Below are positions 1 to 64,000 of a stretch of 64,000 nt of DNA, in pieces. Where the stretch lies: sequence record OQ411014.1; one strand, given 5' to 3'. The stretch is from Escherichia phage EJP2. The translations under genes and the position numbers were made by a program. The notes beneath the pieces are model-generated. The model was not told where the DNA came from. It saw nothing but the letters and a program-made list of their open reading frames with translations, and made no database searches. The number at the start of each line of letters is the position of its first letter. Within the stretch, counting starts at the first letter, position 1.

Positions 1-10
1 TGATTCTTAC

Positions 11-517
11 ATGGCTAAAGCAATGGCTAAATCACAGCGTTATAACAACATGCTGAATGGTCGTAAAGCTCCTTACGGTCAGAACCACCCACACAGCCAC
101 TACGTTGGTATGGTTGCTGAACACGCTACTTTAGTACTGATGGAAGAAATCGAACAGCTTCTGAACATTGATATGAAAATCGATGCAGTGTTCCTGGACG
201 ACAAGCGTGACAAAGAATGTGATATCGTTGTGAATGGTCTGCGTATTGAAGTAAAATGCATCAAGTACGGTTCATGGGTAAAATTCGGCCCTTGCATTAC
301 TGCCGCTCAACGTAAGAACATTGAACGCAAAGCTGATGTAGTACTGTGGGCTGTATACAACGAACGTAAACAATCCTTTACGTTTGAAGGTTTCAACCGT
401 GTAGAAGACATTGCTAACATCCCAACTGAAATGACTGGTGTCCAAGGTCGTGAGAAGATCGAAAACCATCCAGTAATGAGTATCATCAAACCTTTACAGG
501 AGATGCAATTTTGCTAA
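11..517 (+). CDS. hypothetical protein; start may lie upstream of window
   Basis: 168-aa ORF; high-expression-type codon choice (cgt/ctg/ggt); weak D-x8-E-x-K nuclease-like motif (CDIVVNGLRIEVK), unverified. Confidence 0.55.
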   Translation: MAKAMAKSQRYNNMLNGRKAPYGQNHPHSHYVGMVAEHATLVLMEEIEQLLNIDMKIDAVFLDDKRDKECDIVVNGLRIEVKCIKYGSWVKFGPCITAAQRKNIERKADVVLWAVYNERKQSFTFEGFNRVEDIANIPTEMTGVQGREKIENHPVMSIIKPLQEMQFC

Positions 518-720
518 AATATTTCTTACACTTCGAAGATGATGATGAGTTTATTGTGGTACGTGAATTTACATTACCACATAAACCACAGAAAGGTGAT
601 TTCATTACAATTGGAACTGAATACCATTCAGTACAATATGTAGTTCAAGAAGTCGATACGTTCCTTGATATTGAAAGTGCAGCGTATAGTGTGAATGTTC
701 ATTTGGAAAAACGAAAATAA
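511..720 (+). CDS. hypothetical small protein
   Basis: 69-aa ORF; start overlaps end of upstream ORF. Confidence 0.45.
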   Translation: MLKYFLHFEDDDEFIVVREFTLPHKPQKGDFITIGTEYHSVQYVVQEVDTFLDIESAAYSVNVHLEKRK

Positions 721-1067
721 TGAAAATTGTATCAGTACTGGCTGGGTTGATTTTATGTAGTACTCAAGTATTGGCTAGTACAGTCGATACTGATGTGAAT
801 TATAAGAAAGAGTACAAGACTGGTATTGCATCTGACCCATCATATTGTATTGGTTATGCGGATGCAAAGATGTTCCAGACAGGGAATCAGCAGTACTACG
901 AATGGATGAAACAATGGTACGAGGATCAAACTAGTAATACTGATTTGGTCATGAAGCCATTCAATCATCGTTCGTACGTTAACGGTACTGAAATGAATAA
1001 TAACGATTTGACCGTTGAATGTGTAATGGAATTTGATTTCATTATCACTGACGAGGTACAACAGTGA
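720..1067 (+). CDS. putative secreted protein
   Basis: 115 aa; N-terminal signal-like segment MKIVSVLAGLILCSTQVLA; ATGA overlap with upstream stop. Confidence 0.6.
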   Translation: MKIVSVLAGLILCSTQVLASTVDTDVNYKKEYKTGIASDPSYCIGYADAKMFQTGNQQYYEWMKQWYEDQTSNTDLVMKPFNHRSYVNGTEMNNNDLTVECVMEFDFIITDEVQQ

Positions 1068-1073
1068 GGCTCT

Positions 1074-1538
1074 ATGAGTGTATTTGATTTGGTATCTAGT
1101 ATTTCGTGGATTGAAGTAATAATCTTTATTGTACTTAGTGCAGTACTGTTCATGTTCATGTTCAACGATGATTACACGTACTGTAAAAAGATTCATAAAG
1201 CATGTGCAGAACCAGTATGGAAATCATTTTGGTATATGCAGTTCATCCCGAATAAGTTCATACGACCGTTTGAAAGCTGGTGTGATGTTTCAACCAGAAC
1301 AGTCCCCACGATTGAAACGATTTTATCTCTCTATGAAGATAATCGAGATTCGTTGATTATCAAACTTATACCTACATTAGATGATGATACAATCGAATTC
1401 ATATGCAAGAGATTACCATCCGTATCAATTAGGGTTAGTAACAAAATGGTTGTGAACTACAGGACTGAGCATGTGATTCCACCACGAGTTCTTGTGGGTT
1501 TGTTGAATATGTACGAAATAGAACGAAAGAAAATCTAG
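1074..1538 (+). CDS. hypothetical membrane-anchored protein
   Basis: 154 aa; single N-terminal hydrophobic helix. Confidence 0.55.
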   Translation: MSVFDLVSSISWIEVIIFIVLSAVLFMFMFNDDYTYCKKIHKACAEPVWKSFWYMQFIPNKFIRPFESWCDVSTRTVPTIETILSLYEDNRDSLIIKLIPTLDDDTIEFICKRLPSVSIRVSNKMVVNYRTEHVIPPRVLVGLLNMYEIERKKI

Positions 1539-1595
1539 ACATATACTTTGAGTGTGTTATAATACAGTCATCAAATAACAAGAAGAGAGGTTTAT

Positions 1596-2045
1596 ATGAA
1601 CGTACTAGGAACGAAGTTCAGTACTGCAATGGGTGCACGTAATGGTTGGTTTACTATCAATGAAGTACTGGACGATACTTTCAAACATTACACGTTCAAT
1701 CAGTGCCTAAAACTCAAAGTAACTCCAGAAACTAAAGATGACATGAACTTCATCGAGTGGGTTATGTATTGGGAAGGTTCACCCGTTGCAGTGCATTTAC
1801 ACGTTCTAACTACAGTATTGAGTACTGGTTATGTGAAAGCAACTGTCATCTCTAAGCGTCATGTATTCACTGATGAAATTGGTGAATTCCCAGGTAAACA
1901 AGCAATCATTGATGGTTACATGATTGATGGGAAATTCATGGATAAGAAGGGTGCAGAGGCATATCATACTCGTAAGCTAATGAACGGGAACTTCCGTCCA
2001 GCAGCTAAGATCCCTGATGCAGTCATTCAACCTAAACGTAAGTAA
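1596..2045 (+). CDS. hypothetical protein
   Basis: 149 aa; RBS gagagg upstream of ATG. Confidence 0.6.
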   Translation: MNVLGTKFSTAMGARNGWFTINEVLDDTFKHYTFNQCLKLKVTPETKDDMNFIEWVMYWEGSPVAVHLHVLTTVLSTGYVKATVISKRHVFTDEIGEFPGKQAIIDGYMIDGKFMDKKGAEAYHTRKLMNGNFRPAAKIPDAVIQPKRK

Positions 2046-2094
2046 TGTAGTCCCTCCTTAACTGGGGGGATTTAAACACATAAGGACAAAATAA

Positions 2095-2520
2095 ATGTTC
2101 AAATATTGTTTCCGTACGTATGTAGTACTGTTCTTAGTACCAGCACTGTACTTGATTACTGCACAACTTAGTAAAATCTTCGAAAGTCTTAGCTTTTTGA
2201 ATTTTACTGCACCAGAACAGTACAAAATTCTATTGACAATAATGTACGTTTTTTCTTTCATATTGTCAGTACTGATCATTTTCAATTCAGGATGTGACTA
2301 CCGAGAGTTTCATATTTTCAGAAACTTCAAGAACGTAACGTACTCAAAGTTCTGGAGTTATATACTCGCAGTCCCTGTTGTATTGAATTTCCATATTGAG
2401 GGCTTCTCGTTCACAACTTTTATGCTCTTCATTGAACCAATTGCAATCTATATGTACATCCATCAACATAACCGATTCGTATTGAGTCATAATCTAGTCC
2501 ACGTAGAGGAACAACCATGA
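2095..2520 (+). CDS. hypothetical integral membrane protein
   Basis: 141 aa; several hydrophobic helices. Confidence 0.55.
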   Translation: MFKYCFRTYVVLFLVPALYLITAQLSKIFESLSFLNFTAPEQYKILLTIMYVFSFILSVLIIFNSGCDYREFHIFRNFKNVTYSKFWSYILAVPVVLNFHIEGFSFTTFMLFIEPIAIYMYIHQHNRFVLSHNLVHVEEQP

Positions 2521-3014
2521 ATACGTATATCAGTGGGTTTTACAAGTACTACCTATCGTTCATAACTATATTTGCTATTCTGTTATTGAATGAAACAGAA
2601 CAATTTGGATCAAAATTCCTATCAGAAGGACTAGGAATCTTCCTTCAGGTTATCTTTGCACTGATGGCTGCTATATCAATGCCAGTACTGATCTATGGTA
2701 TTCATCTTGTTGCGAGCGATGACCAGGATAGTAAGGACTCGTGTATCCGTGAGTACTGCCAAGCAGCAAAATACAGTACTATAAGTTCTATGATACCGTT
2801 TAGTCTAATTATTGTGTCCATCGCTATGTTCCAATGGAATCTGTGGTTCTTGGGTACGTTTGGATTTATTATGGGTTGTAGTATGTACGTGTATACTAAA
2901 GTACTATACAGAGGTGAGAAACTATTCACTGAAATGGAAGCCCGTAAAGGAACCAAAGCACCAGTTCAACGAGAAGAGCGAGATTATTTCGCACCAGACG
3001 ATGAGTTACCTTGA
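2517..3014 (+). CDS. hypothetical integral membrane protein
   Basis: 165 aa; about four hydrophobic segments; 4-nt overlap with upstream gene. Confidence 0.55.
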   Translation: MNTYISGFYKYYLSFITIFAILLLNETEQFGSKFLSEGLGIFLQVIFALMAAISMPVLIYGIHLVASDDQDSKDSCIREYCQAAKYSTISSMIPFSLIIVSIAMFQWNLWFLGTFGFIMGCSMYVYTKVLYRGEKLFTEMEARKGTKAPVQREERDYFAPDDELP

Positions 3015-3074
3015 CACGTACCTGAAGAGTAGCTATAATACTTTCATTGAAGCGAAACTAACAAAGGAAACATA

Positions 3075-3329
3075 ATGGATACCGTACAGATTGAATCTTT
3101 GACTTCACTTGTTCTTGATAATGTAAAAGCTGAAGAAGAAATTTCAGTACAAATCAAAGCAGAGTATCAGTGCATTACTGAAAAGCTCCAAGATGCGAAG
3201 TACACTGTAACGAAAGAAATTGAAGAGCATTATAAGAACATTGAACGTCTGTTCCGTGTCAAGCAAGAACACATTGTTCGTCAGAATAACGCTAAGACTG
3301 CAATCAATAAACTTCTGGGAATCGCATAA
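3075..3329 (+). CDS. hypothetical protein
   Basis: 84 aa; RBS aaggaaa. Confidence 0.55.
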   Translation: MDTVQIESLTSLVLDNVKAEEEISVQIKAEYQCITEKLQDAKYTVTKEIEEHYKNIERLFRVKQEHIVRQNNAKTAINKLLGIA

Positions 3330-3808
3330 TGAAAAACGTACAACAATACATTCAGAACTTCACCGCATATCCAGTATCAGTAATGTTCGGACATATCGAT
3401 ACACCTACTCCTAAGCAGAAGAAAGCGGAGAAACGTGTAGCAGAAATCTGTGAAGAACTGTATCGTTTTGATTGTACAGTACTATCAGATGTGCGAGCAG
3501 CATTCCGCGAGTTAGATGTTCTTATCTCCTTGAGTGATGATAAGTTCCGCATCAAGCAAGTGCGTCTAACTCGTATGACTGGTCGTTTGGCATATTTTGT
3601 TGACAAAGCGGTTGTAATGCTCGATAATATGCACAAGAAAGACCAGCAACTTCAGCAGTACTGGCAACCGCTGTCAATGAAAGCTAAAGTACTGAAGGAT
3701 GAAATCAAATCATTCCTTATCCAGTACGATACTTCAGTTGATAAGATTGTATTACTGTCTGAATTTGACAATGCATACAAAGAAGCCCAAGAGGAAGATA
3801 AGAAATGA
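3329..3808 (+). CDS. hypothetical protein
   Basis: 159 aa; TAATG-type coupling with upstream gene. Confidence 0.6.
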   Translation: MKNVQQYIQNFTAYPVSVMFGHIDTPTPKQKKAEKRVAEICEELYRFDCTVLSDVRAAFRELDVLISLSDDKFRIKQVRLTRMTGRLAYFVDKAVVMLDNMHKKDQQLQQYWQPLSMKAKVLKDEIKSFLIQYDTSVDKIVLLSEFDNAYKEAQEEDKK

Positions 3809-4305
3809 CAACTGTTTTCGTGAGTAAAGAATTAGGAATTGCTATTACTGACTCACGAGCCACGTTTCAAGAGTCCAGGAAGTTTCTTGGGCTTTTTAAC
3901 TTGACTCCATTACCATCGTATAAAGTTGTGAATCAAAAGGCTTTGTATGTTCATGACCGTTTATTCTTAGCATGTGGAAGTGTAGATACTATTGATAAAG
4001 TATTGCAATATTTCATCGACGGTACTAAGTTCAAGATAAACAAGAAAACTCCAAGCTGTGAGTGTCTTCTTCTTGGTAAAGAATACGGTGTACACTTGTA
4101 CGTGTGGAATGGTAAGATTCATAAGAAGACTATCTTCTTGGCGTATAATTTTGTACACTTCATGGGGTCTGGTAGTTCTGCCCTACTCAGAAAGTACTAC
4201 AAGACTTTAGAACGTAATACACCAGATGAAGTTATTGATATTTTCAAGACTGTACATTTGGATGATAGCTTCACTGACGATAACGTAAATTTATACAGAA
4301 TCTAG
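3805..4305 (+). CDS. hypothetical protein
   Basis: 166 aa; ATGA overlap with upstream gene. Confidence 0.6.
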   Translation: MTTVFVSKELGIAITDSRATFQESRKFLGLFNLTPLPSYKVVNQKALYVHDRLFLACGSVDTIDKVLQYFIDGTKFKINKKTPSCECLLLGKEYGVHLYVWNGKIHKKTIFLAYNFVHFMGSGSSALLRKYYKTLERNTPDEVIDIFKTVHLDDSFTDDNVNLYRI

Positions 4306-4334
4306 TTGACAGTCTAAAAGAGATATCATATAAT
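4306..4334 (+). promoter_or_regulatory. sigma70-type promoter
   Basis: TTGACA-N17-TATAAT (ttgacagtctaaaagagatatcatataat). Confidence 0.65.
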
Positions 4335-4364
4335 CATTGCATACCACAACGAGAGAGAAACAAA

Positions 4365-4511
4365 ATGAGTACATTCATCGTAGAATATGTTCTGACTGGT
4401 CAAAGCATCTGGCAGGTACAAATGGTAAAAGCATGTAATAAAGAGCAAGCCCAGAGCACGCTCAAGAAAATGATTTCTGGTGTAGTAACCACCAAAGCAT
4501 ACCCAGCATAA
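4365..4511 (+). CDS. hypothetical small protein (48 aa), below ORF-track cutoff
   Basis: ATG with RBS gagagag upstream, flanked by promoter 4306-4334 and terminator 4526-4554; preferred over the antisense 4326-4562 ORF. Confidence 0.4.
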   Translation: MSTFIVEYVLTGQSIWQVQMVKACNKEQAQSTLKKMISGVVTTKAYPA

Positions 4512-4525
4512 TTTAGAGCTATAAT

Positions 4526-4554
4526 GAATCCGCTCTGTGCGGATTCTTTTTTTT
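4526..4554 (+). terminator. rho-independent terminator
   Basis: hairpin gaatccgc-tctgt-gcggattc followed by T8. Confidence 0.7.
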
Positions 4555-4573
4555 AATATCAAAGGAGAAAGTA

Positions 4574-5566
4574 ATGACTGTAAAACAACTCAATCTAGAA
4601 TCTATTCAAGACGATATCATGGATGAATGTTTTGTAAATGAAAACAATACGTTCGAGCGTATTAGTGAACAGTCACATGACAGTACTGAAGAAGTAGAAG
4701 AAAGTACTGATGACGTAGGTTCTTTCAAGACTTACAACACATCTAGCGTTTTACCAGAAGGTGAGACGAATGAATCTATTATTCGTTTAATCCGTGACGG
4801 TATCAATGTGAAGCGTAACATTGACCTTATCGTACGTAACAACGTAGGCTTAGTATATAGCCAAGCACGTCAGTGTACTTGTAATATCCCATTCCAAGAT
4901 AAAGCACAGTACGCTTTTGAAGGTCTAATGCGTGCAATCCATCGTTATGATGTGAATCAGAATATTCTTTTCAGTACTTACGCTACTGTGTCTATTCGCC
5001 AAACACTCTATAACTTTGGTAATGATGAAGTTCGTCTAATCAGTATTCCACGTCACTTGTCAGTGGATAACATCAAGATTCAGAACTACATTGAGAAGCA
5101 TCGTTCTAAGTTCGGTCGTACCCCAAGTGAAGATGAAATCAGTACTGCTACTGGCATCAAGTTATCCGCAGTGAAACGTGTAGTGCAGTACATGAACAGT
5201 AAGCCAATGAGTTTCGATACTCCAATGGGTTCTGACAGTACTGAAAACGATATGAGCTTAGTGGATGTAATCCCAGGAACTTCCAATGATTACACACTAA
5301 GTGCAGATACAGTTCAGAAAGCACCACTAGATGTAATTGCATTGGTCATGTCTGAACTACCAGAAGAAGAGCAGTTGCTGATCAATAAGATTCACGGCTT
5401 GAATGGACATGAAGAAAGTACTTTTATTGCTCTAGAGACTGCTGGATTGGTAGATGCGAAGGGTAAGAAGCTAACTAACCGTTGCACTATTCATCGTCGT
5501 TACAATGCAATACTGGATAAGATTCGTAATATTCTAAAAGCACGTGACATTTCATTCGATGACTGA
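4574..5566 (+). CDS. sigma-70 family RNA polymerase sigma factor (phage-encoded)
   Basis: 330 aa; region-2-like FSTYATVSIRQTLYNF (compare FSTYATWWIRQ of sigma70) and a C-terminal HTH-like region-4 segment; acidic N-terminus. Confidence 0.65.
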   Translation: MTVKQLNLESIQDDIMDECFVNENNTFERISEQSHDSTEEVEESTDDVGSFKTYNTSSVLPEGETNESIIRLIRDGINVKRNIDLIVRNNVGLVYSQARQCTCNIPFQDKAQYAFEGLMRAIHRYDVNQNILFSTYATVSIRQTLYNFGNDEVRLISIPRHLSVDNIKIQNYIEKHRSKFGRTPSEDEISTATGIKLSAVKRVVQYMNSKPMSFDTPMGSDSTENDMSLVDVIPGTSNDYTLSADTVQKAPLDVIALVMSELPEEEQLLINKIHGLNGHEESTFIALETAGLVDAKGKKLTNRCTIHRRYNAILDKIRNILKARDISFDD

Positions 5567-5726
5567 TATGATTCGTTACAAGGCAAACAAAGTACAAGGA
5601 ACTGCTGTTGTAGTTTTCTTGTACTGGACTGAGAATCCGGTCTATGTTCTGGCAGAGAACAGTACTGTATCGCTGTCGGAGTTCATTGATATAGCAATTG
5701 AAGAATTCAAATCATTAGAGGAATAA
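5544..5726 (+). CDS. hypothetical small protein
   Basis: 60-aa ORF overlapping 3' end of sigma gene; start uncertain (internal ATG at 5568). Confidence 0.35.
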   Translation: MTFHSMTDMIRYKANKVQGTAVVVFLYWTENPVYVLAENSTVSLSEFIDIAIEEFKSLEE

Positions 5727-5730
5727 TACT

Positions 5731-6102
5731 ATGTTGCACAAAGTTGAAGGTTCAAAGCACAATTGGATTGACGAATACGATATCTATGTTGGGTATGATA
5801 CTTCCCCGTGTTGTTGTGAATATGCGGATTACTTCTTGAGTTATGAGATTGAGAGGAATGGAGTACCAGACGAAGAACTAATTGATAAAAGTACTTTCAA
5901 ATGGGAAGAATACGACTTCTATCCATTCGCATCTGCACTGATCGAAAACGTCCCAGGACTTGATGAAGGTGCTATTGCGATGTTCCCAATGATCCACAAA
6001 ACGACTTCCCGTATGGTGTACTTGCACTTGTTTAACGCTCACAATGGTTATTACAGCCACGGGTTCGAAAGCAATACATTCATTGGTAACGGTTCTTTAT
6101 AA
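5731..6102 (+). CDS. hypothetical protein
   Basis: 123 aa; RBS aggaa upstream. Confidence 0.6.
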   Translation: MLHKVEGSKHNWIDEYDIYVGYDTSPCCCEYADYFLSYEIERNGVPDEELIDKSTFKWEEYDFYPFASALIENVPGLDEGAIAMFPMIHKTTSRMVYLHLFNAHNGYYSHGFESNTFIGNGSL

Positions 6103-6111
6103 GGAATTTTT

Positions 6112-6285
6112 GTGAAAACTAAAAACTCAAAATCTTTAGGTACATATGTGAATGGTAATCGCTATGCGAAAATCAGTACATGTATTGATTGCAGTACTGG
6201 AAATACTTTATACTATTACTGTATTCCTGGTGAGCGGGTGTATATCAGTTCAGAAGAATTCAAGAATGAATGGGTAAAAAACTAA
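6112..6285 (+). CDS. hypothetical Cys-rich small protein (57 aa), GTG start
   Basis: GTG 9 nt after RBS aaggaa; CxxC...C pattern (STCIDCSTG...YYCIPG); not in ORF track. Confidence 0.35.
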   Translation: MKTKNSKSLGTYVNGNRYAKISTCIDCSTGNTLYYYCIPGERVYISSEEFKNEWVKN

Positions 6286-6290
6286 AACAA

Positions 6291-6320
6291 AATGCTTGAC
6301 TTCGGTCGAGCATTCTTTTA
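6291..6320 (+). terminator. rho-independent terminator
   Basis: hairpin aatgcttgac-ttcg-gtcgagcatt followed by T-rich run. Confidence 0.55.
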
Positions 6321-6364
6321 ATATAATTGCATCAACTACACTACTACACTTGAGGATAACAATC

Positions 6365-6805
6365 ATGGCTTGGATTCACAGCAATCATTCTGAACTGAAC
6401 AATTTCGATATCTTTGCATTCGTGAACATGCAAGAGAAGATCTTCATCAAAGGACGTCTCTGCACGCTCTCTGACGGCTCACGGGCCATCTGTAACATGA
6501 ACAACAAGGGTGAAGTACTGGATATCGTTGCTCTTCCTGCGTGGGCTACTGTGCAGCCTGAAGAGGCACTTATGCGTCTACTCTTTGAAGAGATTGGTAA
6601 ACTTCCAGGTACTGATGTGGAGAACAAACTCTTCAACATCAAACACTCCAAGTACAGTGCTGACCAATTATCTGGTTTAACTGATACAGTACTGAAAGAA
6701 GTTGTAAGTAATCAATGTAACGTAATTCTTAAGTACGTTCCTGAACTGGAACTGACTGAAGAAATGCTAGTGGAATTTGACATCAACGCTAAGGGTTCTC
6801 TATGA
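6365..6805 (+). CDS. hypothetical protein
   Basis: track ORF 6296-6805 begins at a TTG inside the terminator; first ATG with RBS gaggataa is at 6365 (146 aa). Confidence 0.55.
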   Translation: MAWIHSNHSELNNFDIFAFVNMQEKIFIKGRLCTLSDGSRAICNMNNKGEVLDIVALPAWATVQPEEALMRLLFEEIGKLPGTDVENKLFNIKHSKYSADQLSGLTDTVLKEVVSNQCNVILKYVPELELTEEMLVEFDINAKGSL

Positions 6806-7164
6806 GACTAATCCTGTTACTGATTTTGTTAGTAACTGCACAGACGATACCATCTGATTCATATATCGATATAAATCCAGCACGTGAGTTCATTATTTGT
6901 ACAGACAGAGTAGACAGTACTAAAAAGATTGAAGTCCTCTTCGATTCAAGTACTCCAGAATATGTAGTGACGAACAAAGTACAGTACAAATTCATTTCTC
7001 ACGAAGTTATTGGGGATGTAGATGTACTTCAATATAAGTTCGGTTCAAAGACTATGAATTTTGAATTTATTATGCAAGGTGATAAAGTATCTTCTATTCG
7101 ATTGGAAGTACTTGGTGCTATCCCTGGTATGGAATTCATGGATGGGGAGTGTAAACTGCTATGA
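6802..7164 (+). CDS. putative secreted protein
   Basis: 120 aa; N-terminal hydrophobic segment MRLILLLILLVTAQT. Confidence 0.55.
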   Translation: MRLILLLILLVTAQTIPSDSYIDINPAREFIICTDRVDSTKKIEVLFDSSTPEYVVTNKVQYKFISHEVIGDVDVLQYKFGSKTMNFEFIMQGDKVSSIRLEVLGAIPGMEFMDGECKLL

Positions 7165-7505
7165 TTTCAGTACTGAATAGTATTAGTATTGTTGTTATGA
7201 TTTTAGCCTGTACCTACGCTATCCTAGCTGGGGTGCTCATCTTCTACAAGAAGACTAAGTTCTTGGGGTGGTTACAGATAAGTAAAACTGGCTATTGTTT
7301 TGTGTACGGAATAAGTGCCTTTTGTATATACAGGGATTTATTTTTAGGAGTACTTCCTCCTGATTTCAATGGGTACAACTTTAGTGCAGTGTTCTTATTG
7401 TTTTATATTGTACTTATTGTGCTTGGTCTTTGTATACCGTATGTACTTATAGTTGGTGTTTCAAAGGTACTTGAGTACCGTAAACGTATTCCTGATGAGG
7501 ATTGA
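7161..7505 (+). CDS. hypothetical integral membrane protein
   Basis: 114 aa; three hydrophobic helices. Confidence 0.55.
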   Translation: MISVLNSISIVVMILACTYAILAGVLIFYKKTKFLGWLQISKTGYCFVYGISAFCIYRDLFLGVLPPDFNGYNFSAVFLLFYIVLIVLGLCIPYVLIVGVSKVLEYRKRIPDED

Positions 7506-7508
7506 TAA

Positions 7509-7838
7509 ATGAAGATGGAAGACTTAGTAGAACTATTACAGCCGTACGCTACAGTACTATTTTTGATTGCTTCAATGTATACTGTTGTAACTCTAGTACT
7601 TGGATTCTTCAAGTATCGAACACTAGCTAAACGCTTAGACGAGAACTTATGGCTCTCTGTTCCTAGTATCTTTAGTGTAGCTATTAGTATTGCAAACTAT
7701 TTTATTGAAGATCGTATGTTCGCTGCTATTATGTTATTATTTGTTTTGGTTGGGGTAACATTTGTAGGTACTATCTATGCAATGTGTAAAGGATTTGTGT
7801 ACGTTCGTTCCAAGATACCAGATCCAGAACAAGAATAA
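7509..7838 (+). CDS. hypothetical integral membrane protein
   Basis: 109 aa; three hydrophobic helices. Confidence 0.55.
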   Translation: MKMEDLVELLQPYATVLFLIASMYTVVTLVLGFFKYRTLAKRLDENLWLSVPSIFSVAISIANYFIEDRMFAAIMLLFVLVGVTFVGTIYAMCKGFVYVRSKIPDPEQE

Positions 7839-7846
7839 TTCTAATT

Positions 7847-7876
7847 AATGCTCACTTCGGTGAGCATTTTTTTTAT
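7847..7876 (+). terminator. rho-independent terminator
   Basis: hairpin aatgctcac-ttcg-gtgagcatt followed by T8. Confidence 0.7.
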
Positions 7877-7880
7877 TTTG

Positions 7881-7889
7881 TGATATAAT
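7881..7889 (+). promoter_or_regulatory. extended -10 promoter candidate
   Basis: TG-a-TATAAT immediately after the terminator; a second TATAAT lies 6 nt downstream. Confidence 0.4.
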
Positions 7890-8469
7890 TAAGCTATAAT
7901 CTCGATTAACCATTATGGTATAAAGAAACCTAATCCACTCGAAAATGTAGAGGGTAGATGAGTTGAGTAATCGCAACGAAGTGCAAATGAAACCCGTTAG
8001 GTGAAGGCATAGTTAGTACCTCCCACGGCGACGCGGCACTATAAATGAGCATGGTAAGATGATATTGCTCACTCGATAGACGTATAGGATGAACACCTAC
8101 CAAATATCTAAGGGAGTTCATCAAAAAGGCTGGCTATAGATCCGTCCAGAATTTGATGAACACAGTACTGAATTGACTGTATAGTTCAGTACTGAAGTGT
8201 AGTAAGACTACGACCGTTGCAGAACAGAGATAGGGAGAAACAGGGCAACCCGCTTCCGTATCGTAAGATAATTCTCTATACAGTACTCCGATGCTATCAG
8301 CGTCAGATTGTCGTCCCTCCCTTGTGGGGGGATGAAATTTCCTCAACAAATCTCGTCAGGATTGATTCAGTACTATTGATATTAAATGAATATTCAGTTA
8401 TGATACGAAGTATCTAACGAATACCAGACTTCTCATAAGAGAAGGATGTGATGACCCAAAGGAGATATA
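7890..8469 (+). other. ~580-bp untranslated region with GC-rich inverted repeats (candidate structured ncRNA)
   Basis: no convincing ORF on either strand; local stems (gttcatcaaa...tttgatgaac; cagtactgaa-N12-ttcagtactg; ccctccc-ttgt-gggggg). Confidence 0.3.
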
Positions 8470-8718
8470 ATGAAGATTTTCAAATTTATTGCTGCTTCAG
8501 TACTAGCACTTTCCCTAAGTGCGTGTGATCGCGTAACAGAAGAACGTTCGCATGAGTTCGCACTTCCTTCTGAGTTAGTTCAAGCAGGATGTAAGATTTA
8601 TCGTATGCGAGCTGAAAGTGGTGTAACTCTATATGCTTTGTATTGTCCTAATTCCACAACCACAACAAGCTACACCAGTGGTAAACAAACTCATCATGTC
8701 ACTACGTACAGTAACTAA
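8470..8718 (+). CDS. putative lipoprotein
   Basis: 82 aa; signal peptide with lipobox LSLSAC; RBS aaggag. Confidence 0.6.
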   Translation: MKIFKFIAASVLALSLSACDRVTEERSHEFALPSELVQAGCKIYRMRAESGVTLYALYCPNSTTTTSYTSGKQTHHVTTYSN

Positions 8719-8720
8719 CT

Positions 8721-9491
8721 ATGTTCAAAATATCATACTACTCACCTAAGTGTATAACTGAGCTTACACAGTCAGAGATTGATGGTATTGACTGGACTGA
8801 AATAGATCCACCAACAATGGATTCTATCCCAGAGGATTATCTACATCACGTCAAGAATCTTCCGATTCTCTTTGAAAAGAGAACACCTGGTACGGTCAGT
8901 GATGCGTGTCTTCGTAAGTTACTTCTCAAAAGCATGAAAGGACGTAGTACGTACTATCGTGATAGTATTTGTGAAAGTCTCTGTGACTGGGCTGGGCCAG
9001 AATTTAGTGCTAGAAATGTGACAATGTTTGCACGTTTCATGCGAACTGGACCAATGTGGAGAACTAAACTCTACCTTATGAAACATAACATCATTAGCCT
9101 AAATGTTTACAGAAGTACCAAATCATTGAGTTCTGCAAACATGGAAGAAGTGCTGAGTTCTGTACATGTCCCAGTGCAGGAAAAGTTTGAGTACTTACTG
9201 CATTCGAATTACATTTTCGACAAGTACAATATCATTGACGAATCGTGCTTATTCGTTCATAATAAGTATCTCATAGATTTGGGCCTACCACCAATAGTGG
9301 TTAACCCTAACTCCATGAACGAATATGAAGTACAAGAATGGAGTAATCTCGGATGTCTACAATGGGATGTTCTCCTTGATGCGTACCTTCGTGGAGAAAT
9401 CGCTCCAGAATATCTGTATGACATTCATATGATGTTCTTTGATGAAAATAGCATGAAAGATAGAACCTTCTATTTTCGTGATAATGAATAG
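8721..9491 (+). CDS. hypothetical protein
   Basis: 256-aa ORF. Confidence 0.6.
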   Translation: MFKISYYSPKCITELTQSEIDGIDWTEIDPPTMDSIPEDYLHHVKNLPILFEKRTPGTVSDACLRKLLLKSMKGRSTYYRDSICESLCDWAGPEFSARNVTMFARFMRTGPMWRTKLYLMKHNIISLNVYRSTKSLSSANMEEVLSSVHVPVQEKFEYLLHSNYIFDKYNIIDESCLFVHNKYLIDLGLPPIVVNPNSMNEYEVQEWSNLGCLQWDVLLDAYLRGEIAPEYLYDIHMMFFDENSMKDRTFYFRDNE

Positions 9492-9498
9492 AATAATA

Positions 9499-9526
9499 CA
9501 GTACAGAAACTTTTCTGTACTTTTTA
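9499..9526 (+). terminator. rho-independent terminator
   Basis: hairpin gtacag-N8-ctgtac followed by T5. Confidence 0.5.
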
Positions 9527-9537
9527 AGAAAAAAGAG

Positions 9538-9565
9538 TTGACACAGATTTCAGTACTGATATAAT
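9538..9565 (+). promoter_or_regulatory. sigma70-type promoter
   Basis: TTGACA-N16-TATAAT with AGTACTG in spacer. Confidence 0.65.
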
Positions 9566-9616
9566 TACTACATCAAGAACGAACTAACTAAAACACTCAA
9601 ACATAGGATTAAAAAT

Positions 9617-9775
9617 ATGCCATATCTTCTGATTATTATCATTTCTTTCGGTGCAGGTATCTACAGTGGTAAAGTGATGTTTGAAAAAGAAATCACTGCT
9701 GGTGCTTGTTTGGACAACAGTACTAAGTCCATCGGAGAGAAGTATGATGATATTATGAAAATCATCAAAGAATAA
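9617..9775 (+). CDS. hypothetical small membrane protein (52 aa)
   Basis: ATG downstream of promoter 9538-9565; hydrophobic N-terminus; not in ORF track; preferred over antisense ORF 9584-9790. Confidence 0.4.
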   Translation: MPYLLIIIISFGAGIYSGKVMFEKEITAGACLDNSTKSIGEKYDDIMKIIKE

Positions 9776-9802
9776 TTCTACACTATACAAAAGGAAACAA
9801 CT

Positions 9803-10126
9803 ATGAAAGCTCTACGTAACATTATCGCTTATGCAGTAATCTCTATGGGTATGACCTTTGCAGCACATGCAAACAGTTCTATCCTATGTGAATCGGAAAA
9901 TGGCAAACAGCACGTTATGAAACATAACAGTACTGTTATGACTGTTCACGGTGAAAACTTCAACTTTGAACAAACTGGCACTCTCAAGAGCGGTGCGGAT
10001 GTATTTGTTTACTGGAACCAAGAGCGTACTAAACTATTGGCGGTAACTTCTGCTGATAAGCAAACTATTGTTTATCAAATCATGGATAAGCGTCAACGTG
10101 TACTTGACATGGGTACTTGTAACTAA
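9803..10126 (+). CDS. putative secreted protein
   Basis: 107 aa; signal peptide MKALRNIIAYAVISMGMTFAAHA; RBS aaggaaa. Confidence 0.65.
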   Translation: MKALRNIIAYAVISMGMTFAAHANSSILCESENGKQHVMKHNSTVMTVHGENFNFEQTGTLKSGADVFVYWNQERTKLLAVTSADKQTIVYQIMDKRQRVLDMGTCN

Positions 10127-10186
10127 TATACTTTATGGGTGCATTAATATTGATGCACCTAAAACAACTAGCTCTGGAGTTTAGAT

Positions 10187-10492
10187 ATGATTGGTGTAAA
10201 TTGGAATATCATTGTATTATGTGTACCGTTGTTATTCATGACTATTGCAATGCTTGTCCGAATGTGGAAGCCCAGCATCACTGAAAAGGATATCGGATTC
10301 AATCCGCTGATTCAGCTACTCGACAATGTTTTATGTATGTGGGTAGTACTGGCATTCGTTTGGCTCTATGTATTCAATGAAGATTATCTAAACGCCAGAG
10401 CAGCACTGTATTCAATGATTGCACTTGGGTGGTTGTGGTTGACGTGCTTCACTATTCAAACTACAGTAAAGTTCTTTCAAAATAAGGGTTGA
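10187..10492 (+). CDS. hypothetical integral membrane protein
   Basis: 101 aa; three hydrophobic helices; stop codon inside terminator stem. Confidence 0.6.
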   Translation: MIGVNWNIIVLCVPLLFMTIAMLVRMWKPSITEKDIGFNPLIQLLDNVLCMWVVLAFVWLYVFNEDYLNARAALYSMIALGWLWLTCFTIQTTVKFFQNKG

Positions 10493-10511
10493 CTTCGGTC
10501 AACCTTTTTTG
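10485..10511 (+). terminator. rho-independent terminator (GGTTGAC-TTCG cassette family)
   Basis: agggttgac-ttcg-gtcaaccttttttg. Confidence 0.7.
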
Positions 10512-10557
10512 AGCCTAATTTTGGGAACTTGATCTAGATCAATGTACAGGAGTAGTA

Positions 10558-10884
10558 ATGAAAAAGATATTTTTCAGCACTTTAGTAGTACTGAGTTTGT
10601 TGTCTTTCAATGTTAGTGCTTTAGAGTGCATAGATGATGCCGATAATCATTACATCATTGAGCCAGGAGAAGAAGATTCAGTACTGATCAATAACACAGA
10701 GTTTTATAAACTCAATACGGAGGAATTCAAAGATACAGAGACAACCATTCATGATACTTGGTTACAGGATGAATCTGGAACCATTGCATTACTATCAGTA
10801 ATAACAACAAAGAAATCAAAAGAAGTTCAAACTAAACTGCACTTCGTCCAGGGAGATGAAATGTATAAGGGGATTTGTAAGTGA
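10558..10884 (+). CDS. putative secreted protein
   Basis: 108 aa; signal peptide MKKIFFSTLVVLSLLSFNVSA. Confidence 0.6.
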   Translation: MKKIFFSTLVVLSLLSFNVSALECIDDADNHYIIEPGEEDSVLINNTEFYKLNTEEFKDTETTIHDTWLQDESGTIALLSVITTKKSKEVQTKLHFVQGDEMYKGICK

Positions 10885-11186
10885 ATACAACACGCGTCAT
10901 AAACTATGTCATGGCAGACATGAAACAAGCGTACGAAGATGCATACGTACGTTACTTAGGGAAAGAGGAAGTTATTGCGACGCGAGTATACCTTGCATAT
11001 GAGATGAGTTGTTCTACACACCCTTCACTGAATAGCAAAGAAAACGCTAAGTTATTTCGTAAAGTAATTATTGACCACTACCGTAAAAACGGGTATCATA
11101 TCCCTAGTGTTATGAAACTCTTCATGAATGTGATTCCTTCTAAGTATTCAGTTCATGGGGACTACGAGCCATTAACCTTAGAGTGA
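10881..11186 (+). CDS. hypothetical protein
   Basis: 101 aa; 4-nt overlap with upstream gene. Confidence 0.6.
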   Translation: MNTTRVINYVMADMKQAYEDAYVRYLGKEEVIATRVYLAYEMSCSTHPSLNSKENAKLFRKVIIDHYRKNGYHIPSVMKLFMNVIPSKYSVHGDYEPLTLE

Positions 11187-11192
11187 TAAACC

Positions 11193-11525
11193 ATGCAACT
11201 AAGAGAAGTACCATTAGTCCTGCCAGTACTGGCAAATTGTGTAGTACTGTTGATATTTGTATACGCATTCTTTGAATGTTTGTGTCACTTATATGTAACA
11301 GGAAGATACAGAAACAAGTTCTTTGAGTACTCAAGAGTAGACGTAATTGCTTCAACATATTGTACGTTACTGTCGAGTACTTTGGTATGTGCTTTCTGTG
11401 TTTATATATTACCGGACACATATTTCGCATTGACTATGTGGGCTATGATATCTAATGGTGCTGCTTTGATGTACCTGATATACATCGTGGACTACTGGAA
11501 TCTAAAAAGAACTAAACGTATATGA
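11193..11525 (+). CDS. hypothetical integral membrane protein
   Basis: 110 aa; hydrophobic helices. Confidence 0.55.
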   Translation: MQLREVPLVLPVLANCVVLLIFVYAFFECLCHLYVTGRYRNKFFEYSRVDVIASTYCTLLSSTLVCAFCVYILPDTYFALTMWAMISNGAALMYLIYIVDYWNLKRTKRI

Positions 11526-11647
11526 TTTTATTCTTTATTTTATGTAGTACTGTAGTGTATACTCTCTTCGCTCCAAAGAAATCTACTATACAGATCTTGA
11601 GCGAAGAGATTAATAAATCCAAATCTAAATCCAATAAGGAGAAGTAA

Positions 11648-11899
11648 ATGTCACTACTTGCTTTTGTAGTACAAATGCTCATTGCAGTTTTAGTCGTACT
11701 TCCAGTACTGATCGCGTTATTCCGTGCTAAACAGGGTGTGTTCTTCGCAACAATGGGCTTGACATTTGTTATCCCAGTTGGACACCAAATCATCTTTGGT
11801 TCTTACGCAAACATGAGCAATACTGTACTAATTGTATATGGTGTATGTTATGTTACAGCACTAGCCCTCGCAATCTTCACTGAAGCAGATAAAGGATAA
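11648..11899 (+). CDS. hypothetical integral membrane protein
   Basis: 83 aa; two or three hydrophobic helices; RBS aaggagaag. Confidence 0.55.
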   Translation: MSLLAFVVQMLIAVLVVLPVLIALFRAKQGVFFATMGLTFVIPVGHQIIFGSYANMSNTVLIVYGVCYVTALALAIFTEADKG

Positions 11900-11903
11900 G
11901 AAC

Positions 11904-12407
11904 ATGCAACTAGAAAATTGGTTAGGATGGACTATCGTAGTAATATGTGTAGTACTGATGTATGCCCCACTAGTGCTGGTATTCGTCAAAACTAAAACAA
12001 TCTCAATGCTGCTTCTGTCAATGGCAATCATTGCTGGTGCAGTAGGTGCACTCTTCGGTCAAGCATCTCCTAAAATCAGTGCAGTATTGATGGTAATGAT
12101 TTGGGTAGTGATGTTGTTCGTTTCTCTCAAACTCATTTGGGCTGAGAAGGCTCCAATGTTTGAAGCTGATGAAAAGGGTAAGCGATGGTTCCTGTACTGC
12201 TTGAGTCATGATTTACGTGTACGCATTACTGACGGAAAGATTGAGTACTATCTAGGTGAAGTAGTAACGCTTGACGAAATTCTAAAAGTGTATAAACTAT
12301 CAGAACAGAATCATAATGCATTACTTGACCAGATTGAAGCTGAAGAGTTCGCAGAACATCGTGAACAAATCAAGAAGGACTTAGCTGATTTGCGTTGTGC
12401 AAACTAA
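11904..12407 (+). CDS. hypothetical membrane-anchored protein
   Basis: 167 aa; N-terminal hydrophobic helices, charged C-terminal half. Confidence 0.6.
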   Translation: MQLENWLGWTIVVICVVLMYAPLVLVFVKTKTISMLLLSMAIIAGAVGALFGQASPKISAVLMVMIWVVMLFVSLKLIWAEKAPMFEADEKGKRWFLYCLSHDLRVRITDGKIEYYLGEVVTLDEILKVYKLSEQNHNALLDQIEAEEFAEHREQIKKDLADLRCAN

Positions 12408-12413
12408 ACACTA

Positions 12414-12437
12414 GGGAACCGATGGGTTCCCTTTATT
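12414..12437 (+). terminator. rho-independent terminator
   Basis: gggaacc-gatg-ggttccc followed by tttatt. Confidence 0.65.
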
Positions 12438-12461
12438 AATCCAACACACATAGAGAACAAA

Positions 12462-12761
12462 ATGAATTACATCTTATCTGTCATCTTCTTCAGTACTCTA
12501 ATTGCGTATTCAGTCAATTCTTATAAAGAGAACATTGCACCAGATATGTATGAGTGTACAATAAATGTACAGTACGATACAGTACTGAAGACTAAGAAAG
12601 ATACGTTCACATCCACACGTCTGAACGAGATTGTAGACCACGGTGGTGCAATGCTGGGTGTTCATGTAGAAGATATGAAAGAAGATTCAGATTCATATAA
12701 AGGTGTAGTACTGAAATATGAAGACGTAGTTGGTGGTAGTGTAGTGTGTAACAGAATATAA
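12462..12761 (+). CDS. putative secreted protein
   Basis: 99 aa; signal-like N-terminus. Confidence 0.55.
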   Translation: MNYILSVIFFSTLIAYSVNSYKENIAPDMYECTINVQYDTVLKTKKDTFTSTRLNEIVDHGGAMLGVHVEDMKEDSDSYKGVVLKYEDVVGGSVVCNRI

Positions 12762-12776
12762 AAAGAGGTACGAGTG

Positions 12777-12950
12777 ATGAAAAAATGTACACTTTATGTA
12801 TTGGCTTTTAGTATCTTTGCTGTACTGACATATTTTTCATTTTCTATCAAAGAAAGTTCTTCCCTTTGGGTATTCGTTGTGTTAGAATTCTTTTCGTTGG
12901 CAGTGACAATGTTGTTCATCGAACTATATTGTCGTTACATTAAAACTTAA
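12777..12950 (+). CDS. hypothetical small membrane protein (57 aa)
   Basis: ATG after RBS aagagg; two hydrophobic helices; not in ORF track. Confidence 0.35.
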   Translation: MKKCTLYVLAFSIFAVLTYFSFSIKESSSLWVFVVLEFFSLAVTMLFIELYCRYIKT

Positions 12951-12964
12951 ATGAGATACTAACC

Positions 12965-13600
12965 ATGACTAAACAAGATATTTTCAAAACTGTAATCAAT
13001 GCTCTTCGGTCTGAAGAAGTTCGTTGTATGATGGAATACAACATCAATAAAGCCACTGACGCTATCGTTCCTGTTATTGAAGCTGCTGGCCTGGTGTTCG
13101 TTGGTATTGGTATGTATTCTGTCGTTGTGGAGCATCCTAAGTACCCTGGACGTGTGTTTAAGGTTAGTACTTCACGTTGGGATGGTTTCCGTGAGTACGC
13201 TAAGTACTGCAAAGATAACAGCAACAAACCATTTGTACCTGCTATCTATAGTGCTGAAGTTAAAGGTAACTTCGCATGGTATGAGATGGACAAATACTTC
13301 TCAATCATGAAGGCTGATGAATCTGATTTCGTAAGCAACAAAGCAGATGAAATGTATTCCTTTGCTAATGCTGGTCAGTACGGTTCATCTCTTCGTGAAG
13401 AGATGGATGTACAACAGGATCGTATGGATATCTACAACTTCGCTAAGGAGTTAGAAAGTGCATACGGTTCGCGTTTCACGCTGGACATTCACACTGGCAA
13501 TATCATGATGGATGTATTCGGTAACTTCTTTATCACTGACCCACTTGCTGGTGATTTACGCCGCGAGATTCCAGTACTGGAAGAAGATCCAGTATTCTAA
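12965..13600 (+). CDS. hypothetical protein with protein-kinase-like motifs
   Basis: 211 aa; Gly-loop-like GIGMYSV, Lys in VFKV ~15 aa later, catalytic-loop-like DIHTGNIMMD, DFG-like ITDP; unverified. Confidence 0.55.
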   Translation: MTKQDIFKTVINALRSEEVRCMMEYNINKATDAIVPVIEAAGLVFVGIGMYSVVVEHPKYPGRVFKVSTSRWDGFREYAKYCKDNSNKPFVPAIYSAEVKGNFAWYEMDKYFSIMKADESDFVSNKADEMYSFANAGQYGSSLREEMDVQQDRMDIYNFAKELESAYGSRFTLDIHTGNIMMDVFGNFFITDPLAGDLRREIPVLEEDPVF

Positions 13601-13609
13601 GGAGATATA

Positions 13610-13903
13610 ATGAAAGGTGCATTATTAGTAATTTTTGGAATGATTTTGATTTATTTTAGTGTTGACAAGTACACACAAAAGTCTGTACAATCAGTACCAG
13701 AAGCCCAAGAGACTTCACCAGTTCAGGAGCCACCAGCACCGGAACCTAAGTCCCAAGAGCAAGTACAAAACGAATACTACGCACATCACGTGTATCGTTT
13801 TAAAGATGACAAGTACAAAGTTATTTGCTGGCGTATCATGAATATGAACCATGCAGGTTTATCTTGTCTCCCTGAACATTTGGTAAACGAAAGGACCGAA
13901 TAA
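13610..13903 (+). CDS. hypothetical membrane-anchored, Pro/Gln-rich protein
   Basis: 97 aa; N-terminal TM helix then PEAQETSPVQEPPAPEP. Confidence 0.55.
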   Translation: MKGALLVIFGMILIYFSVDKYTQKSVQSVPEAQETSPVQEPPAPEPKSQEQVQNEYYAHHVYRFKDDKYKVICWRIMNMNHAGLSCLPEHLVNERTE

Positions 13904-14235
13904 TGAATATCATTTATCCTAACACAAGCACCAATTTTGATGACGTTGTAAGTGTTCTGAACAATAACAGTACTGTAACAATTCAGTTTCAGTTATCACC
14001 AAGTACTGGTCTTCTTGTGAAGAAAGAAGTATCCAAATACGTTGGCTATGAAAACCAAACTGTAATTGAAGTTTCGTTCTATGAAGATGATGCATCTGTG
14101 TTCGGTCGCATGTCATCTGGTACTGAAATTCATGCAGCAGATGAAGCACTATTAGTAGTGCGTGCACTAAAGGAACGCTTGGCTTCAACGTCACCAAGCG
14201 ATGTCAGTTCTATCTCTCTAGCTCGCGTGTGGTAA
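13903..14235 (+). CDS. hypothetical protein
   Basis: 110 aa; TAATG coupling. Confidence 0.55.
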   Translation: MNIIYPNTSTNFDDVVSVLNNNSTVTIQFQLSPSTGLLVKKEVSKYVGYENQTVIEVSFYEDDASVFGRMSSGTEIHAADEALLVVRALKERLASTSPSDVSSISLARVW

Positions 14236-14543
14236 ACGAAATGAAACAGGTTATTATTGCAACGTTTGTATTTTTACTATTCACTCCAGTAACTTATGCT
14301 GGTATCAATCTGGATTGTGTACTCACTAATTCATCTGGTGCAAAGATGCAGATCAATACCAGACAGACCTTTGGTGAATCTTATATTGAGTCAGATGCTT
14401 ATATCAACTTCAAAGCAGTGGACTTTGTTGAAGGCTCGTTCATCAACTCCAACATGGTACTGGATAAGATTACTCTCAAGGGAGTGTTCAGTACTCAAAA
14501 GGATAACGGTAAAACCCATCACGCAATGGTAGATTGTAACTAA
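14229..14543 (+). CDS. putative secreted protein
   Basis: 104 aa; signal peptide ...FTPVTYA. Confidence 0.55.
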   Translation: MVNEMKQVIIATFVFLLFTPVTYAGINLDCVLTNSSGAKMQINTRQTFGESYIESDAYINFKAVDFVEGSFINSNMVLDKITLKGVFSTQKDNGKTHHAMVDCN

Positions 14544-14638
14544 GAGGAAAGCTAAGTTATGACGTACTTATCTATTGCAGTTGTTGTATTTTTAGTTTTA
14601 GTCGTTTGTGCATTTGGGTATCTCATGACTAAAGGTGA

Positions 14639-14833
14639 TTGAATGTGAAATACATATTAGTCCTACTAGTATTATTCACTACATGCACAAATGCTAGTGC
14701 ATTGAAGGAGCAGAAATTCTTTGTATCCTTCTTTGCACCAGTACAAACGAAGCACATTAAATGGACGTATAATTCAAATCTACTAGAGTTGAATGAGCAC
14801 AGGATTGGATTCGTTATCAATTACGTGTGGTGA
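14639..14833 (+). CDS. putative secreted small protein
   Basis: 64 aa; signal-like N-terminus. Confidence 0.45.
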   Translation: MNVKYILVLLVLFTTCTNASALKEQKFFVSFFAPVQTKHIKWTYNSNLLELNEHRIGFVINYVW

Positions 14834-14856
14834 ATAACAATTCAGTACTGAAGAAT

Positions 14857-14882
14857 GGGTTGACTTAGGTCAGCCCTTTTGT
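14857..14882 (+). terminator. rho-independent terminator with embedded promoter elements (cassette family)
   Basis: gggttgac-ttag-gtcagccc + T-run; TTGACT then ttataaat 17-18 nt downstream. Confidence 0.65.
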
Positions 14883-14935
14883 TATAAATAACGGTATAGA
14901 AAAACACTATATGAAATCTATGGAGAGAAATCAAA

Positions 14936-16456
14936 ATGCCAAATGATATGAAACACAAGAATGGTGCATTAGTACAACACTCTGACAAATGGAGTGAAGC
15001 TAATCGTCGTAAGAATTCACACAACGCAGGCCAAGGATCTCGTGGCTCTCGCAATCAGGGGACTGGTGAAGCTGGTAAAGCTAATACAGTTGCTTCTGGT
15101 GGTATGGACACTTCCAATATGTCTCAACATGAGAAACTAAAGTACTTCAACAGTTTAGGACTCCTAAACCCTACACAGAAGAAGCAATTACAAGACATGG
15201 ACGCTGCTGCATCTGCACCAAAAGAACAGCCACAGCAAGCTCCTAAAGCTGCTCCTGCTGGTAATCCTGTCAAAGAGCTATCTGATAACTTAGGTCGTAT
15301 CTTTGCACAGAAGCCTAATCTAATTCAAGGTATTGTAAAAGAACTACAAGCAGTACCGAAGGAAGAGCTAAAGAGTAAAGCACAAGCTGTACTTGATGCT
15401 ATGAAAGGCAATCGCAGTACTGAACCAACCGAAGTATTCAGTACTATCATGCGTGCACTTCAAGCTAAACCACAAGCTGCTCCAGCACAGAAAGCACCTA
15501 AGATGGACAGTGCACAGGACATGTCAGATTTGTTTGGTAAAGTTGGTGCTGAAGGTAAGAACAACGCACAACAAGTCAAGAACGTCCAAGCTAAGATTAT
15601 TGATCGTTTAGGTGATAATCAAGACAAGACTAAGCGGGCATTTGACGCATTGAACAAAGCACTTGAATCTTATGTTCCTGGTGAGAAAGACAAGTTCCAG
15701 ACCATCATGAACGCAGTCTTTGGTGAAATGAAGAAGTACGAAGCAGAGCACGGTGAGAAGGTATCATCTGATGGCTATATGATTCGTAAAGACGAAGAAG
15801 GTGCAGTAGACCAGAAAGATGCTCCTAAAGAGCAAGAAGACCTACCTGATACAGTTGATATGGATGGTTACATTTCTCGTCCAGATGAATATGACTTCGG
15901 TTCAGACAAAGAAGGTTATGAGTATGCTATGGACATTTATCGTTTCCTAGCTAAGAACTATGATTATGCTAACAAGTACGTAGATCAGTTTGTCAGTGCT
16001 TGGGATAATTACAAAGATAAAGGTTATGACTTCCCTGCGGAAGCTGCATTCTTTGAGTTAGGTAAACTACTCCAGAAAGATGGTGTAGAGATTGGCTCGA
16101 AAGAAGATACTTCTAGTCTAGATGCAGAATTGGCAAAAGACCGTCAAATGACACCAGGTTCTAAAGCTGAATTGAATAAGCTCCTATCATGGATTGTTGA
16201 CATTGGTAAAAATGCTGGTAAAGATAACAAGAGTATCAACCGCAGTATTTCTTGGATCAATAATAAAATTGATAACAACGGGCGTAAGCTACAGAAAGCA
16301 TGGAGTGATTTAGTCAATGGTGCAGATGAGATCGATATTGATTCTCCTGAAGCATATGAGTATGCGATGACGACTCTAGACAATTCCTTCCAGGACTATG
16401 AAAATGGTAATCTAACTGCTAGTGAACAAGACATCATGCGTTCACACGGAAAATAA
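14936..16456 (+). CDS. hypothetical protein, low-complexity Lys/Ala/Gln-rich
   Basis: 506 aa, largest plus-strand ORF; repetitive PKxxxxAPA segments; acidic C-terminal part; RBS gagag. Confidence 0.65.
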   Translation: MPNDMKHKNGALVQHSDKWSEANRRKNSHNAGQGSRGSRNQGTGEAGKANTVASGGMDTSNMSQHEKLKYFNSLGLLNPTQKKQLQDMDAAASAPKEQPQQAPKAAPAGNPVKELSDNLGRIFAQKPNLIQGIVKELQAVPKEELKSKAQAVLDAMKGNRSTEPTEVFSTIMRALQAKPQAAPAQKAPKMDSAQDMSDLFGKVGAEGKNNAQQVKNVQAKIIDRLGDNQDKTKRAFDALNKALESYVPGEKDKFQTIMNAVFGEMKKYEAEHGEKVSSDGYMIRKDEEGAVDQKDAPKEQEDLPDTVDMDGYISRPDEYDFGSDKEGYEYAMDIYRFLAKNYDYANKYVDQFVSAWDNYKDKGYDFPAEAAFFELGKLLQKDGVEIGSKEDTSSLDAELAKDRQMTPGSKAELNKLLSWIVDIGKNAGKDNKSINRSISWINNKIDNNGRKLQKAWSDLVNGADEIDIDSPEAYEYAMTTLDNSFQDYENGNLTASEQDIMRSHGK

Positions 16457-16466
16457 GTAAAAATAA

Positions 16467-16491
16467 GGGTTGACATATGTCATCCCTTTTT
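16467..16491 (+). terminator. rho-independent terminator (cassette variant)
   Basis: gggttgaca-tatg-tcatccc followed by T5. Confidence 0.6.
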
Positions 16492-16535
16492 GTATCCTAT
16501 CAGTACTGAATTAATCCCAACTAAGGTGACAAAAC

Positions 16536-16856
16536 ATGGAACTCAAACAATACGACGCAGCAATCGAATTTATGGGTTATACTGAAGAGTACCCAAATGA
16601 CTTCATCTATAAGCACGATGTAGGGCGTGATCATTCAATTTATTTCATTCAGCATAAACAAACTGGTGTACGCATTGGTGTGAATGATACATATTCTGTA
16701 GCGAAGAACTTTTCTTCCTTCAATCATGTAAATTCAACTGTAGCAAAGAATGTTGTTGACACAGTACGCAAATTCATAGAGAATGAACGTCATCAGGAAT
16801 CAGTTTCCTCCGACAACGCAAGCCTTATGAAAGTGTTTGCTCACTATAAACTCTAA
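16536..16856 (+). CDS. hypothetical protein
   Basis: 106 aa; RBS aaggtga. Confidence 0.6.
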   Translation: MELKQYDAAIEFMGYTEEYPNDFIYKHDVGRDHSIYFIQHKQTGVRIGVNDTYSVAKNFSSFNHVNSTVAKNVVDTVRKFIENERHQESVSSDNASLMKVFAHYKL

Positions 16857-17170
16857 TGCTGAGACTAATCATGACTAATCCACAATCTGATTTTGATATT
16901 GAAGTGTATGTAGGTTCTAATGTGTACCCTGAAATCTTGTCAGATGTACAGGAACTGAAAGGTACAAGTTCAGTACTGCACTTTGAAGAACTTTGCGTGA
17001 AGTACGGTTCTATGGGTGATAAAGAGTTTATTGCATTCTACATGGAAGCGAGAAACTTGAAGTTTTTAGATGGTTCATATTTCAAAGTACAAGAAACAGT
17101 CGCAGCAGACTATTCAAAGAAATATGAAAGTTCAATCATTGACTTGTATAAAAAGTACGGAATCTTATAA
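16856..17170 (+). CDS. hypothetical protein
   Basis: 104 aa; TAATG coupling; alternative ATG at 16871. Confidence 0.5.
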   Translation: MLRLIMTNPQSDFDIEVYVGSNVYPEILSDVQELKGTSSVLHFEELCVKYGSMGDKEFIAFYMEARNLKFLDGSYFKVQETVAADYSKKYESSIIDLYKKYGIL

Positions 17171-17179
17171 GGAACTCCA

Positions 17180-17557
17180 ATGCGTGTATCATATAAAGTA
17201 ACTGAATTCAACAAAGATTTGTTAGTACGTTCTATGTTTGAAGATGCGAAATCATTCAAGTACTTCAAAATTGGATTAGATGCGTGTATTGAGATTCAGA
17301 AGTTGATAGATGCTGGATATATCATCATGGATAATGGTGAACCTATTCCACGGCATTATGAGTTCAAGATTGCATTTGACTCATTCGATTCAGTGCTTAG
17401 TATGCCGCGACTGGGACCAGATGGGGTTATGTGGTTAGGTTCAACTATGGGTAACATTGAAGATACTGTGTTTGTGTATAAGAAAGAACTCAACGAAGCA
17501 TTTGGTAAACTTTCTTACATCAAGCCAGAAGACCAATGTAAACTGAAATTTATTTGA
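17180..17557 (+). CDS. hypothetical protein
   Basis: 125 aa; RBS aaggaa. Confidence 0.6.
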   Translation: MRVSYKVTEFNKDLLVRSMFEDAKSFKYFKIGLDACIEIQKLIDAGYIIMDNGEPIPRHYEFKIAFDSFDSVLSMPRLGPDGVMWLGSTMGNIEDTVFVYKKELNEAFGKLSYIKPEDQCKLKFI

Positions 17558-17564
17558 GGTATGT

Positions 17565-17897
17565 ATGTTAGTATATAATTACTTCAGTTTTATAATCTTC
17601 ATGATGTTTTCGCTTTATATCATCATGGGTAACGTTGCGTGTTTCTTGAAGCATTATAAACTCGCAAACAGATGGTTTATGATGACAAATCCTTGCTTCC
17701 CGAATTTCTGTGCATTTATATCTGGGATTTTAGTACTGGTAGATTTGTTCTTGGGTATCTCATCGGAACAACCATGCTTCTCTGCGGTAGCGATGACATT
17801 TTTGCTCGTTGCAACAGTCCTGGGTATTGTGTTTATCATCTGTACAGTACTGATAGAGTTGATTAGTGATTGGCGACGAAAGTGGCCTGAACAATAA
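17565..17897 (+). CDS. hypothetical integral membrane protein
   Basis: 110 aa; hydrophobic helices. Confidence 0.55.
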   Translation: MLVYNYFSFIIFMMFSLYIIMGNVACFLKHYKLANRWFMMTNPCFPNFCAFISGILVLVDLFLGISSEQPCFSAVAMTFLLVATVLGIVFIICTVLIELISDWRRKWPEQ

Positions 17898-17907
17898 CAT
17901 CATAAAA

Positions 17908-17932
17908 GGGTTGACTTCGGTCAGCCCTTTCT
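17908..17932 (+). terminator. rho-independent terminator with embedded promoter elements (cassette family)
   Basis: gggttgac-ttcg-gtcagccc + tttct; TTGACT ... TATTAT downstream. Confidence 0.65.
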
Positions 17933-17966
17933 GTATTATACATACATCAACTGAGAGGATAATTAA

Positions 17967-18395
17967 ATGCGTGTATTTCGTTTTGAATTAAAATATTCTA
18001 TTCTTGAAGGTAAGTACAACTCTATCATTACTGGTATGGGACCATTCACATGGTACTACAAAGATTACAGTACTGAAGCTGGCTACCGTGCACTTGAAAT
18101 GAAAACGCTTGAAGAGTGTCAACCAGAGCCAGAGGATGATGGTATTCATGCTATTAAGAACGGATGGGCTTTTGGGTGTGACTCACTGGAATCGCTGTAT
18201 GAGTTCTTTAATGCTGATATCCAGGCTTTGAGTGCTGCTGGGTTTGCAGTGTCTGAATATGAAGTTCCTTATCAGCACGTAGACATTGGTCTACATCAAG
18301 TACAGTACTACAAAAAGAGTGCACAATTGCTAGCTATCCATGATGTGAATGAAATATTCAAATCAGTACTTGACAATTGTACTGTTCAGTACTAA
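17967..18395 (+). CDS. hypothetical protein
   Basis: 142 aa; RBS gagagga. Confidence 0.6.
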   Translation: MRVFRFELKYSILEGKYNSIITGMGPFTWYYKDYSTEAGYRALEMKTLEECQPEPEDDGIHAIKNGWAFGCDSLESLYEFFNADIQALSAAGFAVSEYEVPYQHVDIGLHQVQYYKKSAQLLAIHDVNEIFKSVLDNCTVQY

Positions 18396-18427
18396 ACTAT
18401 ATCTAACTTAACAGAGGAATCAAACAA

Positions 18428-19039
18428 ATGACTAAATGTGCTTACGGTCTGGACTATTCCATCAATGGTAAATTCACATCTCTCGGCACTTCTAACGATT
18501 GGCGTGCCATTTTTGAGACATTCATTAATGATGTTATTAGCACATCAGTTGAAAGTGTTGAATATGCAATCCTCACGTTCAACGATGAACCGATTGTAAA
18601 TTCAGTACTGGACGTTATTCTTTTTGGGATGGTAGAACACAAATATCGTGTAGTTCTTTTGAATAAAGAACGTGACACTATTATTTCATGTGCTTCTTAC
18701 AACGAAACATATAACATGCGTGAATGTAATTTATGCTCTGGTATTATTGAAGTAAAAGCAGTAAATCAAAACAACTTATGTTTTTCATTGGGTAAGGACT
18801 TTTCATTTAGTAGTGCTGATTTTGAAGTGTTCATGAATGATTGGAATACTATGCATCTCAAGACTAAAACTAAAATTTCTAGCTTACAACGCCCTACTGA
18901 AGTTGCAAAAAACGAGAATACTATTCAGTACCATGTCAGTACTGAATTAGAGAAAGCAATCAAAGTAATTGATTCTAATCCAGAAGAAGCAAAGCGTATT
19001 CTTAACGTAATGCAATATATGTTCACTAACAAAGGATAA
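18428..19039 (+). CDS. hypothetical protein
   Basis: 203 aa; RBS agagga. Confidence 0.6.
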   Translation: MTKCAYGLDYSINGKFTSLGTSNDWRAIFETFINDVISTSVESVEYAILTFNDEPIVNSVLDVILFGMVEHKYRVVLLNKERDTIISCASYNETYNMRECNLCSGIIEVKAVNQNNLCFSLGKDFSFSSADFEVFMNDWNTMHLKTKTKISSLQRPTEVAKNENTIQYHVSTELEKAIKVIDSNPEEAKRILNVMQYMFTNKG

Positions 19040-19044
19040 TTGAA

Positions 19045-19641
19045 ATGCTATTCAATAAAAGTAATTATTTTTCAGTACCGAAGGTTTCTGGCAAACCGCT
19101 CCAAATGACTTTTGATATGAATATCAGTACTATATTCTATAATTTGCTTCGCATTCAAAATAATGATAAAGAGTTCGTCTTGGGTAAAGCAGCAATTTAC
19201 AATTCAGATGATATTCCTTTGATTTGTGATTTTGATAAAATTCTTGAAGCAGCACGTTCAGCCACCAGTAGAGTATATAAATTCACTGTTTGTGATTTGT
19301 CACAGAAGGTACTTGATTATAGTTTCTATATGGATGAAGAAAGTTTGAAGGTAAGTATCACAAATATCATCAATGCAGACATTACCCTTGATAAGAAACC
19401 GCACCTTTCGATCACAGATAATGAGACTGGGGAAACTCGAAGTGGTACTGTGAATGAAATTTATGATCATTACTTCCATGCACAGATTGCACCTAAAAAT
19501 GATTCTACTATGTCTGTAGTACTGGACATGGAAGAAGTACTGAATGAAATGCGTCCTATTATTCAGAATGGTACTGACGTAGAAAAGTCCAACGCAAAAG
19601 CAATCCTGGCGTATGTTGCAGCTAAATTGGCTAAACAATAA
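19045..19641 (+). CDS. hypothetical protein; C-terminus paralogous to 24117-24779
   Basis: 198 aa; C-terminal EEVLNEMRPIIQNGTDVEKSNAKAILAYVAAKLAKQ resembles DEVVNDMREQIKSGTDKEKIEAKAVLSYIATKIALKQ. Confidence 0.6.
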   Translation: MLFNKSNYFSVPKVSGKPLQMTFDMNISTIFYNLLRIQNNDKEFVLGKAAIYNSDDIPLICDFDKILEAARSATSRVYKFTVCDLSQKVLDYSFYMDEESLKVSITNIINADITLDKKPHLSITDNETGETRSGTVNEIYDHYFHAQIAPKNDSTMSVVLDMEEVLNEMRPIIQNGTDVEKSNAKAILAYVAAKLAKQ

Positions 19642-19677
19642 AAGAAAAAAGGAGACTTTGTAGTCTCCTTTCTTTTT
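19641..19677. terminator. bidirectional rho-independent terminator between convergent genes
   Basis: A-run, hairpin aaaggagact-ttgt-agtctccttt, T-run. Confidence 0.7.
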
Positions 19678-20854
19678 ATGGTAAATCAAATTCCGTATAT
19701 GAATATTTGTATACACCATCTGGTCCACGACCTGAGTATCGTAATTTACCAGAAGTAGTTATATATGCTGAAGTAATATTACTAGTACTGAATATGTTAA
19801 ACACTGACTTCATATCATTCACTGTACCGTTACCGAATGGTATCAGGTTAAGTTCATTGCCGTTGACACCAGTACTCAATCTTCCTGAAGAATTTGCTCC
19901 ACAACCATATGCATTTGATGGGCTAAGAGCAACGTAACCAGTATTACTAGTATAATAACTTAGTAAACCAATAAAATTCTCTGTAGTGGCTATTTCAGTA
20001 AAGACTCTAATATTGACAGAACTATTCACTCCATTACCTAAGTTTCCAGCATTCTGGCTTCCCGCAGCATATAGATGTGTTTTACCAGTACCGTCACTGT
20101 ACAATATTGTGAATGCTGATTCAGTTAGACCAATATCAAAAACACTAAGACCTGGGTCTGGTAGTGGTACTTGTGTTAGCACATTTATTCTTGTATCTGG
20201 ATGACCAATACCGAGTTGACCAAATGAGTTTGAACCTGAAACCCAAACACTTAAATCATTTTTTAATATCAGTACTGATGAATTAACAAATTCAACTTTT
20301 TGAACATCTGATGTAAGTTTTGAGAAAGTAGTTAGTGCAAGATAATTACCAGTTGCTAGTTGGCCTTGGTTATTAAAACCGCTTCTATAAAGATCACCAT
20401 TGTTCATTAATATATATAATGCATATACACCAGCATGAACAGATGTTATTTGATTAAGATTCCCTGTACCTATACCAGCTTCAATAAATGGGGTACAATC
20501 AGTATATGATGTCACAACTTCAGTAGATGATGTATTGCCAGTTTGAAAGCTACGGCGACCAGTATATAATAATTTTCCATCCATAGTTTTAATGATAACA
20601 AAACTTGTGTTTGTACACCAAACATCTTGAACATCATCTCTGATTAAAGTCCACTCTAGCTTTTGTTCTGTTGGCTTTCCATCCCCATAGATATAATTAT
20701 CAACTGTTCCTCCACCGATACCATACAATCTGTTATCATCATATAATACCATAAATGCCGGACGAGACGATGCATAAGGTACTAATATTTTTGTAATTTC
20801 AGGTAATGAAGGTGCTTTATTACCATAATTAAGCATTCGTACAAAAGGTAACAT
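19676..20854 (-). CDS. RCC1-like beta-propeller protein, N-terminal MLPFVRMLNYGN (distal member of paralog family)
   Basis: 392 aa; motifs WVSGSNSFGQLGIGH and YRSGFNNQGQLATGN; conserved leader/N-terminus shared with array at 33.4-50.4 kb. Confidence 0.8.
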   Translation of the reverse strand: MLPFVRMLNYGNKAPSLPEITKILVPYASSRPAFMVLYDDNRLYGIGGGTVDNYIYGDGKPTEQKLEWTLIRDDVQDVWCTNTSFVIIKTMDGKLLYTGRRSFQTGNTSSTEVVTSYTDCTPFIEAGIGTGNLNQITSVHAGVYALYILMNNGDLYRSGFNNQGQLATGNYLALTTFSKLTSDVQKVEFVNSSVLILKNDLSVWVSGSNSFGQLGIGHPDTRINVLTQVPLPDPGLSVFDIGLTESAFTILYSDGTGKTHLYAAGSQNAGNLGNGVNSSVNIRVFTEIATTENFIGLLSYYTSNTGYVALSPSNAYGCGANSSGRLSTGVNGNELNLIPFGNGTVNDMKSVFNIFSTSNITSAYITTSGKLRYSGRGPDGVYKYSYTEFDLP

Positions 20855-20900
20855 AATTAAATCTCCGTCTAATAATTATAATGTATTTACCAAAAAGGAC

Positions 20901-20929
20901 TTGACAGTACTGAACAGTACTAGTAGAAT
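20901..20929 (+). promoter_or_regulatory. sigma70-type promoter
   Basis: TTGACA-N17-TAGAAT with two AGTACT copies in spacer. Confidence 0.55.
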
Positions 20930-20963
20930 TGTATCCAAGATAACTCACTAAGGAATATCCAAA

Positions 20964-21254
20964 ATGACAACTGTTACTTATTATCAAACACGCCGCCTTT
21001 TTGACATGACTGAAGGGCGTGGCCCAATGATCAATGATTTGGCATTCACTGAGTACCGCCATGCTGAAGCATACATCAACTCCCAACCTGGTGTTATGGG
21101 TCGTCGCTGTAACTGGACACAAGAGCGTCATGCGTCTGACTGGGACATTCAAACAGTACACGCCAGGACTGAAGCCTATGATCCACAAGAAGAAGCACGT
21201 CAGCGTGCATTAGCTAAACTAACCAAAGAAGAACGTAAACTACTAGGACTCTAA
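20964..21254 (+). CDS. hypothetical protein
   Basis: 96 aa; RBS aaggaa. Confidence 0.55.
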   Translation: MTTVTYYQTRRLFDMTEGRGPMINDLAFTEYRHAEAYINSQPGVMGRRCNWTQERHASDWDIQTVHARTEAYDPQEEARQRALAKLTKEERKLLGL

Positions 21255-21255
21255 T

Positions 21256-21468
21256 ATGACAGTACAACTAAAAACTTATAAAGAAGATGATAAAACATAT
21301 GTAGCTACTGGTTTTATCAAAGACAATGGCTTCCATCGTGCACACGATCAACGTCAATACACAGCAGAACGTGCTGGCGGTGAAGTACTCAACACTGACA
21401 GCTATGATGATGCATTAGCTTTCATTGCTGCCGGACTAGGTAAACCAGAGCGGTTATATACGTTATGA
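21256..21468 (+). CDS. hypothetical protein
   Basis: 70 aa; TAATATG spacing. Confidence 0.5.
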   Translation: MTVQLKTYKEDDKTYVATGFIKDNGFHRAHDQRQYTAERAGGEVLNTDSYDDALAFIAAGLGKPERLYTL

Positions 21469-21731
21469 AATACATTCTAGTACTTCTAAGTATCTTCTTT
21501 CTTACGGCATGTGAACCGGAAGAAGAACGTGAAGAACGTATTGATGCGAAGTATCTGGTGGCGAATGATTGTAAGTACACTGGCGAATCCTTTATAAACG
21601 AAGAAACCATTATGGTGGGTCCAGCCCGTTTCTCTAGGCCAGAGGTCGTTGAGAAGCGTTATTACGTGTATAAATGCAGTCAAGAGCGGAAGGTTCTCGC
21701 TACAGTTCGATTTGAAATTGAAAAAGAATAG
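21465..21731 (+). CDS. putative lipoprotein
   Basis: 88 aa; signal peptide with lipobox FFLTAC. Confidence 0.55.
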   Translation: MKYILVLLSIFFLTACEPEEEREERIDAKYLVANDCKYTGESFINEETIMVGPARFSRPEVVEKRYYVYKCSQERKVLATVRFEIEKE

Positions 21732-21759
21732 TTGACACACAATGGGAGTACTGTATAAT
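21732..21759 (+). promoter_or_regulatory. sigma70-type promoter
   Basis: TTGACA-N16-TATAAT. Confidence 0.65.
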
Positions 21760-21791
21760 ACTCCCATCTTAACGACAAAAGAGGAATTGAA

Positions 21792-21941
21792 ATGGAACGT
21801 GTATACTTGAACGTAATCACTGGTGCTAAACGTAAGTTCATCGGCAAAGAAGGATATTTCTGGATGAACAATAAGCAGTGGGTTCCTAATGGTACATCAG
21901 AAGAACTCATCAAAGCATTACCATATTACAAAGTACTCTAA
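21792..21941 (+). CDS. hypothetical small protein (49 aa)
   Basis: ATG 7 nt after RBS gaggaa, downstream of promoter; not in ORF track. Confidence 0.4.
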   Translation: MERVYLNVITGAKRKFIGKEGYFWMNNKQWVPNGTSEELIKALPYYKVL

Positions 21942-21958
21942 CTATAGGAATCAATCCC

Positions 21959-22606
21959 ATGCTCAAAGATATATCAATTGATGTAGATGCACTGAATGAA
22001 GAGTACAAAGATAAAGGGATTGATTTTTTTGAAACCGTAAGGGAAAACCCAATTAATGGTTCAAAACTACAAGTTACAATGGGAGTTGTTAATCCATTAC
22101 ATCCAGCAATACAGGCAAAGAAACTACCTATTAGTACTAAACCAATACGCCTTATGCTCGCGGCACATTGTAGTACTGGTATCTATATGGGATTCCCATT
22201 ACATGAAACTATTCGCAAGTACAGCAAAAGCGAAGTTGTTTCTCGTATGGTTGAGTTTGATTTGAGTACTGGAATGTGGTATGATTCTCATGAAGTGGCA
22301 CAGTCCTTCAATGAGAAGGAATTACCTTCTGGAAAGGCTCCTGCCGATATTACTCGCTTGAGTAGTTCTTATGGTTTAGCTGATAACATCAAGCAAATCA
22401 TCAAGCACTACAGAAAAGTAATTAACAGGAGTGACTTCAATGTAGTGCTGCATATTACGTACAACAATGAAAAGCAACTGGCTGGATTGCGTTGGCATAA
22501 ATGCGGGAAGTACTTGGGTAAGCATAAACAGAAGCACGAATACTTAGAAGAAGATAATATAAAGAGTATTCTACAATTCCACCTTTATGTACTGAAGGAG
22601 GACTAA
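21959..22606 (+). CDS. hypothetical protein
   Basis: 215-aa ORF. Confidence 0.6.
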   Translation: MLKDISIDVDALNEEYKDKGIDFFETVRENPINGSKLQVTMGVVNPLHPAIQAKKLPISTKPIRLMLAAHCSTGIYMGFPLHETIRKYSKSEVVSRMVEFDLSTGMWYDSHEVAQSFNEKELPSGKAPADITRLSSSYGLADNIKQIIKHYRKVINRSDFNVVLHITYNNEKQLAGLRWHKCGKYLGKHKQKHEYLEEDNIKSILQFHLYVLKED

Positions 22607-22765
22607 ATGAATCATGATAAGATTCAAGAAATTGAAGAGAAGCGTAATCACTTAAACGCACTCACGTATGAAATGACACAGACTGCTGATGTGGTGATGG
22701 GAGTATTATCAACATCCGCAGTTCTTTCAGTACTGATAGCGATTTATATATTTTTCTTGTCATGA
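22607..22765 (+). CDS. hypothetical small protein with C-terminal TM helix (52 aa)
   Basis: ATG directly after upstream stop with RBS aaggagg; not in ORF track. Confidence 0.4.
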   Translation: MNHDKIQEIEEKRNHLNALTYEMTQTADVVMGVLSTSAVLSVLIAIYIFFLS

Positions 22766-22831
22766 AGTGTTTGACAATCTTAGTATCATCTAGTATGATG
22801 TTTGTACTATAATGATATAAGGAAATACAAA

Positions 22832-23077
22832 ATGAAATTTATTAGTGCAATTATTCTTTCGATGACTTTATTGGTTGGATGTTCAACTGATTTCATGAAA
22901 GAAGCATACGTTGGTGAAGTGAATGGACGTACAATCGTCTTCTTCAAAGATATCCAACGTAACGGTATGCAGTACTACACTCCGCAGTTTGCATCTGTAT
23001 GCCGTGATATGTTCGGGGTAAGTTCACCATGTAGGATAAAAGAAACTGCAATCAAAAACATTCGTCCATACAAATAA
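22832..23077 (+). CDS. putative lipoprotein
   Basis: track ORF starts at TTG 22802; ATG at 22832 follows RBS aaggaaa; signal peptide with lipobox LLVGC. Confidence 0.55.
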   Translation: MKFISAIILSMTLLVGCSTDFMKEAYVGEVNGRTIVFFKDIQRNGMQYYTPQFASVCRDMFGVSSPCRIKETAIKNIRPYK

Positions 23078-23088
23078 GGAAACACAAT

Positions 23089-23412
23089 ATGTTTATTCTT
23101 TCTTTCCCACTGTTCGTTCTGCTTATCTGTTATATTGCAGTAGTAGCAGTAGGTTCTAAGTACAAAGATCTCCCTGAATATCTGAACATTGGTGACGGTC
23201 AAACAAATTCGCTACGCTTTGTTCTGGGTGCAACGTTTGTATCATTAGGGTTCCAAATTCTTGGTCTGTTCTTTGCGTTTGCAATTAGTCTAGGACTGTT
23301 GTTTTCAACTATTGCTTCAGTCCTTGCGTGGTGGTGGTTGTTTGAAACATTCCAGTCTGGTAAGATCAAGATCTGGTACAAAGATGCTAAAGCATATTTC
23401 GATCAGGACTAA
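23089..23412 (+). CDS. hypothetical integral membrane protein
   Basis: 107 aa; three hydrophobic helices. Confidence 0.6.
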   Translation: MFILSFPLFVLLICYIAVVAVGSKYKDLPEYLNIGDGQTNSLRFVLGATFVSLGFQILGLFFAFAISLGLLFSTIASVLAWWWLFETFQSGKIKIWYKDAKAYFDQD

Positions 23413-23467
23413 TTGATTCATTGTTTCATCGGGGTTAACATGTGTTAGCCCTTTTTTGTAGGTAATA

Positions 23468-23851
23468 ATGCGAGCGATGATTAGTATAGATAAGAAAGGT
23501 GCAACTCGGATTGTATTCTTGACGAAGAGATACGCAATCAAGATACCATCTTTCTATTCGTGGAAAATGTTCTTACATGGATTGATTGCTAATCTAAATG
23601 AAAGAGCATTCAAAGAGTACTCATGTTCTCCTGGTTCTGGATTATGCCCTACTGTATATGCGTCAGGAACGGGTCTAATAAGCATTCAGAAGAGATGTTT
23701 ACCAGTACAGCACAGAGGTATGTTCTGGGTGGAATTGGCTCACCTAGCGTGCAGTACTGTACTACATGAGGACTTCTTTTATTCGGATGCGAAGCCTGAG
23801 AACTTCGGGTATATAGATGGGAAGTTAGTAAAATTGGATTACGGAGATTGA
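23468..23851 (+). CDS. hypothetical protein
   Basis: 127-aa ORF. Confidence 0.5.
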   Translation: MRAMISIDKKGATRIVFLTKRYAIKIPSFYSWKMFLHGLIANLNERAFKEYSCSPGSGLCPTVYASGTGLISIQKRCLPVQHRGMFWVELAHLACSTVLHEDFFYSDAKPENFGYIDGKLVKLDYGD

Positions 23852-23852
23852 T

Positions 23853-24041
23853 ATGCTAATTTACAATAACAATGGTATTAGAGTACTTCAGCATGAATAC
23901 TTACAAGTGTTTCATGTACAGAAGTTCATGGAGGGTGATAATCCTCGGAGCTATGGTCGTACGATGGATTACTTCACTGTAAAGGAATGCTATAGTATTC
24001 AAGAAGTTCGTGAAGTTGTATCTGAATTACTTGAAGAATAA
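23853..24041 (+). CDS. hypothetical protein
   Basis: 62-aa ORF. Confidence 0.5.
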   Translation: MLIYNNNGIRVLQHEYLQVFHVQKFMEGDNPRSYGRTMDYFTVKECYSIQEVREVVSELLEE

Positions 24042-24050
24042 TATTAGAAA

Positions 24051-24076
24051 GGGGTTGACTTCGGTCGGCCCTTTTT
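24051..24076 (+). terminator. terminator-promoter cassette
   Basis: ggggttgac-ttcg-gtcggccc + T5; TTGACT then TTATAAT ~18 nt downstream. Confidence 0.65.
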
Positions 24077-24116
24077 GTTATAATCATTACATCGACAACC
24101 AATAGGAAATCTAAAA

Positions 24117-24779
24117 ATGCCAATTCCATTGTTTCATGAAAGTAATACATTCACTATCTACAAAAATAATGGCGAACTGAAGACTATTCACTTCACTGGT
24201 CACAAAGTAGGTTTGTATTACAAGTTGTATTCAATCCTACGTAAGAGTCACAACTTCAATATGCCTTCAGTAACTGTACGTGATATTACAGGGCGGGTAT
24301 TATCCAATGGAAACTTCTTGGATATCTATTTTGAGTTGATTGATGTATTGAAAGCAGAACACAAGTACTCAATCATGACGACCAATAGTGTTGGTGAAGA
24401 TCTATATCACTTCCGTGATGAACCTGAAGGTGTACTGCAACAACTGAAGCATCTGAGAGATACATATACTAAAAATGGTGATCCGCGTCGTTTTGAATAT
24501 CACACAGTAGTACGAAGAGATGACTCATCGTTTATTCGTAACAAGTTGGATTATTTGATTATAGAATACCAGAAAATTGCTGATGCAGAGAACTCAGAGA
24601 AAGCTGGCGAAACCGACTGCATTGGTGAAACTGGCGAAATGGGGTTAGGTGTGTACCTGGAGTTCGATGAAGTAGTGAACGATATGCGTGAGCAAATCAA
24701 ATCAGGTACTGACAAAGAGAAGATTGAAGCTAAAGCAGTACTGTCATATATCGCTACTAAAATAGCACTGAAACAGTAA
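24117..24779 (+). CDS. hypothetical protein; C-terminus paralogous to 19045-19641
   Basis: 220 aa; RBS aggaaa. Confidence 0.6.
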   Translation: MPIPLFHESNTFTIYKNNGELKTIHFTGHKVGLYYKLYSILRKSHNFNMPSVTVRDITGRVLSNGNFLDIYFELIDVLKAEHKYSIMTTNSVGEDLYHFRDEPEGVLQQLKHLRDTYTKNGDPRRFEYHTVVRRDDSSFIRNKLDYLIIEYQKIADAENSEKAGETDCIGETGEMGLGVYLEFDEVVNDMREQIKSGTDKEKIEAKAVLSYIATKIALKQ

Positions 24780-24785
24780 AATAAA

Positions 24786-24811
24786 AGGGTTGACTTCGGT
24801 CGGCCCTTTTT
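24786..24811 (+). terminator. terminator-promoter cassette
   Basis: gggttgac-ttcg-gtcggccc + T5 then TATAAT. Confidence 0.65.
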
Positions 24812-24849
24812 GCTATAATCATTTCAACTTCTGATGAAAGGAAAATTAT

Positions 24850-25098
24850 ATGTTCGCACTACGCCACAAAGAAACAAAGAACTTCATGTGTATTGATACA
24901 CAGTGGGATTGCTTTGGTAGTACTGAAGTATTGGAAGAACACGCTGAGAACGTCTTTGTTGTTAGTGAACGTTCATTGTTGGAAGCACTAATTGAGGACT
25001 TCAATGCTGGTACTAATGCATTCTCTCTGAACTTTCCGGTTGTTGCAGATCCAGAAGCATTTGTTATGTACGAAATTGTAGAACTTACTGTGAAATAG
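24850..25098 (+). CDS. hypothetical protein
   Basis: 82 aa; RBS aaggaaa. Confidence 0.55.
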   Translation: MFALRHKETKNFMCIDTQWDCFGSTEVLEEHAENVFVVSERSLLEALIEDFNAGTNAFSLNFPVVADPEAFVMYEIVELTVK

Positions 25099-25115
25099 TA
25101 TCATTGGAGATAACC

Positions 25116-25412
25116 ATGAAAGCACTGACCGCCGTAGAAATCAAAGAGCAATACAAAGATTTATTCGAGTTTAAACACAACGGTGAAGAATTCAAACGTA
25201 GTAGTACTGTACGTGACTTCTTGAACAAACTCTTCTGTACTAAGTTCAAAGCTGCGTACATTACTATGCCTGAGCGTACTTCAAGTGCAGAAGATATCAA
25301 GAAGTTCGGTTTAGGTTGGGATGCACAATCAATCATCCTGGTGAATGCAGATGAAGAGCTAGTGTACTTGACTAACTCCGAGTGGGCTTCTTTCATGTAT
25401 CTTCGTAAATAA
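25116..25412 (+). CDS. hypothetical protein
   Basis: track ORF starts at TTG 25104; ATG at 25116 follows RBS ggagataa (98 aa). Confidence 0.55.
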   Translation: MKALTAVEIKEQYKDLFEFKHNGEEFKRSSTVRDFLNKLFCTKFKAAYITMPERTSSAEDIKKFGLGWDAQSIILVNADEELVYLTNSEWASFMYLRK

Positions 25413-25421
25413 GGAACTATA

Positions 25422-25604
25422 ATGAAACTGAAACGTTATGACCGCAATCGTATTATGGATGCTTTGTATCGTGAAGAAATTTCACTCAATAAGGTGAAAG
25501 TGTACTTTATGTTAGAAGGACGGCTTCCAGCACGTAAAGCTAAACAGTTAGCTATTGAACTGTTGAACGAAGGTATTGAGTACTGGCATTATGACGGATA
25601 TTGA
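25422..25604 (+). CDS. hypothetical small protein
   Basis: 60 aa; RBS aaggaa. Confidence 0.5.
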   Translation: MKLKRYDRNRIMDALYREEISLNKVKVYFMLEGRLPARKAKQLAIELLNEGIEYWHYDGY

Positions 25605-25616
25605 TTTGTGAAATAA

Positions 25617-25645
25617 AAGGTTGACTTCGGTCAGCCTTTTTCGTA
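25617..25645 (+). terminator. terminator-promoter cassette (near-identical copies at 27457 and 27751)
   Basis: aaaggttgac-ttcg-gtcagccttttt then cgTATTATgtactcatcgaaacgaaggag. Confidence 0.7.
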
Positions 25646-25680
25646 TTATGTACTCATCGAAACGAAGGAGATATAAAAAA

Positions 25681-25917
25681 ATGAAACTATCTTTTATACG
25701 ATTGGGTCAATTCTTCGGTACTAATGTTATAACTTTACAACAAATTGCAGATAATACATCTCTAACGATTCAAGAAGTACTTGACTTGGATGACATAAAT
25801 TACGATACTACATGTATCGAGTACAAAGAAGGTCTTATCGAAAAGGATAAGATTCAGGCTAAAATTAATGGTGCTGGAAAAGTTCAGTACTGGAAGGGAG
25901 TGTTAAGTAATGTGTAA
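25681..25917 (+). CDS. hypothetical protein
   Basis: track ORF starts at TTG in terminator (25621); ATG at 25681 follows RBS aaggag (78 aa). Confidence 0.5.
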   Translation: MKLSFIRLGQFFGTNVITLQQIADNTSLTIQEVLDLDDINYDTTCIEYKEGLIEKDKIQAKINGAGKVQYWKGVLSNV

Positions 25918-27007
25918 CTTTGATGTTTTAGATTGTTTTTCTGTAGATGAAATTATTTATGAACCCAAATCACATAATTCAGTATCCCCAGGGCAATATG
26001 AAAAGAAAATAACAGAGTTATTTTCATTAAATGATCATAATGTTGTTTTTATCGGATTCAATATGAAAACCGCCAATGAATGGCAAGCGGGTGATACTAA
26101 AGTACATTTTAAACTCGTCAACAAATATTACGAGGATATTTTTTCTGATGTGACAATAGAAAAGATTATCAAAAAATTTAAGAAAAAAACCTACAAACCT
26201 AAACATAAAAAATTAACAATGGAAATTATTGAATATCAGGCCAAGGCTGTATCTTACTTAAAAGGCCATCGGATTATATCATTTGGTCCATTTGATGGTG
26301 CACTCACTAAAATTGAGATGGAATGTCTAATGGATTCACATACGTGGTCTACCAGTTACAATTCATATGTGACAAATGACAAAGGTTGTGTTAAATGTGG
26401 AATTGTAGTGACCTCTGAGTTTCACCGGACAAATCACGATGATGTGAACTTGTTCTTAAAAGAAAATGGAGATATTAACAATTATGATTTATATGAAGAA
26501 TTCATATATTCTAATAATTTAACAATAATAAAAAGAATTTGCAAAATATGTAATCATGGTAAATGTGGAGAATGGAAAACGTCTTATGAATGCATTAAGA
26601 ATCGTGATCATCAGTGTCCAGTATGTAAGACAACTGAAGCTCGGTGCATCAAACGTGATCTAGATCCGATTTTTAGTGGGTTCGGTGTGGTAGAATGTGA
26701 AAAAAAATATGATGATTGTAGGATGATTAATCATTTACGCTACGACCGCTTCATCCCGAAACTCAACATGTTATTTGAATATGATGGAGAGCAACATTTC
26801 AATAAGAGGAACATTCGTTGGCATGGTGAAAGTGGTGAAAAACGTGATCAAATAAAAACAGAGTTCGCAATCAACAACGGTTACAACTTCATTAGGATTG
26901 CATACTATGAAGACCACGTTGCAGTACTGGAATCTTTCCTTAAACTCATAGAAGAGAACCCAGGAAAGCAAATCGTACAGATCTATGGTGATGTGAAAAT
27001 TATCTAA
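25910..27007 (+). CDS. Cys-rich zinc-finger protein with C-terminal DUF559/Vsr-like endonuclease-fold motif
   Basis: 365 aa; CxxC clusters (CKICNHGKCGEW, CPVCKTTEARC); C-terminal FEYDGEQHF...RDQIKTEF...GYNFIRIAYYE resembles the EVDGxQH motif of DUF559 proteins. Confidence 0.6.
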   Translation: MCNFDVLDCFSVDEIIYEPKSHNSVSPGQYEKKITELFSLNDHNVVFIGFNMKTANEWQAGDTKVHFKLVNKYYEDIFSDVTIEKIIKKFKKKTYKPKHKKLTMEIIEYQAKAVSYLKGHRIISFGPFDGALTKIEMECLMDSHTWSTSYNSYVTNDKGCVKCGIVVTSEFHRTNHDDVNLFLKENGDINNYDLYEEFIYSNNLTIIKRICKICNHGKCGEWKTSYECIKNRDHQCPVCKTTEARCIKRDLDPIFSGFGVVECEKKYDDCRMINHLRYDRFIPKLNMLFEYDGEQHFNKRNIRWHGESGEKRDQIKTEFAINNGYNFIRIAYYEDHVAVLESFLKLIEENPGKQIVQIYGDVKII

Positions 27008-27013
27008 AATAAA

Positions 27014-27038
27014 AGGTTGACTTCGGTCAGCCTTTTTG
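27014..27038 (+). terminator. terminator-promoter cassette
   Basis: aggttgac-ttcg-gtcagcct + T5 then TATTAT. Confidence 0.65.
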
Positions 27039-27181
27039 CTATTATATCAGTACTATCAATGTGAAAGAGTTCGATAAACATCTGAAGAAGAATGGCTTCG
27101 ATACGAACAACTTTGCTATCAGTAGTATTACTGAAATCATGATTCAATACAACATTATTGTAGATACATTACGAGGGTAAA

Positions 27182-27448
27182 ATGAAACCAATCACAACAA
27201 CACAGAGTACTAACCTAACGGTTTTACATGATGGTTTAAAAGGTACAGTACGTGATCTTCTGAACTTCATTGATAGTATTCAAGGTGATACCGGATACTG
27301 CATTTATACTACTATCATTCCTGGTGGTACAGAACTGTACTTCACCAATATGGAAGTATCGGAATCGGGTGAAACTGATGATTCATTCCAAGAAGCCATC
27401 CAACAATTTCAGGAATCCTTAGAGGATTTAGGTTTTACGGTACAATGA
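27182..27448 (+). CDS. hypothetical acidic protein
   Basis: 88-aa ORF. Confidence 0.55.
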   Translation: MKPITTTQSTNLTVLHDGLKGTVRDLLNFIDSIQGDTGYCIYTTIIPGGTELYFTNMEVSESGETDDSFQEAIQQFQESLEDLGFTVQ

Positions 27449-27456
27449 CGAAAAAA

Positions 27457-27481
27457 AGGTTGACTTCGGTCAGCCTTTTTC
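27457..27481 (+). terminator. terminator-promoter cassette
   Basis: ggttgac-ttcg-gtcagcc + T5 then cgtattatgtactcatcgaaacgaaggag. Confidence 0.65.
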
Positions 27482-27750
27482 GTATTATGTACTCATCGAA
27501 ACGAAGGAGATTATTATGTATATTTTAATAGTGGAGTACTGCTTCTATACTCTATGGATTTACTTAGGTTGTCGATATGGCTTACCTTTATTTGGTAAGT
27601 ACTTCTTAGATTCTGGTTCAGACAAATATGGCGAGAGAAATGACTAAAGGAATGCAGAAGTTAAACTGTTCGTGAAAACTCAAGACTGGCCTGAAGTTGT
27701 ACAGCAAGTAATATGTTCATTCACTAAGACTGAACTAATATAAGAAAAAA

Positions 27751-27775
27751 TGGTTGACTTCGGTCAGCCTTTTTC
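27751..27775 (+). terminator. terminator-promoter cassette
   Basis: ggttgac-ttcg-gtcagcc + T5 then cgtattatgtactcatcgaaacgaaacg. Confidence 0.65.
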
Positions 27776-27819
27776 GTATTATGTACTCATCGAAACGAAA
27801 CGTACTAAGGATTAAGAAA

Positions 27820-28590
27820 ATGAACCGCACAGAAAAAGCAATGCAAATCGAAAAGAACTTCAACTCCATGATGGCTGCTCTTGAATGTCTTCTGGATACC
27901 CAAGCTAACTCAATCAACTCTCTGATTGTTTCTGGTAAAGGTGGTGTTGGTAAAACTTATAACGTAGACAAACGTCTGCAACAAGCAGATAACAACTACG
28001 AAATCGACTACAAAAAGATTTCTGGTAAAGTAACTACTATGGGTCTGTACGAAGCACTGTATCACTCTCGCCACGCTGCTTCAGTACTGTTACTCGATGA
28101 CGTTGATATCTTCGGTGACGAAACTAATATCGACCTCCTTAAAGCAGTACTGGATACTTCCGATAAGCGTGTTGTTTCTTATGCAACTTCCGGTAAGCAC
28201 TTGGACGCGATGGGTATTCCTAAGCAGTTCGAGTTCCGTGGTAAAGTGATCTTCCTGACGAACAAAAACCTGTCACAGATTGCTAAAGGTAAAAGCAGTT
28301 TAGCACCACACATCGATGCTCTGATTACTCGTAGTATCTTCGTGGACCTGCAACTGTTCAGCAACGAAGAAGTAATGATTCACATCGAAAACGTTATGTC
28401 CAAAACTAACATTCTGGAAAACCAGTTCGTTAGTCCAGAAGGTGCAGGTCACATTCTGAACTTCATGCTCAAGAATGAAGATCGTCTGCGTAGTCCTTCT
28501 CTGCGTATGCCAGTACTGATCGCTGGCTTGTATAATAAGTTCCCGTTTGATTGGGAATCAATGGCTGAAAACATGTTCCTGGAGAAATAA
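27820..28590 (+). CDS. P-loop NTPase (Walker A GKGGVGKT, Walker B LLLDDVD)
   Basis: track ORF starts at TTG in terminator (27754); ATG at 27820 (256 aa); markedly high-expression codon usage. Confidence 0.7.
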   Translation: MNRTEKAMQIEKNFNSMMAALECLLDTQANSINSLIVSGKGGVGKTYNVDKRLQQADNNYEIDYKKISGKVTTMGLYEALYHSRHAASVLLLDDVDIFGDETNIDLLKAVLDTSDKRVVSYATSGKHLDAMGIPKQFEFRGKVIFLTNKNLSQIAKGKSSLAPHIDALITRSIFVDLQLFSNEEVMIHIENVMSKTNILENQFVSPEGAGHILNFMLKNEDRLRSPSLRMPVLIAGLYNKFPFDWESMAENMFLEK

Positions 28591-28591
28591 T

Positions 28592-28969
28592 ATGCAAATG
28601 TTCTTGACACCTTTTGGTTCAATCTGTTTAGTACTGGAAACTTTCCTATCTGTTGCAGTACTATGTATGCTGATTGGGAAGTTCTTTAATGCTCGCCCAT
28701 TCAATAAGTACTATGATGCAATTTATGATCAAAGTGAAAGTGAAGGCGTAGCTATCTTTCAATTGCTGGTGGCTATCGTAATCGCTACTATCCTTGCATG
28801 GATTGGTATCATCGGGGAATTCGAACTCCTAACAGAATTTTCAGTTGTAGCAGCTTCTGTGTGTACTGCCTTTACAATTCTGTACTTTACAATCTGTGCA
28901 GTGGATGCTATTATTCCTTATATCAAAAACGTGCACCACAAAATCGTAAAGAAAACCAACGGGGAATAA
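28592..28969 (+). CDS. small integral membrane protein, member of tandem paralog family
   Basis: track ORF from 28547; ATG at 28592 follows RBS ggagaaa; resembles 30140-30496 (PF.KFYD, HKKIV.KK). Confidence 0.55.
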   Translation: MQMFLTPFGSICLVLETFLSVAVLCMLIGKFFNARPFNKYYDAIYDQSESEGVAIFQLLVAIVIATILAWIGIIGEFELLTEFSVVAASVCTAFTILYFTICAVDAIIPYIKNVHHKIVKKTNGE

Positions 28970-28970
28970 A

Positions 28971-29099
28971 ATGAAACCTGAGCAGTGGATTATTGATGAC
29001 ATGCGTTCTATGCGAGCAATTAAAGAACGCACATACGTACAAGAACAATATCTCGAACTCTTGATGTGGTACGTAAAAGTACTGAACTCTAAGGAATAA
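28971..29099 (+). CDS. hypothetical small protein (42 aa)
   Basis: ATG 1 nt after upstream stop; not in ORF track. Confidence 0.3.
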   Translation: MKPEQWIIDDMRSMRAIKERTYVQEQYLELLMWYVKVLNSKE

Positions 29100-29101
29100 T
29101 T

Positions 29102-29449
29102 ATGTCTGCATATACTATGATTACATGTTCTAATCTTGTTAGTATTGCGTACTTTATGTACGTCGCACTTATGGTTGTATGTTGGTACTTTCGCTTGTCA
29201 AAGGTTTATTGTGCAATTGTCCCAAGTTCTGAATTTGGGATGTTCTTTATAAAATTCATGTTCATTGTTACATCAGTAACGAACTTCCTACAACTTATGG
29301 ACTCCTTCTTCCCAGGTACTGGTGAGCCAGTAGCGTTTGCATTCTATATGAACGTTGCAATTGCCGGAGCTTTATTAGGTTGGTTCTTACTGTGTAAAGT
29401 AGTGAATTACCTTTTGTACATCCGAGCAGAACATATTCCACGGAGATAA
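29102..29449 (+). CDS. small integral membrane protein (tandem family)
   Basis: 115 aa; 3-4 hydrophobic helices; basic C-terminus. Confidence 0.6.
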   Translation: MSAYTMITCSNLVSIAYFMYVALMVVCWYFRLSKVYCAIVPSSEFGMFFIKFMFIVTSVTNFLQLMDSFFPGTGEPVAFAFYMNVAIAGALLGWFLLCKVVNYLLYIRAEHIPRR

Positions 29450-29452
29450 TAA

Positions 29453-29800
29453 ATGAATTCGTTCTTTTCTTCATTAGCAGCATTAGCAACAGAAAACACA
29501 CTATACACCATCTTCATTTGTACTCTATCATTATGTTATGGTGCAATGTGGTTCACTAATCATCGCTGGTTCCATGTTATTGATAAGAAGTTCGGTATAG
29601 TAGTATTTGCAATACATTTAGCAACACTAGTAGCAGTACTGACGTGGGTGATTGATACTCTAGCTCCAGGAAAGCCCGTTGGGATGGTTATCAACTTCAT
29701 GTATTGGGTTGTGATGGGTGTATTTGTTGGTGGTGTATTCATCTTTGAATATATGTCAAAGATTCGTAAAAAATATTTTATTGATAAAGGAAACTACTAA
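29453..29800 (+). CDS. small integral membrane protein (tandem family)
   Basis: 115 aa; 3-4 hydrophobic helices; basic C-terminus. Confidence 0.6.
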   Translation: MNSFFSSLAALATENTLYTIFICTLSLCYGAMWFTNHRWFHVIDKKFGIVVFAIHLATLVAVLTWVIDTLAPGKPVGMVINFMYWVVMGVFVGGVFIFEYMSKIRKKYFIDKGNY

Positions 29801-30138
29801 TGTTTTATTTCTGTTCAGCAGTAATGCTATTGTGGATCTTCACATGGGTTAGTTGGATCTTCTGTCTAGATATCGCCAAATGGTTCGACAAACAACTCAA
29901 ATACACTACATATGACTTTGATGGTAAGATCTTTATCATAATCGTTTCGGTTTTTGCTGTCATCGCTGAAGTTCTTGCGTGTCTTGGTATCTTTGTGATG
30001 CACGGTAAGGACTCAACGGTACTATTGGTAATTGCTACACTAATTACTAGTACTACCTTGATATCTTATGTAGTTTCGTTTATAATCTTTTGTGTCGTCC
30101 CCTGGAGGGATAAACTAGCACGTAAGAAAGGATATTAG
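29800..30138 (+). CDS. small integral membrane protein (tandem family)
   Basis: 112 aa; hydrophobic helices; basic C-terminus RDKLARKKGY. Confidence 0.6.
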   Translation: MFYFCSAVMLLWIFTWVSWIFCLDIAKWFDKQLKYTTYDFDGKIFIIIVSVFAVIAEVLACLGIFVMHGKDSTVLLVIATLITSTTLISYVVSFIIFCVVPWRDKLARKKGY

Positions 30139-30139
30139 T

Positions 30140-30496
30140 ATGGAATCATTATCACCGTTCGGGTTAGGTATTTGGTACATGAACGTAGTCATTTCAGTAC
30201 TGATAGTGTTGTTGTTCGTACTGAAGTTCTTCCATGTATCACCGTTTTATAAGTTCTATGACTCAATGATAGAAACTGCTGTTATTGTTCCTATTCTGTC
30301 TGTGGTATATGTAATATGCACATTGATTCTAGTGCCATCAAATATCAATACGTTCTGGACTATTTTTGGGATGATGATCCCAACGTTGTATGATATTTGT
30401 TTAGTAGTTTTCTTATTCATTTTAGGACTACTCGGTGCATATCAAGGCTTAGAGAATCTTCACAAGAAAATCGTTGATAAAAAGGTAAATCGATAA
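30140..30496 (+). CDS. small integral membrane protein (tandem family)
   Basis: 118 aa; hydrophobic helices; C-terminus NLHKKIVDKKVNR. Confidence 0.6.
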   Translation: MESLSPFGLGIWYMNVVISVLIVLLFVLKFFHVSPFYKFYDSMIETAVIVPILSVVYVICTLILVPSNINTFWTIFGMMIPTLYDICLVVFLFILGLLGAYQGLENLHKKIVDKKVNR

Positions 30497-30834
30497 TGAA
30501 TATTTCACCTGACTTCATCGTACTAGTGAACTGCATGAGTATCTTTGTATGTGCATGTTCACTGTTCCTTGCTGTTATCTGGTTCTTTGACACTCCATTA
30601 TGGAACCATTTTACCAGTACTGATGGATGTACCTTCATTGTTATTCCAGTGCAATTGTTCCTTACTGTTCTAGTACTTACAGGTCAGTACGCAACAACTG
30701 GTGGTAATATGAAGCCATACGAAATATTATTCCTAGGTATTCTTCTCGGAATGGCAGTAAACATCGGTTCAGTACTAGTAGCTTTAGTAATGTACTGGAG
30801 AACAAAGATGCTAGAACGTCGTGATAGACGATAA
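30496..30834 (+). CDS. small integral membrane protein (tandem family)
   Basis: 112 aa; hydrophobic helices; C-terminus MLERRDRR. Confidence 0.6.
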   Translation: MNISPDFIVLVNCMSIFVCACSLFLAVIWFFDTPLWNHFTSTDGCTFIVIPVQLFLTVLVLTGQYATTGGNMKPYEILFLGILLGMAVNIGSVLVALVMYWRTKMLERRDRR

Positions 30835-30850
30835 AAAATAGTTTCAAATA

Positions 30851-30876
30851 ACCCAGTCCTAATGGCTGGGTTTTGC
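30851..30876 (+). terminator. rho-independent terminator
   Basis: acccag-N9-ctgggt followed by tttt. Confidence 0.55.
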
Positions 30877-30989
30877 TCTTGAATGTATTAAATACATTTT
30901 TAGACAATATCTTTCTTGTCTAATGCTTAAAAAAACAAGAGGAAATAAATGATAAATTTTGACTTCTATTTGATTGTTGAGGACTGTAT

Positions 30990-31292
30990 ATGCTAATTTA
31001 TATATTGACCTCGATTGTTGTGTATTATCACGTATGTATACTATTAGGTACTTCGCTGTTGTTGCTAGACTATGCTTTGGATGTAAACTATCTCGAAGGT
31101 TATAGATGGATTGCGGACGAGCCTCTCTTTATAATGTTGTGGTTCGTTGAGATCCCAATGATTATAGGATATGCATTGTCTTTCTACATGAACAGTACTT
31201 TAATATTAAGCATCTTATGGGTTAGTACTTTCATAGTACTAATAACTATCTTATTAACGTTAATTGGATATTATATACATAAAAATGTATAA
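30990..31292 (+). CDS. small integral membrane protein
   Basis: 100 aa; three hydrophobic helices. Confidence 0.5.
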   Translation: MLIYILTSIVVYYHVCILLGTSLLLLDYALDVNYLEGYRWIADEPLFIMLWFVEIPMIIGYALSFYMNSTLILSILWVSTFIVLITILLTLIGYYIHKNV

Positions 31293-31296
31293 CATA

Positions 31297-31324
31297 AAGC
31301 CCCTCAATCGAGGGGCTTTTTTTA
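31297..31324 (+). terminator. rho-independent terminator
   Basis: aaagcccctc-aat-cgaggggcttt followed by T-run. Confidence 0.7.
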
Positions 31325-31380
31325 TTGACACAATCCCTTAGACTATGCTATGATGTATCAAATTCATTGGAGACGCAACG

Positions 31381-32058
31381 ATGCATAAGAAGACACAAAA
31401 GAAGAAATCCCGTACATTCAAACATTACTTACACAGTTTTAAGTTCTGGCGGTACAGGTCTAAGTTATATGAGAAGATGTATGATGTTGGGCGTGAACCT
31501 TGGCAGTACTATTCGACTTACTCATTGGCAGTTCGAGAAAACGATTATGGCATTTCTAAGAAAGTACATAAGCTATTAGAAGCCTGTAATGTACGTTTGG
31601 ACTATGCAGAAGTACTACATGACTTTGTGTACATGTACATGGCAAAACCAAATGACCAAATGCACTACACAAGTGGTGAATTTATACACAGCAATACACA
31701 GTACGAATTCAATATCATGGGGGATAAATCCTTTATGATCCGTGAGTACAATCGTGCTGATCCACAGGTGTATATTTCGTACAAGAAAGGTTCAGTAAAG
31801 GTAGAACTAAAGTACGCATACAGTGCTAGACCTAAAAATAATGATGAGCTACAAGAAGCTCTCACTAAGCACGTACAATCTGAACTAACCGAAGCGGAGT
31901 TATTTCAGTACACAATTATGTACGAACAGTTCGAGAGACTCATTTTCATGTTGAATCTGCTTAAACCTTTATGTATATTCAAAGATACTAAAGTAAATGC
32001 CTATTCGTTGTACACACTATTCAGTACTCACGAGACTTACAAAGGACAATTACAATGA
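31381..32058 (+). CDS. basic protein, LQKHY/LTEAELFQY family (copy 1)
   Basis: 225 aa; shares LTKHVQSELTEAELFQYTIMY-type segment with 32055-32675 and 32672-33346. Confidence 0.6.
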   Translation: MHKKTQKKKSRTFKHYLHSFKFWRYRSKLYEKMYDVGREPWQYYSTYSLAVRENDYGISKKVHKLLEACNVRLDYAEVLHDFVYMYMAKPNDQMHYTSGEFIHSNTQYEFNIMGDKSFMIREYNRADPQVYISYKKGSVKVELKYAYSARPKNNDELQEALTKHVQSELTEAELFQYTIMYEQFERLIFMLNLLKPLCIFKDTKVNAYSLYTLFSTHETYKGQLQ

Positions 32059-32675
32059 AGCTAACAGCCTTACAGAAGCACTATCAACAAACGTTCAATT
32101 TCTACCGAACTCGATATCATCGCACACACGGAGCAACAATCTATCGCCCTCGTAGATTGGGACGTGTACGTAAAGGAGGTAAGTTCTTCAAAAAGATCTG
32201 TAACGAACTGAACATCAAATGTCATGGACTGTACGGTTCTAATTCTAATGGCAAAGTAAACGTAAATGAAAACCTTCGCAGTGGTACACGTATTGATACG
32301 GTTGCTGGGAATATCTACACATCCGAAAGCCGGATGTATTTCCCTAAAGGTAAGTCCGAAGATTCTCGCTATGTATTGTGTTATGATTCTTGTGAGTCAC
32401 CGCTTAGTATCGAAGATATCATGGTACTTGATTATAAGTTCGAATACCAGGATGATTCGGTCACTAGTGAAGAACTAACCGACATCGTTCAGAAGCACCT
32501 AAAAGGTACTCTAACGGAGGCAGAACTATTTGTAGCCCTACTATACCATGAAGAGGTAATGCAGCTTCTGGCTGGTGCTGAGATGCTTTATAAGCTATTT
32601 GGATACGTACACAAAGAGCAAGTATCACTCATTGACATTTATGTTTCAGTACTGAAGAGTGAGCAATCTAAATGA
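32055..32675 (+). CDS. basic protein, LQKHY/LTEAELF family (copy 2)
   Basis: 206 aa; N-terminus MKLTALQKHYQQ matches MKLSKLQKHY of 50502-51194. Confidence 0.6.
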   Translation: MKLTALQKHYQQTFNFYRTRYHRTHGATIYRPRRLGRVRKGGKFFKKICNELNIKCHGLYGSNSNGKVNVNENLRSGTRIDTVAGNIYTSESRMYFPKGKSEDSRYVLCYDSCESPLSIEDIMVLDYKFEYQDDSVTSEELTDIVQKHLKGTLTEAELFVALLYHEEVMQLLAGAEMLYKLFGYVHKEQVSLIDIYVSVLKSEQSK

Positions 32676-33346
32676 AGATGAACCGTTTTGGGAATCACTA
32701 CAACAAGTACTTCAAACATATGCACTACGTACAAGCAGAATCTACTACTTCTGCGTATGTATATAACCGTAATGCAACCAGACGGACTCATATGCGTAGG
32801 TCGTTTTCTGCTGTACTGAAGAAGTTCATGCGAGCTAAAGGATTTATGTTCAAAAAAGATACACGGTCTGGATGGTCTTGGGAGAACCATAACACATCAC
32901 CATCATCTGTGTATAATATAGGTCTAACATATTTCAGTTTTATGATTGATGATATTCCTTGTTTGGTTTCGTATTATACATATCCATATACCTACAATGT
33001 CACTGTATATGTGAATTATATATCAGTCGATGATGATGAAAAATTACTGAAACAAAACGTTATTCAAGTTGGTATATCAAATGAAGTATACGCCGCCCAG
33101 GATAAAGAGTTGGAGGATATTCTTAGGAAAAAGTTACCAAAGTACCATGAAGTACTGACGGATGAAAAGATGTTTCAGTACAGTACAATGATACCGAATG
33201 CAGATGTATATTGGAAAGCTAACAATATATATCATAATATTACACAAATGATAATGAGTAGTTATCATGAGAACATACATCACCCATACAATAAAAAGAA
33301 TAAAACAATCATTCATTTATTGAATTGTATCTTGAAGGAATTATAA
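32672..33346 (+). CDS. basic protein, LTDEKMFQY family (copy 3)
   Basis: 224 aa; LPKYHEVLTDEKMFQYSTMIPNADVY resembles LHTTYKNYTEEEIFQQSLVLPNAELY of 50502-51194. Confidence 0.6.
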   Translation: MKMNRFGNHYNKYFKHMHYVQAESTTSAYVYNRNATRRTHMRRSFSAVLKKFMRAKGFMFKKDTRSGWSWENHNTSPSSVYNIGLTYFSFMIDDIPCLVSYYTYPYTYNVTVYVNYISVDDDEKLLKQNVIQVGISNEVYAAQDKELEDILRKKLPKYHEVLTDEKMFQYSTMIPNADVYWKANNIYHNITQMIMSSYHENIHHPYNKKNKTIIHLLNCILKEL

Positions 33347-33382
33347 AAGAAAAATGCCAGTACATATTTTAGTACTGGCATT
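33347..33382. terminator. bidirectional terminator at strand switch
   Basis: A-run, gccagtac-N8-gtactggc, T-run. Confidence 0.65.
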
Positions 33383-33385
33383 TTG

Positions 33386-34516
33386 TTAAAATGGTAAATC
33401 TATTTGTTTGGTAATCGTCATACCTAAAGGTATTGAACACATTGACATATTTTTCCCATTTAGATTGGAAGGCGGCTGTCCGTTCATCCATATATTGGTA
33501 TCGTCATAGAATGTACTCCACCACGTAGAACCACCTTCTATGTGAATATTTTGATTAAAATCAGCGAATTGGCATTCTTGAAAAACTTCAAAAAACGGAA
33601 TAGATGATAAACTACTACTAGTAAATGGTGTATATCCTGTTGCCATTAACTTATTCGTATCTGAATTTACTAAAAAGATAACATTACCTGCATTGTATGG
33701 TACATATTTGGGATATAAATTACTCATATCACCAATAGGGAAGTTAATATTAAATATTTTACTATGCGTACCCGTTCCTGAAAGTGTAGTACCAGTTACG
33801 TATATTTTATTATCAGTTGTACCCATAATAAACCCAATACCAAACCCAGAACAAAATGTAATGTCGTATGAAACATTATCAAATAGTTGAACAAACGTAG
33901 TTACATCACCTGCTGGACTTTGTATTTGTAAACTATTGTTTGCACCTGCTCCCCAAACAGTTCCGTTACTTTTCACTTTGAATAAAGTATCTCCTATATA
34001 GTGACCATATATGCTATCAACTTCAGTATCAAGTTCTGTCCATTGTGACACAAAGTTTTTATGCCCTAAACCTAAACACCCATTACGATTAAGCCCTCTA
34101 CCGTACAATGTACCATCATTCATCAATACAAATACTGTATATCCACATAACATTTTTTTAATTTGTGTAACGTCGATACCATTAAAATACCCACTCCAAT
34201 CTGCATAACCTTGTTGCATTGTCGAAGAATTTGTAAATGCTTGTGTTGGCCCTGAACCATATATTTTACCACCTTTAATAATGACTGAAAACGATCCCAA
34301 CCACACATCTTGAACATCCTGAGCAATTGTTTTCAATTCACCATATGCAGTTAAGGGAGTACTTTGCCCTGAACTATATGTTGAATCTTCTCCGTGTGCA
34401 TATAATGTTCCATCTTGTGTTAGAATCATTTCTAAGTAAACAGCACTTACACTTTTCTTTATTTTATTAACTTCTATTTTATTTCCGTACTTCAACATCC
34501 TTGCAAAAGGTAACAT
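33386..34516 (-). CDS. RCC1-like beta-propeller paralog, N-terminal MLPFARMLKYGN
   Basis: 376 aa; YGRGLNRNGCLGLGHK-type repeats; 9 bp downstream of preceding paralog (likely co-transcribed). Confidence 0.8.
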   Translation of the reverse strand: MLPFARMLKYGNKIEVNKIKKSVSAVYLEMILTQDGTLYAHGEDSTYSSGQSTPLTAYGELKTIAQDVQDVWLGSFSVIIKGGKIYGSGPTQAFTNSSTMQQGYADWSGYFNGIDVTQIKKMLCGYTVFVLMNDGTLYGRGLNRNGCLGLGHKNFVSQWTELDTEVDSIYGHYIGDTLFKVKSNGTVWGAGANNSLQIQSPAGDVTTFVQLFDNVSYDITFCSGFGIGFIMGTTDNKIYVTGTTLSGTGTHSKIFNINFPIGDMSNLYPKYVPYNAGNVIFLVNSDTNKLMATGYTPFTSSSLSSIPFFEVFQECQFADFNQNIHIEGGSTWWSTFYDDTNIWMNGQPPSNLNGKNMSMCSIPLGMTITKQIDLPF

Positions 34517-34525
34517 GATAATCTC

Positions 34526-35704
34526 CTATCGATCAAATTTAAAATCTGTTATGTGTGTCCAAACATGTGGTAATGGTGTACTCAATGGTGTAAATCCAGC
34601 AGGGTCTGACAAAGTACTACCACATGCGTACATAAATTGATTACCAGTACAATCCATTATAGCATAAGAACGTGTAGCTGTACCACATTTGAATCCAACT
34701 GCACTGCTTGGTGTTGGTAATACTTCAAATGTTAGTGCATTTGATGAACCACCACCATCCTTTGTACCTGCGATGTATAGTACTCCATTATTATCAATGA
34801 TTAAGTTGGTCCAATATGCTTGTTCTCTCCCAGCAAGGAAATATGATAAATCACCTGGTACAAATGGTAATGTTCCTTTATACATGGTAGTATTAACATT
34901 CACTGGTGCTCCAGATACACCCCAAGCACTCATGAAGTTTCTTCCACTTGCGTAGAATGTAGTTCCTTTACCGTAAAGTATTAACGTCGCTTGACTTGTA
35001 CGCATTGCATTGTATTCAAACTCAGGATCATCAGTTGCGTTCTTAAAAATCTGTGTCCATGATGTGATATTTCCAGCAGTTGTTACGCCCATTTGATAAT
35101 AATAATTATCACCAGTAGCATAGAATTCTTTTGGTCCAGTTTGCACAACTGCATTACTATTAGTGAGCCAAAAATTCAAAGTTCCAGTTCTTACTATAGT
35201 TGGTGTAAAATTACCGACTGTGTTTCCTTTACCGAAATAACCATTCGCGTTATCCCCATGACCCCACACATCACCATTTGTTGTACGTATGAATAATGTA
35301 CCAGTATTGAAAGCAACTTTTTCTATAGTACTGATATCAATACCAGCCGAAGTGTACTTCGATGTGAAATCTTGAAAAGTACCCCAATAATTAGATGAAC
35401 CATTAAACATTGCTTGTCTACCAGTGTACTTCACTTTATTATCATTAGTTATAAGTAACGTCCCCCACACTGACGCGAACATCAACTTAACATTTTCCAT
35501 AACGAAATATGGTTTACCATATGCCGCAGCGGTAGAGTTCCTCCCTAAAAGTTGACCATTATTACTACAACCCCATACTTCGCCATTATCCAATAGCATT
35601 AACATTGTAGGCTTACCCGATGACACATCCAAGAAGAAATCCACGGGTGTTGCACCTTTCGGTATCACATTTCCATATTCTAACATCCTTACAAAAGGTA
35701 ACAT
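34526..35704 (-). CDS. beta-propeller-like paralog, N-terminal MLPFVRMLEYGN
   Basis: track ORF extends to TTG at 35710; ATG at 35704 follows GGAGA; Gly/Thr/Asn-rich repeat body. Confidence 0.8.
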   Translation of the reverse strand: MLPFVRMLEYGNVIPKGATPVDFFLDVSSGKPTMLMLLDNGEVWGCSNNGQLLGRNSTAAAYGKPYFVMENVKLMFASVWGTLLITNDNKVKYTGRQAMFNGSSNYWGTFQDFTSKYTSAGIDISTIEKVAFNTGTLFIRTTNGDVWGHGDNANGYFGKGNTVGNFTPTIVRTGTLNFWLTNSNAVVQTGPKEFYATGDNYYYQMGVTTAGNITSWTQIFKNATDDPEFEYNAMRTSQATLILYGKGTTFYASGRNFMSAWGVSGAPVNVNTTMYKGTLPFVPGDLSYFLAGREQAYWTNLIIDNNGVLYIAGTKDGGGSSNALTFEVLPTPSSAVGFKCGTATRSYAIMDCTGNQFMYACGSTLSDPAGFTPLSTPLPHVWTHITDFKFDR

Positions 35705-35740
35705 AATCAAATCTCCGTAATTAAATCATACAGTATTTAC

Positions 35741-35771
35741 AAAAAAAATGCCAGTACATATTTCAGTACTA
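35741..35771 (-). terminator. rho-independent terminator within paralog array (example)
   Basis: minus strand: agtactgaaatatgtactggc followed by T8. Confidence 0.6.
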
Positions 35772-35775
35772 TATA

Positions 35776-36942
35776 TTATTGGGGAAAGCGTGGATCGTCA
35801 AGAATAAATTCAGTACTGCTAGTTCCACCATCTGTGATATATGTTCCAGTACTATAGATGTAGTTTCCATCAGTTAGATACGTTCTGAAATTCGTACCAA
35901 TAACCTTAACATTAGGCATATCAGTTACTTCAGATGGTAAAATACATTTTGTATAGAATAGTTTATTTCCACTTGAACCTACACCTAAACAAACATAGTT
36001 GCTGGTATTATAACCACTACCATATACACCATCGGTTGTAACAACAAATGATTTATAATATTCGTATCCCAAATTGACACTTAAACGTTCACCTGCGGGT
36101 TGTTGTCCAGCCGAAATAGTACTATAAGCCTTATAAGTACCAGCCGAATCCTGACCATTACCAAGTGCACCAAATCGAGCAGCACCACCATTATATACGT
36201 TTTTAACTAATGAAGAATTTTGGTTTATACCAATAGCAACAAATTCGTTATTACTATACGCTATATTTGGACTTCCAACAGAAGTTGAATTTAACGTATA
36301 AATGGTTACTCTAGCACTAACATCATTATTATTATACCCAACAATTGTTCCAGTGTAATATAATTTACCGTCTTCTGTATTAAATCCATGCATGGTGCTA
36401 TTTGCGAATATTTTATGTGGGATAATACCATCTGGTATGGTGGCTTTAACAAAAGAACCAGTAATATTCGCTGTAGTATTATTTCCTAATTCACCATAGC
36501 TGCCGTACCCAGTTGACCATATAGTATCATTGGATAATAAAACACTTAGAGAGAATTTTGATGTTACGATATCTTTAATATCTGCCTCTAACAACGCAAA
36601 CAATGAAGAACAATCTGTCCATTGATTAACTGAACCACCAGGAACGCCAATATATGAGTTATTACCACTGAACCAGAACTCCCCATTGAACTTTTGAACT
36701 AATATAGTTTCCGCAGTAACCCATACCTTTTGTACGGAATCCAACGTCGGTGTCCATACAGTAACTTTAGTACCACTGGCATTACCCATACCAAACGCAC
36801 CCGATTGGTCACGCCCACGAACAAATAACTCACCAGATGTCATTAGAACAACCGTGAAATACATAGAGCATTTAATATCTTTTATTGGTGCTGGTGTTGG
36901 GGCTTTATTCCCATAATTTATCATCCTCACAAAAGGTAACAT
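35776..36942 (-). CDS. RCC1-like beta-propeller paralog, N-terminal MLPFVRMINYGN
   Basis: 388 aa; YGSGYNTSNYVCLGVG-type repeats. Confidence 0.8.
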   Translation of the reverse strand: MLPFVRMINYGNKAPTPAPIKDIKCSMYFTVVLMTSGELFVRGRDQSGAFGMGNASGTKVTVWTPTLDSVQKVWVTAETILVQKFNGEFWFSGNNSYIGVPGGSVNQWTDCSSLFALLEADIKDIVTSKFSLSVLLSNDTIWSTGYGSYGELGNNTTANITGSFVKATIPDGIIPHKIFANSTMHGFNTEDGKLYYTGTIVGYNNNDVSARVTIYTLNSTSVGSPNIAYSNNEFVAIGINQNSSLVKNVYNGGAARFGALGNGQDSAGTYKAYSTISAGQQPAGERLSVNLGYEYYKSFVVTTDGVYGSGYNTSNYVCLGVGSSGNKLFYTKCILPSEVTDMPNVKVIGTNFRTYLTDGNYIYSTGTYITDGGTSSTEFILDDPRFPQ

Positions 36943-37019
36943 AATTAATTCTCCAAAATTAAAATAATTATAAGGTATTTAATAAAAAAATACCAGCACC
37001 TTTCAGTACTGGTATTATA

Positions 37020-38402
37020 TTACATACTAGTTAATTGTATTTCTGTTAATGTCGCATAAGTTACGCCTTTGTAAATCCCACGCCAATAAATTTTCCCATC
37101 AGTTCCCATAACTACTAATCCATAGGACAAATGAGCACCAGCATCGTTATAGAGTGTTCCACCAACGTACATAGCATCATATACATCAATGCCAATATCT
37201 TCTGGTGTGAAATTCGCCACCGCCCCAGTAGACCATGTTGGACTTGCAAAATAATCACTATATACACCATGTGCTACTGTTATAACACTTGATCCTCGTT
37301 CATACAACACAGTACCACAAAAACTCATGTGGATACGCGTCGTCTGCGTCGTCGGTATATCAACCAATCCAGCACCTGGGTAAGACCCTGTAGTAATCTT
37401 CTTGTAATCACCACCAGTTGTGTTCAAGCTATTGACAGATGTACTACTCATACCAACGTTGTAGTTCTGGTAGTAATAGAAATTACCACTTATATATACT
37501 GAATACCCACCACCAGTACCATTACGTAATAATTTACCACCGGAAGTGAATAATATACCCTCATTACATGAATCAAAATGATATGTATCAGTTGTTGGAG
37601 CAACAATCTCAGTCCATGCTGTTAGGTTCTGATACGCCCCAGGTGTGTTCGTTAAGCATCTATTACTGTTTGTTCCTTTACCAACCAACGAGCCATCTTC
37701 TAATTGTGCATAAATTGCTTGATAACCATCAGTGTAATAAGTTGAGTTGTGAGCGAAACCAAGAATACCACTTATCTTTTTGACTTTTTGTGTTAATTTG
37801 GTATCTTTAACAAAACCAACAGTCCATTGACCATATGATACAATCTCGTTTATCATACCTAACCCATATGGGCCATTGTACCATATCTCACCCGCATCGT
37901 TAAGTACTACAACTAATCCTTCGTACTTACTTGTAAATGTCCCACTATTCCATGTTACTGGTCCGTTATTATATGCACTTACAACAATCGCATCAACTAT
38001 AGTCCCAACTTTGGTCAAAAATGCACTTACATCAACCCATTGGTAATCAGTCGTGAAAGGTGCACTAGTAGTACTCGCGTTAGTGAACAAACCAGTACTG
38101 TACTGTCCACAGAAGAAATATTTTCCGTTATTATCCAGTACTAAACATCCAATGTTTAATAACCAGAAATCCTTTACATTAGTACGGATAGCTTCTAAAC
38201 CAGAATCAACTGGAGTTTGTACACCAAAGGCAACCTTCTTCGTGTTACCCATTCCATAAAGAGTACCATCATTTCCTAAAATAGCACCCGCCCAGTTCCC
38301 ACCGCCATTTGAGTTTCGTCCTCTACCTACAGTTTGCATCTTTGTACCTTTAGGCACTTCAACTGTATTTCCATAATTTAACATCCTCACAAAAGGTAAC
38401 AT
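37020..38402 (-). CDS. beta-propeller-like paralog, N-terminal MLPFVRMLNYGN
   Basis: track ORF extends to TTG at 38417; ATG at 38402 (460 aa); Gly/Thr/Tyr-rich repeats. Confidence 0.8.
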   Translation of the reverse strand: MLPFVRMLNYGNTVEVPKGTKMQTVGRGRNSNGGGNWAGAILGNDGTLYGMGNTKKVAFGVQTPVDSGLEAIRTNVKDFWLLNIGCLVLDNNGKYFFCGQYSTGLFTNASTTSAPFTTDYQWVDVSAFLTKVGTIVDAIVVSAYNNGPVTWNSGTFTSKYEGLVVVLNDAGEIWYNGPYGLGMINEIVSYGQWTVGFVKDTKLTQKVKKISGILGFAHNSTYYTDGYQAIYAQLEDGSLVGKGTNSNRCLTNTPGAYQNLTAWTEIVAPTTDTYHFDSCNEGILFTSGGKLLRNGTGGGYSVYISGNFYYYQNYNVGMSSTSVNSLNTTGGDYKKITTGSYPGAGLVDIPTTQTTRIHMSFCGTVLYERGSSVITVAHGVYSDYFASPTWSTGAVANFTPEDIGIDVYDAMYVGGTLYNDAGAHLSYGLVVMGTDGKIYWRGIYKGVTYATLTEIQLTSM

Positions 38403-38443
38403 AACTAAATTCTCCAAAATTAAAATAATTATAATGTATTTAC
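38403..38443 (-). promoter_or_regulatory. conserved upstream leader/promoter module of paralog array (example)
   Basis: minus strand gtaaatacattataattattttaattttggagaatttagtt-ATG; near-identical upstream of at least 10 paralogs. Confidence 0.5.
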
Positions 38444-38474
38444 AAAAAAATACCAGTACGTATTTCAGTACTGG
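38444..38474 (-). terminator. rho-independent terminator within array
   Basis: minus strand: ccagtac-tgaaatac-gtactgg followed by T7. Confidence 0.65.
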
Positions 38475-38482
38475 CTTTTTAA

Positions 38483-39652
38483 TTAAGAAGGTAATAGAAA
38501 ATTAGCAAATCCACCCATCCCCAATGTGGGTACTAATCCAGCTACAGTTGGTGCTCTATTTGATGGTGAGCTAACAGCAATTCGACCATCTTTATATACC
38601 AATGAATTAGAACTGCCTGTGCATAAGTATCCACCTGAATATGGTACTGTACTTTGTTTACATTTGGTGAAAATTCCAATGGAAGACGATGCATTTATTA
38701 AATTTACACCATCATATCCACAACTATATATCCACCCATCTTCCCCTATGTATAAAGAAGAACTTGCATTTGCCGAACTAACGAACTTTCTGAATATTCG
38801 CTGATCCATAGGAGCAACTGACAATGTACCGGAATAGAATTTATTATTAATACCACTAGTAACACCGTCACCAAATACACCATAAGAACCTGAACCAGTT
38901 GCATAGTATCGTTTATCTCCCAAGAAAATCATACAGTTGTTATTGCATATTTTATATTGATATATTAAAGTAGTATCAATTCCTGGGAAAGATTCAGTAA
39001 ATGATAGAACATTAGCAATTGTACTTGCGTTGCATTGATGACTTGCATTTTGTCCTGATGATAAAATTGTTCCATCTTGTAGTAATATTCGAGATGTACC
39101 AGTACCACTAAAAACTCTTAATGCTGGTTTTGTATTATATATTTGTTTAAATGAAAAGAAACCAACAGACATTATTCCCTGACCACTCCATCCAGTATTG
39201 TCAGTTCCAATAGCCCATACTGAATCGTCTTCAGCGATAACCATAACACCATAGCGGTCAATGCTAATATCTTTAATTTTGGACATATCAATTGCATTGA
39301 ACCTTGAACTAATATCCTTCCATGTTGTTGTGCTTGCAGTAGGACTTACAGTTATATCATTCCCTGCTATATAAACACTCCCACTTATTGTAACATAAAT
39401 CGTTTGGGAATACCCAGTACTGCATAATAATACATTTTCTGAACTTGGAACCTTAATCCATTCGTTGTAAACTCCAGTTTGGGGCGTAATACCTAACTGA
39501 TAAAAATCATTTGACCCAGTAAGATATAGTTTTCCATCCTTAACAAAACTGAAATTAGAACTGTAATCACTGGATGTAAGTCTTGGTTCAATTGGTACTG
39601 GTGGTACTGGTGCATTATTCCCATATTCTAACATCCTCACAAAAGGTAACAT
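38483..39652 (-). CDS. RCC1-like beta-propeller paralog, N-terminal MLPFVRMLEYGN
   Basis: track ORF to 39667 (TTG); ATG at 39652; resembles 43486-44658. Confidence 0.8.
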   Translation of the reverse strand: MLPFVRMLEYGNNAPVPPVPIEPRLTSSDYSSNFSFVKDGKLYLTGSNDFYQLGITPQTGVYNEWIKVPSSENVLLCSTGYSQTIYVTISGSVYIAGNDITVSPTASTTTWKDISSRFNAIDMSKIKDISIDRYGVMVIAEDDSVWAIGTDNTGWSGQGIMSVGFFSFKQIYNTKPALRVFSGTGTSRILLQDGTILSSGQNASHQCNASTIANVLSFTESFPGIDTTLIYQYKICNNNCMIFLGDKRYYATGSGSYGVFGDGVTSGINNKFYSGTLSVAPMDQRIFRKFVSSANASSSLYIGEDGWIYSCGYDGVNLINASSSIGIFTKCKQSTVPYSGGYLCTGSSNSLVYKDGRIAVSSPSNRAPTVAGLVPTLGMGGFANFLLPS

Positions 39653-39739
39653 AACTAAATTCTCCAAAATTAAAATAATTATAATGTATTTACAAAAAAA
39701 TACCAGTACGTATTTCAGTACTGGTATTGTGGTATTGTA

Positions 39740-40846
39740 TCATTTCGGCATTGTAATTGCAGACCATGAATTTGAAGTAATTGGACCTGGTACGAACACT
39801 GTTGAACCACATGCATAAATTTGTCTATCCCCATCATACACAACACTAAAGCTAGTACAAGTAAACAATGACGAATTTAATGGATTGTAAGTATCTAATG
39901 TTAGTGTATTCTCCCACTGACTTGAACCTAGACCACCTGACCTACCAAATGCACCAGTACTGTATATCTTACCTTCAGTTGTTGCATATATATTAACATA
40001 TGAAGTTGAACTGGATTTAGATATTTTATGTATCTTATTATCAATTGCACTAGGGTTAAATGTAAATGGATATATTTGTACGTTAGTTCTTGAACCATTA
40101 CCAAGTTGACCATCATACTGCCAGCCAGCAACGTATGTACTACTACCTGAATATGCTATAGTACTAGTACTGTTACCGCCCAGTATTTTAACACTAGTTA
40201 AACGACTTACTAAAGTAATGTACTGCCCTTGACTCACACCCAGTGAACCATAACTACTAGTCCCACATCCAATAAGGTCACCGTTGGATGTTAAGATTAA
40301 TGTGTTGTTTTGCGTACCATATATATCAGCAACTTCATTTGTACCAGTATTCAGTACTAACACAAAAGCACTCTGTGAACTTGGATATCCACCACCGAGT
40401 GAATAGTTACCGTTCATGCCTCTTCCATAAACCTTTGTACCACTAGCATCTACGTAGTGCATCGTATCTGAACCAATTGATATCATTTTAATATTAGATA
40501 TGTGTGGGAATGAAGAAGTAACATCTAAACCACCCAAGGGGATTGCAGTATTACCCGTACCTAACTGAGAAGTAACTCCGTGTATTCTGAACTCTTCTCC
40601 TTTGAGATACAGAAGACTGTACCCACCAGCCCATGCATCAGAAACACCCTCTGCAACTAATATCCAAGTATTTTTTGCTGCTGTACCAAAGACATTCAAC
40701 TGCAAATATGAATTATCTCCACATCCATATAATGTCCCATCACTATATAGTACGTACAAATTATTGGTTCCACAAAATACTTTCTTGATCGTTATACCTT
40801 CTGGGGCTATATTTCCATAGGTCATTATTCTTGCAAAAGGTAACAT
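39740..40846 (-). CDS. RCC1-like beta-propeller paralog, N-terminal MLPFARIMTYGN
   Basis: 368 aa; LYGCGDNSYLQLNVFG and related repeats. Confidence 0.8.
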   Translation of the reverse strand: MLPFARIMTYGNIAPEGITIKKVFCGTNNLYVLYSDGTLYGCGDNSYLQLNVFGTAAKNTWILVAEGVSDAWAGGYSLLYLKGEEFRIHGVTSQLGTGNTAIPLGGLDVTSSFPHISNIKMISIGSDTMHYVDASGTKVYGRGMNGNYSLGGGYPSSQSAFVLVLNTGTNEVADIYGTQNNTLILTSNGDLIGCGTSSYGSLGVSQGQYITLVSRLTSVKILGGNSTSTIAYSGSSTYVAGWQYDGQLGNGSRTNVQIYPFTFNPSAIDNKIHKISKSSSTSYVNIYATTEGKIYSTGAFGRSGGLGSSQWENTLTLDTYNPLNSSLFTCTSFSVVYDGDRQIYACGSTVFVPGPITSNSWSAITMPK

Positions 40847-40937
40847 AATTAAATCTCCATATAATAATTATAATGTATTTACAAAAAAAGCCAGTACGTA
40901 TTTCAGTACTGGTATTGTGGTATTGTGGTATTGTGAT

Positions 40938-42128
40938 TTAAGGCTTCGGCACTGGCGGTGTTACCAGTTGATATGTGTTCTGAATTGTATTGTTCGAGAA
41001 TGAACGTCCAGTGTAGTATACGTCACCAGCTTTCGTCAAATAAGCAACGCCGAAATCAGCACCAACATATGTTTCCATGCTGCTAATATTAGGTGGATTC
41101 ACTGGCGGCGTAAATCTAGCCTTGTTACTATTAGTACCATTACCAAACCGACCATAAGTACCATTACCTGTAGTATATAATGTACCATTAGTACTAATAA
41201 CGCAACCAATGTCTGAACCATCACCATTGGTGTTAAGTGTTACTGGAGAAGTTATTACAGTACTGCTATCAGTAAGGAATAGTAAGTTATTATTAATACT
41301 TACAGCATTACTTAAACTACCTGTTCCTAAGTTTCCATTAATACTGTTACCACTTACAATTAAGTACCAAGCGTCAGTTGTTGTATTGTTTATCAATATG
41401 AATGAACCATCTGTGTTCATTGCAACATCATGTGGAATTAGGTTAGTAGCTAAATTGTACTTAGTCCATGAATATATGTTATTCGTTGTTGCCGTAATAC
41501 CCAAGATCCCAGAACTATTCTGACCAGTTCTCCAGAGTGAATTATCATTCTTGATAATCCACGTGGTATTAATGCGATGTGTTAATTTTTTTACATCAGT
41601 ATTCAATTTAGTAAAAGTACTAACCATAGTGTTACTACCAAGTCCTAATGTCCCTCCTAGGTTTCTACCCATACCATATAGATCACCATTTTCTAAGTGC
41701 ACTAAAATATGACTCCACGAAACCTGAATATCAATTATACTGTCTATTTGTGTAGGTGTAAAAACACTCGTAAACAAAGTCGTTATATCAGTCCACGTGG
41801 TACTAAACCCAGTACCAGCAACAATATCATTTGCTCCGGTGTAATAAAATTTATTATCAATAGTCTGAATCAATGCGAACTCAACAAGTGAACATGCAAA
41901 TCTTTTAACATCATGATGTACTAAAACCCAATTCGGATAATTTGTACCACCTGAATCACCTTGTCCGAAGCAGTAGTTCCTTGAAGTTCCACCACCAATC
42001 CCATATAGTGTGTTGTCCTTGTACAATATAAACAAACAACCACTATTACCCGATGGCATATAAATTGTTTCTATTGGTGAAGTAGGTAACTTATTCCCGT
42101 ACTCCAAAATTCTTGCAAAAGGTAACAT
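40938..42128 (-). CDS. beta-propeller-like paralog, N-terminal MLPFARILEYGN
   Basis: track ORF to 42188; conserved ATG at 42128 (396 aa). Confidence 0.75.
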   Translation of the reverse strand: MLPFARILEYGNKLPTSPIETIYMPSGNSGCLFILYKDNTLYGIGGGTSRNYCFGQGDSGGTNYPNWVLVHHDVKRFACSLVEFALIQTIDNKFYYTGANDIVAGTGFSTTWTDITTLFTSVFTPTQIDSIIDIQVSWSHILVHLENGDLYGMGRNLGGTLGLGSNTMVSTFTKLNTDVKKLTHRINTTWIIKNDNSLWRTGQNSSGILGITATTNNIYSWTKYNLATNLIPHDVAMNTDGSFILINNTTTDAWYLIVSGNSINGNLGTGSLSNAVSINNNLLFLTDSSTVITSPVTLNTNGDGSDIGCVISTNGTLYTTGNGTYGRFGNGTNSNKARFTPPVNPPNISSMETYVGADFGVAYLTKAGDVYYTGRSFSNNTIQNTYQLVTPPVPKP

Positions 42129-42215
42129 AACTAAATTCTCCAAAATTAAAATAATTATATTGTATTTACAAAAAAAATACCAGCACATATTTCAGTACTG
42201 GTATTGTTTCTTATT

Positions 42216-43406
42216 TTATTGCCATAACTGTGTTGGCATTAGGGTTAGTGTAGTAACAACAGACGCACCATTAGGTAAGTTACCACCAGAACCATTAAAA
42301 CCACCACACGCATATAATTTATAATCTTTAGTAACAATTAATGTCCTGGACCAGTCTTTAGATGCCATAAGAACATTGTCATATCCACCAGGTATAGCAG
42401 TTAATTTAAACAACGCCCACGAATTAACTAGAGTTGTATTTCCTGTTCCTTGTTGACCATATGAATTGACACCACCACTCCTAACATATGATGGGTATTG
42501 AGCCATAGGTGTACCAATTGATGCGTTACCCATAGAACTAGGACATAAGAAAGCATCACTAATATTCACTGTAACTTGTGAATTTTTAACTGGAGTGAGT
42601 TGGTTTGTAGATGAAGTAGTACCATTCCCAGCTTGTCCAGTATTGTTGTAACCACTCCAATACACACTACCAGCAGTGAACCACCAAGTAACATCATAGG
42701 TAGCACTTATATAATCGACGTTCGTTCGTATTAATTTATTAGTATAAACGAATGAGCTAGTCCCACCCCCACTTTCACCAAAGTTATCCTTACCACAAAA
42801 CCATGCTTCTTTATTTGTTTTGAGATAGTGTGTACCCTGTAATGAACATGCGAGTTGAGAAACTTCACCCATATTAGTCATAACTGTTAGTACTGGAATA
42901 GCATTTTTATTCCCTGAACCACATTCAGCATTTGTATTGTTACCACAAGCAATGACTCTTCCATCGTGTAGTAATATTCTAGTACTTTCACCTATATGTA
43001 CACTCTTGATTAAATTAGCGTGCACATTAATTTTGTCAAAGGAAGCAGTAACATCAGTCCATGTTAAGAAATATCCATTAACAGGAGTTGCGGCTCCATA
43101 ATCAGGAAATGCACCTATCGACCCAGTGTAGTATATTCTATTATCCAGATCAATCATCAATGATCCATGAACACCTACCCAAAACGCCGCACAGTGCATT
43201 GCGAGTACAGTAAAAGTAGAAACTGTTGATCTATTCCCTAGACCTAATTGGCCCAAGTTATTACTACCATATCCGTATAATGTATTCGTGGGCTTATGTA
43301 GATACATAGCATTGGTGTATTGTTGCTGTAAAACATCAGTAAACTCTACTGGATCAGGAGGGGCAATCGTATTCCCATAAGTCATTATTCTTGCAAAAGG
43401 TAACAT
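42216..43406 (-). CDS. RCC1-like beta-propeller paralog, N-terminal MLPFARIMTYGN
   Basis: track ORF to 43421; ATG at 43406; clear repeats LYGYGSNNLGQLGLGN, WYSGYNNTGQAGNG, VNSYGQQGTGN. Confidence 0.85.
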   Translation of the reverse strand: MLPFARIMTYGNTIAPPDPVEFTDVLQQQYTNAMYLHKPTNTLYGYGSNNLGQLGLGNRSTVSTFTVLAMHCAAFWVGVHGSLMIDLDNRIYYTGSIGAFPDYGAATPVNGYFLTWTDVTASFDKINVHANLIKSVHIGESTRILLHDGRVIACGNNTNAECGSGNKNAIPVLTVMTNMGEVSQLACSLQGTHYLKTNKEAWFCGKDNFGESGGGTSSFVYTNKLIRTNVDYISATYDVTWWFTAGSVYWSGYNNTGQAGNGTTSSTNQLTPVKNSQVTVNISDAFLCPSSMGNASIGTPMAQYPSYVRSGGVNSYGQQGTGNTTLVNSWALFKLTAIPGGYDNVLMASKDWSRTLIVTKDYKLYACGGFNGSGGNLPNGASVVTTLTLMPTQLWQ

Positions 43407-43447
43407 AACTAAATTCTCCAAAATTAAAATAATTATAATGTATTTAC

Positions 43448-43481
43448 AAAAAAATACCAGTACGTATTTCAGTACTGGTAT
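43448..43481 (-). terminator. rho-independent terminator within array
   Basis: minus strand: taccagtac-N8-gtactggta followed by T7. Confidence 0.65.
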
Positions 43482-43485
43482 AATG

Positions 43486-44658
43486 TTATGGTAAAATAAT
43501 AGCTTGTAACGAACTCATACCCAATTCTGGAACACTCGCCTGTGGTGCTGGTGCATTCACTTTTGGTGATGAAACCGCATAAGTCATTCCTGTACCCAAA
43601 TCTGGATCAAAAACTACAGAACAATAATCCCCATTGTATATAAGTCCATTAGTATATCCTTGTGCACTTTGAATGCATTTCGTGAACGTACCAATGTCAG
43701 TAGTGGCATTTATTAAGTTCCTCCCACGGTAGCCACAGGTGTATATGAAATTATCAACACCTATGTACATACTCGCATTCCCAGAAGAACTACATAGATA
43801 AGACATATAAGCACGCATGTTTTTAGGAGCAACTGACAATGTACCAGCATAGAATTTATTATTCGAACCCGAAATATCACCATCACCCAAAGCACCAAAA
43901 CTCCCCCAACCAGTACCATAATATCTCTTATCACTCAAGAATATAATACAGTTGTTATTACACATCTTGATTTGATATATCAATGAAGGATCAACCCCAG
44001 GGAATGATTCAGTGTATGTTAGAACAGCCAGATCAGTACTAGCATTACATTGATGATATGTATTAGTACCAGCGGACAATATTGTACCATTAGCTAATAG
44101 AATCCTCGAAGTGCCAGTACCAGCAGTACAAGCAACAGCATTACCTGTATATATTTGTCTGAAAGTAAAGAAACCAACAGTTTTACTCCCCTGTCCACTC
44201 CAACCAGTATTATCAACACCACATGCCCATACTGAACCATCTTGCATGATCATCATTACACCATAGCGTTCTATCGAAATATAGACAATCTTCGTAGTAT
44301 CAACTGCACTAAATCTAGAAGTTATATCAGTCCAAACCTTTACACTCACCGCCGTCGCACCGAAAGTAGGATCTTCCCCTGCTATCATTATCCTACCATT
44401 GTTAGTCAGATACATTGTCTGACCATAACCAGTACTACAAAACTTAACACTATCAGTCTCTGGAACTTTTAACCACTCGTTGTAACGTGTTACGTTAGTG
44501 TTATTACCTAACTGATAATAGTTATTCATCCCAGATACATATAACACACCATCCTTTATTAAACTATAAGTCGCACTATAGTCACTACAGGTATAACGTG
44601 TACCCACAGGCCGCTCAACGACGTTCCCATATTCTAACATCCTTACAAAAGGTAACAT
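43486..44658 (-). CDS. RCC1-like beta-propeller paralog, N-terminal MLPFVRMLEYGN
   Basis: track ORF to 44664; ATG at 44658; LYVSGMNNYYQLGNNT repeat. Confidence 0.8.
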   Translation of the reverse strand: MLPFVRMLEYGNVVERPVGTRYTCSDYSATYSLIKDGVLYVSGMNNYYQLGNNTNVTRYNEWLKVPETDSVKFCSTGYGQTMYLTNNGRIMIAGEDPTFGATAVSVKVWTDITSRFSAVDTTKIVYISIERYGVMMIMQDGSVWACGVDNTGWSGQGSKTVGFFTFRQIYTGNAVACTAGTGTSRILLANGTILSAGTNTYHQCNASTDLAVLTYTESFPGVDPSLIYQIKMCNNNCIIFLSDKRYYGTGWGSFGALGDGDISGSNNKFYAGTLSVAPKNMRAYMSYLCSSSGNASMYIGVDNFIYTCGYRGRNLINATTDIGTFTKCIQSAQGYTNGLIYNGDYCSVVFDPDLGTGMTYAVSSPKVNAPAPQASVPELGMSSLQAIILP

Positions 44659-44732
44659 AATCAAATCTCCGTAATTAAATCATACAGTATTTACAAAAAA
44701 ATACCAGTACATATTCCAGTACTGGCCTATTA

Positions 44733-45854
44733 TTAAAAGGGCAACGGTAACTCAGTAAAAGTACTTACGTTCGGTAAACCATACATTAAATTAGCATCAC
44801 CACAGTAATACCACTTCGTAGAATCATGTACCACCGATAAACGCTGTGCACATAACACTTCCTGTATGTCATTAAACACCATCGGGACTAACTCATATGT
44901 ATCCGCATATGAAGATTCACCACCACTCGCATGAAAAGTATTCATCCCAGCATAAAATAACTGATTAGTGTTCTTACCCACAGCAAATGTCATCAATATC
45001 CCATCATTCTCCCATAAAGAAGAAAACTTATCAACACTACCAGAAAGCTCTGTGTAAGTACTCGTAATGGCACTCGCAGCCGCCGCATTACCCATCTGTT
45101 TATTCAAGTTCTGTCCAGCAATAAAATATCTCGTGCGTGCACTAGAATCAGTATATAATAACCCAGTGTTCGTAGTCATCATTCCAATGTCCTTAATCGT
45201 CATACCAGTCTGTGAATAACTTAGATACGAAGTTAAACTACCATTATTACCCAACGAACCGTTATCACTCATGCCACAACGATGTAATATACCACTTGTA
45301 TCAACGTAGATAGTACTAACTAAACTCGTATACAACTCTTGTACATTATTCGCAATAAACACAGCAGTCGCCTTATTAGTAACCCCACCAAATGATAGGT
45401 TATTATCAAATCCCTTAGCGTATAATTGATTATTAGTAGTAACTAACCCAATCGCGTAATAAGATATTTTCATATCCCTTACAGTACTCAAATCTACTAC
45501 CCCAAATTGATGCGTAACATCTGTCCATGTGAAAATCTGTGCACTACCAACACCACCCGTTTCAAACCATTTGTCACCACAGTACAATATGCGATTATCC
45601 TTAGTAAAGATAACTGTTACCAATCCACTACCACACGCAAACTTTACATCACTTCTAACCTTCGTCCAATCAAGTACATAGGTAGTGGTGTTATTACCTA
45701 TACCTAACTTACCATAACGGTTATAACCACGCACCCACAAATCACCACTCTCAGTAATTAATAGTAATGCGTCTCCTGTACTTATTATTCGAAATCCCGA
45801 ACTAGGATCGGGTGCTATATTCCCATAAGTCATCATTCTTGCAAAAGGCAACAT
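44733..45854 (-). CDS. beta-propeller-like paralog, N-terminal MLPFARMMTYGN
   Basis: 373 aa; WVRGYNRYGKLGIGNN repeat. Confidence 0.8.
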   Translation of the reverse strand: MLPFARMMTYGNIAPDPSSGFRIISTGDALLLITESGDLWVRGYNRYGKLGIGNNTTTYVLDWTKVRSDVKFACGSGLVTVIFTKDNRILYCGDKWFETGGVGSAQIFTWTDVTHQFGVVDLSTVRDMKISYYAIGLVTTNNQLYAKGFDNNLSFGGVTNKATAVFIANNVQELYTSLVSTIYVDTSGILHRCGMSDNGSLGNNGSLTSYLSYSQTGMTIKDIGMMTTNTGLLYTDSSARTRYFIAGQNLNKQMGNAAAASAITSTYTELSGSVDKFSSLWENDGILMTFAVGKNTNQLFYAGMNTFHASGGESSYADTYELVPMVFNDIQEVLCAQRLSVVHDSTKWYYCGDANLMYGLPNVSTFTELPLPF

Positions 45855-45935
45855 AATAAAATCTCCGTAATTAAATCATACAGTATTTACAAAATACCAG
45901 CACATATTTCAGTACTGGTATAGTGGTATATTAAA

Positions 45936-47084
45936 TCACTGCACAAATGACATATCAACTTCTGTGTAACTAGGCACGCTCTGTGTAGAAAGACCACCCA
46001 TTGCTACCATCGCAATTCCACAATAATATAACTTCCCTTTGTCATCGAGTAACAATGTCCCAGATGGTGTTGTTACTAAATTACACGAAGTATTAAAAGA
46101 AGTATATGAAGGAGTATAGTAGTACTGATTAATGGTATTACCTACACCTAATTTTCCATACCCATTGCCGCCAGATGCGTAAAGTACTTCATCTGCTTTG
46201 ACAATATGTGATGCCATGTTACTAACACACGTATATACAGCACTAACTCCTGTACTCAATAATGTAGGAGTCTTGTATTGGAGATCAGTACTGGAAGATG
46301 TTCCACCTGTACCAAATTCATTACCGTATTGTGCACCGTATTGTTTACCACATCCGTACAAATTACCATCACTCTTAATAAAAAACGTACTCTGGTAACT
46401 TACATTAAAATCAATAACATCTGATGCAATCTGCTTTACTCCAGTGATAGAAACCTGATCCCCTGTACCTAACTGATAGTAATAGTTAAATCCACATCCC
46501 CATAAGGTATTGTCTGTACGCAAATAAATGTTACCAACAGCCTTTTTAACAGACGTTATAGTACTGACCTTCTTGAATGTATTAAATGAACTAATGTTTG
46601 TACCATCTCCAAAGGATGTTATATTAGATATGTTATTAGCACCACAACAATATAATGTACCGTCATTTGTTACCAAATTCACCTTCATATTATTAAAACT
46701 ACTCATGTACGCAATATCCGAAACAGTAATACCACTGGATGTTATCCACGTAGTACAATCCGTCCATAACGTCTTTCTATCAGTTACACCAGTGAATGCA
46801 TTTGTGTTTCCAGTCATAAACACTTTCCCTGTGCCCTCTTCTTCATACAACTGACAATCACTGCTGTTATCTTCCAATAGAACTCTTTTAACGTTCTCTG
46901 CACATAGAATAAATTTACTCGCAGCTACTCCAGTTCCCGTACCATAAATGCTTCCAGATGATGCATACAACTTTTTAGTGAAAGTATCATGTAAGTATAC
47001 AGACATACTAGAATATATTTTAAAACGATCATCGTTAGTAGGAGCAACATTACTGTACTCCAATATCCTCGCAAAAGGTAACAT
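45936..47084 (-). CDS. beta-propeller-like paralog, N-terminal MLPFARILEYSN
   Basis: track ORF to 47099; ATG at 47084; Gly/Thr/Asn-rich repeats. Confidence 0.75.
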   Translation of the reverse strand: MLPFARILEYSNVAPTNDDRFKIYSSMSVYLHDTFTKKLYASSGSIYGTGTGVAASKFILCAENVKRVLLEDNSSDCQLYEEEGTGKVFMTGNTNAFTGVTDRKTLWTDCTTWITSSGITVSDIAYMSSFNNMKVNLVTNDGTLYCCGANNISNITSFGDGTNISSFNTFKKVSTITSVKKAVGNIYLRTDNTLWGCGFNYYYQLGTGDQVSITGVKQIASDVIDFNVSYQSTFFIKSDGNLYGCGKQYGAQYGNEFGTGGTSSSTDLQYKTPTLLSTGVSAVYTCVSNMASHIVKADEVLYASGGNGYGKLGVGNTINQYYYTPSYTSFNTSCNLVTTPSGTLLLDDKGKLYYCGIAMVAMGGLSTQSVPSYTEVDMSFVQ

Positions 47085-47123
47085 AACTAAATTCTCCATA
47101 CAATAATTATAATGTATTTAACC

Positions 47124-47153
47124 AAAAAAAGCCAGCACCTTTCAGTACTGGTA
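47124..47153 (-). terminator. rho-independent terminator within array
   Basis: minus strand: accagtactgaaaggtgctggc followed by T7. Confidence 0.6.
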
Positions 47154-47162
47154 TCTATAATC

Positions 47163-48059
47163 CTATGTAAAAACATACTGCGTGTTAACACGTGTACCAT
47201 TGTCAAAACCAAGCACATAAAATATCTCAGGACTATTATTAGAACCAAATAACGCTCCAGTACTACTACTCAAAGTACTATTAACCGCTAACGCAATCCA
47301 TTCGTTTTGTTCTTGGTCGTATCTCAATAAATTTAATGCACCAAATGATACTGCATATATTTGTTTATCATATGTATTGTAAATTATTTTACTAGGGTTA
47401 GAACCACCAACACCAGCAATGTTAGACCACACAGCACTCTGTATATGATATTTTTGTGCAGTACTCACACCTTGGCCTGTAATATATATGTAAGTACCAT
47501 CTGTACACATATCACCACCACCATTGTTATTTGTACCATCACTCGTACCTAATGATGCCCAGGTATTAGTACTAGGAGTATAACTGTATAACGAATTATT
47601 AGTAGGAGATCCCCACAAATATATCTTATCACCAGCAGTAATCATCTTACTATACGCCAGTTGATTAGGCTTCCCAATACTGTTAGTGTTCAGAATCCAG
47701 GTATTTGTACTTATATTATATACATAAAAATTATTAGCACCATTACCAGTACCACCAAACAAATATATTTTCCCCTCATAAAAACATAACGCACTACCAA
47801 ATGTAGATACAGGTGCATTGGCTAATTGTAACCACGTTCTAGTACTTAAATTAAAACTCCATAACTGATTATCCCCCATCACCGCATTCTGTATACCACC
47901 AAATATATAAGCAGTATTACTTTTCGCATCATACGTATAACCAAAGTTATTTTTAGCAGGAGGTACAGGTGATGTCGTAAATGCAGAACGTATTCCCCTA
48001 TTGGTAGCAAACACCTCTGCAACATTCCCGTACTCCAACATCCTTACAAAAGGTAACAT
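47163..48059 (-). CDS. Kelch-like beta-propeller paralog, N-terminal MLPFVRMLEYGN (short member)
   Basis: 298 aa; Kelch-type spacing: AYIFGG...WSFNLSTRTW...KIYLFGG...YVYNISTNTW. Confidence 0.75.
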   Translation of the reverse strand: MLPFVRMLEYGNVAEVFATNRGIRSAFTTSPVPPAKNNFGYTYDAKSNTAYIFGGIQNAVMGDNQLWSFNLSTRTWLQLANAPVSTFGSALCFYEGKIYLFGGTGNGANNFYVYNISTNTWILNTNSIGKPNQLAYSKMITAGDKIYLWGSPTNNSLYSYTPSTNTWASLGTSDGTNNNGGGDMCTDGTYIYITGQGVSTAQKYHIQSAVWSNIAGVGGSNPSKIIYNTYDKQIYAVSFGALNLLRYDQEQNEWIALAVNSTLSSSTGALFGSNNSPEIFYVLGFDNGTRVNTQYVFT

Positions 48060-48136
48060 AACTAATTCTCCAAAATTAAAATAATTATAATGTATTTACA
48101 AAAATACCAGCACCTTTCAGTACTGGTATAGTAGTA

Positions 48137-49246
48137 TTATATCGGTAAATCTATCTTAGTGAAAATACCAACATCTTCACTCGCTCCAGGTATTGCATAA
48201 TATGTCCCAGTACTGTACACTTCACCATCTTTTGTTAATATAGATGTTAAACCATCACTATAAAGAACATCCCTGATATCACTAACTCCAACTGGTAACT
48301 GCAAATTCGTTGCACTATAAACCGCTCCAGTCTGAGAATTGTTTAATCCTAAACCACGGTTTGAACCTACACCCTTCTGATATGTACTAGTAATTATAAT
48401 TTGTGTAGCAGTATTTAATGCAGGTGAATTCGTCATAAACAACGGAGAACTATTAGGCAAAGAACTTGCAGGAACTGCACGAAATGTAGTTGCATCTGAA
48501 CTAAGAAAGTTTGGCGTTTGACCACATACGAAATATGATGTACCATTATAGTAATTAAATGCATTACCACCTATAGCTGCATCTATTACTCCAGTACTAC
48601 GTAATCCCCACGTGTTAATTTGTGTTCGGTTCCCCGTACCATGCTGACCCCTGTCATTCCACCCAGAACTATATAACTTATTATCTAATGTAATATACAT
48701 ACTGTCATTTGCATTCGTCATTACTTTACGCACATTAGTAGCACATTGAGTTAATGTGTAAATTGATGATGAACCAATACCTAAAGCACCACGATATCCA
48801 TTAGCCCCTGCACCATAGAGTACTGAACTAGTGCTAAGTACAAATATTAAACCATACGAACATACTATATCAGCAATTTCATTTACCGATAGTACACTAG
48901 TAAACCACGCAGTCCTATCAACTAATACAGTACTGTAAGAAGTCCCAGTAGAAGACGAAAACCAATAAGTCTCACCAGTAGTCCATATAGTATTGTCACT
49001 CTTAATAACAACAACTGTACGATCACCAGCAAAAAAATTAGTAACTCCTGTACTCACTAATGTCCATGAAGATACAGTGTTCGTATTGTTATTACCCGAT
49101 TCCCCACCCTGATTCCTACCTATGTAATATAATTCATTCGTGTCAGTCAACACATACTGCCCCTGCGTCGATGCCCCAACCTTAATTATATTTTTAGGAC
49201 CGGGTGCAACATTCCCGTACTCCAACATCCTTACAAAAGGTAACAT
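48137..49246 (-). CDS. RCC1-like beta-propeller paralog, N-terminal MLPFVRMLEYGN
   Basis: 369 aa; LYSSGWNDRGQHGTGN, LYGAGANGYRGALGIG; 10 bp downstream of 49257-50387. Confidence 0.8.
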   Translation of the reverse strand: MLPFVRMLEYGNVAPGPKNIIKVGASTQGQYVLTDTNELYYIGRNQGGESGNNNTNTVSSWTLVSTGVTNFFAGDRTVVVIKSDNTIWTTGETYWFSSSTGTSYSTVLVDRTAWFTSVLSVNEIADIVCSYGLIFVLSTSSVLYGAGANGYRGALGIGSSSIYTLTQCATNVRKVMTNANDSMYITLDNKLYSSGWNDRGQHGTGNRTQINTWGLRSTGVIDAAIGGNAFNYYNGTSYFVCGQTPNFLSSDATTFRAVPASSLPNSSPLFMTNSPALNTATQIIITSTYQKGVGSNRGLGLNNSQTGAVYSATNLQLPVGVSDIRDVLYSDGLTSILTKDGEVYSTGTYYAIPGASEDVGIFTKIDLPI

Positions 49247-49256
49247 ATTTCTCTCC

Positions 49257-50387
49257 TTAATTTAATAATGCCCCTGGCAAATCCACTTTGACGAATTGTG
49301 CATATGCTGTGGAATTTTGATCAAAGTTTGGTCCCAATCCATAAAATGAGCTAATGCCGTCTTCATTTGTGTATATGATATAAACGTTCTTTACATCATT
49401 TCCGCATATAAATCGAATGTCTTTCGTTTGTGTTCCCGCTGGAACATTACGAAGGCTCACAACGCCATTACTTGCATTGTTATCAGCCGACGCAATTGGT
49501 AATTGATTTTGACCATATTGACCACGCATATTTTTTGCATCTAAACCAAACACAGTATTTGATACCGCACCAACTTTCAAAAATGAACCAAAACTATCAT
49601 TGAATGACTTTGGAAATGTACCACTATAAACACTTCTCCCATCTGATAATACCGCTGAACTGAATTTCCCGCTATTCGATATGGCAAATTCATTGTAAGG
49701 AAGTGTACCCATTTTGGTATATACAGAATATGAATTAGTGGAAGTATTATCAATAATCTTATTACCATTATATCCAATACCATACTGGTATCCGTCTGCA
49801 TCTTGAACTATACACAAAGGACCACTTGGGGTTTGTGTCAACGAAACAACACGTTCAACTTGTATATCACCAAATGTATTTCTTCGCCATGTTCTATCTA
49901 TTATAGTACTAGTATTACCCAAAGATAATGCCACACTATATAATAGATTGTTTTCAGTAAAAATGGCAACATAATATGCGTGGTTAATAACTTGCTTCAT
50001 CCCAGCATCAATAACTTCCTGTGGAATATGATCAGTAACATCCAACCAATCAAGGTTAGATGATGCAATATCTGGAGTACTGAATTTGTCAAATCTAGTT
50101 GAGCCACAAACTAGCACTCTATCATCATTTGTCAAAGCCACTGTGCTAGTCTGCATATTAGAACTGAATGATTTAACATTACTAATGTTAGACTTGTACC
50201 AACCCTTATCAGCAGCACCCACCGTGAATCCGGTTCCCATTGATCCACTTGTACTTGTACCATAAGCCCACATCTCACCACTATATGTTAGTGCCATACA
50301 GTGGCTTCCATTTGCTTGGAAATCCTTTATACCAGTGGGAGCAGCCACTGTATTCCCATAATTAAACATTCTAACAAAAGGTAACAT
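49257..50387 (-). CDS. beta-propeller-like paralog, N-terminal MLPFVRMFNYGN (first gene of array)
   Basis: track ORF to 50396; conserved ATG at 50387; upstream conserved gtaaatactatataat motif. Confidence 0.75.
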   Translation of the reverse strand: MLPFVRMFNYGNTVAAPTGIKDFQANGSHCMALTYSGEMWAYGTSTSGSMGTGFTVGAADKGWYKSNISNVKSFSSNMQTSTVALTNDDRVLVCGSTRFDKFSTPDIASSNLDWLDVTDHIPQEVIDAGMKQVINHAYYVAIFTENNLLYSVALSLGNTSTIIDRTWRRNTFGDIQVERVVSLTQTPSGPLCIVQDADGYQYGIGYNGNKIIDNTSTNSYSVYTKMGTLPYNEFAISNSGKFSSAVLSDGRSVYSGTFPKSFNDSFGSFLKVGAVSNTVFGLDAKNMRGQYGQNQLPIASADNNASNGVVSLRNVPAGTQTKDIRFICGNDVKNVYIIYTNEDGISSFYGLGPNFDQNSTAYAQFVKVDLPGALLN

Positions 50388-50501
50388 AATAATCATCCCT
50401 ATACAATAAAATTATATAGTATTTACCAAAACAACTATTGACAACACAATAGCAGTACTGTATAGTATAGCAATAAAATTCCCACATAAAGGCCCAACAA
50501 C

Positions 50502-51194
50502 ATGAAACTCTCTAAACTACAAAAGCACTACAATTCAGTACTGAAAGCTACTAAAGCAGCTAATACACTACTATTCAATGAACCCCCAAAAAATATATTC
50601 AAACATATACCCAAAATGTATATAACAAAATCCCCAAATAAAATCCTTAAAAAGATTTCACAAAAATATAACATAACAATTGCTCACGTAGGTAAGTCCA
50701 AATCAAACCATAAACTATCATTCAGTACTAAAGCTAATGAAAGAACTACATTCATAGAATTTTCACTGTACAATATCCCGTGCGTTCTTTGGATCTCACC
50801 AGCAGTATACTTCGATGCTACATCTAAAGTGCATATAAACAATTCGTACAAAAACTTATTCTCATTCAATAATATCGACGACACACAACAACCAAGAGTC
50901 TCACTAGCAAATTCCGGCGATTCATACTTATCAGATAAAATACAAAACTCTAAACTAATCGTAACTACACCTAATAAAGAACTACAAAAAGTACTAGCTA
51001 AAAATCTGCACACAACCTATAAGAACTATACAGAAGAAGAAATCTTCCAACAATCTCTAGTACTACCTAATGCAGAACTCTATATAGCAGCACAAAACAT
51101 AAACATAAAAATAGCAGAACTAATCTCTAATAACAACTGTACTATAAAAGATATTATATACACTATAGCTAATGAAACTATTCATAACATATAA
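50502..51194 (+). CDS. basic protein, LQKHY family (copy 4, right flank of array)
   Basis: 230 aa; MKLSKLQKHY N-terminus and EEEIFQQSLVLPNAELY segment match the 31381-33346 family. Confidence 0.6.
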   Translation: MKLSKLQKHYNSVLKATKAANTLLFNEPPKNIFKHIPKMYITKSPNKILKKISQKYNITIAHVGKSKSNHKLSFSTKANERTTFIEFSLYNIPCVLWISPAVYFDATSKVHINNSYKNLFSFNNIDDTQQPRVSLANSGDSYLSDKIQNSKLIVTTPNKELQKVLAKNLHTTYKNYTEEEIFQQSLVLPNAELYIAAQNINIKIAELISNNNCTIKDIIYTIANETIHNI

Positions 51195-51292
51195 AAGTAT
51201 ATAGGAAGAGAATACTATATAGATATCTATACTATTACTATAGGGAGAGAAAACTATATAGGCTATACTTCAGTACTATACTATATAGGAAC
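51195..51292. repeat. cluster of CTATATAGG/CTATAGGGAGA iteron-like motifs
   Basis: about five copies of actatatagg/ctataggg within ~100 bp; one copy is ttactatagggagaga. Confidence 0.5.
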
Positions 51293-51300
51293 AGAAAACA

Positions 51301-51328
51301 CAGTAAGAACAGTAAGAACAGTAAGCAC
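51301..51328. repeat. tandem 9-bp repeat (cagtaagaa x3)
   Basis: cagtaagaacagtaagaacagtaagcac. Confidence 0.6.
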
Positions 51329-51756
51329 TATTACAGTACTATAAGCACTAAGGGTGTTTGCTCCGTAGAGAGAACGTTCTCCTATATAGGGGGATGGCCT
51401 TTAGATAATCCCCCTGGACAAAACGTTATCGAACGGATTCAACACCCCGTCCAGGGGGCATTTATTAATATACAGTCCTAGATGAATTAATATAAAAAGT
51501 ACGATATAACATTACATACACGATGGCAGTACTAGAGTTCATGGGACGATTGTGTATAAGACTTCAGTACTATAGACAATACTTCAGTACTGACCCCCTT
51601 GCACTATATCTTCTTAGTACGTAAGAGTACAAGAAGTATTTTTCAGAGCCTGTACTTTTTTGTCAAAGCCTTTCCCTTCCCCAGCGTAAAAGTACTTTTC
51701 AGTACTGTCAAAATTACCTTCCACCCTCCAGCAAAAAGTTGGTTAGTACTCCATCC

Positions 51757-51848
51757 TAAATCCCGATCCTAAAAATTTTGGAGTACCAACGAAATTAAAT
51801 CCCGATCCTAAAAATTTTGGAGTACCAACGAAATTAAATCCCGATCAT
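51757..51848. repeat. tandem direct repeat, 39-bp unit x2.3
   Basis: taaatcccgatcctaaaaattttggagtaccaacgaaat repeated exactly, then a partial third copy. Confidence 0.75.
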
Positions 51849-52380
51849 CAAAAGTTCAAATTTACCTTGACGTGTTCATGATTTCTCTCTATAGTACTGG
51901 CTAATGTTCAGTACTGAATGATGTTTTTCACTATAGGGTAAATTAATCTCCTATATAGTAGAAATTAGGGCTTGACTAAATCTTTCAGTACTGTATAATG
52001 ATTTGCATAGGGAGAGAAATCACCGCAAAAGATTTTGAACCTTATGCCTCCTGTCGTGAGACAGTACCGAAGAGATTGACCCTCCTATGCTGGTGGTCAT
52101 CTTGGACAACTAGTTTTCTCTATTCATCCTAAACAGTACTGTTACATCCCTCTGAGCAATCAGGTGACAGTACTGATATTAATCCACCAGCGTCGTTCTA
52201 ACGATGCTAATGATAAACAACGTATATAGTACTACATGATAGTCTTTGTATCTTCTGGGTGAGTTATGAGGGTTATGATGGCAGTACTGTATACACTCCT
52301 ATTAAGAAGTTACAGATACACTAAGGGCGTACTATGGGTAAATTTTGGGCGTACTTGTGCTAGGAAGGATTTAGCCGTAG

Positions 52381-52580
52381 AGACACCTAGACCTCCAGAC
52401 TCCTGGATGGATAGATGGATTTCCATCTAGACGGCTAAACGGCTAGATTGCTGGATGGATAGATGGCTAGCCATTTAGACGGCTAAACGGCTAAACGTCC
52501 GAACGTCTAGAAGTCTGGCGGTATGGATGGCTAAACGTCTGGACTGATAAACGTCTAACCATCTGGACGGCTAAAAATCA
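52381..52580. repeat. cluster of short direct repeats and palindromes
   Basis: ctggatggatagatgg x2; tagacggctaaacgg x2; ggctaaacg x4; aaacgtc x3; palindromes agatgga-tt-tccatct and atggct-agccat. Confidence 0.7.
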
Positions 52581-52753
52581 TTAGTGTCATTTTCAAGCAT
52601 TGGCTAGCCTACCGCGTCGGGGTAAATTCCCCAGCAGTATCGAACGTTAGATTTTTCTGAATCTGGAATCATTATCTTATAAACTGGGGGCAATGTCAAC
52701 GGCCTGGACGGATATTTTTAAAATTTTTTTCAGTACTGAATTTTGGGCGTAAC

Positions 52754-53030
52754 TATGCACCCGGTGGGCTTGAGTCTTTCTCGACTTGATGGAACTATTA
52801 TACAGTACTGAATTTTTAAAGCAATACCATAAACGCAAAAAGTTTTAATTAATTTGCTTGCTATCCTGGGCCGGACTATGGTACTATATTTCAGTACTGA
52901 GAAAGTGCGTTTACCTGCTAGGGTGCGGGAGTGTATCCTTTTTTTATATCTTGAATTTTGGGCGTAATTCCGCACCCTCTGGGGTTTCCGCTTTCTCGCG
53001 TCTATGTAGTAATTATACGCTTTTTCAGGA
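52754..53030. repeat. two diverged copies of the tatgcacccggtggg / agggtgcgg inverted-repeat element
   Basis: gaattttgggcgtaa...gcaccc...tttctcg...attata present twice; agggtgcgg ... ccgcaccct inverted repeat. Confidence 0.45.
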
Positions 53031-53298
53031 TCAAGTCAATACCTAAAAACAAAATAATTGAAAATAATTTAACGCGTTTAAACGACCCGTAAAGCCCTGG
53101 AATGGTTGGAATGGTGCAAATGTATAGCTTAGGGGTAATAATGCGTTAGAATGCGTCTGAGGCCGTTTTACGGGGTATAGGGATGATTTAGTGGATTGAT
53201 TCAGTACTGAATGATAGTTCCCCTGGATGGTTGCAGTACTGAATAATAGTTCCCCTATATAGAAAGAAAACTATTTTAAAAGTATTTGTAGAAAGTAC

Positions 53299-53360
53299 TT
53301 GCACCGTACTGATAAAAGCGTATAATGTTTTACATCGAGAGCGGGAACACTTCCCGCTAC
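53299..53360 (+). promoter_or_regulatory. early-type promoter + 5' leader hairpin module
   Basis: TTGCAC-N16-TATAAT then gagagcggga-aca-cttcccgc. Confidence 0.7.
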
Positions 53361-53381
53361 ACTTTAAAAGAGATTAAAACG

Positions 53382-53744
53382 ATGGCAACTCAAATCACCA
53401 AAATTATTGCTAACCTGGTTAACTTCCGCGACGAGATGAAAGATCTTCCGGCGGCGACGGTTAAAACTCACATTGACGCATACCGCGAACTGATTAAAAT
53501 GCTGCCGCTTAAGCGTGAACAATACGCCGCCACCGTGATGCTTGATGCGATGATCCATAAGATGATCGCCAGTGATTTGACGATGGTTTATCAGTACATG
53601 GGCGAAAAATTCTCGGTGTATAGTAAACCAGTCCCAGGCATGGCAACAACTGAGGAATTGCACTGCCTTAACTTAAAGCAAGATGCATGGGATAATATGC
53701 CGCGTTTCATGGTATGGGTAGAAAGTGGTAAAATTTACGAATAA
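53382..53744 (+). CDS. hypothetical small protein
   Basis: track ORF starts at ATG inside the -10 box (53325); ATG at 53382 follows the leader hairpin (120 aa). Confidence 0.6.
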   Translation: MATQITKIIANLVNFRDEMKDLPAATVKTHIDAYRELIKMLPLKREQYAATVMLDAMIHKMIASDLTMVYQYMGEKFSVYSKPVPGMATTEELHCLNLKQDAWDNMPRFMVWVESGKIYE

Positions 53745-53757
53745 GTTAAAAATTAGT

Positions 53758-53819
53758 TTGACAGTACTGAATAAAAGCGTATAATGTTTTATATCGAGAG
53801 CGGGAAGAGTTCCCGCCTC
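53758..53819 (+). promoter_or_regulatory. early-type promoter + leader hairpin
   Basis: TTGACA-N16-TATAAT then gagagcgggaa-gag-ttcccgcctc. Confidence 0.7.
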
Positions 53820-53839
53820 CATTAAAGAGGAATTAAAAA

Positions 53840-54064
53840 ATGACTACTAAAACTTTCAACGGCCATAAAAACTACAACCATTGGAATGTTAGCCTTTGGA
53901 TCAATAACGATGAATCACTGTACCAATTGGCCCTGGAATGTATTAAAAGCACCAACACGCGAGATAAAGCGGTTGAGCGGATGTTACGCCTTTTAGGTAC
54001 TCACACGCCTGATGGGGCACGTTATAGCAAATCAAGCGTTCGTGCGGCAATGGTTGGAATGTAA
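53840..54064 (+). CDS. hypothetical small protein (paralog of 56336-56575)
   Basis: 74 aa; shares HWNVSLWINNDESLY and C-terminal AAMVGM. Confidence 0.6.
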   Translation: MTTKTFNGHKNYNHWNVSLWINNDESLYQLALECIKSTNTRDKAVERMLRLLGTHTPDGARYSKSSVRAAMVGM

Positions 54065-54076
54065 TAGAATATATTT

Positions 54077-54107
54077 AAAGTACTATCATTCTATGCGATA
54101 GTACTTT
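54077..54107 (+). terminator. hairpin, possible terminator
   Basis: aaagtactatc-N9-gatagtacttt (11-bp stem); weak T-run. Confidence 0.4.
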
Positions 54108-54157
54108 ATAATAGTGTTCTAACATACAGTACTCACTTAACTAATAGGATGTATACC

Positions 54158-54535
54158 ATGATCATTAAATTCTACGCTACCCGTGAAATCGCTCGCATCG
54201 TTGCCCGTACCGAAGGAGAAACCTTTAAAGATATGGGAACGAGTGCTGAGAAGGGTAAACGCTGGGCGGTACAGTTCAAAGAATTATCAGATATTATTAA
54301 TTCACCTGAGCCAGTACTGACAGCGGCAGAACAAGCGAAAGCCAATGAGCTGGCGGATCTTCTGAATGGTGTCAATGTGAACGTTAAAGTTAATGCGGCG
54401 GCCTGGTCACATGCTGATGCACTGGCAGCTTTAAAAAGTCCTGATAGTGTATCTCGTCGAGTGGTAGAAATAAAGCACGACCGCAAGGGCAACCGCGTTA
54501 CAGTATACAGTAAGCGTAAAATTGCAGTACTGTAA
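54158..54535 (+). CDS. hypothetical protein
   Basis: ATG at 54158 with RBS tagga 8 nt upstream (alternative ATG at 54149); 125 aa. Confidence 0.55.
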   Translation: MIIKFYATREIARIVARTEGETFKDMGTSAEKGKRWAVQFKELSDIINSPEPVLTAAEQAKANELADLLNGVNVNVKVNAAAWSHADALAALKSPDSVSRRVVEIKHDRKGNRVTVYSKRKIAVL

Positions 54536-54551
54536 TAATTCAAAAAAGTAC

Positions 54552-54614
54552 TTGCACAGTACTGAATAAAGCGTATAATGTTTTATATCGAGAGCGGGAA
54601 GAGTTCCCGCCTCC
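54552..54614 (+). promoter_or_regulatory. early-type promoter + leader hairpin
   Basis: TTGCAC-N16-TATAAT then gagagcgggaa-gag-ttcccgcctc. Confidence 0.7.
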
Positions 54615-54633
54615 ACTTAAGAGGAATTAAAAA

Positions 54634-54864
54634 ATGACTACTATGTATATGATCGAAGTTAAAACCGTAAAAGATACGACCACGAATAAAACTACTTACT
54701 TACAGCGGATCTGCGGTGTCTGGCAACGTATCAGCAAATCAAAGTACTTTAAATTAACATCATATGCAAATCGTTCGGATTCATTCAGTACTGAAATAAA
54801 AGGTAATAAAGTACACCAATACGGCACTTATTATTATTACAGCCTGGACGCGATTGCAGTATAA
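54634..54864 (+). CDS. hypothetical small protein
   Basis: 76 aa; RBS aagaggaa. Confidence 0.6.
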   Translation: MTTMYMIEVKTVKDTTTNKTTYLQRICGVWQRISKSKYFKLTSYANRSDSFSTEIKGNKVHQYGTYYYYSLDAIAV

Positions 54865-54897
54865 TCATATTTTTTGAAAAATTTACAATTGCCGGTA

Positions 54898-54926
54898 TTG
54901 ACTTATTTTGTCAGTACTGGCATAAT
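54898..54926 (+). promoter_or_regulatory. type-II promoter (TTGACT-N17-CATAAT)
   Basis: ttgacttattttgtcagtactggcataat; converges on minus-strand promoter 55049-55077. Confidence 0.55.
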
Positions 54927-55048
54927 GTATTCATTGGCAGATAAGCCGTAGCCCATAGGGTGCGGAGATGTATCTATAGAAAAAGTAGTTTAGTATAGTT
55001 ACAGTTATGCACCCGGTGGGTTAGTGACTTTCTCGTCTTTATGTAGCT

Positions 55049-55077
55049 ATTATGCCAGTACTGGATAGTGCTGTCAA
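55049..55077 (-). promoter_or_regulatory. minus-strand type-II promoter inside repeated element
   Basis: reverse complement reads TTGACA-gcactatccagtactgg-CATAAT. Confidence 0.55.
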
Positions 55078-55121
55078 TACTTTTTTCTATTCAGTACTGA
55101 AAAAGTATTTGTAGAAAGTAC

Positions 55122-55149
55122 TTGCATAGTACTGAATAAAGCGTATAAT
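55122..55149 (+). promoter_or_regulatory. early-type promoter driving structured-RNA element
   Basis: TTGCAT-N16-TATAAT. Confidence 0.65.
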
Positions 55150-55156
55150 GTTTTAT

Positions 55157-55226
55157 ATCAGGACGGGGAAGAGATTCACTGTTAAGTAGTCTAGGTGTAA
55201 GACGTATGAAAAACACCCCTGATAAA
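55157..55226 (+). ncRNA. candidate small structured RNA / leader element (copy 1 of 3)
   Basis: atcaggacgggga ... cccctgat closing helix; conserved core gttaagtagtc.agg.gtaagac.ta.gaaaa; no ORF. Confidence 0.35.
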
Positions 55227-55241
55227 AGAATTAAAAAGTAC

Positions 55242-55305
55242 TAGACAGTAAGAAATAAAAAGCGTATAATGTTTTACATCGAGTAGGGGGAATGGTTCTC
55301 CTACC
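55242..55305 (+). promoter_or_regulatory. promoter + leader hairpin
   Basis: TAGACA-N17-TATAAT then gtaggggga-atgg-ttctcctac. Confidence 0.6.
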
Positions 55306-55324
55306 TAAATTAAGGAATTACAAA

Positions 55325-55924
55325 ATGAATACTATCGTTAAATCTTTCGCAGACCTGGACGCAGAACAGAAGATCGCAGCGGTTGAAATGTATACAGACC
55401 GTGAAAAAGATAGCTCGGAAGATTTCTTTTCCGAAGGTGTAGTGGAATATTACCGTGAAACGGTACTACCTGAATACGGCATAGATGAAGCTGAATTGCA
55501 ATACAGTGGTTTTTGGTCGCAAGGTGACGGTGCATCAATCAGTACTGACAGCGTGGACGCGGAGAAGTTTTTACGCAAGATTAAAGCGTTAACGAAATAT
55601 CGTTCTATCCGTCACTTGTTGAATGAAGATGATTTGGCAATGAGTGTAGAACGTTCACACTCTCGCTACGCACACGAAAACACGGTAAGCGGATACATTG
55701 AAACGGCGTACACTGATTTAACTGTAAAACAAGCGGCACTTGCTGATGACCTGGAAAACGTACTGACCGAAACTATCCGCGAATTGTCTTGTGAACTGTA
55801 CCGTGAACTTGAGAAGGCTTATGATGATTATTACAGTACTGAAAGCATGGTTAATCAAATCGAGGGTAATGGTTACCAGTTTGAAGTAAACGAAGATGGC
55901 GACGTGGTAGGGATTGAATACTAA
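55325..55924 (+). CDS. hypothetical acidic protein
   Basis: track ORF from 55292; ATG at 55325 follows RBS aaggaa (199 aa). Confidence 0.6.
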   Translation: MNTIVKSFADLDAEQKIAAVEMYTDREKDSSEDFFSEGVVEYYRETVLPEYGIDEAELQYSGFWSQGDGASISTDSVDAEKFLRKIKALTKYRSIRHLLNEDDLAMSVERSHSRYAHENTVSGYIETAYTDLTVKQAALADDLENVLTETIRELSCELYRELEKAYDDYYSTESMVNQIEGNGYQFEVNEDGDVVGIEY

Positions 55925-55932
55925 AAAAGTAC

Positions 55933-55994
55933 TTGCATAGTACTGAATAAGGCGTATAATGTTTTATATCGAGAGCGGGAACACTTCCCGCCTC
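55933..55994 (+). promoter_or_regulatory. early-type promoter + leader hairpin
   Basis: TTGCAT-N16-TATAAT then gagagcgggaa-cac-ttcccgcctc. Confidence 0.7.
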
Positions 55995-56017
55995 ACATTA
56001 AGAGGAATTAAAAAAAA

Positions 56018-56251
56018 ATGAGTACTATCTTAACCGTTTCTCAATCTGTTGCCCTGGCTGACTTGTTGAACGCTTTAAGCCGTTGTACTGAGGTTGGCTT
56101 GTTTGATGTGGTTGACGTTGCCCCTGATGTTATCAATCATTTTTGTGATGCAATGGCTGAATGCCAGGAAGATGATCGCCGTATGATGGCGGTAAACTTT
56201 GCGGAAGTCCAGCCGGGAGAGTTAAAAGGTTTACCGGAAGTTAAAAATTAG
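56018..56251 (+). CDS. hypothetical small acidic protein
   Basis: 77-aa ORF. Confidence 0.6.
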   Translation: MSTILTVSQSVALADLLNALSRCTEVGLFDVVDVAPDVINHFCDAMAECQEDDRRMMAVNFAEVQPGELKGLPEVKN

Positions 56252-56252
56252 T

Positions 56253-56314
56253 TTGACAGTACTATCAAATAGTGTATAATGTTTTATATCGAGAGCGGGA
56301 ATGGTTCCCGCCTC
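56253..56314 (+). promoter_or_regulatory. early-type promoter + leader hairpin
   Basis: TTGACA-N16-TATAAT then gagagcgggaa-tgg-ttcccgcctc; overlaps 3' end of upstream gene. Confidence 0.7.
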
Positions 56315-56335
56315 CAATTAAGAGAGATTAATATC

Positions 56336-56575
56336 ATGGCAACTACTAAAACTTACAACGGTTACAAAAACAAAACTCATTGGAACGTTTCTTTGTGGAT
56401 CAATAACGATGAATCATTGTACCGCCTGGCGAAAGAGTTTATCGACGATAACGCTAATCGTGAAGATGCAGCCCGTCAGATGATGCTCTTTCTGGAACAA
56501 ACTGGACAAGATAAAACACCGGACGGCTTTAAGTATAGTACTACTGCGATCCGTGCGGCAATGGTTGGAATGTAA
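56336..56575 (+). CDS. hypothetical small protein (paralog of 53840-54064)
   Basis: track ORF from 56279; ATG at 56336 (79 aa). Confidence 0.6.
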   Translation: MATTKTYNGYKNKTHWNVSLWINNDESLYRLAKEFIDDNANREDAARQMMLFLEQTGQDKTPDGFKYSTTAIRAAMVGM

Positions 56576-56584
56576 AAAAAAGAG

Positions 56585-56645
56585 TAGACAGTACTGAATA
56601 AAAGCGTATAATGTTTTATATCGAGAGCGGGAATGGTTCCCGCTA
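56585..56645 (+). promoter_or_regulatory. early-type promoter + leader hairpin
   Basis: TAGACA-N16-TATAAT then gagagcgggaa-tgg-ttcccgc. Confidence 0.65.
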
Positions 56646-56664
56646 CTAACCTGGAGTAATTGCA

Positions 56665-56850
56665 ATGCTGAATATTTTAATCGTTGATGAACATGGTAAA
56701 GAACTGGAATCATTTGAGTCTATGATCAATCCAATTGGTTCAAAGACTATCACTACTAATCTGGCTGTTTATGAATGTAATGAGTTTTCTGTTGACTTTA
56801 AACGCAATGAGATTGTAGTACACGTTCAAAATGATTTTATGAAATTTTAA
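56665..56850 (+). CDS. hypothetical small protein
   Basis: 61-aa ORF. Confidence 0.55.
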   Translation: MLNILIVDEHGKELESFESMINPIGSKTITTNLAVYECNEFSVDFKRNEIVVHVQNDFMKF

Positions 56851-56858
56851 AATAGTAC

Positions 56859-56920
56859 TTGCATAGTACTGAATAAGGCGTATAATGTTTTATATCGAGA
56901 GCGGGAATGGTTCCCGCCTC
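56859..56920 (+). promoter_or_regulatory. early-type promoter + leader hairpin
   Basis: TTGCAT-N16-TATAAT then gagagcgggaa-tgg-ttcccgcctc. Confidence 0.7.
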
Positions 56921-56939
56921 ACTATTAAGGAATACTACA

Positions 56940-57161
56940 ATGGCTAATATCACTACTCTTTCCCAACTTGAAGCACTGGTTAAATCTATGCGTGACCATG
57001 CCAATAGTATTGGTGTACAAGATCCGGCGGTATGTTTTTGTGACGAATTGAATGATGATACTTTAATCATTGCAGAAGTCCAGGACGTTTCCAACTATTC
57101 ATCGCGTTACACTGGCGACGTAGCAAATAAAGGTGACTTCTGTTTATACCTTACAAAATAA
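56940..57161 (+). CDS. hypothetical small protein
   Basis: track ORF from 56907; ATG at 56940 follows RBS aaggaa (73 aa). Confidence 0.6.
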   Translation: MANITTLSQLEALVKSMRDHANSIGVQDPAVCFCDELNDDTLIIAEVQDVSNYSSRYTGDVANKGDFCLYLTK

Positions 57162-57165
57162 TAAC

Positions 57166-57195
57166 AACGGGGATAATAACTCCCCGTTACTTTTT
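57166..57195 (+). terminator. rho-independent terminator
   Basis: aacgggga-taataac-tccccgtt followed by acttttt. Confidence 0.65.
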
Positions 57196-57266
57196 CAGTA
57201 CTGAATCATTTAATAGACGGATCTATGCACCCGGTGGGTTAGTGACTTTCTCGTCTTTATGTAGCT

Positions 57267-57295
57267 ATTATGCCAGTACTGGATTGTATTGTCAA
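57267..57295 (-). promoter_or_regulatory. minus-strand type-II promoter inside repeated element
   Basis: reverse complement reads TTGACA-atacaatccagtactgg-CATAAT. Confidence 0.55.
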
Positions 57296-57338
57296 GCATT
57301 TAAAGTACATTTATTTTAAAAAGAATATGAAGAAAGTA

Positions 57339-57396
57339 CTATACACGGCTGAATAAAAGCGTATAATGTTTTGCATAGGGGGAAACAACTTCCCCC
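57339..57396 (+). promoter_or_regulatory. promoter (weak -35) + leader hairpin
   Basis: TATAAT at 57362-57367; hairpin agggggaa-acaac-ttccccc. Confidence 0.5.
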
Positions 57397-57418
57397 ACTA
57401 ATTAAGAGAGAAATAAAA

Positions 57419-57625
57419 ATGGCTAAATGTACTATTTGTAATAAAGCAATTGTGCTAGTTCCTTCCGCTAGTGAACGTGCTAAACGTTATGGTGGCAAAG
57501 CGTCAGACTATACAAAAATGTTCACTACTCATACTGAATGTGCTATTAAAAAACGTTCAGAAGAAAGCACTGAATTAATGCGTCGAATTGTCGCGGAATC
57601 AAAAGCTAAAAAAGTACTTGCATAA
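57419..57625 (+). CDS. hypothetical small Cys/His protein
   Basis: track ORF from 57371; ATG at 57419 (68 aa); MAKCTICNK...HTEC. Confidence 0.55.
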   Translation: MAKCTICNKAIVLVPSASERAKRYGGKASDYTKMFTTHTECAIKKRSEESTELMRRIVAESKAKKVLA

Positions 57626-57673
57626 CTTATTCAGTACTGTACAATGTTTTTCAAAGGGGGAACAACTTCCCCC
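57617..57673 (+). promoter_or_regulatory. early-type promoter + leader hairpin
   Basis: TTGCAT-N16-TACAAT then agggggaa-caac-ttccccc; -35 lies in last codons of upstream gene. Confidence 0.65.
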
Positions 57674-57693
57674 GCTAATTAAGGAATAAGAAA

Positions 57694-57930
57694 ATGGCTG
57701 AACAAATTAAATCAACGTCTTCGAATGTGACGGGTACTGTAGCTCACTTTATCGGTGATGAATCGCGTGGTGTTCCCTATTGTGCGGTGCATGTAAACAC
57801 TGAGGGTAACTACTGGTTTACAGTTTACGGATCATATTCATTTGGACGACCTGGACACCAAAAAATCCTGGATAAAGTACAACCAACGGGTAAAAATATC
57901 ACTGCTGAAATGTTTTATAAAAAATCATAA
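57694..57930 (+). CDS. hypothetical small protein
   Basis: 78 aa; RBS aaggaataag. Confidence 0.6.
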   Translation: MAEQIKSTSSNVTGTVAHFIGDESRGVPYCAVHVNTEGNYWFTVYGSYSFGRPGHQKILDKVQPTGKNITAEMFYKKS

Positions 57931-57936
57931 AAGTAC

Positions 57937-57997
57937 TTGCATAACTTATTCAGTACTGTACAATGTTTTATATCGAGAGCGGGGAATACTTCCTCGC
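57937..57997 (+). promoter_or_regulatory. early-type promoter + leader hairpin variant
   Basis: TTGCAT-N16-TACAAT then gagagcggggaatacttcctcgcc. Confidence 0.6.
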
Positions 57998-58018
57998 CTT
58001 AACTAAAAGGATATACTA

Positions 58019-58318
58019 ATGAAAATTGCACTAATCGCCCTGGCCTTGTCTGTTTCCTCTTTCGCCGCTACTGCATCGCGTGATGTACCAACTGAAAAAT
58101 TTATTCAGTGCCAGGTTATCATGACAGACGAAAACACGGGCGGCATGTTTACCAAACCGCTTGAATTAAATCCGGCGATGTTTAAGGCGGGGATGTTCCA
58201 CGAAGAAGACGAAAAAGGCAGTACTACAATCTATTACGACGAACAACGTAAACGCGGCACTGTTACGGTAATGGATGAATCATCAGTTACCTTTACGGGG
58301 ATCATTACCTGTAAGTAA
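58019..58318 (+). CDS. putative secreted protein
   Basis: 99 aa; signal peptide MKIALIALALSVSSFAATA. Confidence 0.6.
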   Translation: MKIALIALALSVSSFAATASRDVPTEKFIQCQVIMTDENTGGMFTKPLELNPAMFKAGMFHEEDEKGSTTIYYDEQRKRGTVTVMDESSVTFTGIITCK

Positions 58319-58367
58319 TAAGGGGAATTATCATCATAACTTTCACTGGCGGTTAACAGTACTGAAT

Positions 58368-58389
58368 CATAGGGGGAATAGTTCCCCCT
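58368..58389 (+). promoter_or_regulatory. leader hairpin without obvious consensus promoter
   Basis: agggggaa-tag-ttccccct upstream of 58421. Confidence 0.35.
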
Positions 58390-58420
58390 TACTATATTAA
58401 ACATCAAAGGAGTAAAGGCA

Positions 58421-58690
58421 ATGGCTATCATCACGGCAAAGACTATCTATACTATTCAACATGGTAATCAGTCCTACCAGGTGGAAGGCGTGGAAGGTTT
58501 AAAACAGTACTGCGACGATATTATGGGCGGCCTGGTTGACCGTATGACGGCGGGGAATGTAGGCCATCATTTAACTGATAAGATGAATCAGCACGCTTTC
58601 TTGATGAAATCATTCGACGAGCTTGATCTAATCGTCGATACCGTTCGCAGTGTAAAACAGTATATTGATGATATAACCAAAGATGATTGA
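58421..58690 (+). CDS. hypothetical small protein (MAII- family)
   Basis: 89 aa; N-terminus MAIITAKTIYTIQ resembles 59639-59818. Confidence 0.55.
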   Translation: MAIITAKTIYTIQHGNQSYQVEGVEGLKQYCDDIMGGLVDRMTAGNVGHHLTDKMNQHAFLMKSFDELDLIVDTVRSVKQYIDDITKDD

Positions 58691-58709
58691 TAGTACTGTA
58701 AACGTGTAT

Positions 58710-58745
58710 AAGCCTGTAGAATCAATTCTACGGGCTTTTTTGTTT
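58710..58745 (+). terminator. rho-independent terminator
   Basis: gcctgtagaat-caa-ttctacgggc followed by T6. Confidence 0.7.
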
Positions 58746-58846
58746 TATATGATGTGTTAGCCTGGCTGGTGGCGTTAAGGCCGTTAGAATGCGATTGAGA
58801 GCGTCGAAAGTATTTTAAAAGTATTTTTAGAAAGTACTTGCACAGT

Positions 58847-58865
58847 ACTGATAAAAGCGTATAAT
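58847..58865 (+). promoter_or_regulatory. early-type promoter driving structured-RNA element
   Basis: TTGCAC-N16-TATAAT. Confidence 0.65.
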
Positions 58866-58872
58866 GTTTTAC

Positions 58873-58948
58873 ATCAGGACGGGGAAGCAAACTAGCTCAA
58901 CCGTTAAGTAGTCCAGGAGTAAGACATACGAAAACCTCCCCTGATAAA
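58873..58948 (+). ncRNA. candidate small structured RNA / leader element (copy 2 of 3)
   Basis: atcaggacgggga ... tcccctgat closing helix; conserved core. Confidence 0.35.
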
Positions 58949-58963
58949 GTACTAAAAAGTAGT

Positions 58964-58991
58964 TTGACAATAGAAAGTAAACGAGTATAAT
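58964..58991 (+). promoter_or_regulatory. sigma70-type promoter
   Basis: TTGACA-N16-TATAAT (tttgacaatagaaagtaaacgagtataat). Confidence 0.65.
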
Positions 58992-59024
58992 ACTCACATC
59001 AACTTAACGAAAGGAATAAAAAAA

Positions 59025-59252
59025 ATGGCTATCATCATCACTCGCGTATCTGGTACAGTTGGCAATGCGGTAGTAGTAGCGGTTATCACTAACAAGAAAG
59101 GTGCGGAACTGCATTTTGCAATGAATAACTGGTCAGTGAATGAGTTCGGGCAGTTCGCTAGTGTAGAATACATTGAAACCTATCAAGTACCGACTATTAG
59201 CTTAACTGATTTAGGTGTCGAGCGTATCCTTTGCCTGGATGAATTAAACTGA
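59025..59252 (+). CDS. hypothetical small protein (MAII- family)
   Basis: 75 aa; RBS aaaggaa. Confidence 0.55.
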   Translation: MAIIITRVSGTVGNAVVVAVITNKKGAELHFAMNNWSVNEFGQFASVEYIETYQVPTISLTDLGVERILCLDELN

Positions 59253-59262
59253 TAAAAAGTAC

Positions 59263-59319
59263 TTGCACAGTACTGAAAAAAGCGTATAATGTTTTATATA
59301 GGGGGAAACAACTTCCCCC
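59263..59319 (+). promoter_or_regulatory. early-type promoter + leader hairpin
   Basis: TTGCAC-N16-TATAAT then agggggaa-acaac-ttccccc. Confidence 0.7.
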
Positions 59320-59339
59320 GCTAATTAAGGAATAAGAAA

Positions 59340-59552
59340 ATGGCTAATATCTGCACTGTACTGAAAAATGCAAAACAAGTTTTATTTTCTGACCATGAAA
59401 ATTTTAATAAAGATATTACAGGCGTTAAGAATATCAAAGATGTAAAAAGTGCAATAGGTATCTATTGCAATATGAAACGTGTTGGAACGTTCGGTGACAA
59501 GGTACTATATCAGGCAGGGGATTACAATTTTACACTGACTATCATTAACTAA
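59340..59552 (+). CDS. hypothetical small protein
   Basis: 70-aa ORF. Confidence 0.55.
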   Translation: MANICTVLKNAKQVLFSDHENFNKDITGVKNIKDVKSAIGIYCNMKRVGTFGDKVLYQAGDYNFTLTIIN

Positions 59553-59571
59553 AAATATTATCACAGTACTA

Positions 59572-59600
59572 TTGACATAATTTGATAGTACTGACATAAT
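59572..59600 (+). promoter_or_regulatory. type-II promoter (TTGACA-N17-CATAAT)
   Basis: ttgacataatttgatagtactgacataat; no leader hairpin. Confidence 0.6.
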
Positions 59601-59638
59601 AACTTTTATCAAGTACATACTATTAAGGAATTTAAAAA

Positions 59639-59818
59639 ATGGCTATCATCGCAAAAACTGAGATTCAAGGCTTAGATTCTATCCTCCTGGCTTATGAGTC
59701 CGAGAAAGGTTTATATGTTGTTTCCTATGGTGATTATATTCGTGACTTTGAAGAAATTGATCAAGCCTTTGAATGCTACATTCGCCAGGTGAATAAAGCA
59801 TACGACGATTACCGGTAA
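59639..59818 (+). CDS. hypothetical small protein (59 aa, MAII- family)
   Basis: ATG after RBS aaggaa; not in ORF track. Confidence 0.45.
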   Translation: MAIIAKTEIQGLDSILLAYESEKGLYVVSYGDYIRDFEEIDQAFECYIRQVNKAYDDYR

Positions 59819-59836
59819 AATATTATCACAGTACTA

Positions 59837-59865
59837 TTGACATAGTTTGATAGTACTGACATAAT
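59837..59865 (+). promoter_or_regulatory. type-II promoter (TTGACA-N17-CATAAT)
   Basis: ttgacatagtttgatagtactgacataat. Confidence 0.6.
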
Positions 59866-59901
59866 AACTTTTATCGAGTGCAACTATTAAGGAATACTAA
59901 A

Positions 59902-60153
59902 ATGCAATCTATCAGTACTTTAATCGATGCAGGTTATGATGTTCGTCGTTCCATGATCGCGGTTAGTTCTTCCCAGGTCGTTCAAAGTGGTTATGTATGT
60001 TTTGTTGTTCGTGGTACATTACAGGAGCGAGCAATAAACCACGATGTAAAGAATAATTGCTCTTACATTGTATTCCGAAAAGTCAAATATAAACTTGATG
60101 TTCCCGTAAAGCCTATTAGCGGGGCGTACAACGTAGAATCATTAAAAGCGTAA
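59902..60153 (+). CDS. hypothetical small protein
   Basis: track ORF from GTG 59878; ATG at 59902 follows RBS aaggaa (83 aa). Confidence 0.55.
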   Translation: MQSISTLIDAGYDVRRSMIAVSSSQVVQSGYVCFVVRGTLQERAINHDVKNNCSYIVFRKVKYKLDVPVKPISGAYNVESLKA

Positions 60154-60221
60154 CAGCATAGCAGTACTGACCATTAACGCCGTAGCGGTCGATTTAGGCC
60201 GCTTATATTGAGGATTTAACT

Positions 60222-60611
60222 ATGAATACTAATCAAGTACTGAACGAAATCGAAAGCATCATTAAGCCGATGAAACGTGTTGATGCAATGCTAACACCGG
60301 AAGAAAGTCGCTTGTATGAGCGATACAGCGTCGAACAAGCCCAGGCGATGGCACGTATTCGCCCCGTTGCCAGTACTGACAAGGAAGATCCAACGTTAGC
60401 CATCCAAAAGAAGATCGACATCTTAGCGGCGAATATGTATATGATTGATGCGTCGCCAGGTAAAGTATTTGCGTATGATGATACAACTGAAAGCGATTTC
60501 TACTATAGCCTGGACGTGGGGGATCTTCCTATCGAGTCAGTGATTGAACATGTTGTAACTGTTGCTTATGATCATTTAGTTAAAAACAATGTTGACAGTA
60601 CTATCAAATAG
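60222..60611 (+). CDS. hypothetical protein
   Basis: 129 aa; RBS gaggat. Confidence 0.6.
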   Translation: MNTNQVLNEIESIIKPMKRVDAMLTPEESRLYERYSVEQAQAMARIRPVASTDKEDPTLAIQKKIDILAANMYMIDASPGKVFAYDDTTESDFYYSLDVGDLPIESVIEHVVTVAYDHLVKNNVDSTIK

Positions 60612-60654
60612 CGTATAATGTTTTACATCGAGAGCGGGAATACTTCCCGCCTCA
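60592..60654 (+). promoter_or_regulatory. early-type promoter + leader hairpin
   Basis: TTGACA-N16-TATAAT then gagagcgggaa-tac-ttcccgcctc; promoter embedded in 3' end of upstream CDS. Confidence 0.7.
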
Positions 60655-60674
60655 CTAATTAAGGAATTAAAATT

Positions 60675-60908
60675 ATGATGCACATCCTTACTCTTACTCT
60701 GAATCACAAAACTTATGAAACTATCCTCGTCATCTCTGAGTCGCAGGAAAAGGTACGTGATCACGCGGCGAAAGTAATGCAGGCATTCAGTGAACGTTAT
60801 CCTACATGGGATCGTGATTATAGTATGTTACACATTGCCGATGGCAACGCGATAATGGTCCAGGACGTGCCAAATCACGGGGCTGAATCAGTACTAGTTT
60901 TATTTTAA
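60675..60908 (+). CDS. hypothetical small protein
   Basis: 77 aa; RBS aaggaa. Confidence 0.6.
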   Translation: MMHILTLTLNHKTYETILVISESQEKVRDHAAKVMQAFSERYPTWDRDYSMLHIADGNAIMVQDVPNHGAESVLVLF

Positions 60909-60916
60909 AATAGTAC

Positions 60917-60978
60917 TTGCATAGTACTGAAAAAAGCGTATAATGTTTTATATCGAGAGCGGGAATAGTTCCCGCCTT
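60917..60978 (+). promoter_or_regulatory. early-type promoter + leader hairpin
   Basis: TTGCAT-N16-TATAAT then gagagcgggaa-tag-ttcccgcc. Confidence 0.7.
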
Positions 60979-60996
60979 AACTAAAAGGGTAACATC

Positions 60997-61209
60997 ATGC
61001 AAGGTCAACTAATCGTTCGTAAATGGTCTGATACTAACGCTAAACCGTGGGATGTACAATACATCGCCCCAAATGGTGAATCCAGATATCAACCAGGTGT
61101 AACGCATAGTACTGAGCAATTCGCCGCCGCTCATCGCGAACGTCTGTTACAATCAATTCAGCAAGGTTCCGGTGAAAAATTCATTCAGGATCATTGGCTG
61201 AAAGATTAA
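60997..61209 (+). CDS. hypothetical small protein
   Basis: 70-aa ORF. Confidence 0.6.
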   Translation: MQGQLIVRKWSDTNAKPWDVQYIAPNGESRYQPGVTHSTEQFAAAHRERLLQSIQQGSGEKFIQDHWLKD

Positions 61210-61227
61210 CAAAAAAAGATTAAAAAA

Positions 61228-61258
61228 GGGATTGACTCCGGTCAGTCCTTTTTGCTAT
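61228..61258 (+). terminator. rho-independent terminator (cassette family)
   Basis: gggattgac-tccg-gtcagtcc followed by T5. Confidence 0.65.
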
Positions 61259-61351
61259 TATATACGCATCGAAACAATCTAGCCCACCGGGTGCATAAAT
61301 GTATCTTTTTTTTGCTGGTGGCTAGTACTGAAAACTATTTTTAAAAAGTAC

Positions 61352-61379
61352 TTGCATTGTACTTAGAATAAAGTATAAT
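61352..61379 (+). promoter_or_regulatory. early-type promoter driving structured-RNA element
   Basis: TTGCAT-N16-TATAAT. Confidence 0.6.
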
Positions 61380-61387
61380 GTTTTACA

Positions 61388-61461
61388 TCAGGACGGGGAA
61401 CGAAACAAGTAACCCCGTTAAGTAGTCCAGGAGTAAGACATACGAAAACCTCCCCTGATAA
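61388..61461 (+). ncRNA. candidate small structured RNA / leader element (copy 3 of 3)
   Basis: atcaggacgggga ... tcccctgat closing helix; inner stem acgggg/ccccgt. Confidence 0.35.
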
Positions 61462-61467
61462 AATAGT

Positions 61468-61495
61468 TTGACAATAGAAATTAAACGAGTATAAT
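61468..61495 (+). promoter_or_regulatory. sigma70-type promoter
   Basis: TTGACA-N16-TATAAT (tttgacaatagaaattaaacgagtataat). Confidence 0.65.
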
Positions 61496-61527
61496 ACTTA
61501 CATCAACTACTGTTAAGGAAACATAAA

Positions 61528-61803
61528 ATGCGGATTCTACTGACAGCTAACGAAATCGAACAAGTACTGACTACTAACCTGGAAGACTGGAAACGTGAAG
61601 CAGATATCCAGGCGGTTCAATTGCTTAACGATAAGTTAACGCCGGATGACTTAAGCAAAATTGTAGATCCTCAATTCTACGAAGATATCCACGACACCGC
61701 GTTAAGCGTCGAGGATGTACTTGATAAGCATTTTATTGATATTGATTTGCAGGTTTACGGTCGTAAAAACTTTATCACTATCCACGACATTTACAATAAT
61801 TAA
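61528..61803 (+). CDS. hypothetical small acidic protein
   Basis: 91-aa ORF. Confidence 0.6.
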   Translation: MRILLTANEIEQVLTTNLEDWKREADIQAVQLLNDKLTPDDLSKIVDPQFYEDIHDTALSVEDVLDKHFIDIDLQVYGRKNFITIHDIYNN

Positions 61804-61805
61804 GT

Positions 61806-61866
61806 ATTGACAAAGTATCTTAGTACTGTATAATAGTTTACATCAAGGGGGGAATGGTTCCCCTCA
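61806..61866 (+). promoter_or_regulatory. promoter + leader hairpin
   Basis: TTGACA-N16-TATAAT then aggggggaa-tgg-ttcccct. Confidence 0.65.
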
Positions 61867-61883
61867 AGTCCAGGAGATACACC

Positions 61884-62147
61884 ATGAACGCTATTGAAAT
61901 CACTATTAATGCACACGTATACGACAACGTAGTACTGCAAACTACTATGACCGCCAATGATAGCAGTACTTTGCGAAATACTGTTATCAGTGCCGTTTGT
62001 GCTGCTGTTGGTGATGTAGCACTGGAGAACGCACAACATATTAACCAGGCCTTTACTATGTGCAAGCGTGATAACTCAAAACATATTATCGTCGAAGGTG
62101 TAGGCGGTGTTGAATTTAACGTATACATGAAAAAGGTAACAGCATGA
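61884..62147 (+). CDS. hypothetical small protein
   Basis: track ORF from 61854; ATG at 61884 follows RBS aggaga (87 aa). Confidence 0.55.
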   Translation: MNAIEITINAHVYDNVVLQTTMTANDSSTLRNTVISAVCAAVGDVALENAQHINQAFTMCKRDNSKHIIVEGVGGVEFNVYMKKVTA

Positions 62148-62335
62148 CCGTCGATGAAGTCCGCAAAGTACTGGCAGCGTTACGCTATCATAATCATAGC
62201 AAGGTCATAAATGATCCTGATTATGTTGATTCAAGCCTGGAGGAAGACACCTTGAACGCGATTAGCTATATGCAAACGTTACTGAAGCGTATGACTGAGA
62301 AGAATAGATCTGATTTCATCGGTGATAAAATTTAA
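62144..62335 (+). CDS. hypothetical small protein
   Basis: 63 aa; ATGA overlap with upstream gene. Confidence 0.55.
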   Translation: MTVDEVRKVLAALRYHNHSKVINDPDYVDSSLEEDTLNAISYMQTLLKRMTEKNRSDFIGDKI

Positions 62336-62342
62336 AAAGTAC

Positions 62343-62405
62343 TTGCACAGTACTGATAAAAGCGTATAATGTTTTATATCGAGAGCGGGAATACTTCCCG
62401 CCTCA
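62343..62405 (+). promoter_or_regulatory. early-type promoter + leader hairpin
   Basis: TTGCAC-N16-TATAAT then gagagcgggaa-tac-ttcccgcctc. Confidence 0.7.
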
Positions 62406-62423
62406 CTATTAAGGGATAACAAA

Positions 62424-62642
62424 ATGAATTTAAATAAAGTCGAAACGAAAACTATGGTTGAAGCTATTAAACACGGTTTCACATTTAGAAATGATTCACA
62501 TTTTATTAATTTTCAACAAGGCCATAGAACTATTAAAAAACTAACAGACAAAGGTTTATTAGTAGAAGTGAATGAAGGGAACGGCGTGGAATATCGCCCT
62601 ACCCATGACGGTATTACATTTATGAAATACAGTGTAAAATAA
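62424..62642 (+). CDS. hypothetical small protein
   Basis: 72-aa ORF. Confidence 0.6.
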   Translation: MNLNKVETKTMVEAIKHGFTFRNDSHFINFQQGHRTIKKLTDKGLLVEVNEGNGVEYRPTHDGITFMKYSVK

Positions 62643-62654
62643 TTCAAAAAGTAC

Positions 62655-62717
62655 TTGCACAGTACTGAGATTCAGGTATAATGTTTTACATAGAGCGGGG
62701 GAATGGTTCTCCCGCCT
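62655..62717 (+). promoter_or_regulatory. early-type promoter + leader hairpin
   Basis: TTGCAC-N16-TATAAT then agagcggggga-atgg-ttctcccgcc. Confidence 0.65.
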
Positions 62718-62735
62718 ACATTAAGGAATAGAATC

Positions 62736-62960
62736 ATGACTACATACGCAGCACTCGAATCAGTAGTATCAGACCTGGCATTTGAATCTAAGCCGTTTGA
62801 TGCGATCTATAGTACTGATTACCGTGATGCCGTCCTGAATAGTACGCAGGAAGAAAAAGATAAACTTATCGCAACATACCATGAAGCATGGAAGTACTAC
62901 CGCCAATGGGAAAAAGAAGAAAGTGAGTCTACCATCGACGGCCTGAATAATTTAATTTAA
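62736..62960 (+). CDS. hypothetical small protein
   Basis: track ORF from 62703; ATG at 62736 follows RBS aaggaa (74 aa). Confidence 0.55.
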   Translation: MTTYAALESVVSDLAFESKPFDAIYSTDYRDAVLNSTQEEKDKLIATYHEAWKYYRQWEKEESESTIDGLNNLI

Positions 62961-62980
62961 AAAGTTTTATTTCAGTACTA

Positions 62981-63009
62981 TTGACATAGCTTGATAGTAC
63001 TGACATAAT
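62981..63009 (+). promoter_or_regulatory. type-II promoter (TTGACA-N17-CATAAT)
   Basis: ttgacatagcttgatagtactgacataat. Confidence 0.6.
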
Positions 63010-63046
63010 AACTTTTATCAAGTACATACTATTAAGGAAACAAATC

Positions 63047-63460
63047 ATGACTTCTCAAGCTCAAAACGTCCTGGCCCAAAATATTCAAGCTGACAAAAAT
63101 CATGCCGCTATGGTTGTTGGTTATATTCAAGCTATGCAATTCAGTACTGTACACAATGAGAACGGCGATTACCTGGAAGATTATGAGCTATCTGATGAAG
63201 CACGTCAAGCGGCGGTGATTGCATGTTCTCGTTTCCTTGAGAAACACGGTAATGATCTGGAAGTAGTTCGCGGCATGTTTATTGACTATAGTTATGAGAA
63301 AGCAGGTAATGATCTGTTTCTTACCCGCGAAGGTCACGGAACTGGTTTTTGGGATCGTGATTTAGGTCACTACAGCGATGTATTCACGAAGTACTGCGAA
63401 AGTATTAATGTTTGTGATCCGTACCTGGGCGATGATAACTTGATCTATATGGGTGAGTAA
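63047..63460 (+). CDS. hypothetical protein
   Basis: 137 aa; RBS aaggaaa. Confidence 0.6.
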   Translation: MTSQAQNVLAQNIQADKNHAAMVVGYIQAMQFSTVHNENGDYLEDYELSDEARQAAVIACSRFLEKHGNDLEVVRGMFIDYSYEKAGNDLFLTREGHGTGFWDRDLGHYSDVFTKYCESINVCDPYLGDDNLIYMGE

Positions 63461-63721
63461 ATGGCTGTAGGATTTGCAAAGGACGGAGCGGAGCAATTAG
63501 AGATTCTGGCGGTCGTGGAGGCCGCTGTACAGCACGCAAGAAATCAGCTAGGGGATAGTACTACTGAATCACTTAAACACTGTCAGGACTGTTTTAAGCC
63601 TATTCCTGAACGTCGTAGAGAACTGGTTAAAGGTTGCAAATATTGTATTGACTGTCAAACGGAATATGATACTATATTTAAACGAGATCCGCGTAATTGC
63701 TGGCATAGGTCGATGAGATAG
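63461..63721 (+). CDS. TraR/DksA-family C4 zinc-finger protein
   Basis: 86 aa; HCQDCFKPIPERRRELVKGCKYCIDCQ matches the CxxC-x-PIPxxRR-x-CxxC pattern of TraR-like proteins; TAAATG coupling. Confidence 0.6.
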   Translation: MAVGFAKDGAEQLEILAVVEAAVQHARNQLGDSTTESLKHCQDCFKPIPERRRELVKGCKYCIDCQTEYDTIFKRDPRNCWHRSMR

Positions 63722-63743
63722 GGGATCACTCCCCTGTTTTATT
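63721..63743 (+). terminator. rho-independent terminator
   Basis: ggggatcactcccc followed by tgttttatt. Confidence 0.55.
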
Positions 63744-63808
63744 ATTTCAGTACTGTAACCTATAGATACATTTATGCACCCGGTGGGTTAGTTGTTGTCA
63801 TGGGATAT

Positions 63809-63837
63809 ATTATGCCAGTACTGGATAAGGTTGTCAA
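63809..63837 (-). promoter_or_regulatory. minus-strand type-II promoter inside repeated element
   Basis: reverse complement reads TTGACA-accttatccagtactgg-CATAAT. Confidence 0.55.
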
Positions 63838-63871
63838 CAATTATTTTGATGTAATTATTTTAAAAAAGTAC

Positions 63872-63933
63872 TTGCACAGTACTGAAAAAGGCGTATAATG
63901 TTTTACATCGAGAGGGGGAATACTTCTCCCTGG
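63872..63933 (+). promoter_or_regulatory. early-type promoter + leader hairpin
   Basis: TTGCAC-N16-TATAAT then gagaggggga-atac-ttctccct. Confidence 0.65.
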
Positions 63934-63951
63934 TACATTAAGGAATAAAAA

Positions 63952-64000
63952 ATGAAAGCATCAAAAAAACGTAATACCAAGAAATCATCTTCAACGTTCG
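63952..64000 (+). CDS. hypothetical basic protein, 3'-truncated by window edge
   Basis: ATG after RBS aaggaa; MKASKKRNTKKSSSTF... Confidence 0.4.
   Translation, partial: MKASKKRNTKKSSSTF

Follow-up and report, generated by a model that had tools for sequence, protein, structure and literature searches.

The small-ORF block of Escherichia phage EJP2 (OQ411014.1), a ~350-kb RaK2/121Q-like jumbo phage, repeatedly carries an intergenic TTGAC-TTCG hairpin followed by a T-run, raising the question of whether these elements only end transcription or also restart it, with the hairpin doubling as the -35 element of a promoter.

Copies and anatomy of the cassette

In the window, the 64,000-nucleotide stretch of DNA that was analysed, the pattern A-tract/GGGTTGAC-TTCG-GTCAGCCC/T-run has 12 strong copies on the + strand, against a chance expectation of 0. 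Searching for GGGTTGACTTCGGTCAGCCC with up to three mismatches recovered 10 + strand matches (10486, 14857, 17908, 24052, 24787, 25618, 27014, 27457, 27751 and 61229) and 0 in 100 shuffles; beyond these are a loop variant at 16467 and a copy at 6293 that the original prediction had missed. Its count of at least 11 copies was borne out by the 12 strong copies, to which a degenerate relative at 23431 can be added, and its coordinates were accurate to within 1 nt. All 12 strong cassettes lie on the + strand, and the window holds no independent - strand cassette, as the sole - strand pattern match and the profile hits are + copies read in reverse. All 12 are intergenic, 11 of them within the small-ORF block (6-28 kb) with an outlier at 61220..61268. 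Operons between cassettes comprise 1 to about 13 genes, and not every gene is punctuated.

A T-run always follows the stem, and an A-run precedes it. Sense-strand RNA folding of the 12 copies yields -11.4 to -17.7 kcal/mol, and in 11 of them the antisense RNA folds more weakly, by 2.5-10 kcal/mol. The T-run reaches at least 4 in 11 of the 12, and U-tracts overall measure 3-6 T; they are short because they must fit inside the 17-18 nt promoter spacer, and termination at the cassettes may thus be partial. As had been proposed, the 5' stem arm doubles as a -35 element: together with the first loop base it forms the hexamer TTGACT, and across the 12 copies the -35 reads TTGACT/A. A -10-like hexamer follows every copy, with TATTAT (5/6) in seven, TATAAT (6/6) in two, TATAAA (5/6, final T missing) in one, and 4/6 matches in those numbered 6296 and 16470. 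The predicted spacing of 17-18 nt holds for 11 of the 12 and fails at 10489 (CCTAAT, spacing 19). In the window, five copies have a TG before the -10 (extended -10), and in 10 of the 12 a Shine-Dalgarno sequence and an ATG come next, the start codon lying about 32-52 nt past the first -10 base. The A-tract directly 5' of the -35, AAAAAAGGG, agrees with the UP proximal subsite consensus AAAAAARNR. In addition, the small-ORF block encodes a sigma-70-family gene (4574-5566), and its plain sigma-70 consensus promoters share the CATC start context of the cassettes.

Individual copies differ in how complete they are. The missed copy (6293/6296; 6284..6333) reads TGCTTGAC-TTCG-GTCGAGCA with a short T-run (-13.4 kcal/mol), and is followed by TAATAT at spacing 17 or TATAAT at spacing 20 and by a gene from 6365. 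At 10486/10489 (10477..10521), the stem is perfectly palindromic (GGGTTGAC-TTCG-GTCAACCT) with a T6 run, and the TGA stop of the upstream ORF lies inside TTGAC; given its poor -10, this copy is probably a terminator only, or else a half-cassette that has decayed. The copy at 14857 (14849..14894) has the loop TTAG and the -10 TATAAA at spacing 17, upstream of a 506-aa gene at 14936 whose 121Q homologue is annotated 'virion structural protein'. The variant at 16467/16470 (16457..16506), GGGTTGAC-ATAT-GTCATCCC, combines a perfect -35, TTGACA, with the -10 TATCCT at spacing 17. An exact 20-mer consensus match is found at 17908 (17899..17948; -16.8 kcal/mol), with TATTAT at spacing 17, the +1 region CATCAAC, the U-tract TTTC and a gene of family F14 at 17967. 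In the degenerate relative (23431..23457, + strand), GGGGTTAAC-ATGT-GTTAGCCC with a T6 run, TTAAC replaces TTGAC; with its -35 spoiled and no -10 visible downstream, this element is probably terminator-only.

Among the later copies, GTCGGCCC recurs at 24052 (24042..24091), where the stem holds two G.U pairs and TGt precedes TATAAT at spacing 18 (-17.7 kcal/mol), and at 24787 (24777..24824), with TGc and TATAAT, also at spacing 18. TATTAT is the -10 at 25618 (25609..25666), which has the leader GTACTCATCGAAACGAAGGAG, and, preceded by TGc, at 27014 (27004..27052). Three copies had been described as near-identical over ~55 bp; those at 25618 and 27457 (27447..27505) are identical across about 57 nt, while the one at 27751 (27741..27819) matches both over 48 nt, including the leader GTACTCATCGAAACGAA. 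The leader of this last copy, CATCGAAACGAAACGTACTAAGGATTAAGAAA, reaches the ATG at 27820 of a gene of 256 aa that weakly matches P-loop/AAA. The outlying copy at 61229 (61220..61268; -17.7 kcal/mol) shows compensatory stem changes (GGATTGAC-TCCG-GTCAGTCC) with TGc and TATTAT, and is followed directly by no ORF, with a conserved non-coding stretch downstream.

Coupling of hairpin and predicted promoter

A wider sample consisted of viral contigs chosen solely by the 15-nt hairpin core, with chance non-hairpin matches as controls. Of 47 completed hairpins followed by a T-run, 44 have a -10 at 16-18 nt, compared with 3 of 70 non-hairpin matches. In 109 unique cassettes, the first T of TTGAC faces G 84 times and A 22 times, a preference for G.U wobble over A-U. 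Both ratios, 44/47 and 84:22, overstate the number of independent events, since copies from one genome or from related genomes are not independent. Among the unique cassettes, 93 have a -10, exclusively at spacing 17 or 18 and with TGn in 67 of the 93, and the loop is C(UUCG)G in 72. Stem layer 3 is G-C in 74, A-T in 19 and G-T in 6 (three combined, 105/109), and the outer layers vary mostly among pairing combinations (GGG/CCC, AGG/CCT, GGA/TCC, GC/GC). The T-run is near-invariant, with an information content of 1.6-2.0 bits, and the -10 is kept in unrelated phage groups despite differing discriminator sequences. The G.U preference and the dominance of UUCG point to a hairpin formed in sense-strand RNA, and this signature, together with the coupling to a -10, supports the prediction of a terminator hairpin that doubles as a -35 element.

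In the CBB paper and in GenBank entries for relatives, precisely these hairpins are labelled as terminators only, no usable promoter accompanies the copy at 10489 or the relative at 23431, and promoter-like hexamer pairs in the window overall do not exceed shuffles (74 vs 71.9). Nevertheless, it is very unlikely that the cassettes are plain intrinsic terminators in which TTGAC and the TATAAT-like hexamer are incidental products of AT-rich intergenic sequence or repeat copying, given the near-obligatory coupling (44/47 vs 3/70), the narrow spacing and frequent TGn, the retention of the -10 by unrelated phage groups, and the window's terminators of other sequence, most of which are without such hexamers at cassette spacing. 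A promoter whose TTGAC-N4-GTCA palindrome binds a phage- or host-encoded repressor of early transcription as its DNA operator, the hairpin being no RNA terminator, is likewise hard to credit. An inverted repeat over the -35 is the classical operator layout, and the phage genome includes genes for a sigma factor and putative regulators, but the palindrome is systematically imperfect in a manner tolerable for RNA and not for symmetric DNA recognition, with G opposite T in 84/109 and at two positions in the copies at 24052 and 24787. The strong preference for the RNA-stability motif C(UUCG)G, the T-run that always follows the stem, the A-run before it, and outer stem changes that mostly keep pairing also argue against an operator.

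It is improbable, too, that the hairpin is mainly a 3' stabiliser or processing barrier shielding the upstream mRNA from 3' exonucleases, rather than a release site. A stable UUCG hairpin immediately past the stop codon and short U-tracts, such as the TTTC at 17908, would suit this role, but a pure stabiliser has no need of the T-run found at lengths of at least 4 in 11 of the 12 copies and nearly everywhere in the wider sample, and the stem-loops of promoter-early stem-loops (PeSLs) have been shown to terminate in reporter assays. The roles of stabiliser and terminator are not mutually exclusive.

Cassettes as possible boundaries of exchanged modules

Relative to phage Turkey5, three blocks are at least 90% identical, and five of their six ends fall at cassettes, which are present at 11 of about 81 gene junctions. 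A 97%-identity block begins at 24838, just past the copy at 24787, and has its right edge at the copy at 25618, which is also the left edge of a replaced module (25667..27005, + strand) in which a small ORF accompanies a 365-aa gene. Homologous DNA is annotated HNH/homing endonuclease in relatives, and the equivalent Turkey5 slot holds an unrelated 540-aa DUF4379 gene. The copy at 27014 is the left edge of a 98.8% block. Beside this replacement there is one clean cassette-flanked insertion, a 238-bp module (27506..27743, + strand) absent in Turkey5, in which a 43-aa ORF (27516-27647) and spacer lie between near-identical cassettes, the copies at 27457 and 27751 forming the left and right direct repeats. 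A homologue of this ORF is within an uninterrupted operon of Erwinia phage Hallingskeid. Correspondingly, the Turkey5 cassette at L001:23680 joins the left flank of the 27457 copy, the shared core and the right flank of the 27751 copy. Additionally, a cassette separates families F18 and F14 in Turkey5 and 121Q; the window splits this order, with F18 followed by a cassette (24052) and a new gene, and F8 by a cassette and F14.

Evidence for gene shuffling via cassettes is mixed and, for recombination, weak. The proposed duplication or recombination of cassettes is supported by one clean case, the Turkey5 chimera; gene-adjacency tests of an association between cassettes and synteny breaks are not significant (p=0.48, window, Fisher; p=0.26, Turkey5 vs 121Q). 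As stretches of 48-57 bp identity between genes that are otherwise unrelated, the cassette repeats could occasionally let homologous recombination insert, delete or swap cassette-bounded modules, as has been proposed for PeSLs. It is almost an even call that the mosaicism instead arose by other processes, for example movement of homing endonucleases, illegitimate recombination or ordinary homologous exchange within flanking genes, with cassettes merely marking boundaries. Compared with Turkey5 and 121Q, synteny is broken at nearly all gene junctions of the window, whether or not a cassette is present (among junctions without one, 34 are breaks and 3 conserved), none of four differences between 121Q and PBECO4 in the cassette region is at a cassette, and the HNH/homing-endonuclease-like gene of the replaced module could move by its own mechanism. 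Such processes account less readily for an insertion between identical direct repeats of 48-57 nt, for a Turkey5 junction that is the exact chimera predicted for recombination inside them, or for the concentration of block ends at cassettes.

Known designs and the probable early programme

In E. coli, intrinsic terminators have a GC-rich stem, tetraloop and U-run, and sigma-70 promoters can feature an UP element and extended -10. The cassettes show the terminator features and, of the promoter features, an A-tract immediately before the TTGACT -35, with TGnTATAAT following after a spacer of 17-18 nt, but, unlike canonical E. coli signals, use the same nucleotides for both and limit the U-tract to about 5. 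This design is not new, as the cassettes match the PeSLs of T4-like phages (Arbiol et al., 2010; Comeau et al., 2014); the finding is real but builds on an idea already in the literature. PeSLs of RB49 and phi1 are likewise repeated intergenic composites concentrated among small ORFans, with AT-rich sequence upstream, a near-consensus sigma-70 promoter and a stable stem-loop terminator, and they end in the Shine-Dalgarno sequence and beginning of the following gene (Arbiol et al., 2010; PMC2839356). Their stem-loops lowered lacZ read-through about as effectively as rrnB T1, and reporters showed their promoters to be active (PMC2839356); both this activity and mini-circles were shown experimentally in those phages. 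RB49 stems are polyG-loop-polyC, in contrast to the TTGAC-based stem. The usual place of the stem-loop in RB49/phi1 is between the two promoter hexamers or over the -10, with one subclass over the -35 (PMC2839356), where it always lies here. RB49 and phi1 are also of Straboviridae type, a group to which the ~350-kb RaK2/121Q-like phage does not belong.

In the KVP40/nt-1 group of Vibrio phages (about 245 kb), PeSLs have the stem A3-4 G3-loop-C3 T3-4 and the promoter TTGYVH-N17-TAWWAT (Comeau et al., 2014; PMC4122927), and just 1-3 copies per genome come near the window's exact sequence. After rIIB, the KVP40-species genome phi-pp2 carries AAAAAAAGGGTTGACTTCGGTCAGCCCTTTCTTGTATTAT...ATCGAAACGAAAC, nearly the cassette of the window, +1 region included, a likeness that may stem from either convergence or transfer. 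Within the RaK2-like clade, the CBB, GAP32 and PA5oct papers describe the same small-ORF and sigma-factor region, inferred to be early; for CBB, RpoD-like promoters and UP elements are reported there, GGGTTGACTTCGGTCAGCCC being entered four times in the supplement as a rho-independent terminator, and for PA5oct, TTGAC/TATAAT promoters around transcription start sites. In these papers and the Munch and UE-S1 GenBank annotation, the hairpins are listed solely as rho-independent terminators, and in the papers RpoD-like promoters are listed as separate sites; the RaK2-like phage papers mention neither a dual nature nor a link to PeSLs, with 0 occurrences of stem-loop or PeSL.

RNA-end data for the phage or any close relative were looked for and none were found, and we infer termination, initiation and use of host sigma-70 from the anatomy described above. 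RNA from the upstream unit would fold as GGG-UUGAC-UUCG-GUCAG-CCC, capped by C(UUCG)G and followed by U4-6, and would act as an intrinsic terminator or attenuator closing that unit just past its stop codon. In the DNA, the A-tract would serve as an UP-like element, the rest of the loop, the 3' arm and the T-run as the 17-18 nt spacer, and TGn-TATTAT/TATAAT as an extended -10. Transcription would restart about 7 nt past the -10, often at CATC(G/A)A, with the Shine-Dalgarno sequence for the following gene carried in a leader of 20-45 nt. Because they start downstream of the hairpin, new transcripts would not terminate themselves. The cassette is likely a ~50-nt element with two functions in the early host RNA polymerase/sigma-70 programme of a RaK2/121Q-like phage, probably stopping incoming transcription and restarting it between blocks of early genes.

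Cassette copies and their setting in the window

The window matches the RaK2/121Q-like jumbo coliphages (Asteriusvirus and relatives, with matches that include Turkey5, 121Q, PBECO4 and relatives of 350–380 kb) only patchily, at 70–90% identity. Its plus-strand block consists of small ORFs, and for most of these neither Turkey5 nor 121Q has a homologue. On the same strand, positions 4574–5566 encode a 330-aa protein of the sigma-70 family in which Pfam detects regions 2 and 3 and reports no match to region 4; its homologues are annotated as "RNA polymerase sigma factor" in 121Q and PBECO4, and as "RNA polymerase sigma factor RpoS" in Turkey5. On the minus strand, about 14 paralogues with RCC1-like repeats (beta-propellers), of 300–465 aa each, stand in tandem (33386–50396), with a stray minus-strand copy inside the plus-strand block (19676–20854). 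Scanned in full against Rfam at gathering thresholds, the window gave no hits, and ARAGORN found no tRNAs in it. In the CBB paper, the equivalent region was inferred to be an early, host-takeover region, with RpoD-like promoters bearing UP-like elements.

The cassette, a repeat of about 50 nt comprising an A-tract, a TTGAC-based hairpin, a T-run and a -10 element, was located with the pattern GGGTTGACTTCGGTCAGCCC, which at three or fewer mismatches occurs at ten sites, all on the plus strand (10486, 14857, 17908, 24052, 24787, 25618, 27014, 27457, 27751 and 61229), and at no site in 100 of 100 dinucleotide-preserving shuffles. A looser pattern and an nhmmer profile added two plus-strand copies, one with an altered loop at 16467 (GGGTTGAC-ATAT-GTCATCCC) and one at 6293 (TGCTTGAC-TTCG-GTCGAGCA). 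All copies claimed in the original prediction, including the loop variant, were recovered; the copy at 6293 was absent from it and brings the total to 12 good copies. Eleven of these lie within 6.3–27.8 kb, with none in the minus-strand block and none between 28 and 61 kb, and the matches on the minus strand are the same plus-strand copies read in reverse, with no others. A decayed relative, in which TTAAC replaces TTGAC, is found at 23431.

All 12 copies are intergenic, co-oriented with the genes and about 12 nt or less from the upstream stop codon, which is embedded in an A-rich tract (a TAA-containing tract before the stem is, for example, TAAAATAAAAGG); in ten of the 12, a Shine-Dalgarno sequence and ATG follow. 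The original prediction had described the 5' arm of the stem as a -35 element, and TTGACT, or TTGACA in copy 16470 (the loop variant at 16467), is indeed read in the hairpin arms. A -10-like hexamer, predicted to lie usually 17–18 nt downstream, is found at that spacing in 11 of the 12 copies. The hexamers are mostly TATTAT (seven copies) or TATAAT (two), with TATAAA in one and weaker versions matching at 4/6 positions in copies 6296 (TAATAT; the copy at 6293) and 16470 (TATCCT); the exception is copy 10489 (that at 10486), whose sole candidate, CCTAAT, is spaced at 19 nt. TG precedes the -10 element in five copies. Copies 25618 and 27457 are identical across about 57 nt, 48 of which are common to 27751, so that the near-identity claimed for this trio holds, and overall the earlier description of the cassettes is confirmed as accurate. 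The units bounded by cassettes span 0.3 to about 6 kb and contain 1 to about 13 genes; it is operons, not each individual gene, that the cassettes separate.

The palindrome AGTACT occurs 294 times in the window against about 22–24 expected (for example at 733, 1141, 14843, 16501 and 37004), CAGTACTG occurs 104 times against about 1, and TTCAGTAC and GTACTGAA occur 59 and 50 times, respectively, against 1–2. Within coding sequence, AGTACT is enriched about 11-fold, at 3.7 per kb and in every codon phase, and its density in non-coding sequence is 9.2 per kb. An 8- to 10-fold excess is also present in Turkey5, 121Q, RaK2, GAP32 and other RaK2-like loci, and was not seen in the loci of other cassette-bearing phage groups (235-kb and 149-kb viral contigs and Brochothrix A9); a literature search found no explanation for it. 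In the gaps of the RCC1-like array (35711–48136, minus strand), a different terminator-promoter-like cassette is repeated, consisting of (ATA)CCAGTACTGAAATACGTACTGG(TAT), T5–7, GTAAATAC(A/T)TTATAAT, GGAG and ATG. The arms of its hairpin contain AGTACT and are followed by a TAAATA/TATAAT element similar to the late-type ATAAATA motif of CBB and GAP32, and a comparable AGTACT hairpin is classed as a terminator in the CBB supplement. Four 6-bp palindromes have no occurrence in the window, AAGCTT (21 expected) and CAGCTG, CCATGG and AGCGCT (7.6 expected each), which suggests restriction-site avoidance.

Toward the end of the window, GTACTTGC accounts for 16 occurrences against 0.9 expected, nearly all at 53–64 kb (53295–63868). 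It takes the form AAAAAGTACTTGC, followed after about 17 nt by TATAAT (for example at 61340–61380), an arrangement conserved in 121Q and other RaK2-like contigs, and may mark another class of promoters, whose -35 element is not of the sigma-70 type. The cassette at 61229 has no following ORF; its predicted transcript would include, in the stretch 61268–61470, CTAGCCCACCGGGTGC...GCTGGTGGCTAG, and the AGCCCAYNGGGTGC motif downstream of it is kept in 121Q and three other contigs. The E. coli Chi sequence, GCTGGTGG, lies at 61314, inside the element downstream of this cassette, and is also found further downstream of two related cassettes (the copies at L077 and L095, loci of other phages or contigs). 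Two more promoter-like sites lie between the cassette and the gene at 61528. Folding z-scores of just -1.45 and -1.94 for the non-coding stretches downstream of 61229 are not convincing.

Overlap of hairpin and probable promoter

RNA hairpins of the sense strand fold at -11.4 to -17.7 kcal/mol in the 12 window copies, and the antisense RNA folds more weakly in 11 of them. The stems have 7–8 bp plus an A-U extension, the loop has 4 nt, and the T-runs contain 4–6 T (3 T in copy 17908). The features are those of an intrinsic terminator, with a GC-rich stem (5 bp or more), a short loop and a 3' U-run after a gene on the transcribed strand. Pooling the window, Turkey5, 121Q and viral contigs gives 109 unique cassettes, related copies whose counts are not independent; the loop is TTCG in 72 and a T-run follows the stem in every one. 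C(UUCG)G, the UUCG loop with its closing C-G pair, is a very stable motif. Opposite the first T of TTGAC stands G in 84 cassettes and A in 22, a preference of about 4:1 for the G.U wobble over the perfect pair, and the outer stem layers vary mostly among G-C, A-T and G-T (105 of 109 at layer 3). RNA, unlike a symmetric DNA site, tolerates a wobble pair, which also gives strand specificity. Because of the TTCG loop, the G.U preference, the pairing-type variation of the stem and the constant T-run, an RNA terminator is favored over a DNA operator as the probable function of the hairpin; the wobble and compensatory changes and the strand asymmetry, seen among copies that are related to each other, point to selection on RNA structure. 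G may be favored over A because with A the opposite strand would gain a GGTTGAC of its own, and with it an antisense -35 element and a full antisense terminator. The U-run is short (3–6) because it must fit inside the promoter spacer, and termination may therefore be incomplete.

To judge whether the promoter half is real or incidental, IMG/VR was scanned with the 15-nt hairpin core alone, so that the promoter was not selected for. A -10 element was scored as present if it matched at 4/6 positions or more, with A2 and T6, at 16–18 nt. Among the IMG/VR matches listed, it was present in 44 of 47 sites with a completed hairpin and T-run, against 3 of 70 in the control set of chance matches within high-GC coding sequence, which make up about half of the exact 15-mer matches listed. 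The pooled cassettes have a -10 element in 93 of 109 cases, spaced at 17 nt in 50 and at 18 nt in 43 with no other value, and preceded by TGn in 67 of the 93. The coupling of hairpin and -10 persists across phage groups with differing sequences between -10 and +1. Hairpins that lack a -10 element at the correct spacing are very rare, and the element is often of the extended type; the related copies are non-independent events, and the pattern is nevertheless hard to explain by a terminator alone. A dual terminator and promoter reading is thus supported by comparative sequence evidence and by the experimental precedent of the promoter-early stem-loops (PeSLs), the cassettes of T4-like phages, which makes it the probable one.

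In the proposed mechanism, the A-tract would act as an UP-like element and would also be able to pair with the U-run; its sequence, AAAAAAGGG, matches the consensus of the UP proximal subsite, AAAAAARNR. GGG/CCC would clamp the stem, and TTGAC would be 5' arm and -35 element at once, with the first loop T completing TTGACT. The remaining loop, the 3' arm and the T-run would form the 17–18 nt spacer before the -10 element, TGn-TATTAT, with transcription starting about 7 nt further on, often at CATC(G/A)A. Transcripts arriving from upstream would terminate within the spacer of the following promoter, and new transcripts would lack the hairpin because they start downstream of it. The consensus sequence and the genomic context suggest use of host sigma-70 at early times. 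Almost every base would serve RNA hairpin and promoter alike, which shows how strongly two signals can be compacted, and this double role probably explains why nearly the same sequence, reached independently or shared, is present in unrelated phages.

Spread among phages and possible recombination between copies

A search with a 66-nt cassette found 412 places in 151 phage records. The carriers comprise all RaK2-like phages (121Q, PBECO4, RaK2, K64-1, GAP32, Serratia BF, Yersinia fHe-Yen9-04 and Erwinia phages), KVP40-like vibriophages, Vequintavirinae/Certrevirus, Yersinia PY100 (50 kb) and Brochothrix A9, one of the Herelleviridae with a Gram-positive host. In 121Q, seven of the eight exact-core copies among the matches listed fall within 98.7–112.7 kb of the 348-kb genome. 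At E≤0.1, a strict threshold in a 28-Gb database, a 58-nt cassette had no match among 5,426 complete E. coli genomes, and on this evidence it does not count among host elements.

Convergence between phage families is plausible because, with TTGAC in the stem, the rest of the hairpin (3' arm, C(UUCG)G loop and clamp) and the T-run have almost no freedom to vary. The Brochothrix A9 copy has the same 20-nt hairpin and TATTAT, with a different leader and without the CATCGAAAC start motif. In four phage groups of Gram-negative hosts (RaK2-like, KVP40-like, Vequintavirinae/Certrevirus and Yersinia PY100 phages), nearly the same 50–60 nt recur with the start region included: CATCGAAAC(GAAAC) is common to their cassettes and the discriminators differ. 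This sequence lies at predicted transcript starts at 25655, 27494, 27788 and 61267 and in L002–L005, loci of other phages or contigs, and among the IMG/VR matches listed 5 of the 47 unbiased copies have it, where about 0.006 would be expected. We know of no promoter or terminator rule that demands it, and its role may be that of an initial transcribed sequence or of a leader element. Promoters of the window that lack the hairpin likewise begin at CATC(A/T), which, together with the family-specific discriminators, weakens CATCGAAAC as a marker of common descent; these two observations argue for functional constraint rather than recent transfer. It seems unlikely that the cassette is, beyond a convergent optimal design, a horizontally mobile regulatory module of unrelated virulent phage families, at which recombination would move single genes between genomic contexts, perhaps between families, in analogy to gene cassettes.

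Three blocks are the only segments of the window with at least 90% identity to Turkey5 (24838–25666 at 97%, 27006–27505 at 98.8% and 27744–28592 at 90%), and cassettes lie at five of their six ends. In place of 25667–27005, Turkey5 has an unrelated gene in the corresponding slot, and the cassette-flanked stretch 27506–27743 (238 bp, with a 43-aa ORF) is missing from Turkey5. In the alignment, the Turkey5 cassette at L001:23680 joins the left flank of the window copy at 27457, through the common core, to the right flank of the copy at 27751. This chimera would be the product expected of recombination within the repeat; in the converse direction, a circular molecule with the ORF and a single cassette would have been inserted. 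A homologue of the 43-aa ORF lies within an uninterrupted operon of Erwinia phage Hallingskeid, and the ORF therefore exists elsewhere without flanking cassettes. The gene-family order F18/cassette/F14 of Turkey5 and 121Q is split in the window into F18/cassette/new gene and F8/cassette/F14.

The original prediction had proposed duplication or recombination of cassettes; recombination is what the chimeric junction in Turkey5 favors and the wider comparisons do not. Fisher tests of cassette-linked breakpoints in gene order gave p=0.48 for the window, where the test has no power because nearly every junction is a break in this highly mosaic sequence, and an odds ratio of 2.3 with p=0.26 for Turkey5 versus 121Q; none of the four differences found between 121Q and PBECO4 (98% identity) sits at a cassette. 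A gene of 365 aa (25910–27007, plus strand) in a cassette-bounded module has homologous DNA annotated as HNH/homing endonuclease in relatives, and its slot is occupied by other large genes in Turkey5 (540 aa) and 121Q (487 aa). This gene, the HNH/homing-endonuclease-like one of the replaced module, may encode a free-standing homing endonuclease that has a cassette to itself, and it could move unaided. Together with the comparisons above, this is substantial evidence against a strong recombination role for the cassettes. Cassette-mediated shuffling thus appears to be real in at least one case and is unproven as a general driver.

Relation to PeSLs and significance for RaK2-like phages

Repeated PeSL cassettes were described in RB49/phi1, with an AT-rich region, a consensus sigma-70 promoter, a stem-loop positioned over the -35 element, over the -10 element or between both, and a downstream Shine-Dalgarno sequence and start codon (Arbiol et al., 2010; PMC2839356). 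In lacZ reporters the stem-loops terminated and the PeSLs promoted transcription, and recombination between PeSLs gave mini-circles (PMC2839356). PeSLs were later extended to the T4/PST and KVP40/nt-1 pairs, the latter with a stem of A3-4G3-loop-C3T3-4 and a promoter of TTGYVH-N17-TAWWAT (Comeau et al., 2014; PMC4122927). The window cassettes likewise combine sigma-70-like -35 and -10 elements, about 17 nt apart, with a stable stem-loop in one short intergenic element; they are many and clustered among small ORFans (a hyperplastic region), and they are preceded by an A-rich tract and followed by a Shine-Dalgarno sequence and ATG. In phi-pp2, a genome of the KVP40 species, AAAAAAAGGGTTGACTTCGGTCAGCCCTTTCTTGTATTAT...ATCGAAACGAAAC is almost the cassette of the window. 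The type of phage, which is not strictly defining, differs, as PeSLs were described in T4-type myoviruses whereas the window comes from a RaK2/121Q-like jumbo phage, and the CBB paper describes RaK2-like phages as only distantly related to T4. Promoter and terminator activity and mini-circles have been demonstrated only in RB49/phi1. Judged by its sequence, the cassette is of the PeSL design already familiar to specialists in T4-like phages, found here in a clade whose relationship to T4 is no more than distant.

In the CBB supplement, GGGTTGACTTCGGTCAGCCC appears four times, labelled as a terminator only, and the GenBank records of relatives annotate the cassette sites as terminators. Literature searches found no prior account of a terminator-promoter composite in RaK2-like phages and no transcriptome data for Asteriusvirus/RaK2-like phages. 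New here are the cassettes of RaK2-like jumbo phages and their clustering, the finding that hairpin and -10 element almost always come together, the G.U asymmetry and the near-identity across unrelated phage families. The dual reading of these sites would correct an annotation of the clade that records terminators only, and its compactness would make the cassette a useful building block in phage design and synthetic biology. Should a role in recombination be borne out, the cassettes would also be seams for accessory-gene exchange. For this poorly understood group of phages of about 350 kb, the cassettes would provide an operon map of the early region, marking where the host polymerase is expected to start and stop.

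Follow-up and report, generated by a model that had tools for sequence, protein, structure and literature searches.

A diversified family of small membrane-protein paralogs beside an NrdC.10-like ATPase gene in Escherichia phage EJP2 and other Rak2-like jumbo phages

Gene content and predicted transcription of the locus

Six small ORFs lie in tandem at positions 28592-30834 of the window, the 64,000-nucleotide stretch of the Escherichia phage EJP2 record (OQ411014.1) analysed here, each with an ATG start and an SD-like GGAG/AGGA site upstream (Table 1). All six had been called at these positions in the original prediction, which described them as almost abutting. That description fits the inter-ORF gaps of -1 to +3 nt but not the 132 nt between copies 1 and 2, which hold a further ORF of 42 aa. 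According to the predicted signals, the transcription unit runs from a PeSL-like sigma-70 promoter through an ATPase gene, a sub-family B paralog, the 42-aa gene, two A paralogs and one paralog each of C, B and D to a weak terminator, followed by an E gene and a strong terminator. The E gene is the seventh small membrane protein that had been noted downstream; it exists and has three transmembrane (TM) helices. The ATPase gene with its PeSL-like start, the 42-aa gene, two or three further paralogs outside the array in the window and the collinear order of the sub-families are additions to the earlier description.

Table 1. Features of the array locus and related genes in the EJP2 window
Feature	Coordinates	Strand	Description
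PeSL-like composite element	27752..27782	+	Hairpin GGTTGAC-TTCG-GTCAGCC and T-run overlapping sigma-70-type promoter TTGACT-17-TATTAT; predicted transcription-unit start
NrdC.10-like stand-alone AAA+ ATPase	27820..28590	+	256 aa; first gene of the operon; T4/T2 NrdC.10 homology, Walker A/B, AAA+ fold
m1 (copy 1)	28592..28969	+	125 aa; sub-family B; family HMM 81.9 bits; AF2 model
42-aa gene	28971..29099	+	Conserved soluble peptide, not a family member; inside the array, between copies 1 and 2
m2 (copy 2)	29102..29449	+	115 aa; sub-family A; family HMM 64.1 bits
m3 (copy 3)	29453..29800	+	115 aa; sub-family A; identical to EJP02_489; family HMM 67.2 bits
m4 (copy 4)	29800..30138	+	112 aa; sub-family C; family HMM 60.0 bits; start overlaps m3 stop by 1 nt
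m5 (copy 5)	30140..30496	+	118 aa; sub-family B; family HMM 71.2 bits
m6 (copy 6)	30496..30834	+	112 aa; sub-family D; 29.7 bits to HMM without m6; start overlaps m5 stop by 1 nt
Weak terminator-like hairpin	30850..30872	+	3' of m6
m7 (terminal E gene)	30990..31292	+	100 aa; 3-TM; array-end gene conserved in Hallingskeid, RaK2, Munch and metagenome L013
Strong intrinsic terminator	31296..31319	+	3' of m7; closes the unit
New promoter	31325-31354		After the strong terminator
Extra paralog	7161..7505	+	114 aa; A-like; identical to EJP02_437; 21.7 bits (window decoy maximum 9.4)
Extra paralog	7509..7838	+	109 aa; A-like; 33.1 bits; in tandem with 7161-7505
Probable distant paralog	17565..17897	+	110 aa; weak, 12.4 bits (decoy maximum 9.4); PHROG 19285

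The composite element at the predicted start of the unit belongs to a set of nine near-exact plus-strand copies at 10.4-27.8 kb, against 0.04 expected by chance, and a scan of the window placed none of them within the six-gene array. PeSL elements are repeated intergenic stem-loops combined with a sigma-70-like promoter, an SD sequence and a start codon, and are enriched in variable regions (PMC4122927). The EJP2 element corresponds to this definition, in that a repeated stem-loop and a sigma-70-like promoter are combined immediately 5' of the ATPase gene; however, its -35 box lies inside the hairpin, whereas that of the PeSL cassettes of T4-like phages lies downstream of it. The only terminators within the unit are the weak one 3' of m6 and the strong one 3' of m7, and Rfam leader and sRNA models, all sub-threshold, pile up on the latter hairpin. 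The T4-type late promoter motif TATAAATA was not found near the array, and its single occurrence in the window is at position 14883. Owing to the tight coupling of the genes, the single upstream promoter element and the placement of terminators only after m6 and m7, the locus reads as one operon, as had been proposed, and these signals predict a single transcription unit that is expressed early. The flanking genes scanned encode an HNH endonuclease, an 88-aa ORF, the AAA+ ATPase and a set of 206-225-aa paralogs, with no lysis gene among them. Orthologues of the downstream 206-225-aa paralogs were undetectable, and the whole neighbourhood is hypervariable.

The ATPase gene lies directly 5' of the main array in every array-bearing genome, namely the window, Turkey5, CRJP21, Hallingskeid, RaK2, Munch, L013 and L016-L018. 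Homologues of NrdC.10 occur in about 1,300 phage genomes; when IMG/VR loci were gathered with the ATPase as anchor, the array was present at 3 of the 82 NrdC.10 loci, all three Rak2-like, and the other 79 were without the family. In T2, the slot after nrdC.10 is also filled by small variable ORFs. The T2 genes nrdC.9 and nrdC.7, which follow nrdC.10, were considered as single-copy ancestors of the array and rejected, as their scores did not exceed those of decoys.

The 42-aa gene embedded in the array is the sole stretch conserved at the DNA level across Rak2-like genera, and its product matches PHROG 27942 (5e-26). Its length is kept, and its differences are distributed over the three codon positions as 78/42/129, favouring the third. 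This codon-position pattern and the conserved length point to a protein-coding region, and the alternative of an RNA element, for which no Rfam match was found there, was rejected. In the Mimasvirus phages GAP32 and CBB, the genes after the 42-aa ORF belong to a different family, with one TM helix and a soluble part.

Relatedness and topology of the paralogs

The similarity of copies 1 and 5, already remarked upon in the original prediction, amounts to 26% identity over 117 aa, with phmmer scores of 27-29 bits against 9.5 bits for the best reversed decoy. When 54 array proteins from eight phages were pooled, 221 real matches were obtained versus 2 decoy matches. Full-length hhalign comparisons joined sub-families A (m2, m3), B (m1, m5) and C (m4) at 79-93% probability, compared with less than 1% for column-reversed controls. 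The score of m6 against a profile excluding m6 (Table 1) stands against maxima of 14.9 bits for 300 class-preserving shuffles and 6.3 bits for reversed decoys. Using profiles A2/A3, superfamily members were defined by a full-length HMM match of about 100-130 aa above decoys, a W-[YF]-F motif ending TM1 and an [RH]-x-K motif after TM3; m1-m5 (60-82 bits), m6 and the two A-like genes at 7161-7838 have these properties, against a window decoy maximum of 9.4 bits. These comparisons indicate that the six ORFs are paralogs in one superfamily of 3-TM proteins of about 110 aa, with relatedness well above chance, and they bear out the proposal of a diversified membrane-protein family, for which a lack of relatedness among the six would have been fatal.

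The gene at 17565-17897 probably encodes a distant paralog, judging from its HMM score. By contrast with the members above, m7 scores only 1.2 bits against the superfamily HMM, below the level set for members; its own family reaches 12-25% hhalign probability with the superfamily (controls ≤1%). The m7 protein belongs to a separate conserved "terminal" family, which may or may not be linked to the superfamily, and tblastn against 50,697 phage genomes matched it in Hallingskeid only. Secondary clusters of the main family, at 7161-7838 in the window and at 876-2259 of the Turkey5 locus L001, have no adjoining ATPase gene.

Three TM helices per protein are supported by Kyte-Doolittle profiles, the family alignment and an AF2 model of m1, in which three long helices span residues 7-31, 49-75 and 78-122. 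Of the three to four helices originally suggested, the lower number thus holds and the fourth helix was not borne out. The basic C-terminal tails noted earlier are present in each protein: across 67 members, the C-tail averages 4.15 K+R and loop 1 averages 3.0, compared with 0.30 for the N-terminus and 0.27 for loop 2. The predicted topology is that of an inner-membrane protein with a periplasmic N-terminus and a cytoplasmic C-terminus (N-out/C-in). Only two motifs are conserved, W-[YF]-F where TM1 ends and [RH]-x-K immediately after TM3, and under this topology they are predicted to form a pair facing the cytoplasm.

Distribution and divergence of the array

An exhaustive search of 1.84 billion proteins returned 57 representatives of the family, and sequence searches place it only in Rak2-like jumbo phages. 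One 368-aa match from that search, P0057, was discarded as a spurious translated tandem repeat containing 'LWYNKKK'. Orthologues of the A type are numerous in metagenomes (P0006-P0029). The array is absent from the syntenic place in T2, GAP32, CBB and XaC1. Used alone against 5.8 billion proteins, m1 retrieved only its own 99% cluster, and m6 gave no tblastn match among the 50,697 phage genomes. The m1 model found only other Rak2-like phage proteins in the BFVD and no relative in the PDB (best E=1.3), where SemiSWEET, Orai and designed bundles were dismissed as generic helical matches. Sub-threshold matches to EIID-AGA, CbiQ, ABC2, WecA, KwaA and Phage_holin_2 in Pfam, NCBIfam and PADLOC were treated as noise from TM composition. 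Neither Pfam nor NCBIfam gave a match above threshold to a transporter or regulator subunit, so the homology to a housekeeping transporter that would have undone the original prediction was not found.

The PHROG database splits the superfamily over small unannotated families (26405, 12682, 27618 and 16874), the only label being a generic 'membrane protein' on 16874. PHROG 26405 is matched by m1 at 2e-9, and 27618 and 16874 are matched weakly by m5 and m6; no PHROG was matched by m3 or m4, and the one partial match of m2, to PHROG 23833 (E=0.044), is at chance level. The family is not described in the EJP2, RaK2 and CBB papers, and no relevant transcriptomic work on Asteriusvirus turned up in a literature search. 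These database searches indicate a previously unnamed superfamily with no Pfam, NCBIfam, PADLOC or PDB relative. In RaK2, paralogs account for approximately 10% of gene products (PMC3622015). The RCC1-like array downstream in the window (33386-50396) is, like the membrane array, a lineage-specific tandem expansion in Rak2-like jumbo phages, but its proteins are soluble, beta-propeller-like and about 390 aa long, compared with 110 aa for the membrane array proteins.

The sub-families follow one another in the collinear order A..C..B..D..E across phage genera. An array may contain anywhere from 3 to 11 copies, the number also varying within sub-families, and Turkey5 and CRJP21 have neither D nor E. 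Between phages, the ATPase retains 87-91% identity, whereas array proteins share 22-38% or are undetectable; the corresponding Kimura distances are 0.09-0.15 and 1.2-2.3, so that divergence of the array runs 8-15 times faster than that of the ATPase beside it. However, synonymous divergence (pS) is also higher in the array (0.57-0.83 versus 0.46), and part of this contrast therefore reflects mosaic ancestry rather than rate. Where dN/dS could be measured, values of about 0.3-0.6 for the array, compared with 0.06 for the ATPase, indicate that the array genes are still under purifying selection. The array is old and shows signs of cassette exchange. Taken together, the divergence and copy-number pattern resembles that of an arms race; since the neighbourhood as a whole is hypervariable, the high divergence may partly be a property of the region, through recombination or relaxed constraint, rather than of target-driven selection.

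Several of these features recall the cassettes of the T4-like hyperplastic region (HPR), which also place small accessory ORFs in a variable region beside conserved genes. The EJP2 locus likewise has a repeated hairpin and sigma-70 promoter element, in nine copies, and a mosaic history of array and ATPase. HPR cassettes, however, carry unrelated ORFans, whereas the EJP2 cargo is a structured multigene family.

Candidate roles at the host membrane

As the original prediction stated, the sequences of these proteins do not by themselves reveal their function. The ORFs, their paralogy, their distribution and their evolutionary pattern are observed; the class of target that the paralogs may have is only inferred. 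For the family as a whole, an early action at the membrane of the infected host is probable. Our tentative preference, as the most likely role, is for early-expressed inner-membrane "conflict" proteins that would exclude superinfecting phages or neutralise membrane-embedded factors. Under this proposal, the paralogs would insert in the host inner membrane soon after infection, where the variable TM and periplasmic surface of each would direct it to its own membrane-located target, while the conserved cytoplasmic patch could serve a common anchoring or partner-binding function. A candidate target is the DNA-entry apparatus of competing phages, as for T4 Imm and P22 SieA; membrane-embedded host defence or physiology factors are alternative targets. 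T4 Imm and P22 SieA are small, accessory, non-core inner-membrane proteins that bring about superinfection exclusion by blocking DNA entry (PMC11436027). The array proteins share with them a small size, an integral inner-membrane location (predicted for the array), enterobacterial hosts and accessory status. The T4 imm gene is early, and the EJP2 array is early by prediction. The Imm and SieA genes are single-copy, whereas the array comprises 3-11 tandem genes of several sub-families in fixed order after an AAA+ ATPase gene. No Imm or SieA family appeared among the Pfam, PHROG and NCBIfam matches even at permissive E-values, nor was there fold similarity to either, and the database and fold searches linked the array proteins to no characterised exclusion, anti-defence or defence protein, either by sequence or by fold.

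The neighbouring ATPase invites the unlikely reading that the paralogs together build a single hetero-oligomeric complex in the inner membrane, with the ATPase docked on the W-[YF]-F / R-x-K patch. Its constant position 5' of the main array and the confinement of conservation to the cytoplasmic face speak for such a complex, and the conserved sub-family order and overlapping start and stop codons fit its subunits as well as they fit conflict proteins, a point against the conflict model. However, the ATPase evidently does not need the family, given how widespread NrdC.10 is and how many of its IMG/VR loci lack an array; the secondary clusters lie away from any ATPase; and a machine of fixed stoichiometry poorly fits varying sub-family copy number and the absence of D and E from two phages. 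Since the T2 slot after nrdC.10 also has small variable ORFs, the ATPase gene and the array may be neighbours just because this is a hyperplastic insertion site. A more elaborate version, in which non-redundant paralogs would form a modular hetero-oligomeric platform whose cytoplasmic patch recruits the ATPase into an ATP-driven machine that might, for instance, gate or seal the site of DNA entry, is quite unlikely. Host takeover, in which the proteins would modulate inner-membrane physiology (transporters, respiration/PMF, division or secretion) outside phage-phage or phage-defence conflict, accords with the early-type location, the predicted inner-membrane residence and the fact that many early phage ORFans are host-takeover genes. 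It is nevertheless also unlikely, because housekeeping targets are conserved among enterobacteria and should hardly lead phages of one host genus to such extreme divergence and such shifts in copy number, and the missing similarity to transporter or regulator subunits weighs further against it.

Holins, antiholins or pinholins timing lysis had been among the roles originally suggested, and they prove the least consistent of those candidates. Class I holins are defined by three TM helices, N-out/C-in topology and a charged basic cytoplasmic C-terminus (PMC9636201), and the array proteins, at about 100-125 aa and in their predicted topology, share these hallmarks and the size of holins such as lambda S105. 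Moreover, the Rak2-like endolysin is of the SAR type, with an N-terminal TM domain (PMC5259590), and no holin is assigned in the Rak2-like phage literature searched. A role in lysis is still very unlikely: the upstream promoter is predicted to be of the sigma-70 early-like type with no T4-type late motif nearby, the scanned flanking genes form no lysis cassette, and RaK2 has its endolysin at gp506 and its array at ORF309-316. Three to eleven copies co-transcribed with an ATPase gene would also be atypical, and no holin family was matched significantly (Pfam Phage_holin_2, E=0.24 and 12.1 bits versus a 32-bit cut-off; BFVD holin, E=1.1). Decaying, non-functional duplicates, or hydrophobic ORFs that arose by chance in AT-rich hyperplastic DNA, might account for the very low sequence conservation and for the failure of m6 to match any of the phage genomes. 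This explanation is extremely improbable and is effectively refuted by the conservation data, as ORF length, the three-TM pattern, the motifs and the gene order are kept across genera and metagenomes, dN/dS is below 1 where measurable, SD and ATG are tightly coupled, and the decoy-controlled searches were overwhelmingly positive.

Few phage genes are as poorly understood as those for small membrane proteins, yet the handful that have been characterised, Imm, SieA, holins and RI, control who infects a cell and when lysis comes. The EJP2 locus defines a superfamily with diagnostic motifs, fixed sub-family order and extreme diversification beside the highly conserved AAA+ ATPase NrdC.10. Even as a mere lineage-specific accessory family, it would allow public mis-annotations to be corrected, as public records label family members "regulator of chromosome condensation" and the ATPase "thioredoxin" or "FleQ". 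If the paralogs did form a platform with the ATPase, the machine would be phage-built and Rak2-like-specific, and it would offer a first functional handle on NrdC.10, which occurs in T4-like and jumbo phages. Should the conflict model hold, each paralog having its own competitor phage or membrane-embedded defence effector to block, the array would amount to a compact "library" of inhibitors that act at the membrane and are amenable to experiment; it would be relevant to the design of phage cocktails with Asteriusvirus-type therapeutic candidates such as EJP2.

Layout, kinship and topology of the membrane-protein genes

The original prediction placed six nearly abutting paralogous genes, here m1 to m6, at positions that proved exact. 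All six start with ATG preceded by SD-like GGAG or AGGA, and the close packing was borne out: neighbouring genes lie +1 to +3 nt apart or overlap by 1 nt (m3/m4, m5/m6). The single exception is the 132-nt interval between copies 1 and 2, which had been read as a gap and actually contains a 42-aa ORF. The m3 product is identical to EJP02_489.

Paralogy was examined by pooling 54 small proteins that are encoded in syntenic arrays (window, Turkey5, CRJP21, Hallingskeid, RaK2, Munch, GAP32 and CBB), together with one neighbouring XaC1 protein and with reversed-sequence decoys. With phmmer, 221 real matches were obtained against 2 decoy matches (top decoy 9.5 bits), and single-linkage clustering gave sub-families A (m2, m3), B (m1, m5), C (m4), D (m6) and E (m7). 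Full-length profile-profile links (95-99 columns) joined A-B, A-C and B-C at 79-93% probability, with column-reversed controls below 1%, while m6 scored 29.7 bits against the A+B+C HMM (36 sequences), compared with maxima of 14.9 for 300 class-preserving shuffles and 6.3 for 63 reversed decoys. The six genes thus form one superfamily, in agreement with the diversified family originally proposed. The seventh gene, m7, scored 1.2 bits against the same HMM and its orthologues 12.6-20.3 bits; hhalign gave the E family 12-25% probability against the superfamily (controls 1% or less). As HMM scores are inflated for sequences that went into the sub-family HMMs, confirmation relied on independent sets, namely a metagenome locus (L013) and the secondary clusters. 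Such second, smaller A-like clusters lie ~6-8 kb upstream of the ATPase gene in Asteriusvirus relatives (Turkey5 locus L001, 876-2259; locus L016, 43-1078; CRJP21 locus L002, 10-354), paralleling the dispersed window copies at 7161-7838.

Kyte-Doolittle profiles, an AlphaFold2 model of copy 1 and the family alignments uphold hydrophobic transmembrane helices, although there are three per protein and not three to four; the basic C-terminal tail was found in each copy. The model, of only moderate confidence (pLDDT 76.6), has helices at 7-31, 35-45, 49-75 and 78-122, and a short helix occurs in the first loop of each array protein. On average over 67 members, a protein has 0.30 K+R residues at the N-terminus, 3.00 in loop 1, 0.27 in loop 2 and 4.15 in the C-tail, a clear positive-inside signature that predicts an N-out/C-in topology. 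HMM information content is confined to two places, the W-[YF]-F that closes TM1 on its cytoplasmic side and a single R/H right after TM3, the rest being a hydrophobic pattern; the conserved face would therefore be cytoplasmic, with the transmembrane and periplasmic surfaces free to vary.

Features of the window; bits are scores against the family HMM in a scan of all window ORFs
Feature	Position	Strand	Remarks
A-like paralog	7161-7505		identical to EJP02_437; 21.7 bits
Further paralog	7509-7838		33.1 bits
Copies of GGTTGACTTCGGTCAGCC	10487, 14858, 17909, 24053, 24788, 25619, 27015, 27458, 27752	+
Lone TATAAATA	14883
Probable paralog	17565-17897		12.4 bits; decoy maximum 9.4
Dispersed large paralog	19676-20854	-
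HNH/DUF4379-type homing endonuclease	25910-27007		PHROG 559, 8e-26
Composite element	27752 copy	+	hairpin GGTTGAC-TTCG-GTCAGCC, T-run, TTGACT-17-TATTAT
ATPase	27820-28590	+	256 aa
m1	28592-28969	+	125 aa
42-aa gene	28971-29099		soluble peptide MKPEQWIIDDMRSMRAIKERTYVQEQYLELLMWYVKVLNSKE
m2	29102-29449	+	115 aa
m3	29453-29800	+	115 aa
m4	29800-30138	+	112 aa
m5	30140-30496	+	118 aa
m6	30496-30834	+	112 aa
Weak hairpin			after m6
m7	30990-31292
Strong intrinsic terminator	31296-31319		after m7
Basic soluble paralogs	31381-33346, 50502-51194	+	206-230 aa
14 tandem paralogs	33386-50396	-	~300-460 aa

Predicted transcription unit and partner genes

The true ATPase start, 27820, agrees with the N-termini of its relatives, and the composite element lies directly upstream. 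Its 18-nt core, GGTTGACTTCGGTCAGCC, occurs in nine near-exact copies between 10.4 and 27.8 kb (0.04 expected) and in none inside the array. Every copy forms a hairpin with a TTGACT -35 box contained in its 5' arm and loop, and T-runs and TATTAT follow all of the four copies that the signal scan covered (27015-27752). The element resembles the promoter-early stem-loops (PeSL) known from T4-like phages as a terminator/promoter cassette (PMC4122927), but here the -35 box is inside the stem-loop. All sub-threshold Rfam leader models pile onto the terminator after m7. The whole 64 kb contain a single T4-type late motif TATAAATA, directly after a PeSL-like element and far from the array; this is a strong depletion, since 9.4 +/- 2.5 would be expected and each of 100 shuffles contained at least one. 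Given this promoter element, the terminators and the scarcity of late motifs, a unit comprising the ATPase gene, m1, the 42-aa gene, m2-m6 and m7 is predicted to be transcribed early by host RNA polymerase. The proposal of a single operon is accordingly supported by predicted signals (upstream promoter element, terminator after m7) and tight junctions; promoters, terminators and topology are all predictions.

The ATPase is a stand-alone AAA+ module with invariant Walker A and Walker B motifs. Its sequence is 100% identical to a protein of EJP2, which, with the identities of m3 and of the ORF at 7161-7505, shows the window to be EJP2 or a nearly identical phage. With T2/T4 NrdC.10, a protein found in ~1,300 phage records, the ATPase shares ~39% identity. 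It is mislabelled 'thioredoxin' in EJP2 (P0097) and many T4-like records, 'transcriptional regulator FleQ' in Turkey5 (L001, 8185-8958) and 'regulator of chromosome condensation' in CRJP21.

The 42-aa ORF is a real gene and evolves as a protein: it matches PHROG 27942 at 5e-26, is 129 nt long in all four genera compared (132 nt in XaC1), and its differences lean to third codon positions (78/42/129). It is the sole part of the locus conserved at the DNA level (71-84%) across distant Rak2-like genera, and its RaK2 counterpart is unannotated (JQ513383, about 218462-218590). Since Xanthomonas phage XaC1 has this gene without the membrane array, the two are not strictly tied.

Distribution and evolution of the array

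Megablast matched the ATPase gene at 83-91% to Asteriusvirus and other Rak2-like jumbo phages, and the DNA downstream of it had no match in 50,697 phage records. The family had no match in Pfam, NCBIfam or PADLOC, and PHROGs divides it among small unannotated groups. Profile searching of 5.8 billion proteins recovered 29, and 57 came from an exhaustive HMM search of 1.84 billion representatives, nearly all of these 98-128 aa with end-to-end matches; one 368-aa match was a spurious translated repeat. The sole name on the proteins so found is 'hypothetical protein'. A fold search with the m1 model gave no match in the PDB (best E=1.3), and among viral models only proteins from other Rak2-like phages matched (121Q and one further entry, TM-score 0.57-0.75). 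With the ATPase as anchor in IMG/VR, the family was present at 3 of 82 NrdC.10-homologue loci, all Rak2-like with genomes of 346-360 kb; it is absent at the corresponding place in T2, GAP32, CBB and XaC1. Mimasvirus carries a different tandem family after the 42-aa gene (four genes in GAP32, L010 1387-2673; homologues in CBB, L007 6129-7407), of ~100-117 aa with one N-terminal TM helix and a soluble domain ending ...GYK.T; HMM and hhalign show no relation to the 3-TM family.

The genome papers of EJP2, RaK2 and CBB and a comparative jumbo-phage survey make no specific mention of the array genes. In the literature examined, we found no description of the superfamily unification, motifs, topology, sub-family order, NrdC.10 linkage or Rak2-like restriction, although such an expansion of small accessory membrane proteins, confined to one lineage and set in a hyperplastic region of a phage genome, is a familiar type. 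In CRJP21 (L002, 6067-8269), 3-TM genes carry a wrong label, either 'regulator of chromosome condensation' or 'putative DNA condensation protein'.

Sub-family order in the arrays; (42) marks the 42-aa gene
Array	Order
Window	B (42) A A C B D E
Hallingskeid	A A (42) A A A C B B B D E
Turkey5	A A A C C B B B
CRJP21	A A A A C B B
RaK2	(42) A A A A C B B E
Munch	? B A (42) E
Metagenome L013	A×6 C B B D D E

Sub-family order is collinear, so the array is older than the split of these genera, and its sub-families gain and lose copies, so that arrays range from 3 confirmed members (Munch) to 11 (Hallingskeid, L013); the B-type copy in front is a special feature of the window array. In CRJP21, two B-scoring ORFs overlapping in different frames (8583-8951 and 8890-9315) suggest a frameshift or sequencing error inside a duplicated B gene, and the CMSTMSU array (L003) is broken into short ORFs, which fits the record's 'UNVERIFIED' status.

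Between the window and Hallingskeid, identity is 87% for the ATPase and 79% for the 42-aa peptide, against 38% for m4 and m7 and 22-33% for m1-m3 and m5, with no detectable m6 counterpart. Relative to Turkey5, the ATPase is 91% and an upstream 88-aa ORF 99% identical, and only m1 is detectable among array proteins (31%). Kimura distances are 0.09-0.15 for the ATPase and 1.2-2.3 for the array. In the Turkey5-CRJP21 comparison, dN/dS is 0.06 and pS 0.46 for the ATPase; array orthologues reach pS 0.57-0.83, in many cases at saturation, and a dN/dS of ~0.3-0.6 in those pairs that allow an estimate, dS being saturated in several. The array genes are thus functional, under purifying selection weaker than that on the ATPase, and the same comparison attributes part of the contrast to mosaic ancestry (cassette exchange or ATPase homogenisation). 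The PeSL-like repeats make such ancestry plausible, as does the HNH homing endonuclease gene immediately upstream, a mobile element that could have contributed through local gene conversion.

Immediately downstream, the 206-230-aa basic paralogs (MK..L.K.Y..F...), one matching PHROG 29152 (function unassigned there), have no orthologues that tblastn can detect in either Turkey5 or Hallingskeid, which marks this flank, too, as hypervariable. The 14 tandem paralogs beyond all carry MLPF[AV]R[MI]..YGN at or near the N-terminus, have relatives annotated as RCC1-like 'regulator of chromosome condensation' or 'DNA condensation protein', and span a block across which GC skew reverses sign.

Possible roles of the paralogs

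A hetero-oligomeric complex with the ATPase would account for the synteny, fixed order and coupling; however, stoichiometry is variable, secondary clusters occur without the ATPase and ~1,300 NrdC.10 genomes lack the family, which leaves such a complex unlikely. We consider modulation of normal membrane physiology similarly improbable. Although the topology matches that of class I holins (PMC9636201), the genomic setting, the predicted timing, the number of copies and the missing similarity make a holin or antiholin role very unlikely, and in view of the purifying selection we give almost no credence to non-functional ORFs.

Our tentative preference, a fair way short of certainty and not quite an even prospect, is that each paralog acts on its own, at an interface of conflict located in the host inner membrane. 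Genes in such a role would be expected to show the combination of features found here, namely predicted early expression, inner-membrane location and a narrow, lineage-specific distribution together with the diversification pattern: extreme divergence with ORFs retained, copy-number flux, a conserved cytoplasmic patch and variable outer surfaces. The paralogs may target membrane-embedded host factors and defence effectors, or the DNA-entry step of competing phages, in which case they would be functionally like T4 Imm or P22 SieA (PMC11436027).

Follow-up and report, generated by a model that had tools for sequence, protein, structure and literature searches.

The stretch of Escherichia phage EJP2 DNA analyzed here (sequence record OQ411014.1; 64,000 nt, called the window below) carries an array of genes whose products begin with the same short peptide, which we refer to as the MLPF tag or simply the tag. 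Six-frame translation of the window finds exactly 15 matches to this tag, each on the minus strand and at the start of an open reading frame, in agreement with the count in an earlier note on this DNA, and the 15 tagged proteins are 298 to 460 amino acids long (Table 1). Each of the 15 ATG codons has a GGAG-type ribosome-binding site on its 5' side, and because of the position of that site the MLPF methionine is taken as the true start in those cases where the mechanically called open reading frame extends farther upstream (e.g., that of g08). Thirteen boxes of the form GTAAATAC-NN-TATRAT are present in the window, where 0.25 would be expected, and they lie only upstream of tag genes. Unlike the early promoters on the plus strand of the window, this array-type promoter has no -35 box. 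It is similar to the TATAAATA boxes that lie 5' of structural genes, and from this motif resemblance we infer that it may be a late promoter. Genes g02 and g14 have no promoter of their own and directly follow the stop codons of g01 and g13, respectively. The intergenic cassettes within the EJP2 genome are strongly alike.

Table 1. Tag genes, array-type promoter boxes and terminator-like hairpins in the EJP2 window. All genes listed encode the N-terminal tag.
Feature	Position	Strand	Description	Further data
g01	49257..50387	-	RCC1-like propeller gene, 376 aa	tag MLPFVRMFNYGN; RCC1_2 7e-7, WD40_RLD 5e-8
g02	48137..49246	-	RCC1-like propeller gene, 369 aa	84% ortholog in phAPEC6
g03	47163..48059	-	Kelch six-bladed propeller gene, 298 aa	identical to EJP02_508
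g04	45936..47084	-	RCC1-like propeller gene, 382 aa	tag MLPFARILEYSN
g05	44733..45854	-	RCC1-like propeller gene, 373 aa	
g06	43486..44658	-	RCC1-like propeller gene, 390 aa	g10 identity 54%
g07	42216..43406	-	RCC1-like propeller gene, 396 aa	
g08	40938..42128	-	RCC1-like propeller gene, 396 aa	mechanical ORF 40938-42188, true start 42128
g09	39740..40846	-	RCC1-like propeller gene, 368 aa	RCC1-like member modelled
g10	38483..39652	-	RCC1-like propeller gene, 389 aa	
g11	37020..38402	-	divergent RCC1-family gene, 460 aa	phrog_4219 9e-13
g12	35776..36942	-	RCC1-like propeller gene, 388 aa	tag MLPFVRMINYGN
g13	34526..35704	-	RCC1-like propeller gene, 392 aa	
g14	33386..34516	-	RCC1-like propeller gene, 376 aa	
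g15	19676..20854	-	separate RCC1-like propeller gene, 392 aa	array promoter type
Promoter box, g01	50411..50426	-	array-type	GTAAATAC-NN-TATRAT
Promoter box, g03	48084..48099	-	array-type	
Promoter box, g04	47106..47121	-	array-type	
Promoter box, g05	45875..45890	-	array-type	
Promoter box, g06	44679..44694	-	array-type	
Promoter box, g07	43432..43447	-	array-type	
Promoter box, g08	42154..42169	-	array-type	
Promoter box, g09	40867..40882	-	array-type	
Promoter box, g10	39678..39693	-	array-type	
Promoter box, g11	38428..38443	-	array-type	
Promoter box, g12	36967..36982	-	array-type	
Promoter box, g13	35725..35740	-	array-type	
Promoter box, g15	20875..20890	-	array-type	
Hairpin after g02	48104..48129	-	terminator-like	CCAGTACTG...CTGG then T run
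Hairpin after g03	47132..47151	-	terminator-like	
Hairpin after g05	44703..44726	-	terminator-like	
Hairpin after g06	43454..43481	-	terminator-like	
Hairpin after g07	42176..42205	-	terminator-like	
Hairpin after g08	40891..40912	-	terminator-like	
Hairpin after g09	39699..39728	-	terminator-like	
Hairpin after g10	38452..38475	-	terminator-like	
Hairpin after g11	36989..37016	-	terminator-like	
Hairpin after g14	33351..33384	-	terminator-like, closing the array	

The bodies behind the tag were assigned by Pfam, PHROGs, AlphaFold2 and Foldseek to 14 RCC1-like seven-bladed propellers and one six-bladed Kelch propeller. RCC1-type Pfam profiles (PF25390, PF00415 or PF13540) match 13 of the 15 proteins with E values down to 7e-26, and several of the RCC1 repeat matches are above the gathering cutoff. 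The 460 amino acid g11 protein has no Pfam match; its assignment comes from phrog_4219, a phage RCC1 family (E = 9e-13), and from its grouping with the other members by BLASTP. The g09 protein, the one RCC1-like member that was modelled, matches PDB chains of UVR8, HERC1, RCC1 and RPGR, and AlphaFold2 predicts it to be a seven-bladed RCC1-like propeller (pLDDT 89.8) whose top Foldseek match is UVR8 (4dnw_A; TM 0.79, E = 8e-22), followed by RPGR, HERC2 and RCC1. The g03 protein scores 79.6 bits against the Kelch profile PF24681 (cutoff 50) and 65 bits against Kelch_6, and its AlphaFold2 model is a six-bladed Kelch propeller (pLDDT 84.8) that matches the Kelch domains of NS1-BP, KLHL and LZTR1 with a TM of 0.75. 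The RCC1 repeats and the Kelch-like member recognized in the earlier note are thus both borne out, and its description of the array as a set of paralogs holds for the RCC1-like members and fails for g03, which by its body is not a paralog of the others and has only the tag in common with them. Profile searches found no beta-helix or fibre domains among the tagged bodies, and no effector-type enzymatic domains were found in the tagged proteins. The EJP2 tagged proteins have pIs of 5.2-7.0, net charges of -7 to 0 and K+R contents of 5-7%.

Over the 15 EJP2 copies the tag has the 12-residue consensus M-L-P-F-[VA]-R-[MI]-x-x-Y-[GS]-N, which is the pattern proposed previously except that position 8 admits I (in g12, RMINYGN) in addition to L, M and F. 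All-vs-all comparison of the 15 proteins gave mean pairwise identities of 81% for the tag and 23% for the bodies (one pair, g06 and g10, is at 54%), so the bodies behind the conserved tag have, as first supposed, diverged almost completely. Identity of the tag codons is 0.89, 0.93 and 0.65 at positions 1, 2 and 3, respectively, and the 36 nt right after the tag are only 0.35 identical; since third positions vary and first and second positions are conserved, selection has acted on the tag peptide. At least one proline is present among the ten residues behind the tag in 13 of the 15 copies. Residues 1-19 of the g09 AlphaFold2 model have no secondary structure (pLDDT 59 for the first ten), residues 1-20 in g03 have pLDDT values of 52 and 43, and both models leave the tag and the proline-containing linker without structure and outside the propeller. 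The tag, judged in the earlier note too short for a domain, is by these two predictions a separate, flexible N-terminal element of the propeller proteins.

The same tag was found in other Rak2-like jumbo phages, namely phAPEC6, 121Q, Munch, GAP32, CBB, Serratia BF and Xanthomonas XaC1, and in one metagenomic contig, with 10-17 tag genes per genome and a cargo size of about 22-50 kDa. Across these relatives the bodies behind it are of the RCC1, Kelch, Laminin_G_3/ConA-like and Gly_rich_2 types. Four of the 15 EJP2 members have phAPEC6 orthologues at 70% identity or higher. A Kelch body of another phage that is 54% identical to g03 bears MFPISIISQYGN, the tag variant of that other lineage, and the tag variant therefore follows the phage lineage and not the cargo. 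Cellular Kelch homologues do not have the tag.

Are the tagged proteins components of the virion? Published proteomes of purified virions are available for relatives of EJP2 (PMC7247149, PMC5259590, PMC12648861). Mass spectrometry detected eight of the 13 tagged proteins of phAPEC6 (gp003, 005, 006, 007, 009, 010, 549 and 551) and eight of the ten of CBB (CBB_247, 536, 537, 548, 549, 551, 552 and 553), as well as GAP32_001, JP4_577 and JP4_581; the other five of phAPEC6 and the other two of CBB were undetected. Tagged proteins are enriched among the virion proteins of both phAPEC6 (odds ratio 14, p = 1.4e-5) and CBB (odds ratio 25, p = 6.5e-6). The RCC1 proteins are covered by few peptides (1-5), which fits a low copy number and equally a loose association with the particle. 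In addition, five of the six structural proteins that are present in the "hairy" phage CBB but not in GAP32 bear the tag. The earlier note had listed several targeting or anchoring functions for the tag, and the enrichment of tagged proteins of four folds in virions favors virion incorporation among them.

Papers of 2017 and 2020 described the multi-copy RCC1-like genes of 121Q, PBECO4 and phAPEC6 and the presence of their products in virions (PMC5259590, PMC7247149), so the arrangement is not, as had been thought, an undescribed one; the "DNA condensation" genes of those three phages and the EJP2 genes are one family and make up one and the same array. The earlier papers argued from the name for a role in DNA condensation or in the inner body, and they do not note the common N-terminal peptide, which is also on non-RCC1 virion proteins (PMC5259590, PMC7247149). 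A literature search found no description of the MLPF tag; the RCC1 array is already known and the tag is apparently new.

Docking by an N-terminal peptide is well established in other phages, where short peptides of 7-11 residues have been validated by experiment for secondary receptor-binding proteins (PMC6872550, PMC13352976). They form groups (K1E/K1-5/SP6, KP32/KP34, Menlow and phiK64-1/RaK2) with a different peptide in each (PMC6872550), and a protein that has lost its docking peptide is not incorporated (PMC13352976). The MLPF proteins are like these in having a short conserved N-terminus ahead of an unrelated remainder on virion proteins of one phage group, and the role we propose for the tag, mounting interchangeable specificity modules on the virion, is also the same. 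Known docking cargo, however, consists of trimeric tailspikes or depolymerases, one to few per peptide type, whereas the EJP2-type cargo consists of propellers and lectin-type domains, which are monomer-type folds, with 10-17 genes per genome behind one peptide; and known docking peptides attach to a T4gp10-like branching domain or an adaptor, whereas the partner of the EJP2 tag is putative. The RaK2 tail-fibre proteins bear other peptides (LIQPKGSVSKETN and MSLSNLSSSN), not MLPF.

We consider it probable that the tag is a docking peptide, common to the lineage of the Rak2-like jumbo phages, through which binding modules of diverse kinds become part of the virion. The link between tag and incorporation is a correlation in relatives, and causation by the tag itself is therefore something that we infer from it. 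The products of the 15 EJP2 genes (14 RCC1-like propellers and a Kelch propeller) would accordingly be binding modules that are expressed late and associate with the virion, and their tags would dock in trans at one common site on the particle, perhaps by insertion of the short tag strand into the partner. Given one common docking site, any cargo fold behind the tag would be built into the virion.

The T4 internal proteins (IPI, IPII, IPIII and Alt), which are small and basic and are encoded in hyperplastic loci, have in common an N-terminal capsid-targeting sequence of ~10 residues on otherwise unrelated proteins; it ends at a prohead-protease site, L/I-x-E, and is cleaved off after the Glu. 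The MLPF tag could be such a sequence, in which case the tagged proteins would enter the prohead core, form part of the inner body of 121Q and phAPEC6, and possibly be ejected as tight-binding inhibitors of host defences. The two are alike in being an extreme N-terminus of about ten residues on unrelated virion proteins from variable loci of phages with T4-type heads (a gp23-like capsid protein, prohead protease and portal are encoded by the tag-bearing phages), and an inner body of unknown composition is present in 121Q and phAPEC6 (PMC5646251, PMC7247149). RCC1-like propellers can bind proteins very tightly (an InterPro family name joins RCC1 and beta-lactamase inhibitor protein II), and the published mass spectrometry tables, which list proteins without peptide positions or location in the particle, are equally compatible with an internal location. 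We nevertheless judge capsid targeting to be unlikely, since the tag does not conform to the L/I-x-E site (Glu is at position 9 in eight of the 15 EJP2 copies and is absent from all phAPEC6 copies, which have MVKYGN, as well as from the variants of Serratia BF, which has PFPIISN, and XaC1), the cargo is large (30-50 kDa) and acidic, the ConA-like lectin, Gly-rich and Kelch folds recall fibre and baseplate parts, and the effector-type enzymatic domains sought were not found.

Beta-propellers are often closed by a borrowed N-terminal strand, so might the tag serve only the protein that bears it, as closing strand, folding nucleus or recognition site for a phage chaperone, and be no virion address? 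A GroES-like protein is encoded by phAPEC6, and AlphaFold2 confidence is generally low at termini, where a bound state could escape the models. Four unrelated folds bear the tag, however, among them the non-propeller ConA-like and Gly-rich ones, the linker sets it apart from the fold in both models, its variants track phage lineage, and cellular Kelch homologues do without it, all of which makes such a function very unlikely. If conservation were instead at the DNA or RNA level, with the first 36 nt part of a repeated cassette for promoter and translation initiation that gene conversion keeps uniform, and with a functionless peptide, then the likeness of the intergenic cassettes within the genome, the almost invariant first 13 nt of the tag genes (ATGTTACCTTTTG) and a tag nucleotide identity that is higher within the phAPEC6 genome (0.93) than between genomes (0.82) would be explained. 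The variable third codon positions would not be, nor would retention of the tag in genes that lack the cassette (g02, g14 and translationally coupled Munch genes) and in genera with unrelated upstream DNA, and we give this explanation hardly any weight. Eukaryotic RCC1, the origin of the condensation name, is an exchange factor for Ran, a protein that to our knowledge is absent from bacteria. It is extremely improbable, in our estimation, that the phage proteins are DNA or chromosome condensation factors organizing the packaged genome, as is implied by their names in databases ("DNA condensation protein", "regulator of chromosome condensation") and as the phAPEC6 paper suggested, since the name is inherited, the same tag is on lectin-like and Kelch bodies, and the pI, net charge and K+R values given above are those of acidic to neutral proteins. 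This composition argues against DNA binding by the phage RCC1-like proteins, and "DNA condensation protein" appears to be a propagated name.

Where would modules docked by the tag lie? The cargo folds recall lectins or adhesins and the proteins have an acidic composition, and for these reasons we tentatively envisage a mosaic coat of such domains on the outside of the capsid or tail, with a likelihood that falls somewhat short of even. A more speculative and rather unlikely extension is that the MLPF peptide works as a universal plug-in address in Rak2-like jumbo phages, with the 10-17 different modules of each genome competing for many exterior docking sites of one class, to give every virion a mosaic, possibly stochastic, adhesin coat; the tags on most of the CBB structural proteins that GAP32 lacks are a hint in this direction. 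Candidates for such sites are the hexamer-centre or tail "hair" appendages of 121Q, phAPEC6 and CBB. If this is true, a mosaic adhesin coat would broaden or hedge host and surface binding, and the 12-residue tag would be a ready handle with which to display foreign proteins on a jumbo phage.

The array itself may be viewed as a series of near-autonomous cassettes, each composed of a terminator hairpin, the special promoter, a ribosome-binding site, the tag and a variable body, and its members would be gained, lost and swapped between related phages. PeSLs are mobile regulatory cassettes of T4-type phages that carry early sigma-70 promoters. Like PeSLs, the array cassettes are repeated intergenic stem-loop and promoter units that flank variable genes, and in both cases recombination at these units could plausibly shuffle genes; unlike PeSLs, the array cassettes have another type of promoter without a -35 box and reach into the coding region as the tag. 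PeSL-type early sigma-70 cassettes occur elsewhere in the same EJP2 window.

The earlier note had described 15 open reading frames (ORFs) that share an N-terminal dodecapeptide and then diverge, and a six-frame scan bears this out: the LPF.R motif occurs exactly 15 times in the window, always on the minus strand and always directly after an ATG that has a GGAG-type ribosome-binding site 5' of it. The MLPF codons are the true starts, and some mechanically called ORFs are over-extended upstream of them. Fourteen tagged genes (g01 to g14) form an uninterrupted array and a single copy (g15) lies outside it. The consensus of the 15 copies is M-L-P-F-[VA]-R-[MI]-[LMIF]-x-Y-[GS]-N, and mean pairwise identity is 81% within this 12-residue tag and drops to 23% over the remainder of the sequence, with g06 and g10 as the only closer pair (54% identity). 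The tag is conserved at the amino-acid level: its first, second and third codon positions are 89%, 93% and 65% identical across the copies, and the 36 nt directly 3' of it are 35% identical. At least one proline is present within ten residues after the tag in 13 of the 15 proteins.

The bodies that follow the tag are predicted beta-propellers, in agreement with what had been proposed from their repeats. Pfam RCC1-type profiles (WD40_RLD, RCC1, RCC1_2) match 13 of the proteins; the 460-residue g11 has no Pfam match, and it is assigned by its match to the phage RCC1 family phrog_4219 and its grouping with the other 13 in BLASTP. The AlphaFold2 model of the RCC1-like g09, built with 48 aligned tagged paralogs (pLDDT 89.8, pTM 0.89), has the seven-bladed RCC1-like domain of UVR8 as its top PDB match (E 8e-22, TM 0.79) and also matches RPGR, HERC2 and RCC1; a PDB sequence search with g09 agrees with these structure matches. 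The predicted Kelch-like member, g03, is indeed a Kelch protein (PF24681, 79.6 bits versus a cutoff of 50) whose model (pLDDT 84.8) resembles six-bladed Kelch domains. Its sequence matches that of EJP02_508, encoded on a contig of 349,185 bp, at 100% identity, and the tag is the only part that g03 has in common with the other 14 proteins. In both models the first ~20 residues are predicted with low confidence and outside the propeller (residues 1-19 of g09 lack secondary structure, and g03 residues 1-20 have pLDDT values of 52 and 43). With pI values of 5.2-7.0 and net charges between -7 and 0, the 15 proteins range from acidic to neutral. Their database label, "DNA condensation protein", was inherited from eukaryotic RCC1 and is unsupported as a function.

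Tag sequences and copies found in other phages
Phage	Tag	Copies
phAPEC6 and 121Q	MLPF[AG]RM[VI]KYGN	13 (phAPEC6); 10 recovered (121Q)
Salmonella phage Munch	MIPF[AT]RIL.YGN	17
Cronobacter GAP32	MLPFSRIIQYGN, MLPFARIFRYGD	at least 2
Pectobacterium CBB	MLPF[PS]R[LM]..Y[GA]N and variants	10
Serratia BF	MLPFPIISN and MLPFARIVEYGN	9
Xanthomonas XaC1	MFPIPIIS.YGN	3
355-kb metagenomic contig	MLPFSII.. and variants	6

Versions of the tag head proteins of several other large phages, and a degenerate-DNA scan of IMG/VR with a pattern that demanded R at position 6 and YGN matched only 121Q, BF, GAP32, CBB and one 355-kb contig. The cargo need not be a propeller: Laminin_G_3/ConA-like lectin domains follow the tag in Munch_534, CBB_548, CBB_551 and the GAP32_002 family, and Gly_rich_2 domains do so in Munch_544, BF gp377 and a 121Q ORF (a PDB sequence search with a Gly-rich carrier found no match). 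A Kelch protein of another 349-kb phage contig, 54% identical to g03, carries the tag MFPISIISQYGN, and cellular Kelch homologues have no tag; the type of tag thus tracks the phage lineage rather than the cargo, as co-evolution between the tag and a particle partner would predict. Homologues of the RCC1-like and ConA-like bodies are also encoded by the Cronobacter phage EspYZU15 (Seunavirus, 145 kb), which has no relationship to the jumbo clade; their N-termini differ from the tag yet resemble each other (MFEMLLGGKAP..., ...MQELLLIGNKG), and these may be a second, lineage-specific tag.

Are the tagged proteins part of the virion? Published mass spectrometry of purified particles detected gp003, 005, 006, 007, 009, 010, 549 and 551 in phAPEC6 (PMC7247149) and CBB_247, 536, 537, 548, 549, 551, 552 and 553, with coverage up to 51%, in CBB (PMC5259590), and all eight proteins of each set carry the tag. 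Tagged proteins are enriched among the virion proteins of phAPEC6 (odds ratio 14, p 1.4e-5) and of CBB (odds ratio 25, p 6.5e-6, with a conservative denominator). GAP32_001 and two tagged JP4 proteins were also detected in particles; the JP4 supplement is a list by protein, without peptide positions. In phAPEC6, CBB and JP4 the N-terminal peptides would be MLPF[AVG]R and then the next one (e.g., MLEYGNVAPGPK). Five of the six structural proteins present in CBB but not in GAP32 are tagged, and the class with this distribution supplied the CBB authors' candidates for the tail "hairs" (PMC5259590). Appendages of 121Q and phAPEC6 are found at hexamer centres, the collar and tail rings.

The best-supported reading of these comparisons is that the tag is a docking peptide, which would carry whatever cargo follows it to one common, putative site on the particle. 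Docking peptides are an established principle: in K1-5/SP6 and KP32-type phages, secondary receptor-binding proteins are attached to an adaptor or T4gp10-like branching domain through "conserved peptides" of 7-11 residues, an interaction that engineering validated in 2026 (PMC6872550, PMC13352976). The proposed likeness lies in a short peptide that would mount cargo on the particle; the EJP2 proteins differ from that family in cargo type, having no trimeric spikes, and RaK2's own tail-fibre proteins, examined for a connection with the branching system in the literature, carry peptides other than the MLPF tag. The tagged modules may sit on the particle exterior, as the lectin- or adhesin-like cargo, the acidic composition and the 121Q and phAPEC6 appendages would suggest.

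The main rival to docking is a T4-like capsid-targeting sequence, by which the tagged proteins would supply an inner body. It would agree with the T4-type head and with the variability of the locus, but the T4 sequences are defined by a conserved Glu cleavage site, which is missing from the tag. The other alternatives are weak: an intramolecular "velcro" strand sits poorly with the sharing of the tag by four unrelated folds, pure homogenisation at the DNA level with the variation of its third codon positions, and literal DNA condensation with the acidity of the proteins. A phage-nucleus import signal was dropped, as the data give no hint of a nucleus and the replication and head modules of the Asteriusvirus/Rak2-like clade are, we take it, of T4 type. 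A secretion or lipoprotein signal is unlikely, since the sequence has neither a hydrophobic core of signal-peptide length nor a lipobox.

Thirteen of the 15 tagged genes have their own upstream unit, which runs from a terminator-like hairpin (CCAGTACTG...CAGTACTGG, then a T run) through a promoter box, GTAAATAC-NN-TATRAT, to the ribosome-binding site; g02 and g14 lack a separate promoter and directly follow the preceding stop codon. The box occurs 13 times in the window (0.25 expected), only upstream of tag genes, and a hairpin scan found 22 sites where 7.3 were expected. The array genes are probably expressed late, because the box lacks a -35 element and is similar to the TATAAATA boxes 5' of phAPEC6 structural genes as well as to the sole TATAAATA (a T4-late-type box) of the window, and phAPEC6 encodes a gp55-like late sigma factor. 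The plus-strand genes have a different promoter of sigma-70 type (TTGMCW-N16-18-TATAAT, 13 sites), many examples of which sit within a ~93-nt repeated cassette of promoter, hairpin and ribosome-binding site that resembles the PeSL early-gene cassettes (promoter plus stem-loop) of T4-type phages. A palindromic core, CAGTACTG (which contains AGTACT), recurs throughout the window in array-terminator stems and in the early-promoter spacers of the opposite strand.

Coordinates of features in the EJP2 window and in two other records
Record	Coordinates	Strand	Feature
EJP2	4574-5566	+	phage-encoded RNA polymerase sigma factor (phrog_351, E 8e-51)
EJP2	8001-33000		region left of the array; best relative covers 11% by megablast
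EJP2	14883		sole TATAAATA, 53 nt upstream of the 506-aa ORF
EJP2	14936-16456	+	506-aa ORF; virion structural protein family phrog_20398, E 2e-155
EJP2	19676-20854	-	g15, outlying tagged copy
EJP2	25910-27007	+	HNH/homing endonuclease (phrog_559)
EJP2	32672-33346, 50502-51194	+	bracketing paralogs (224 and 230 aa, phrog_29152; 24% identity, E 1e-12)
EJP2	33386-50387	-	array of 14 tagged genes
EJP2	39740-40846	-	g09, RCC1-like
EJP2	47163-48059	-	g03, Kelch
EJP2	33351-33384, 38452-38475, 54542-54634		examples of elements that contain CAGTACTG
EJP2	51900-64000	+	at least 15 ~93-nt intergenic cassettes, each 5' of a small ORF: TTGCAC/TTGACA, N17, TATAAT; GC-rich hairpin GAGCGGGAA...TTCCCGC; AAGGAA ribosome-binding site
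phAPEC6 (MK817115)	2434-3540, 6063-7250, 7325-8056, 3506-4810		three unannotated tagged ORFs and gp002
EspYZU15	7947-8669, 11699-12862		RCC1-like and ConA-like bodies

EJP2 is a divergent Rak2-like (Asteriusvirus-type) jumbo coliphage. Only g02, g04, g07 and g09 of its tagged genes have phAPEC6 orthologues of at least 70% identity, and g06/g10, g13 and g14 are nearer to Munch proteins (41-49% identity); the repeated units of terminator, promoter and tag would be plausible substrates for recombination. The idea that the array is more variable than its flanks was rejected, as relatives cover 49% of the array versus 11% of 8-33 kb and 46% of 50.4-64 kb, and the whole window is accessory DNA. Left of the array lies DNA that is nearly exclusive to EJP2, which therefore holds a large block of lineage-specific small genes. 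Divergent paralogs bracket the array on the opposite strand and are not homologues of the gene that flanks the phAPEC6 array.

The earlier note had not recognised the arrangement as a described system, which stands only for the peptide: RCC1-like genes in multiple copies, and the occurrence of their products in virions, were published in 2017 (PMC5259590) and 2020 (PMC7247149), whereas our literature search found no paper that prints or discusses the MLPF peptide. A common N-terminus goes unmentioned in the CBB, phAPEC6, JP4 and EJP2 papers, and the phiKp24 cryo-EM, Sharanji and EJP2 papers have nothing on the tagged proteins. The "chromosome condensation" name is misleading, and if the docking reading is correct, the 17 kb of genes that bear it would be kept as a turnover-prone repertoire of virion-borne binding modules. 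In at least five genera, some 10-17 "structural proteins" scattered through each genome would then obey one assembly rule legible in their first 12 residues, a simple and testable rule for many unexplained virion proteins across the jumbo-phage clade. It would give testable candidates for the hair-like and hexamer-centre appendages of 121Q, phAPEC6 and CBB, and a minimal tag for host-range engineering or protein display in therapeutic jumbo phages. The tag also corrects annotation, since several tagged ORFs are absent or mis-started in public records: three intact ones are missing from that of phAPEC6, where the start of gp002 is annotated 108 nt upstream of the MLPF codon, and the annotated start of JP4_581 is similarly over-extended.
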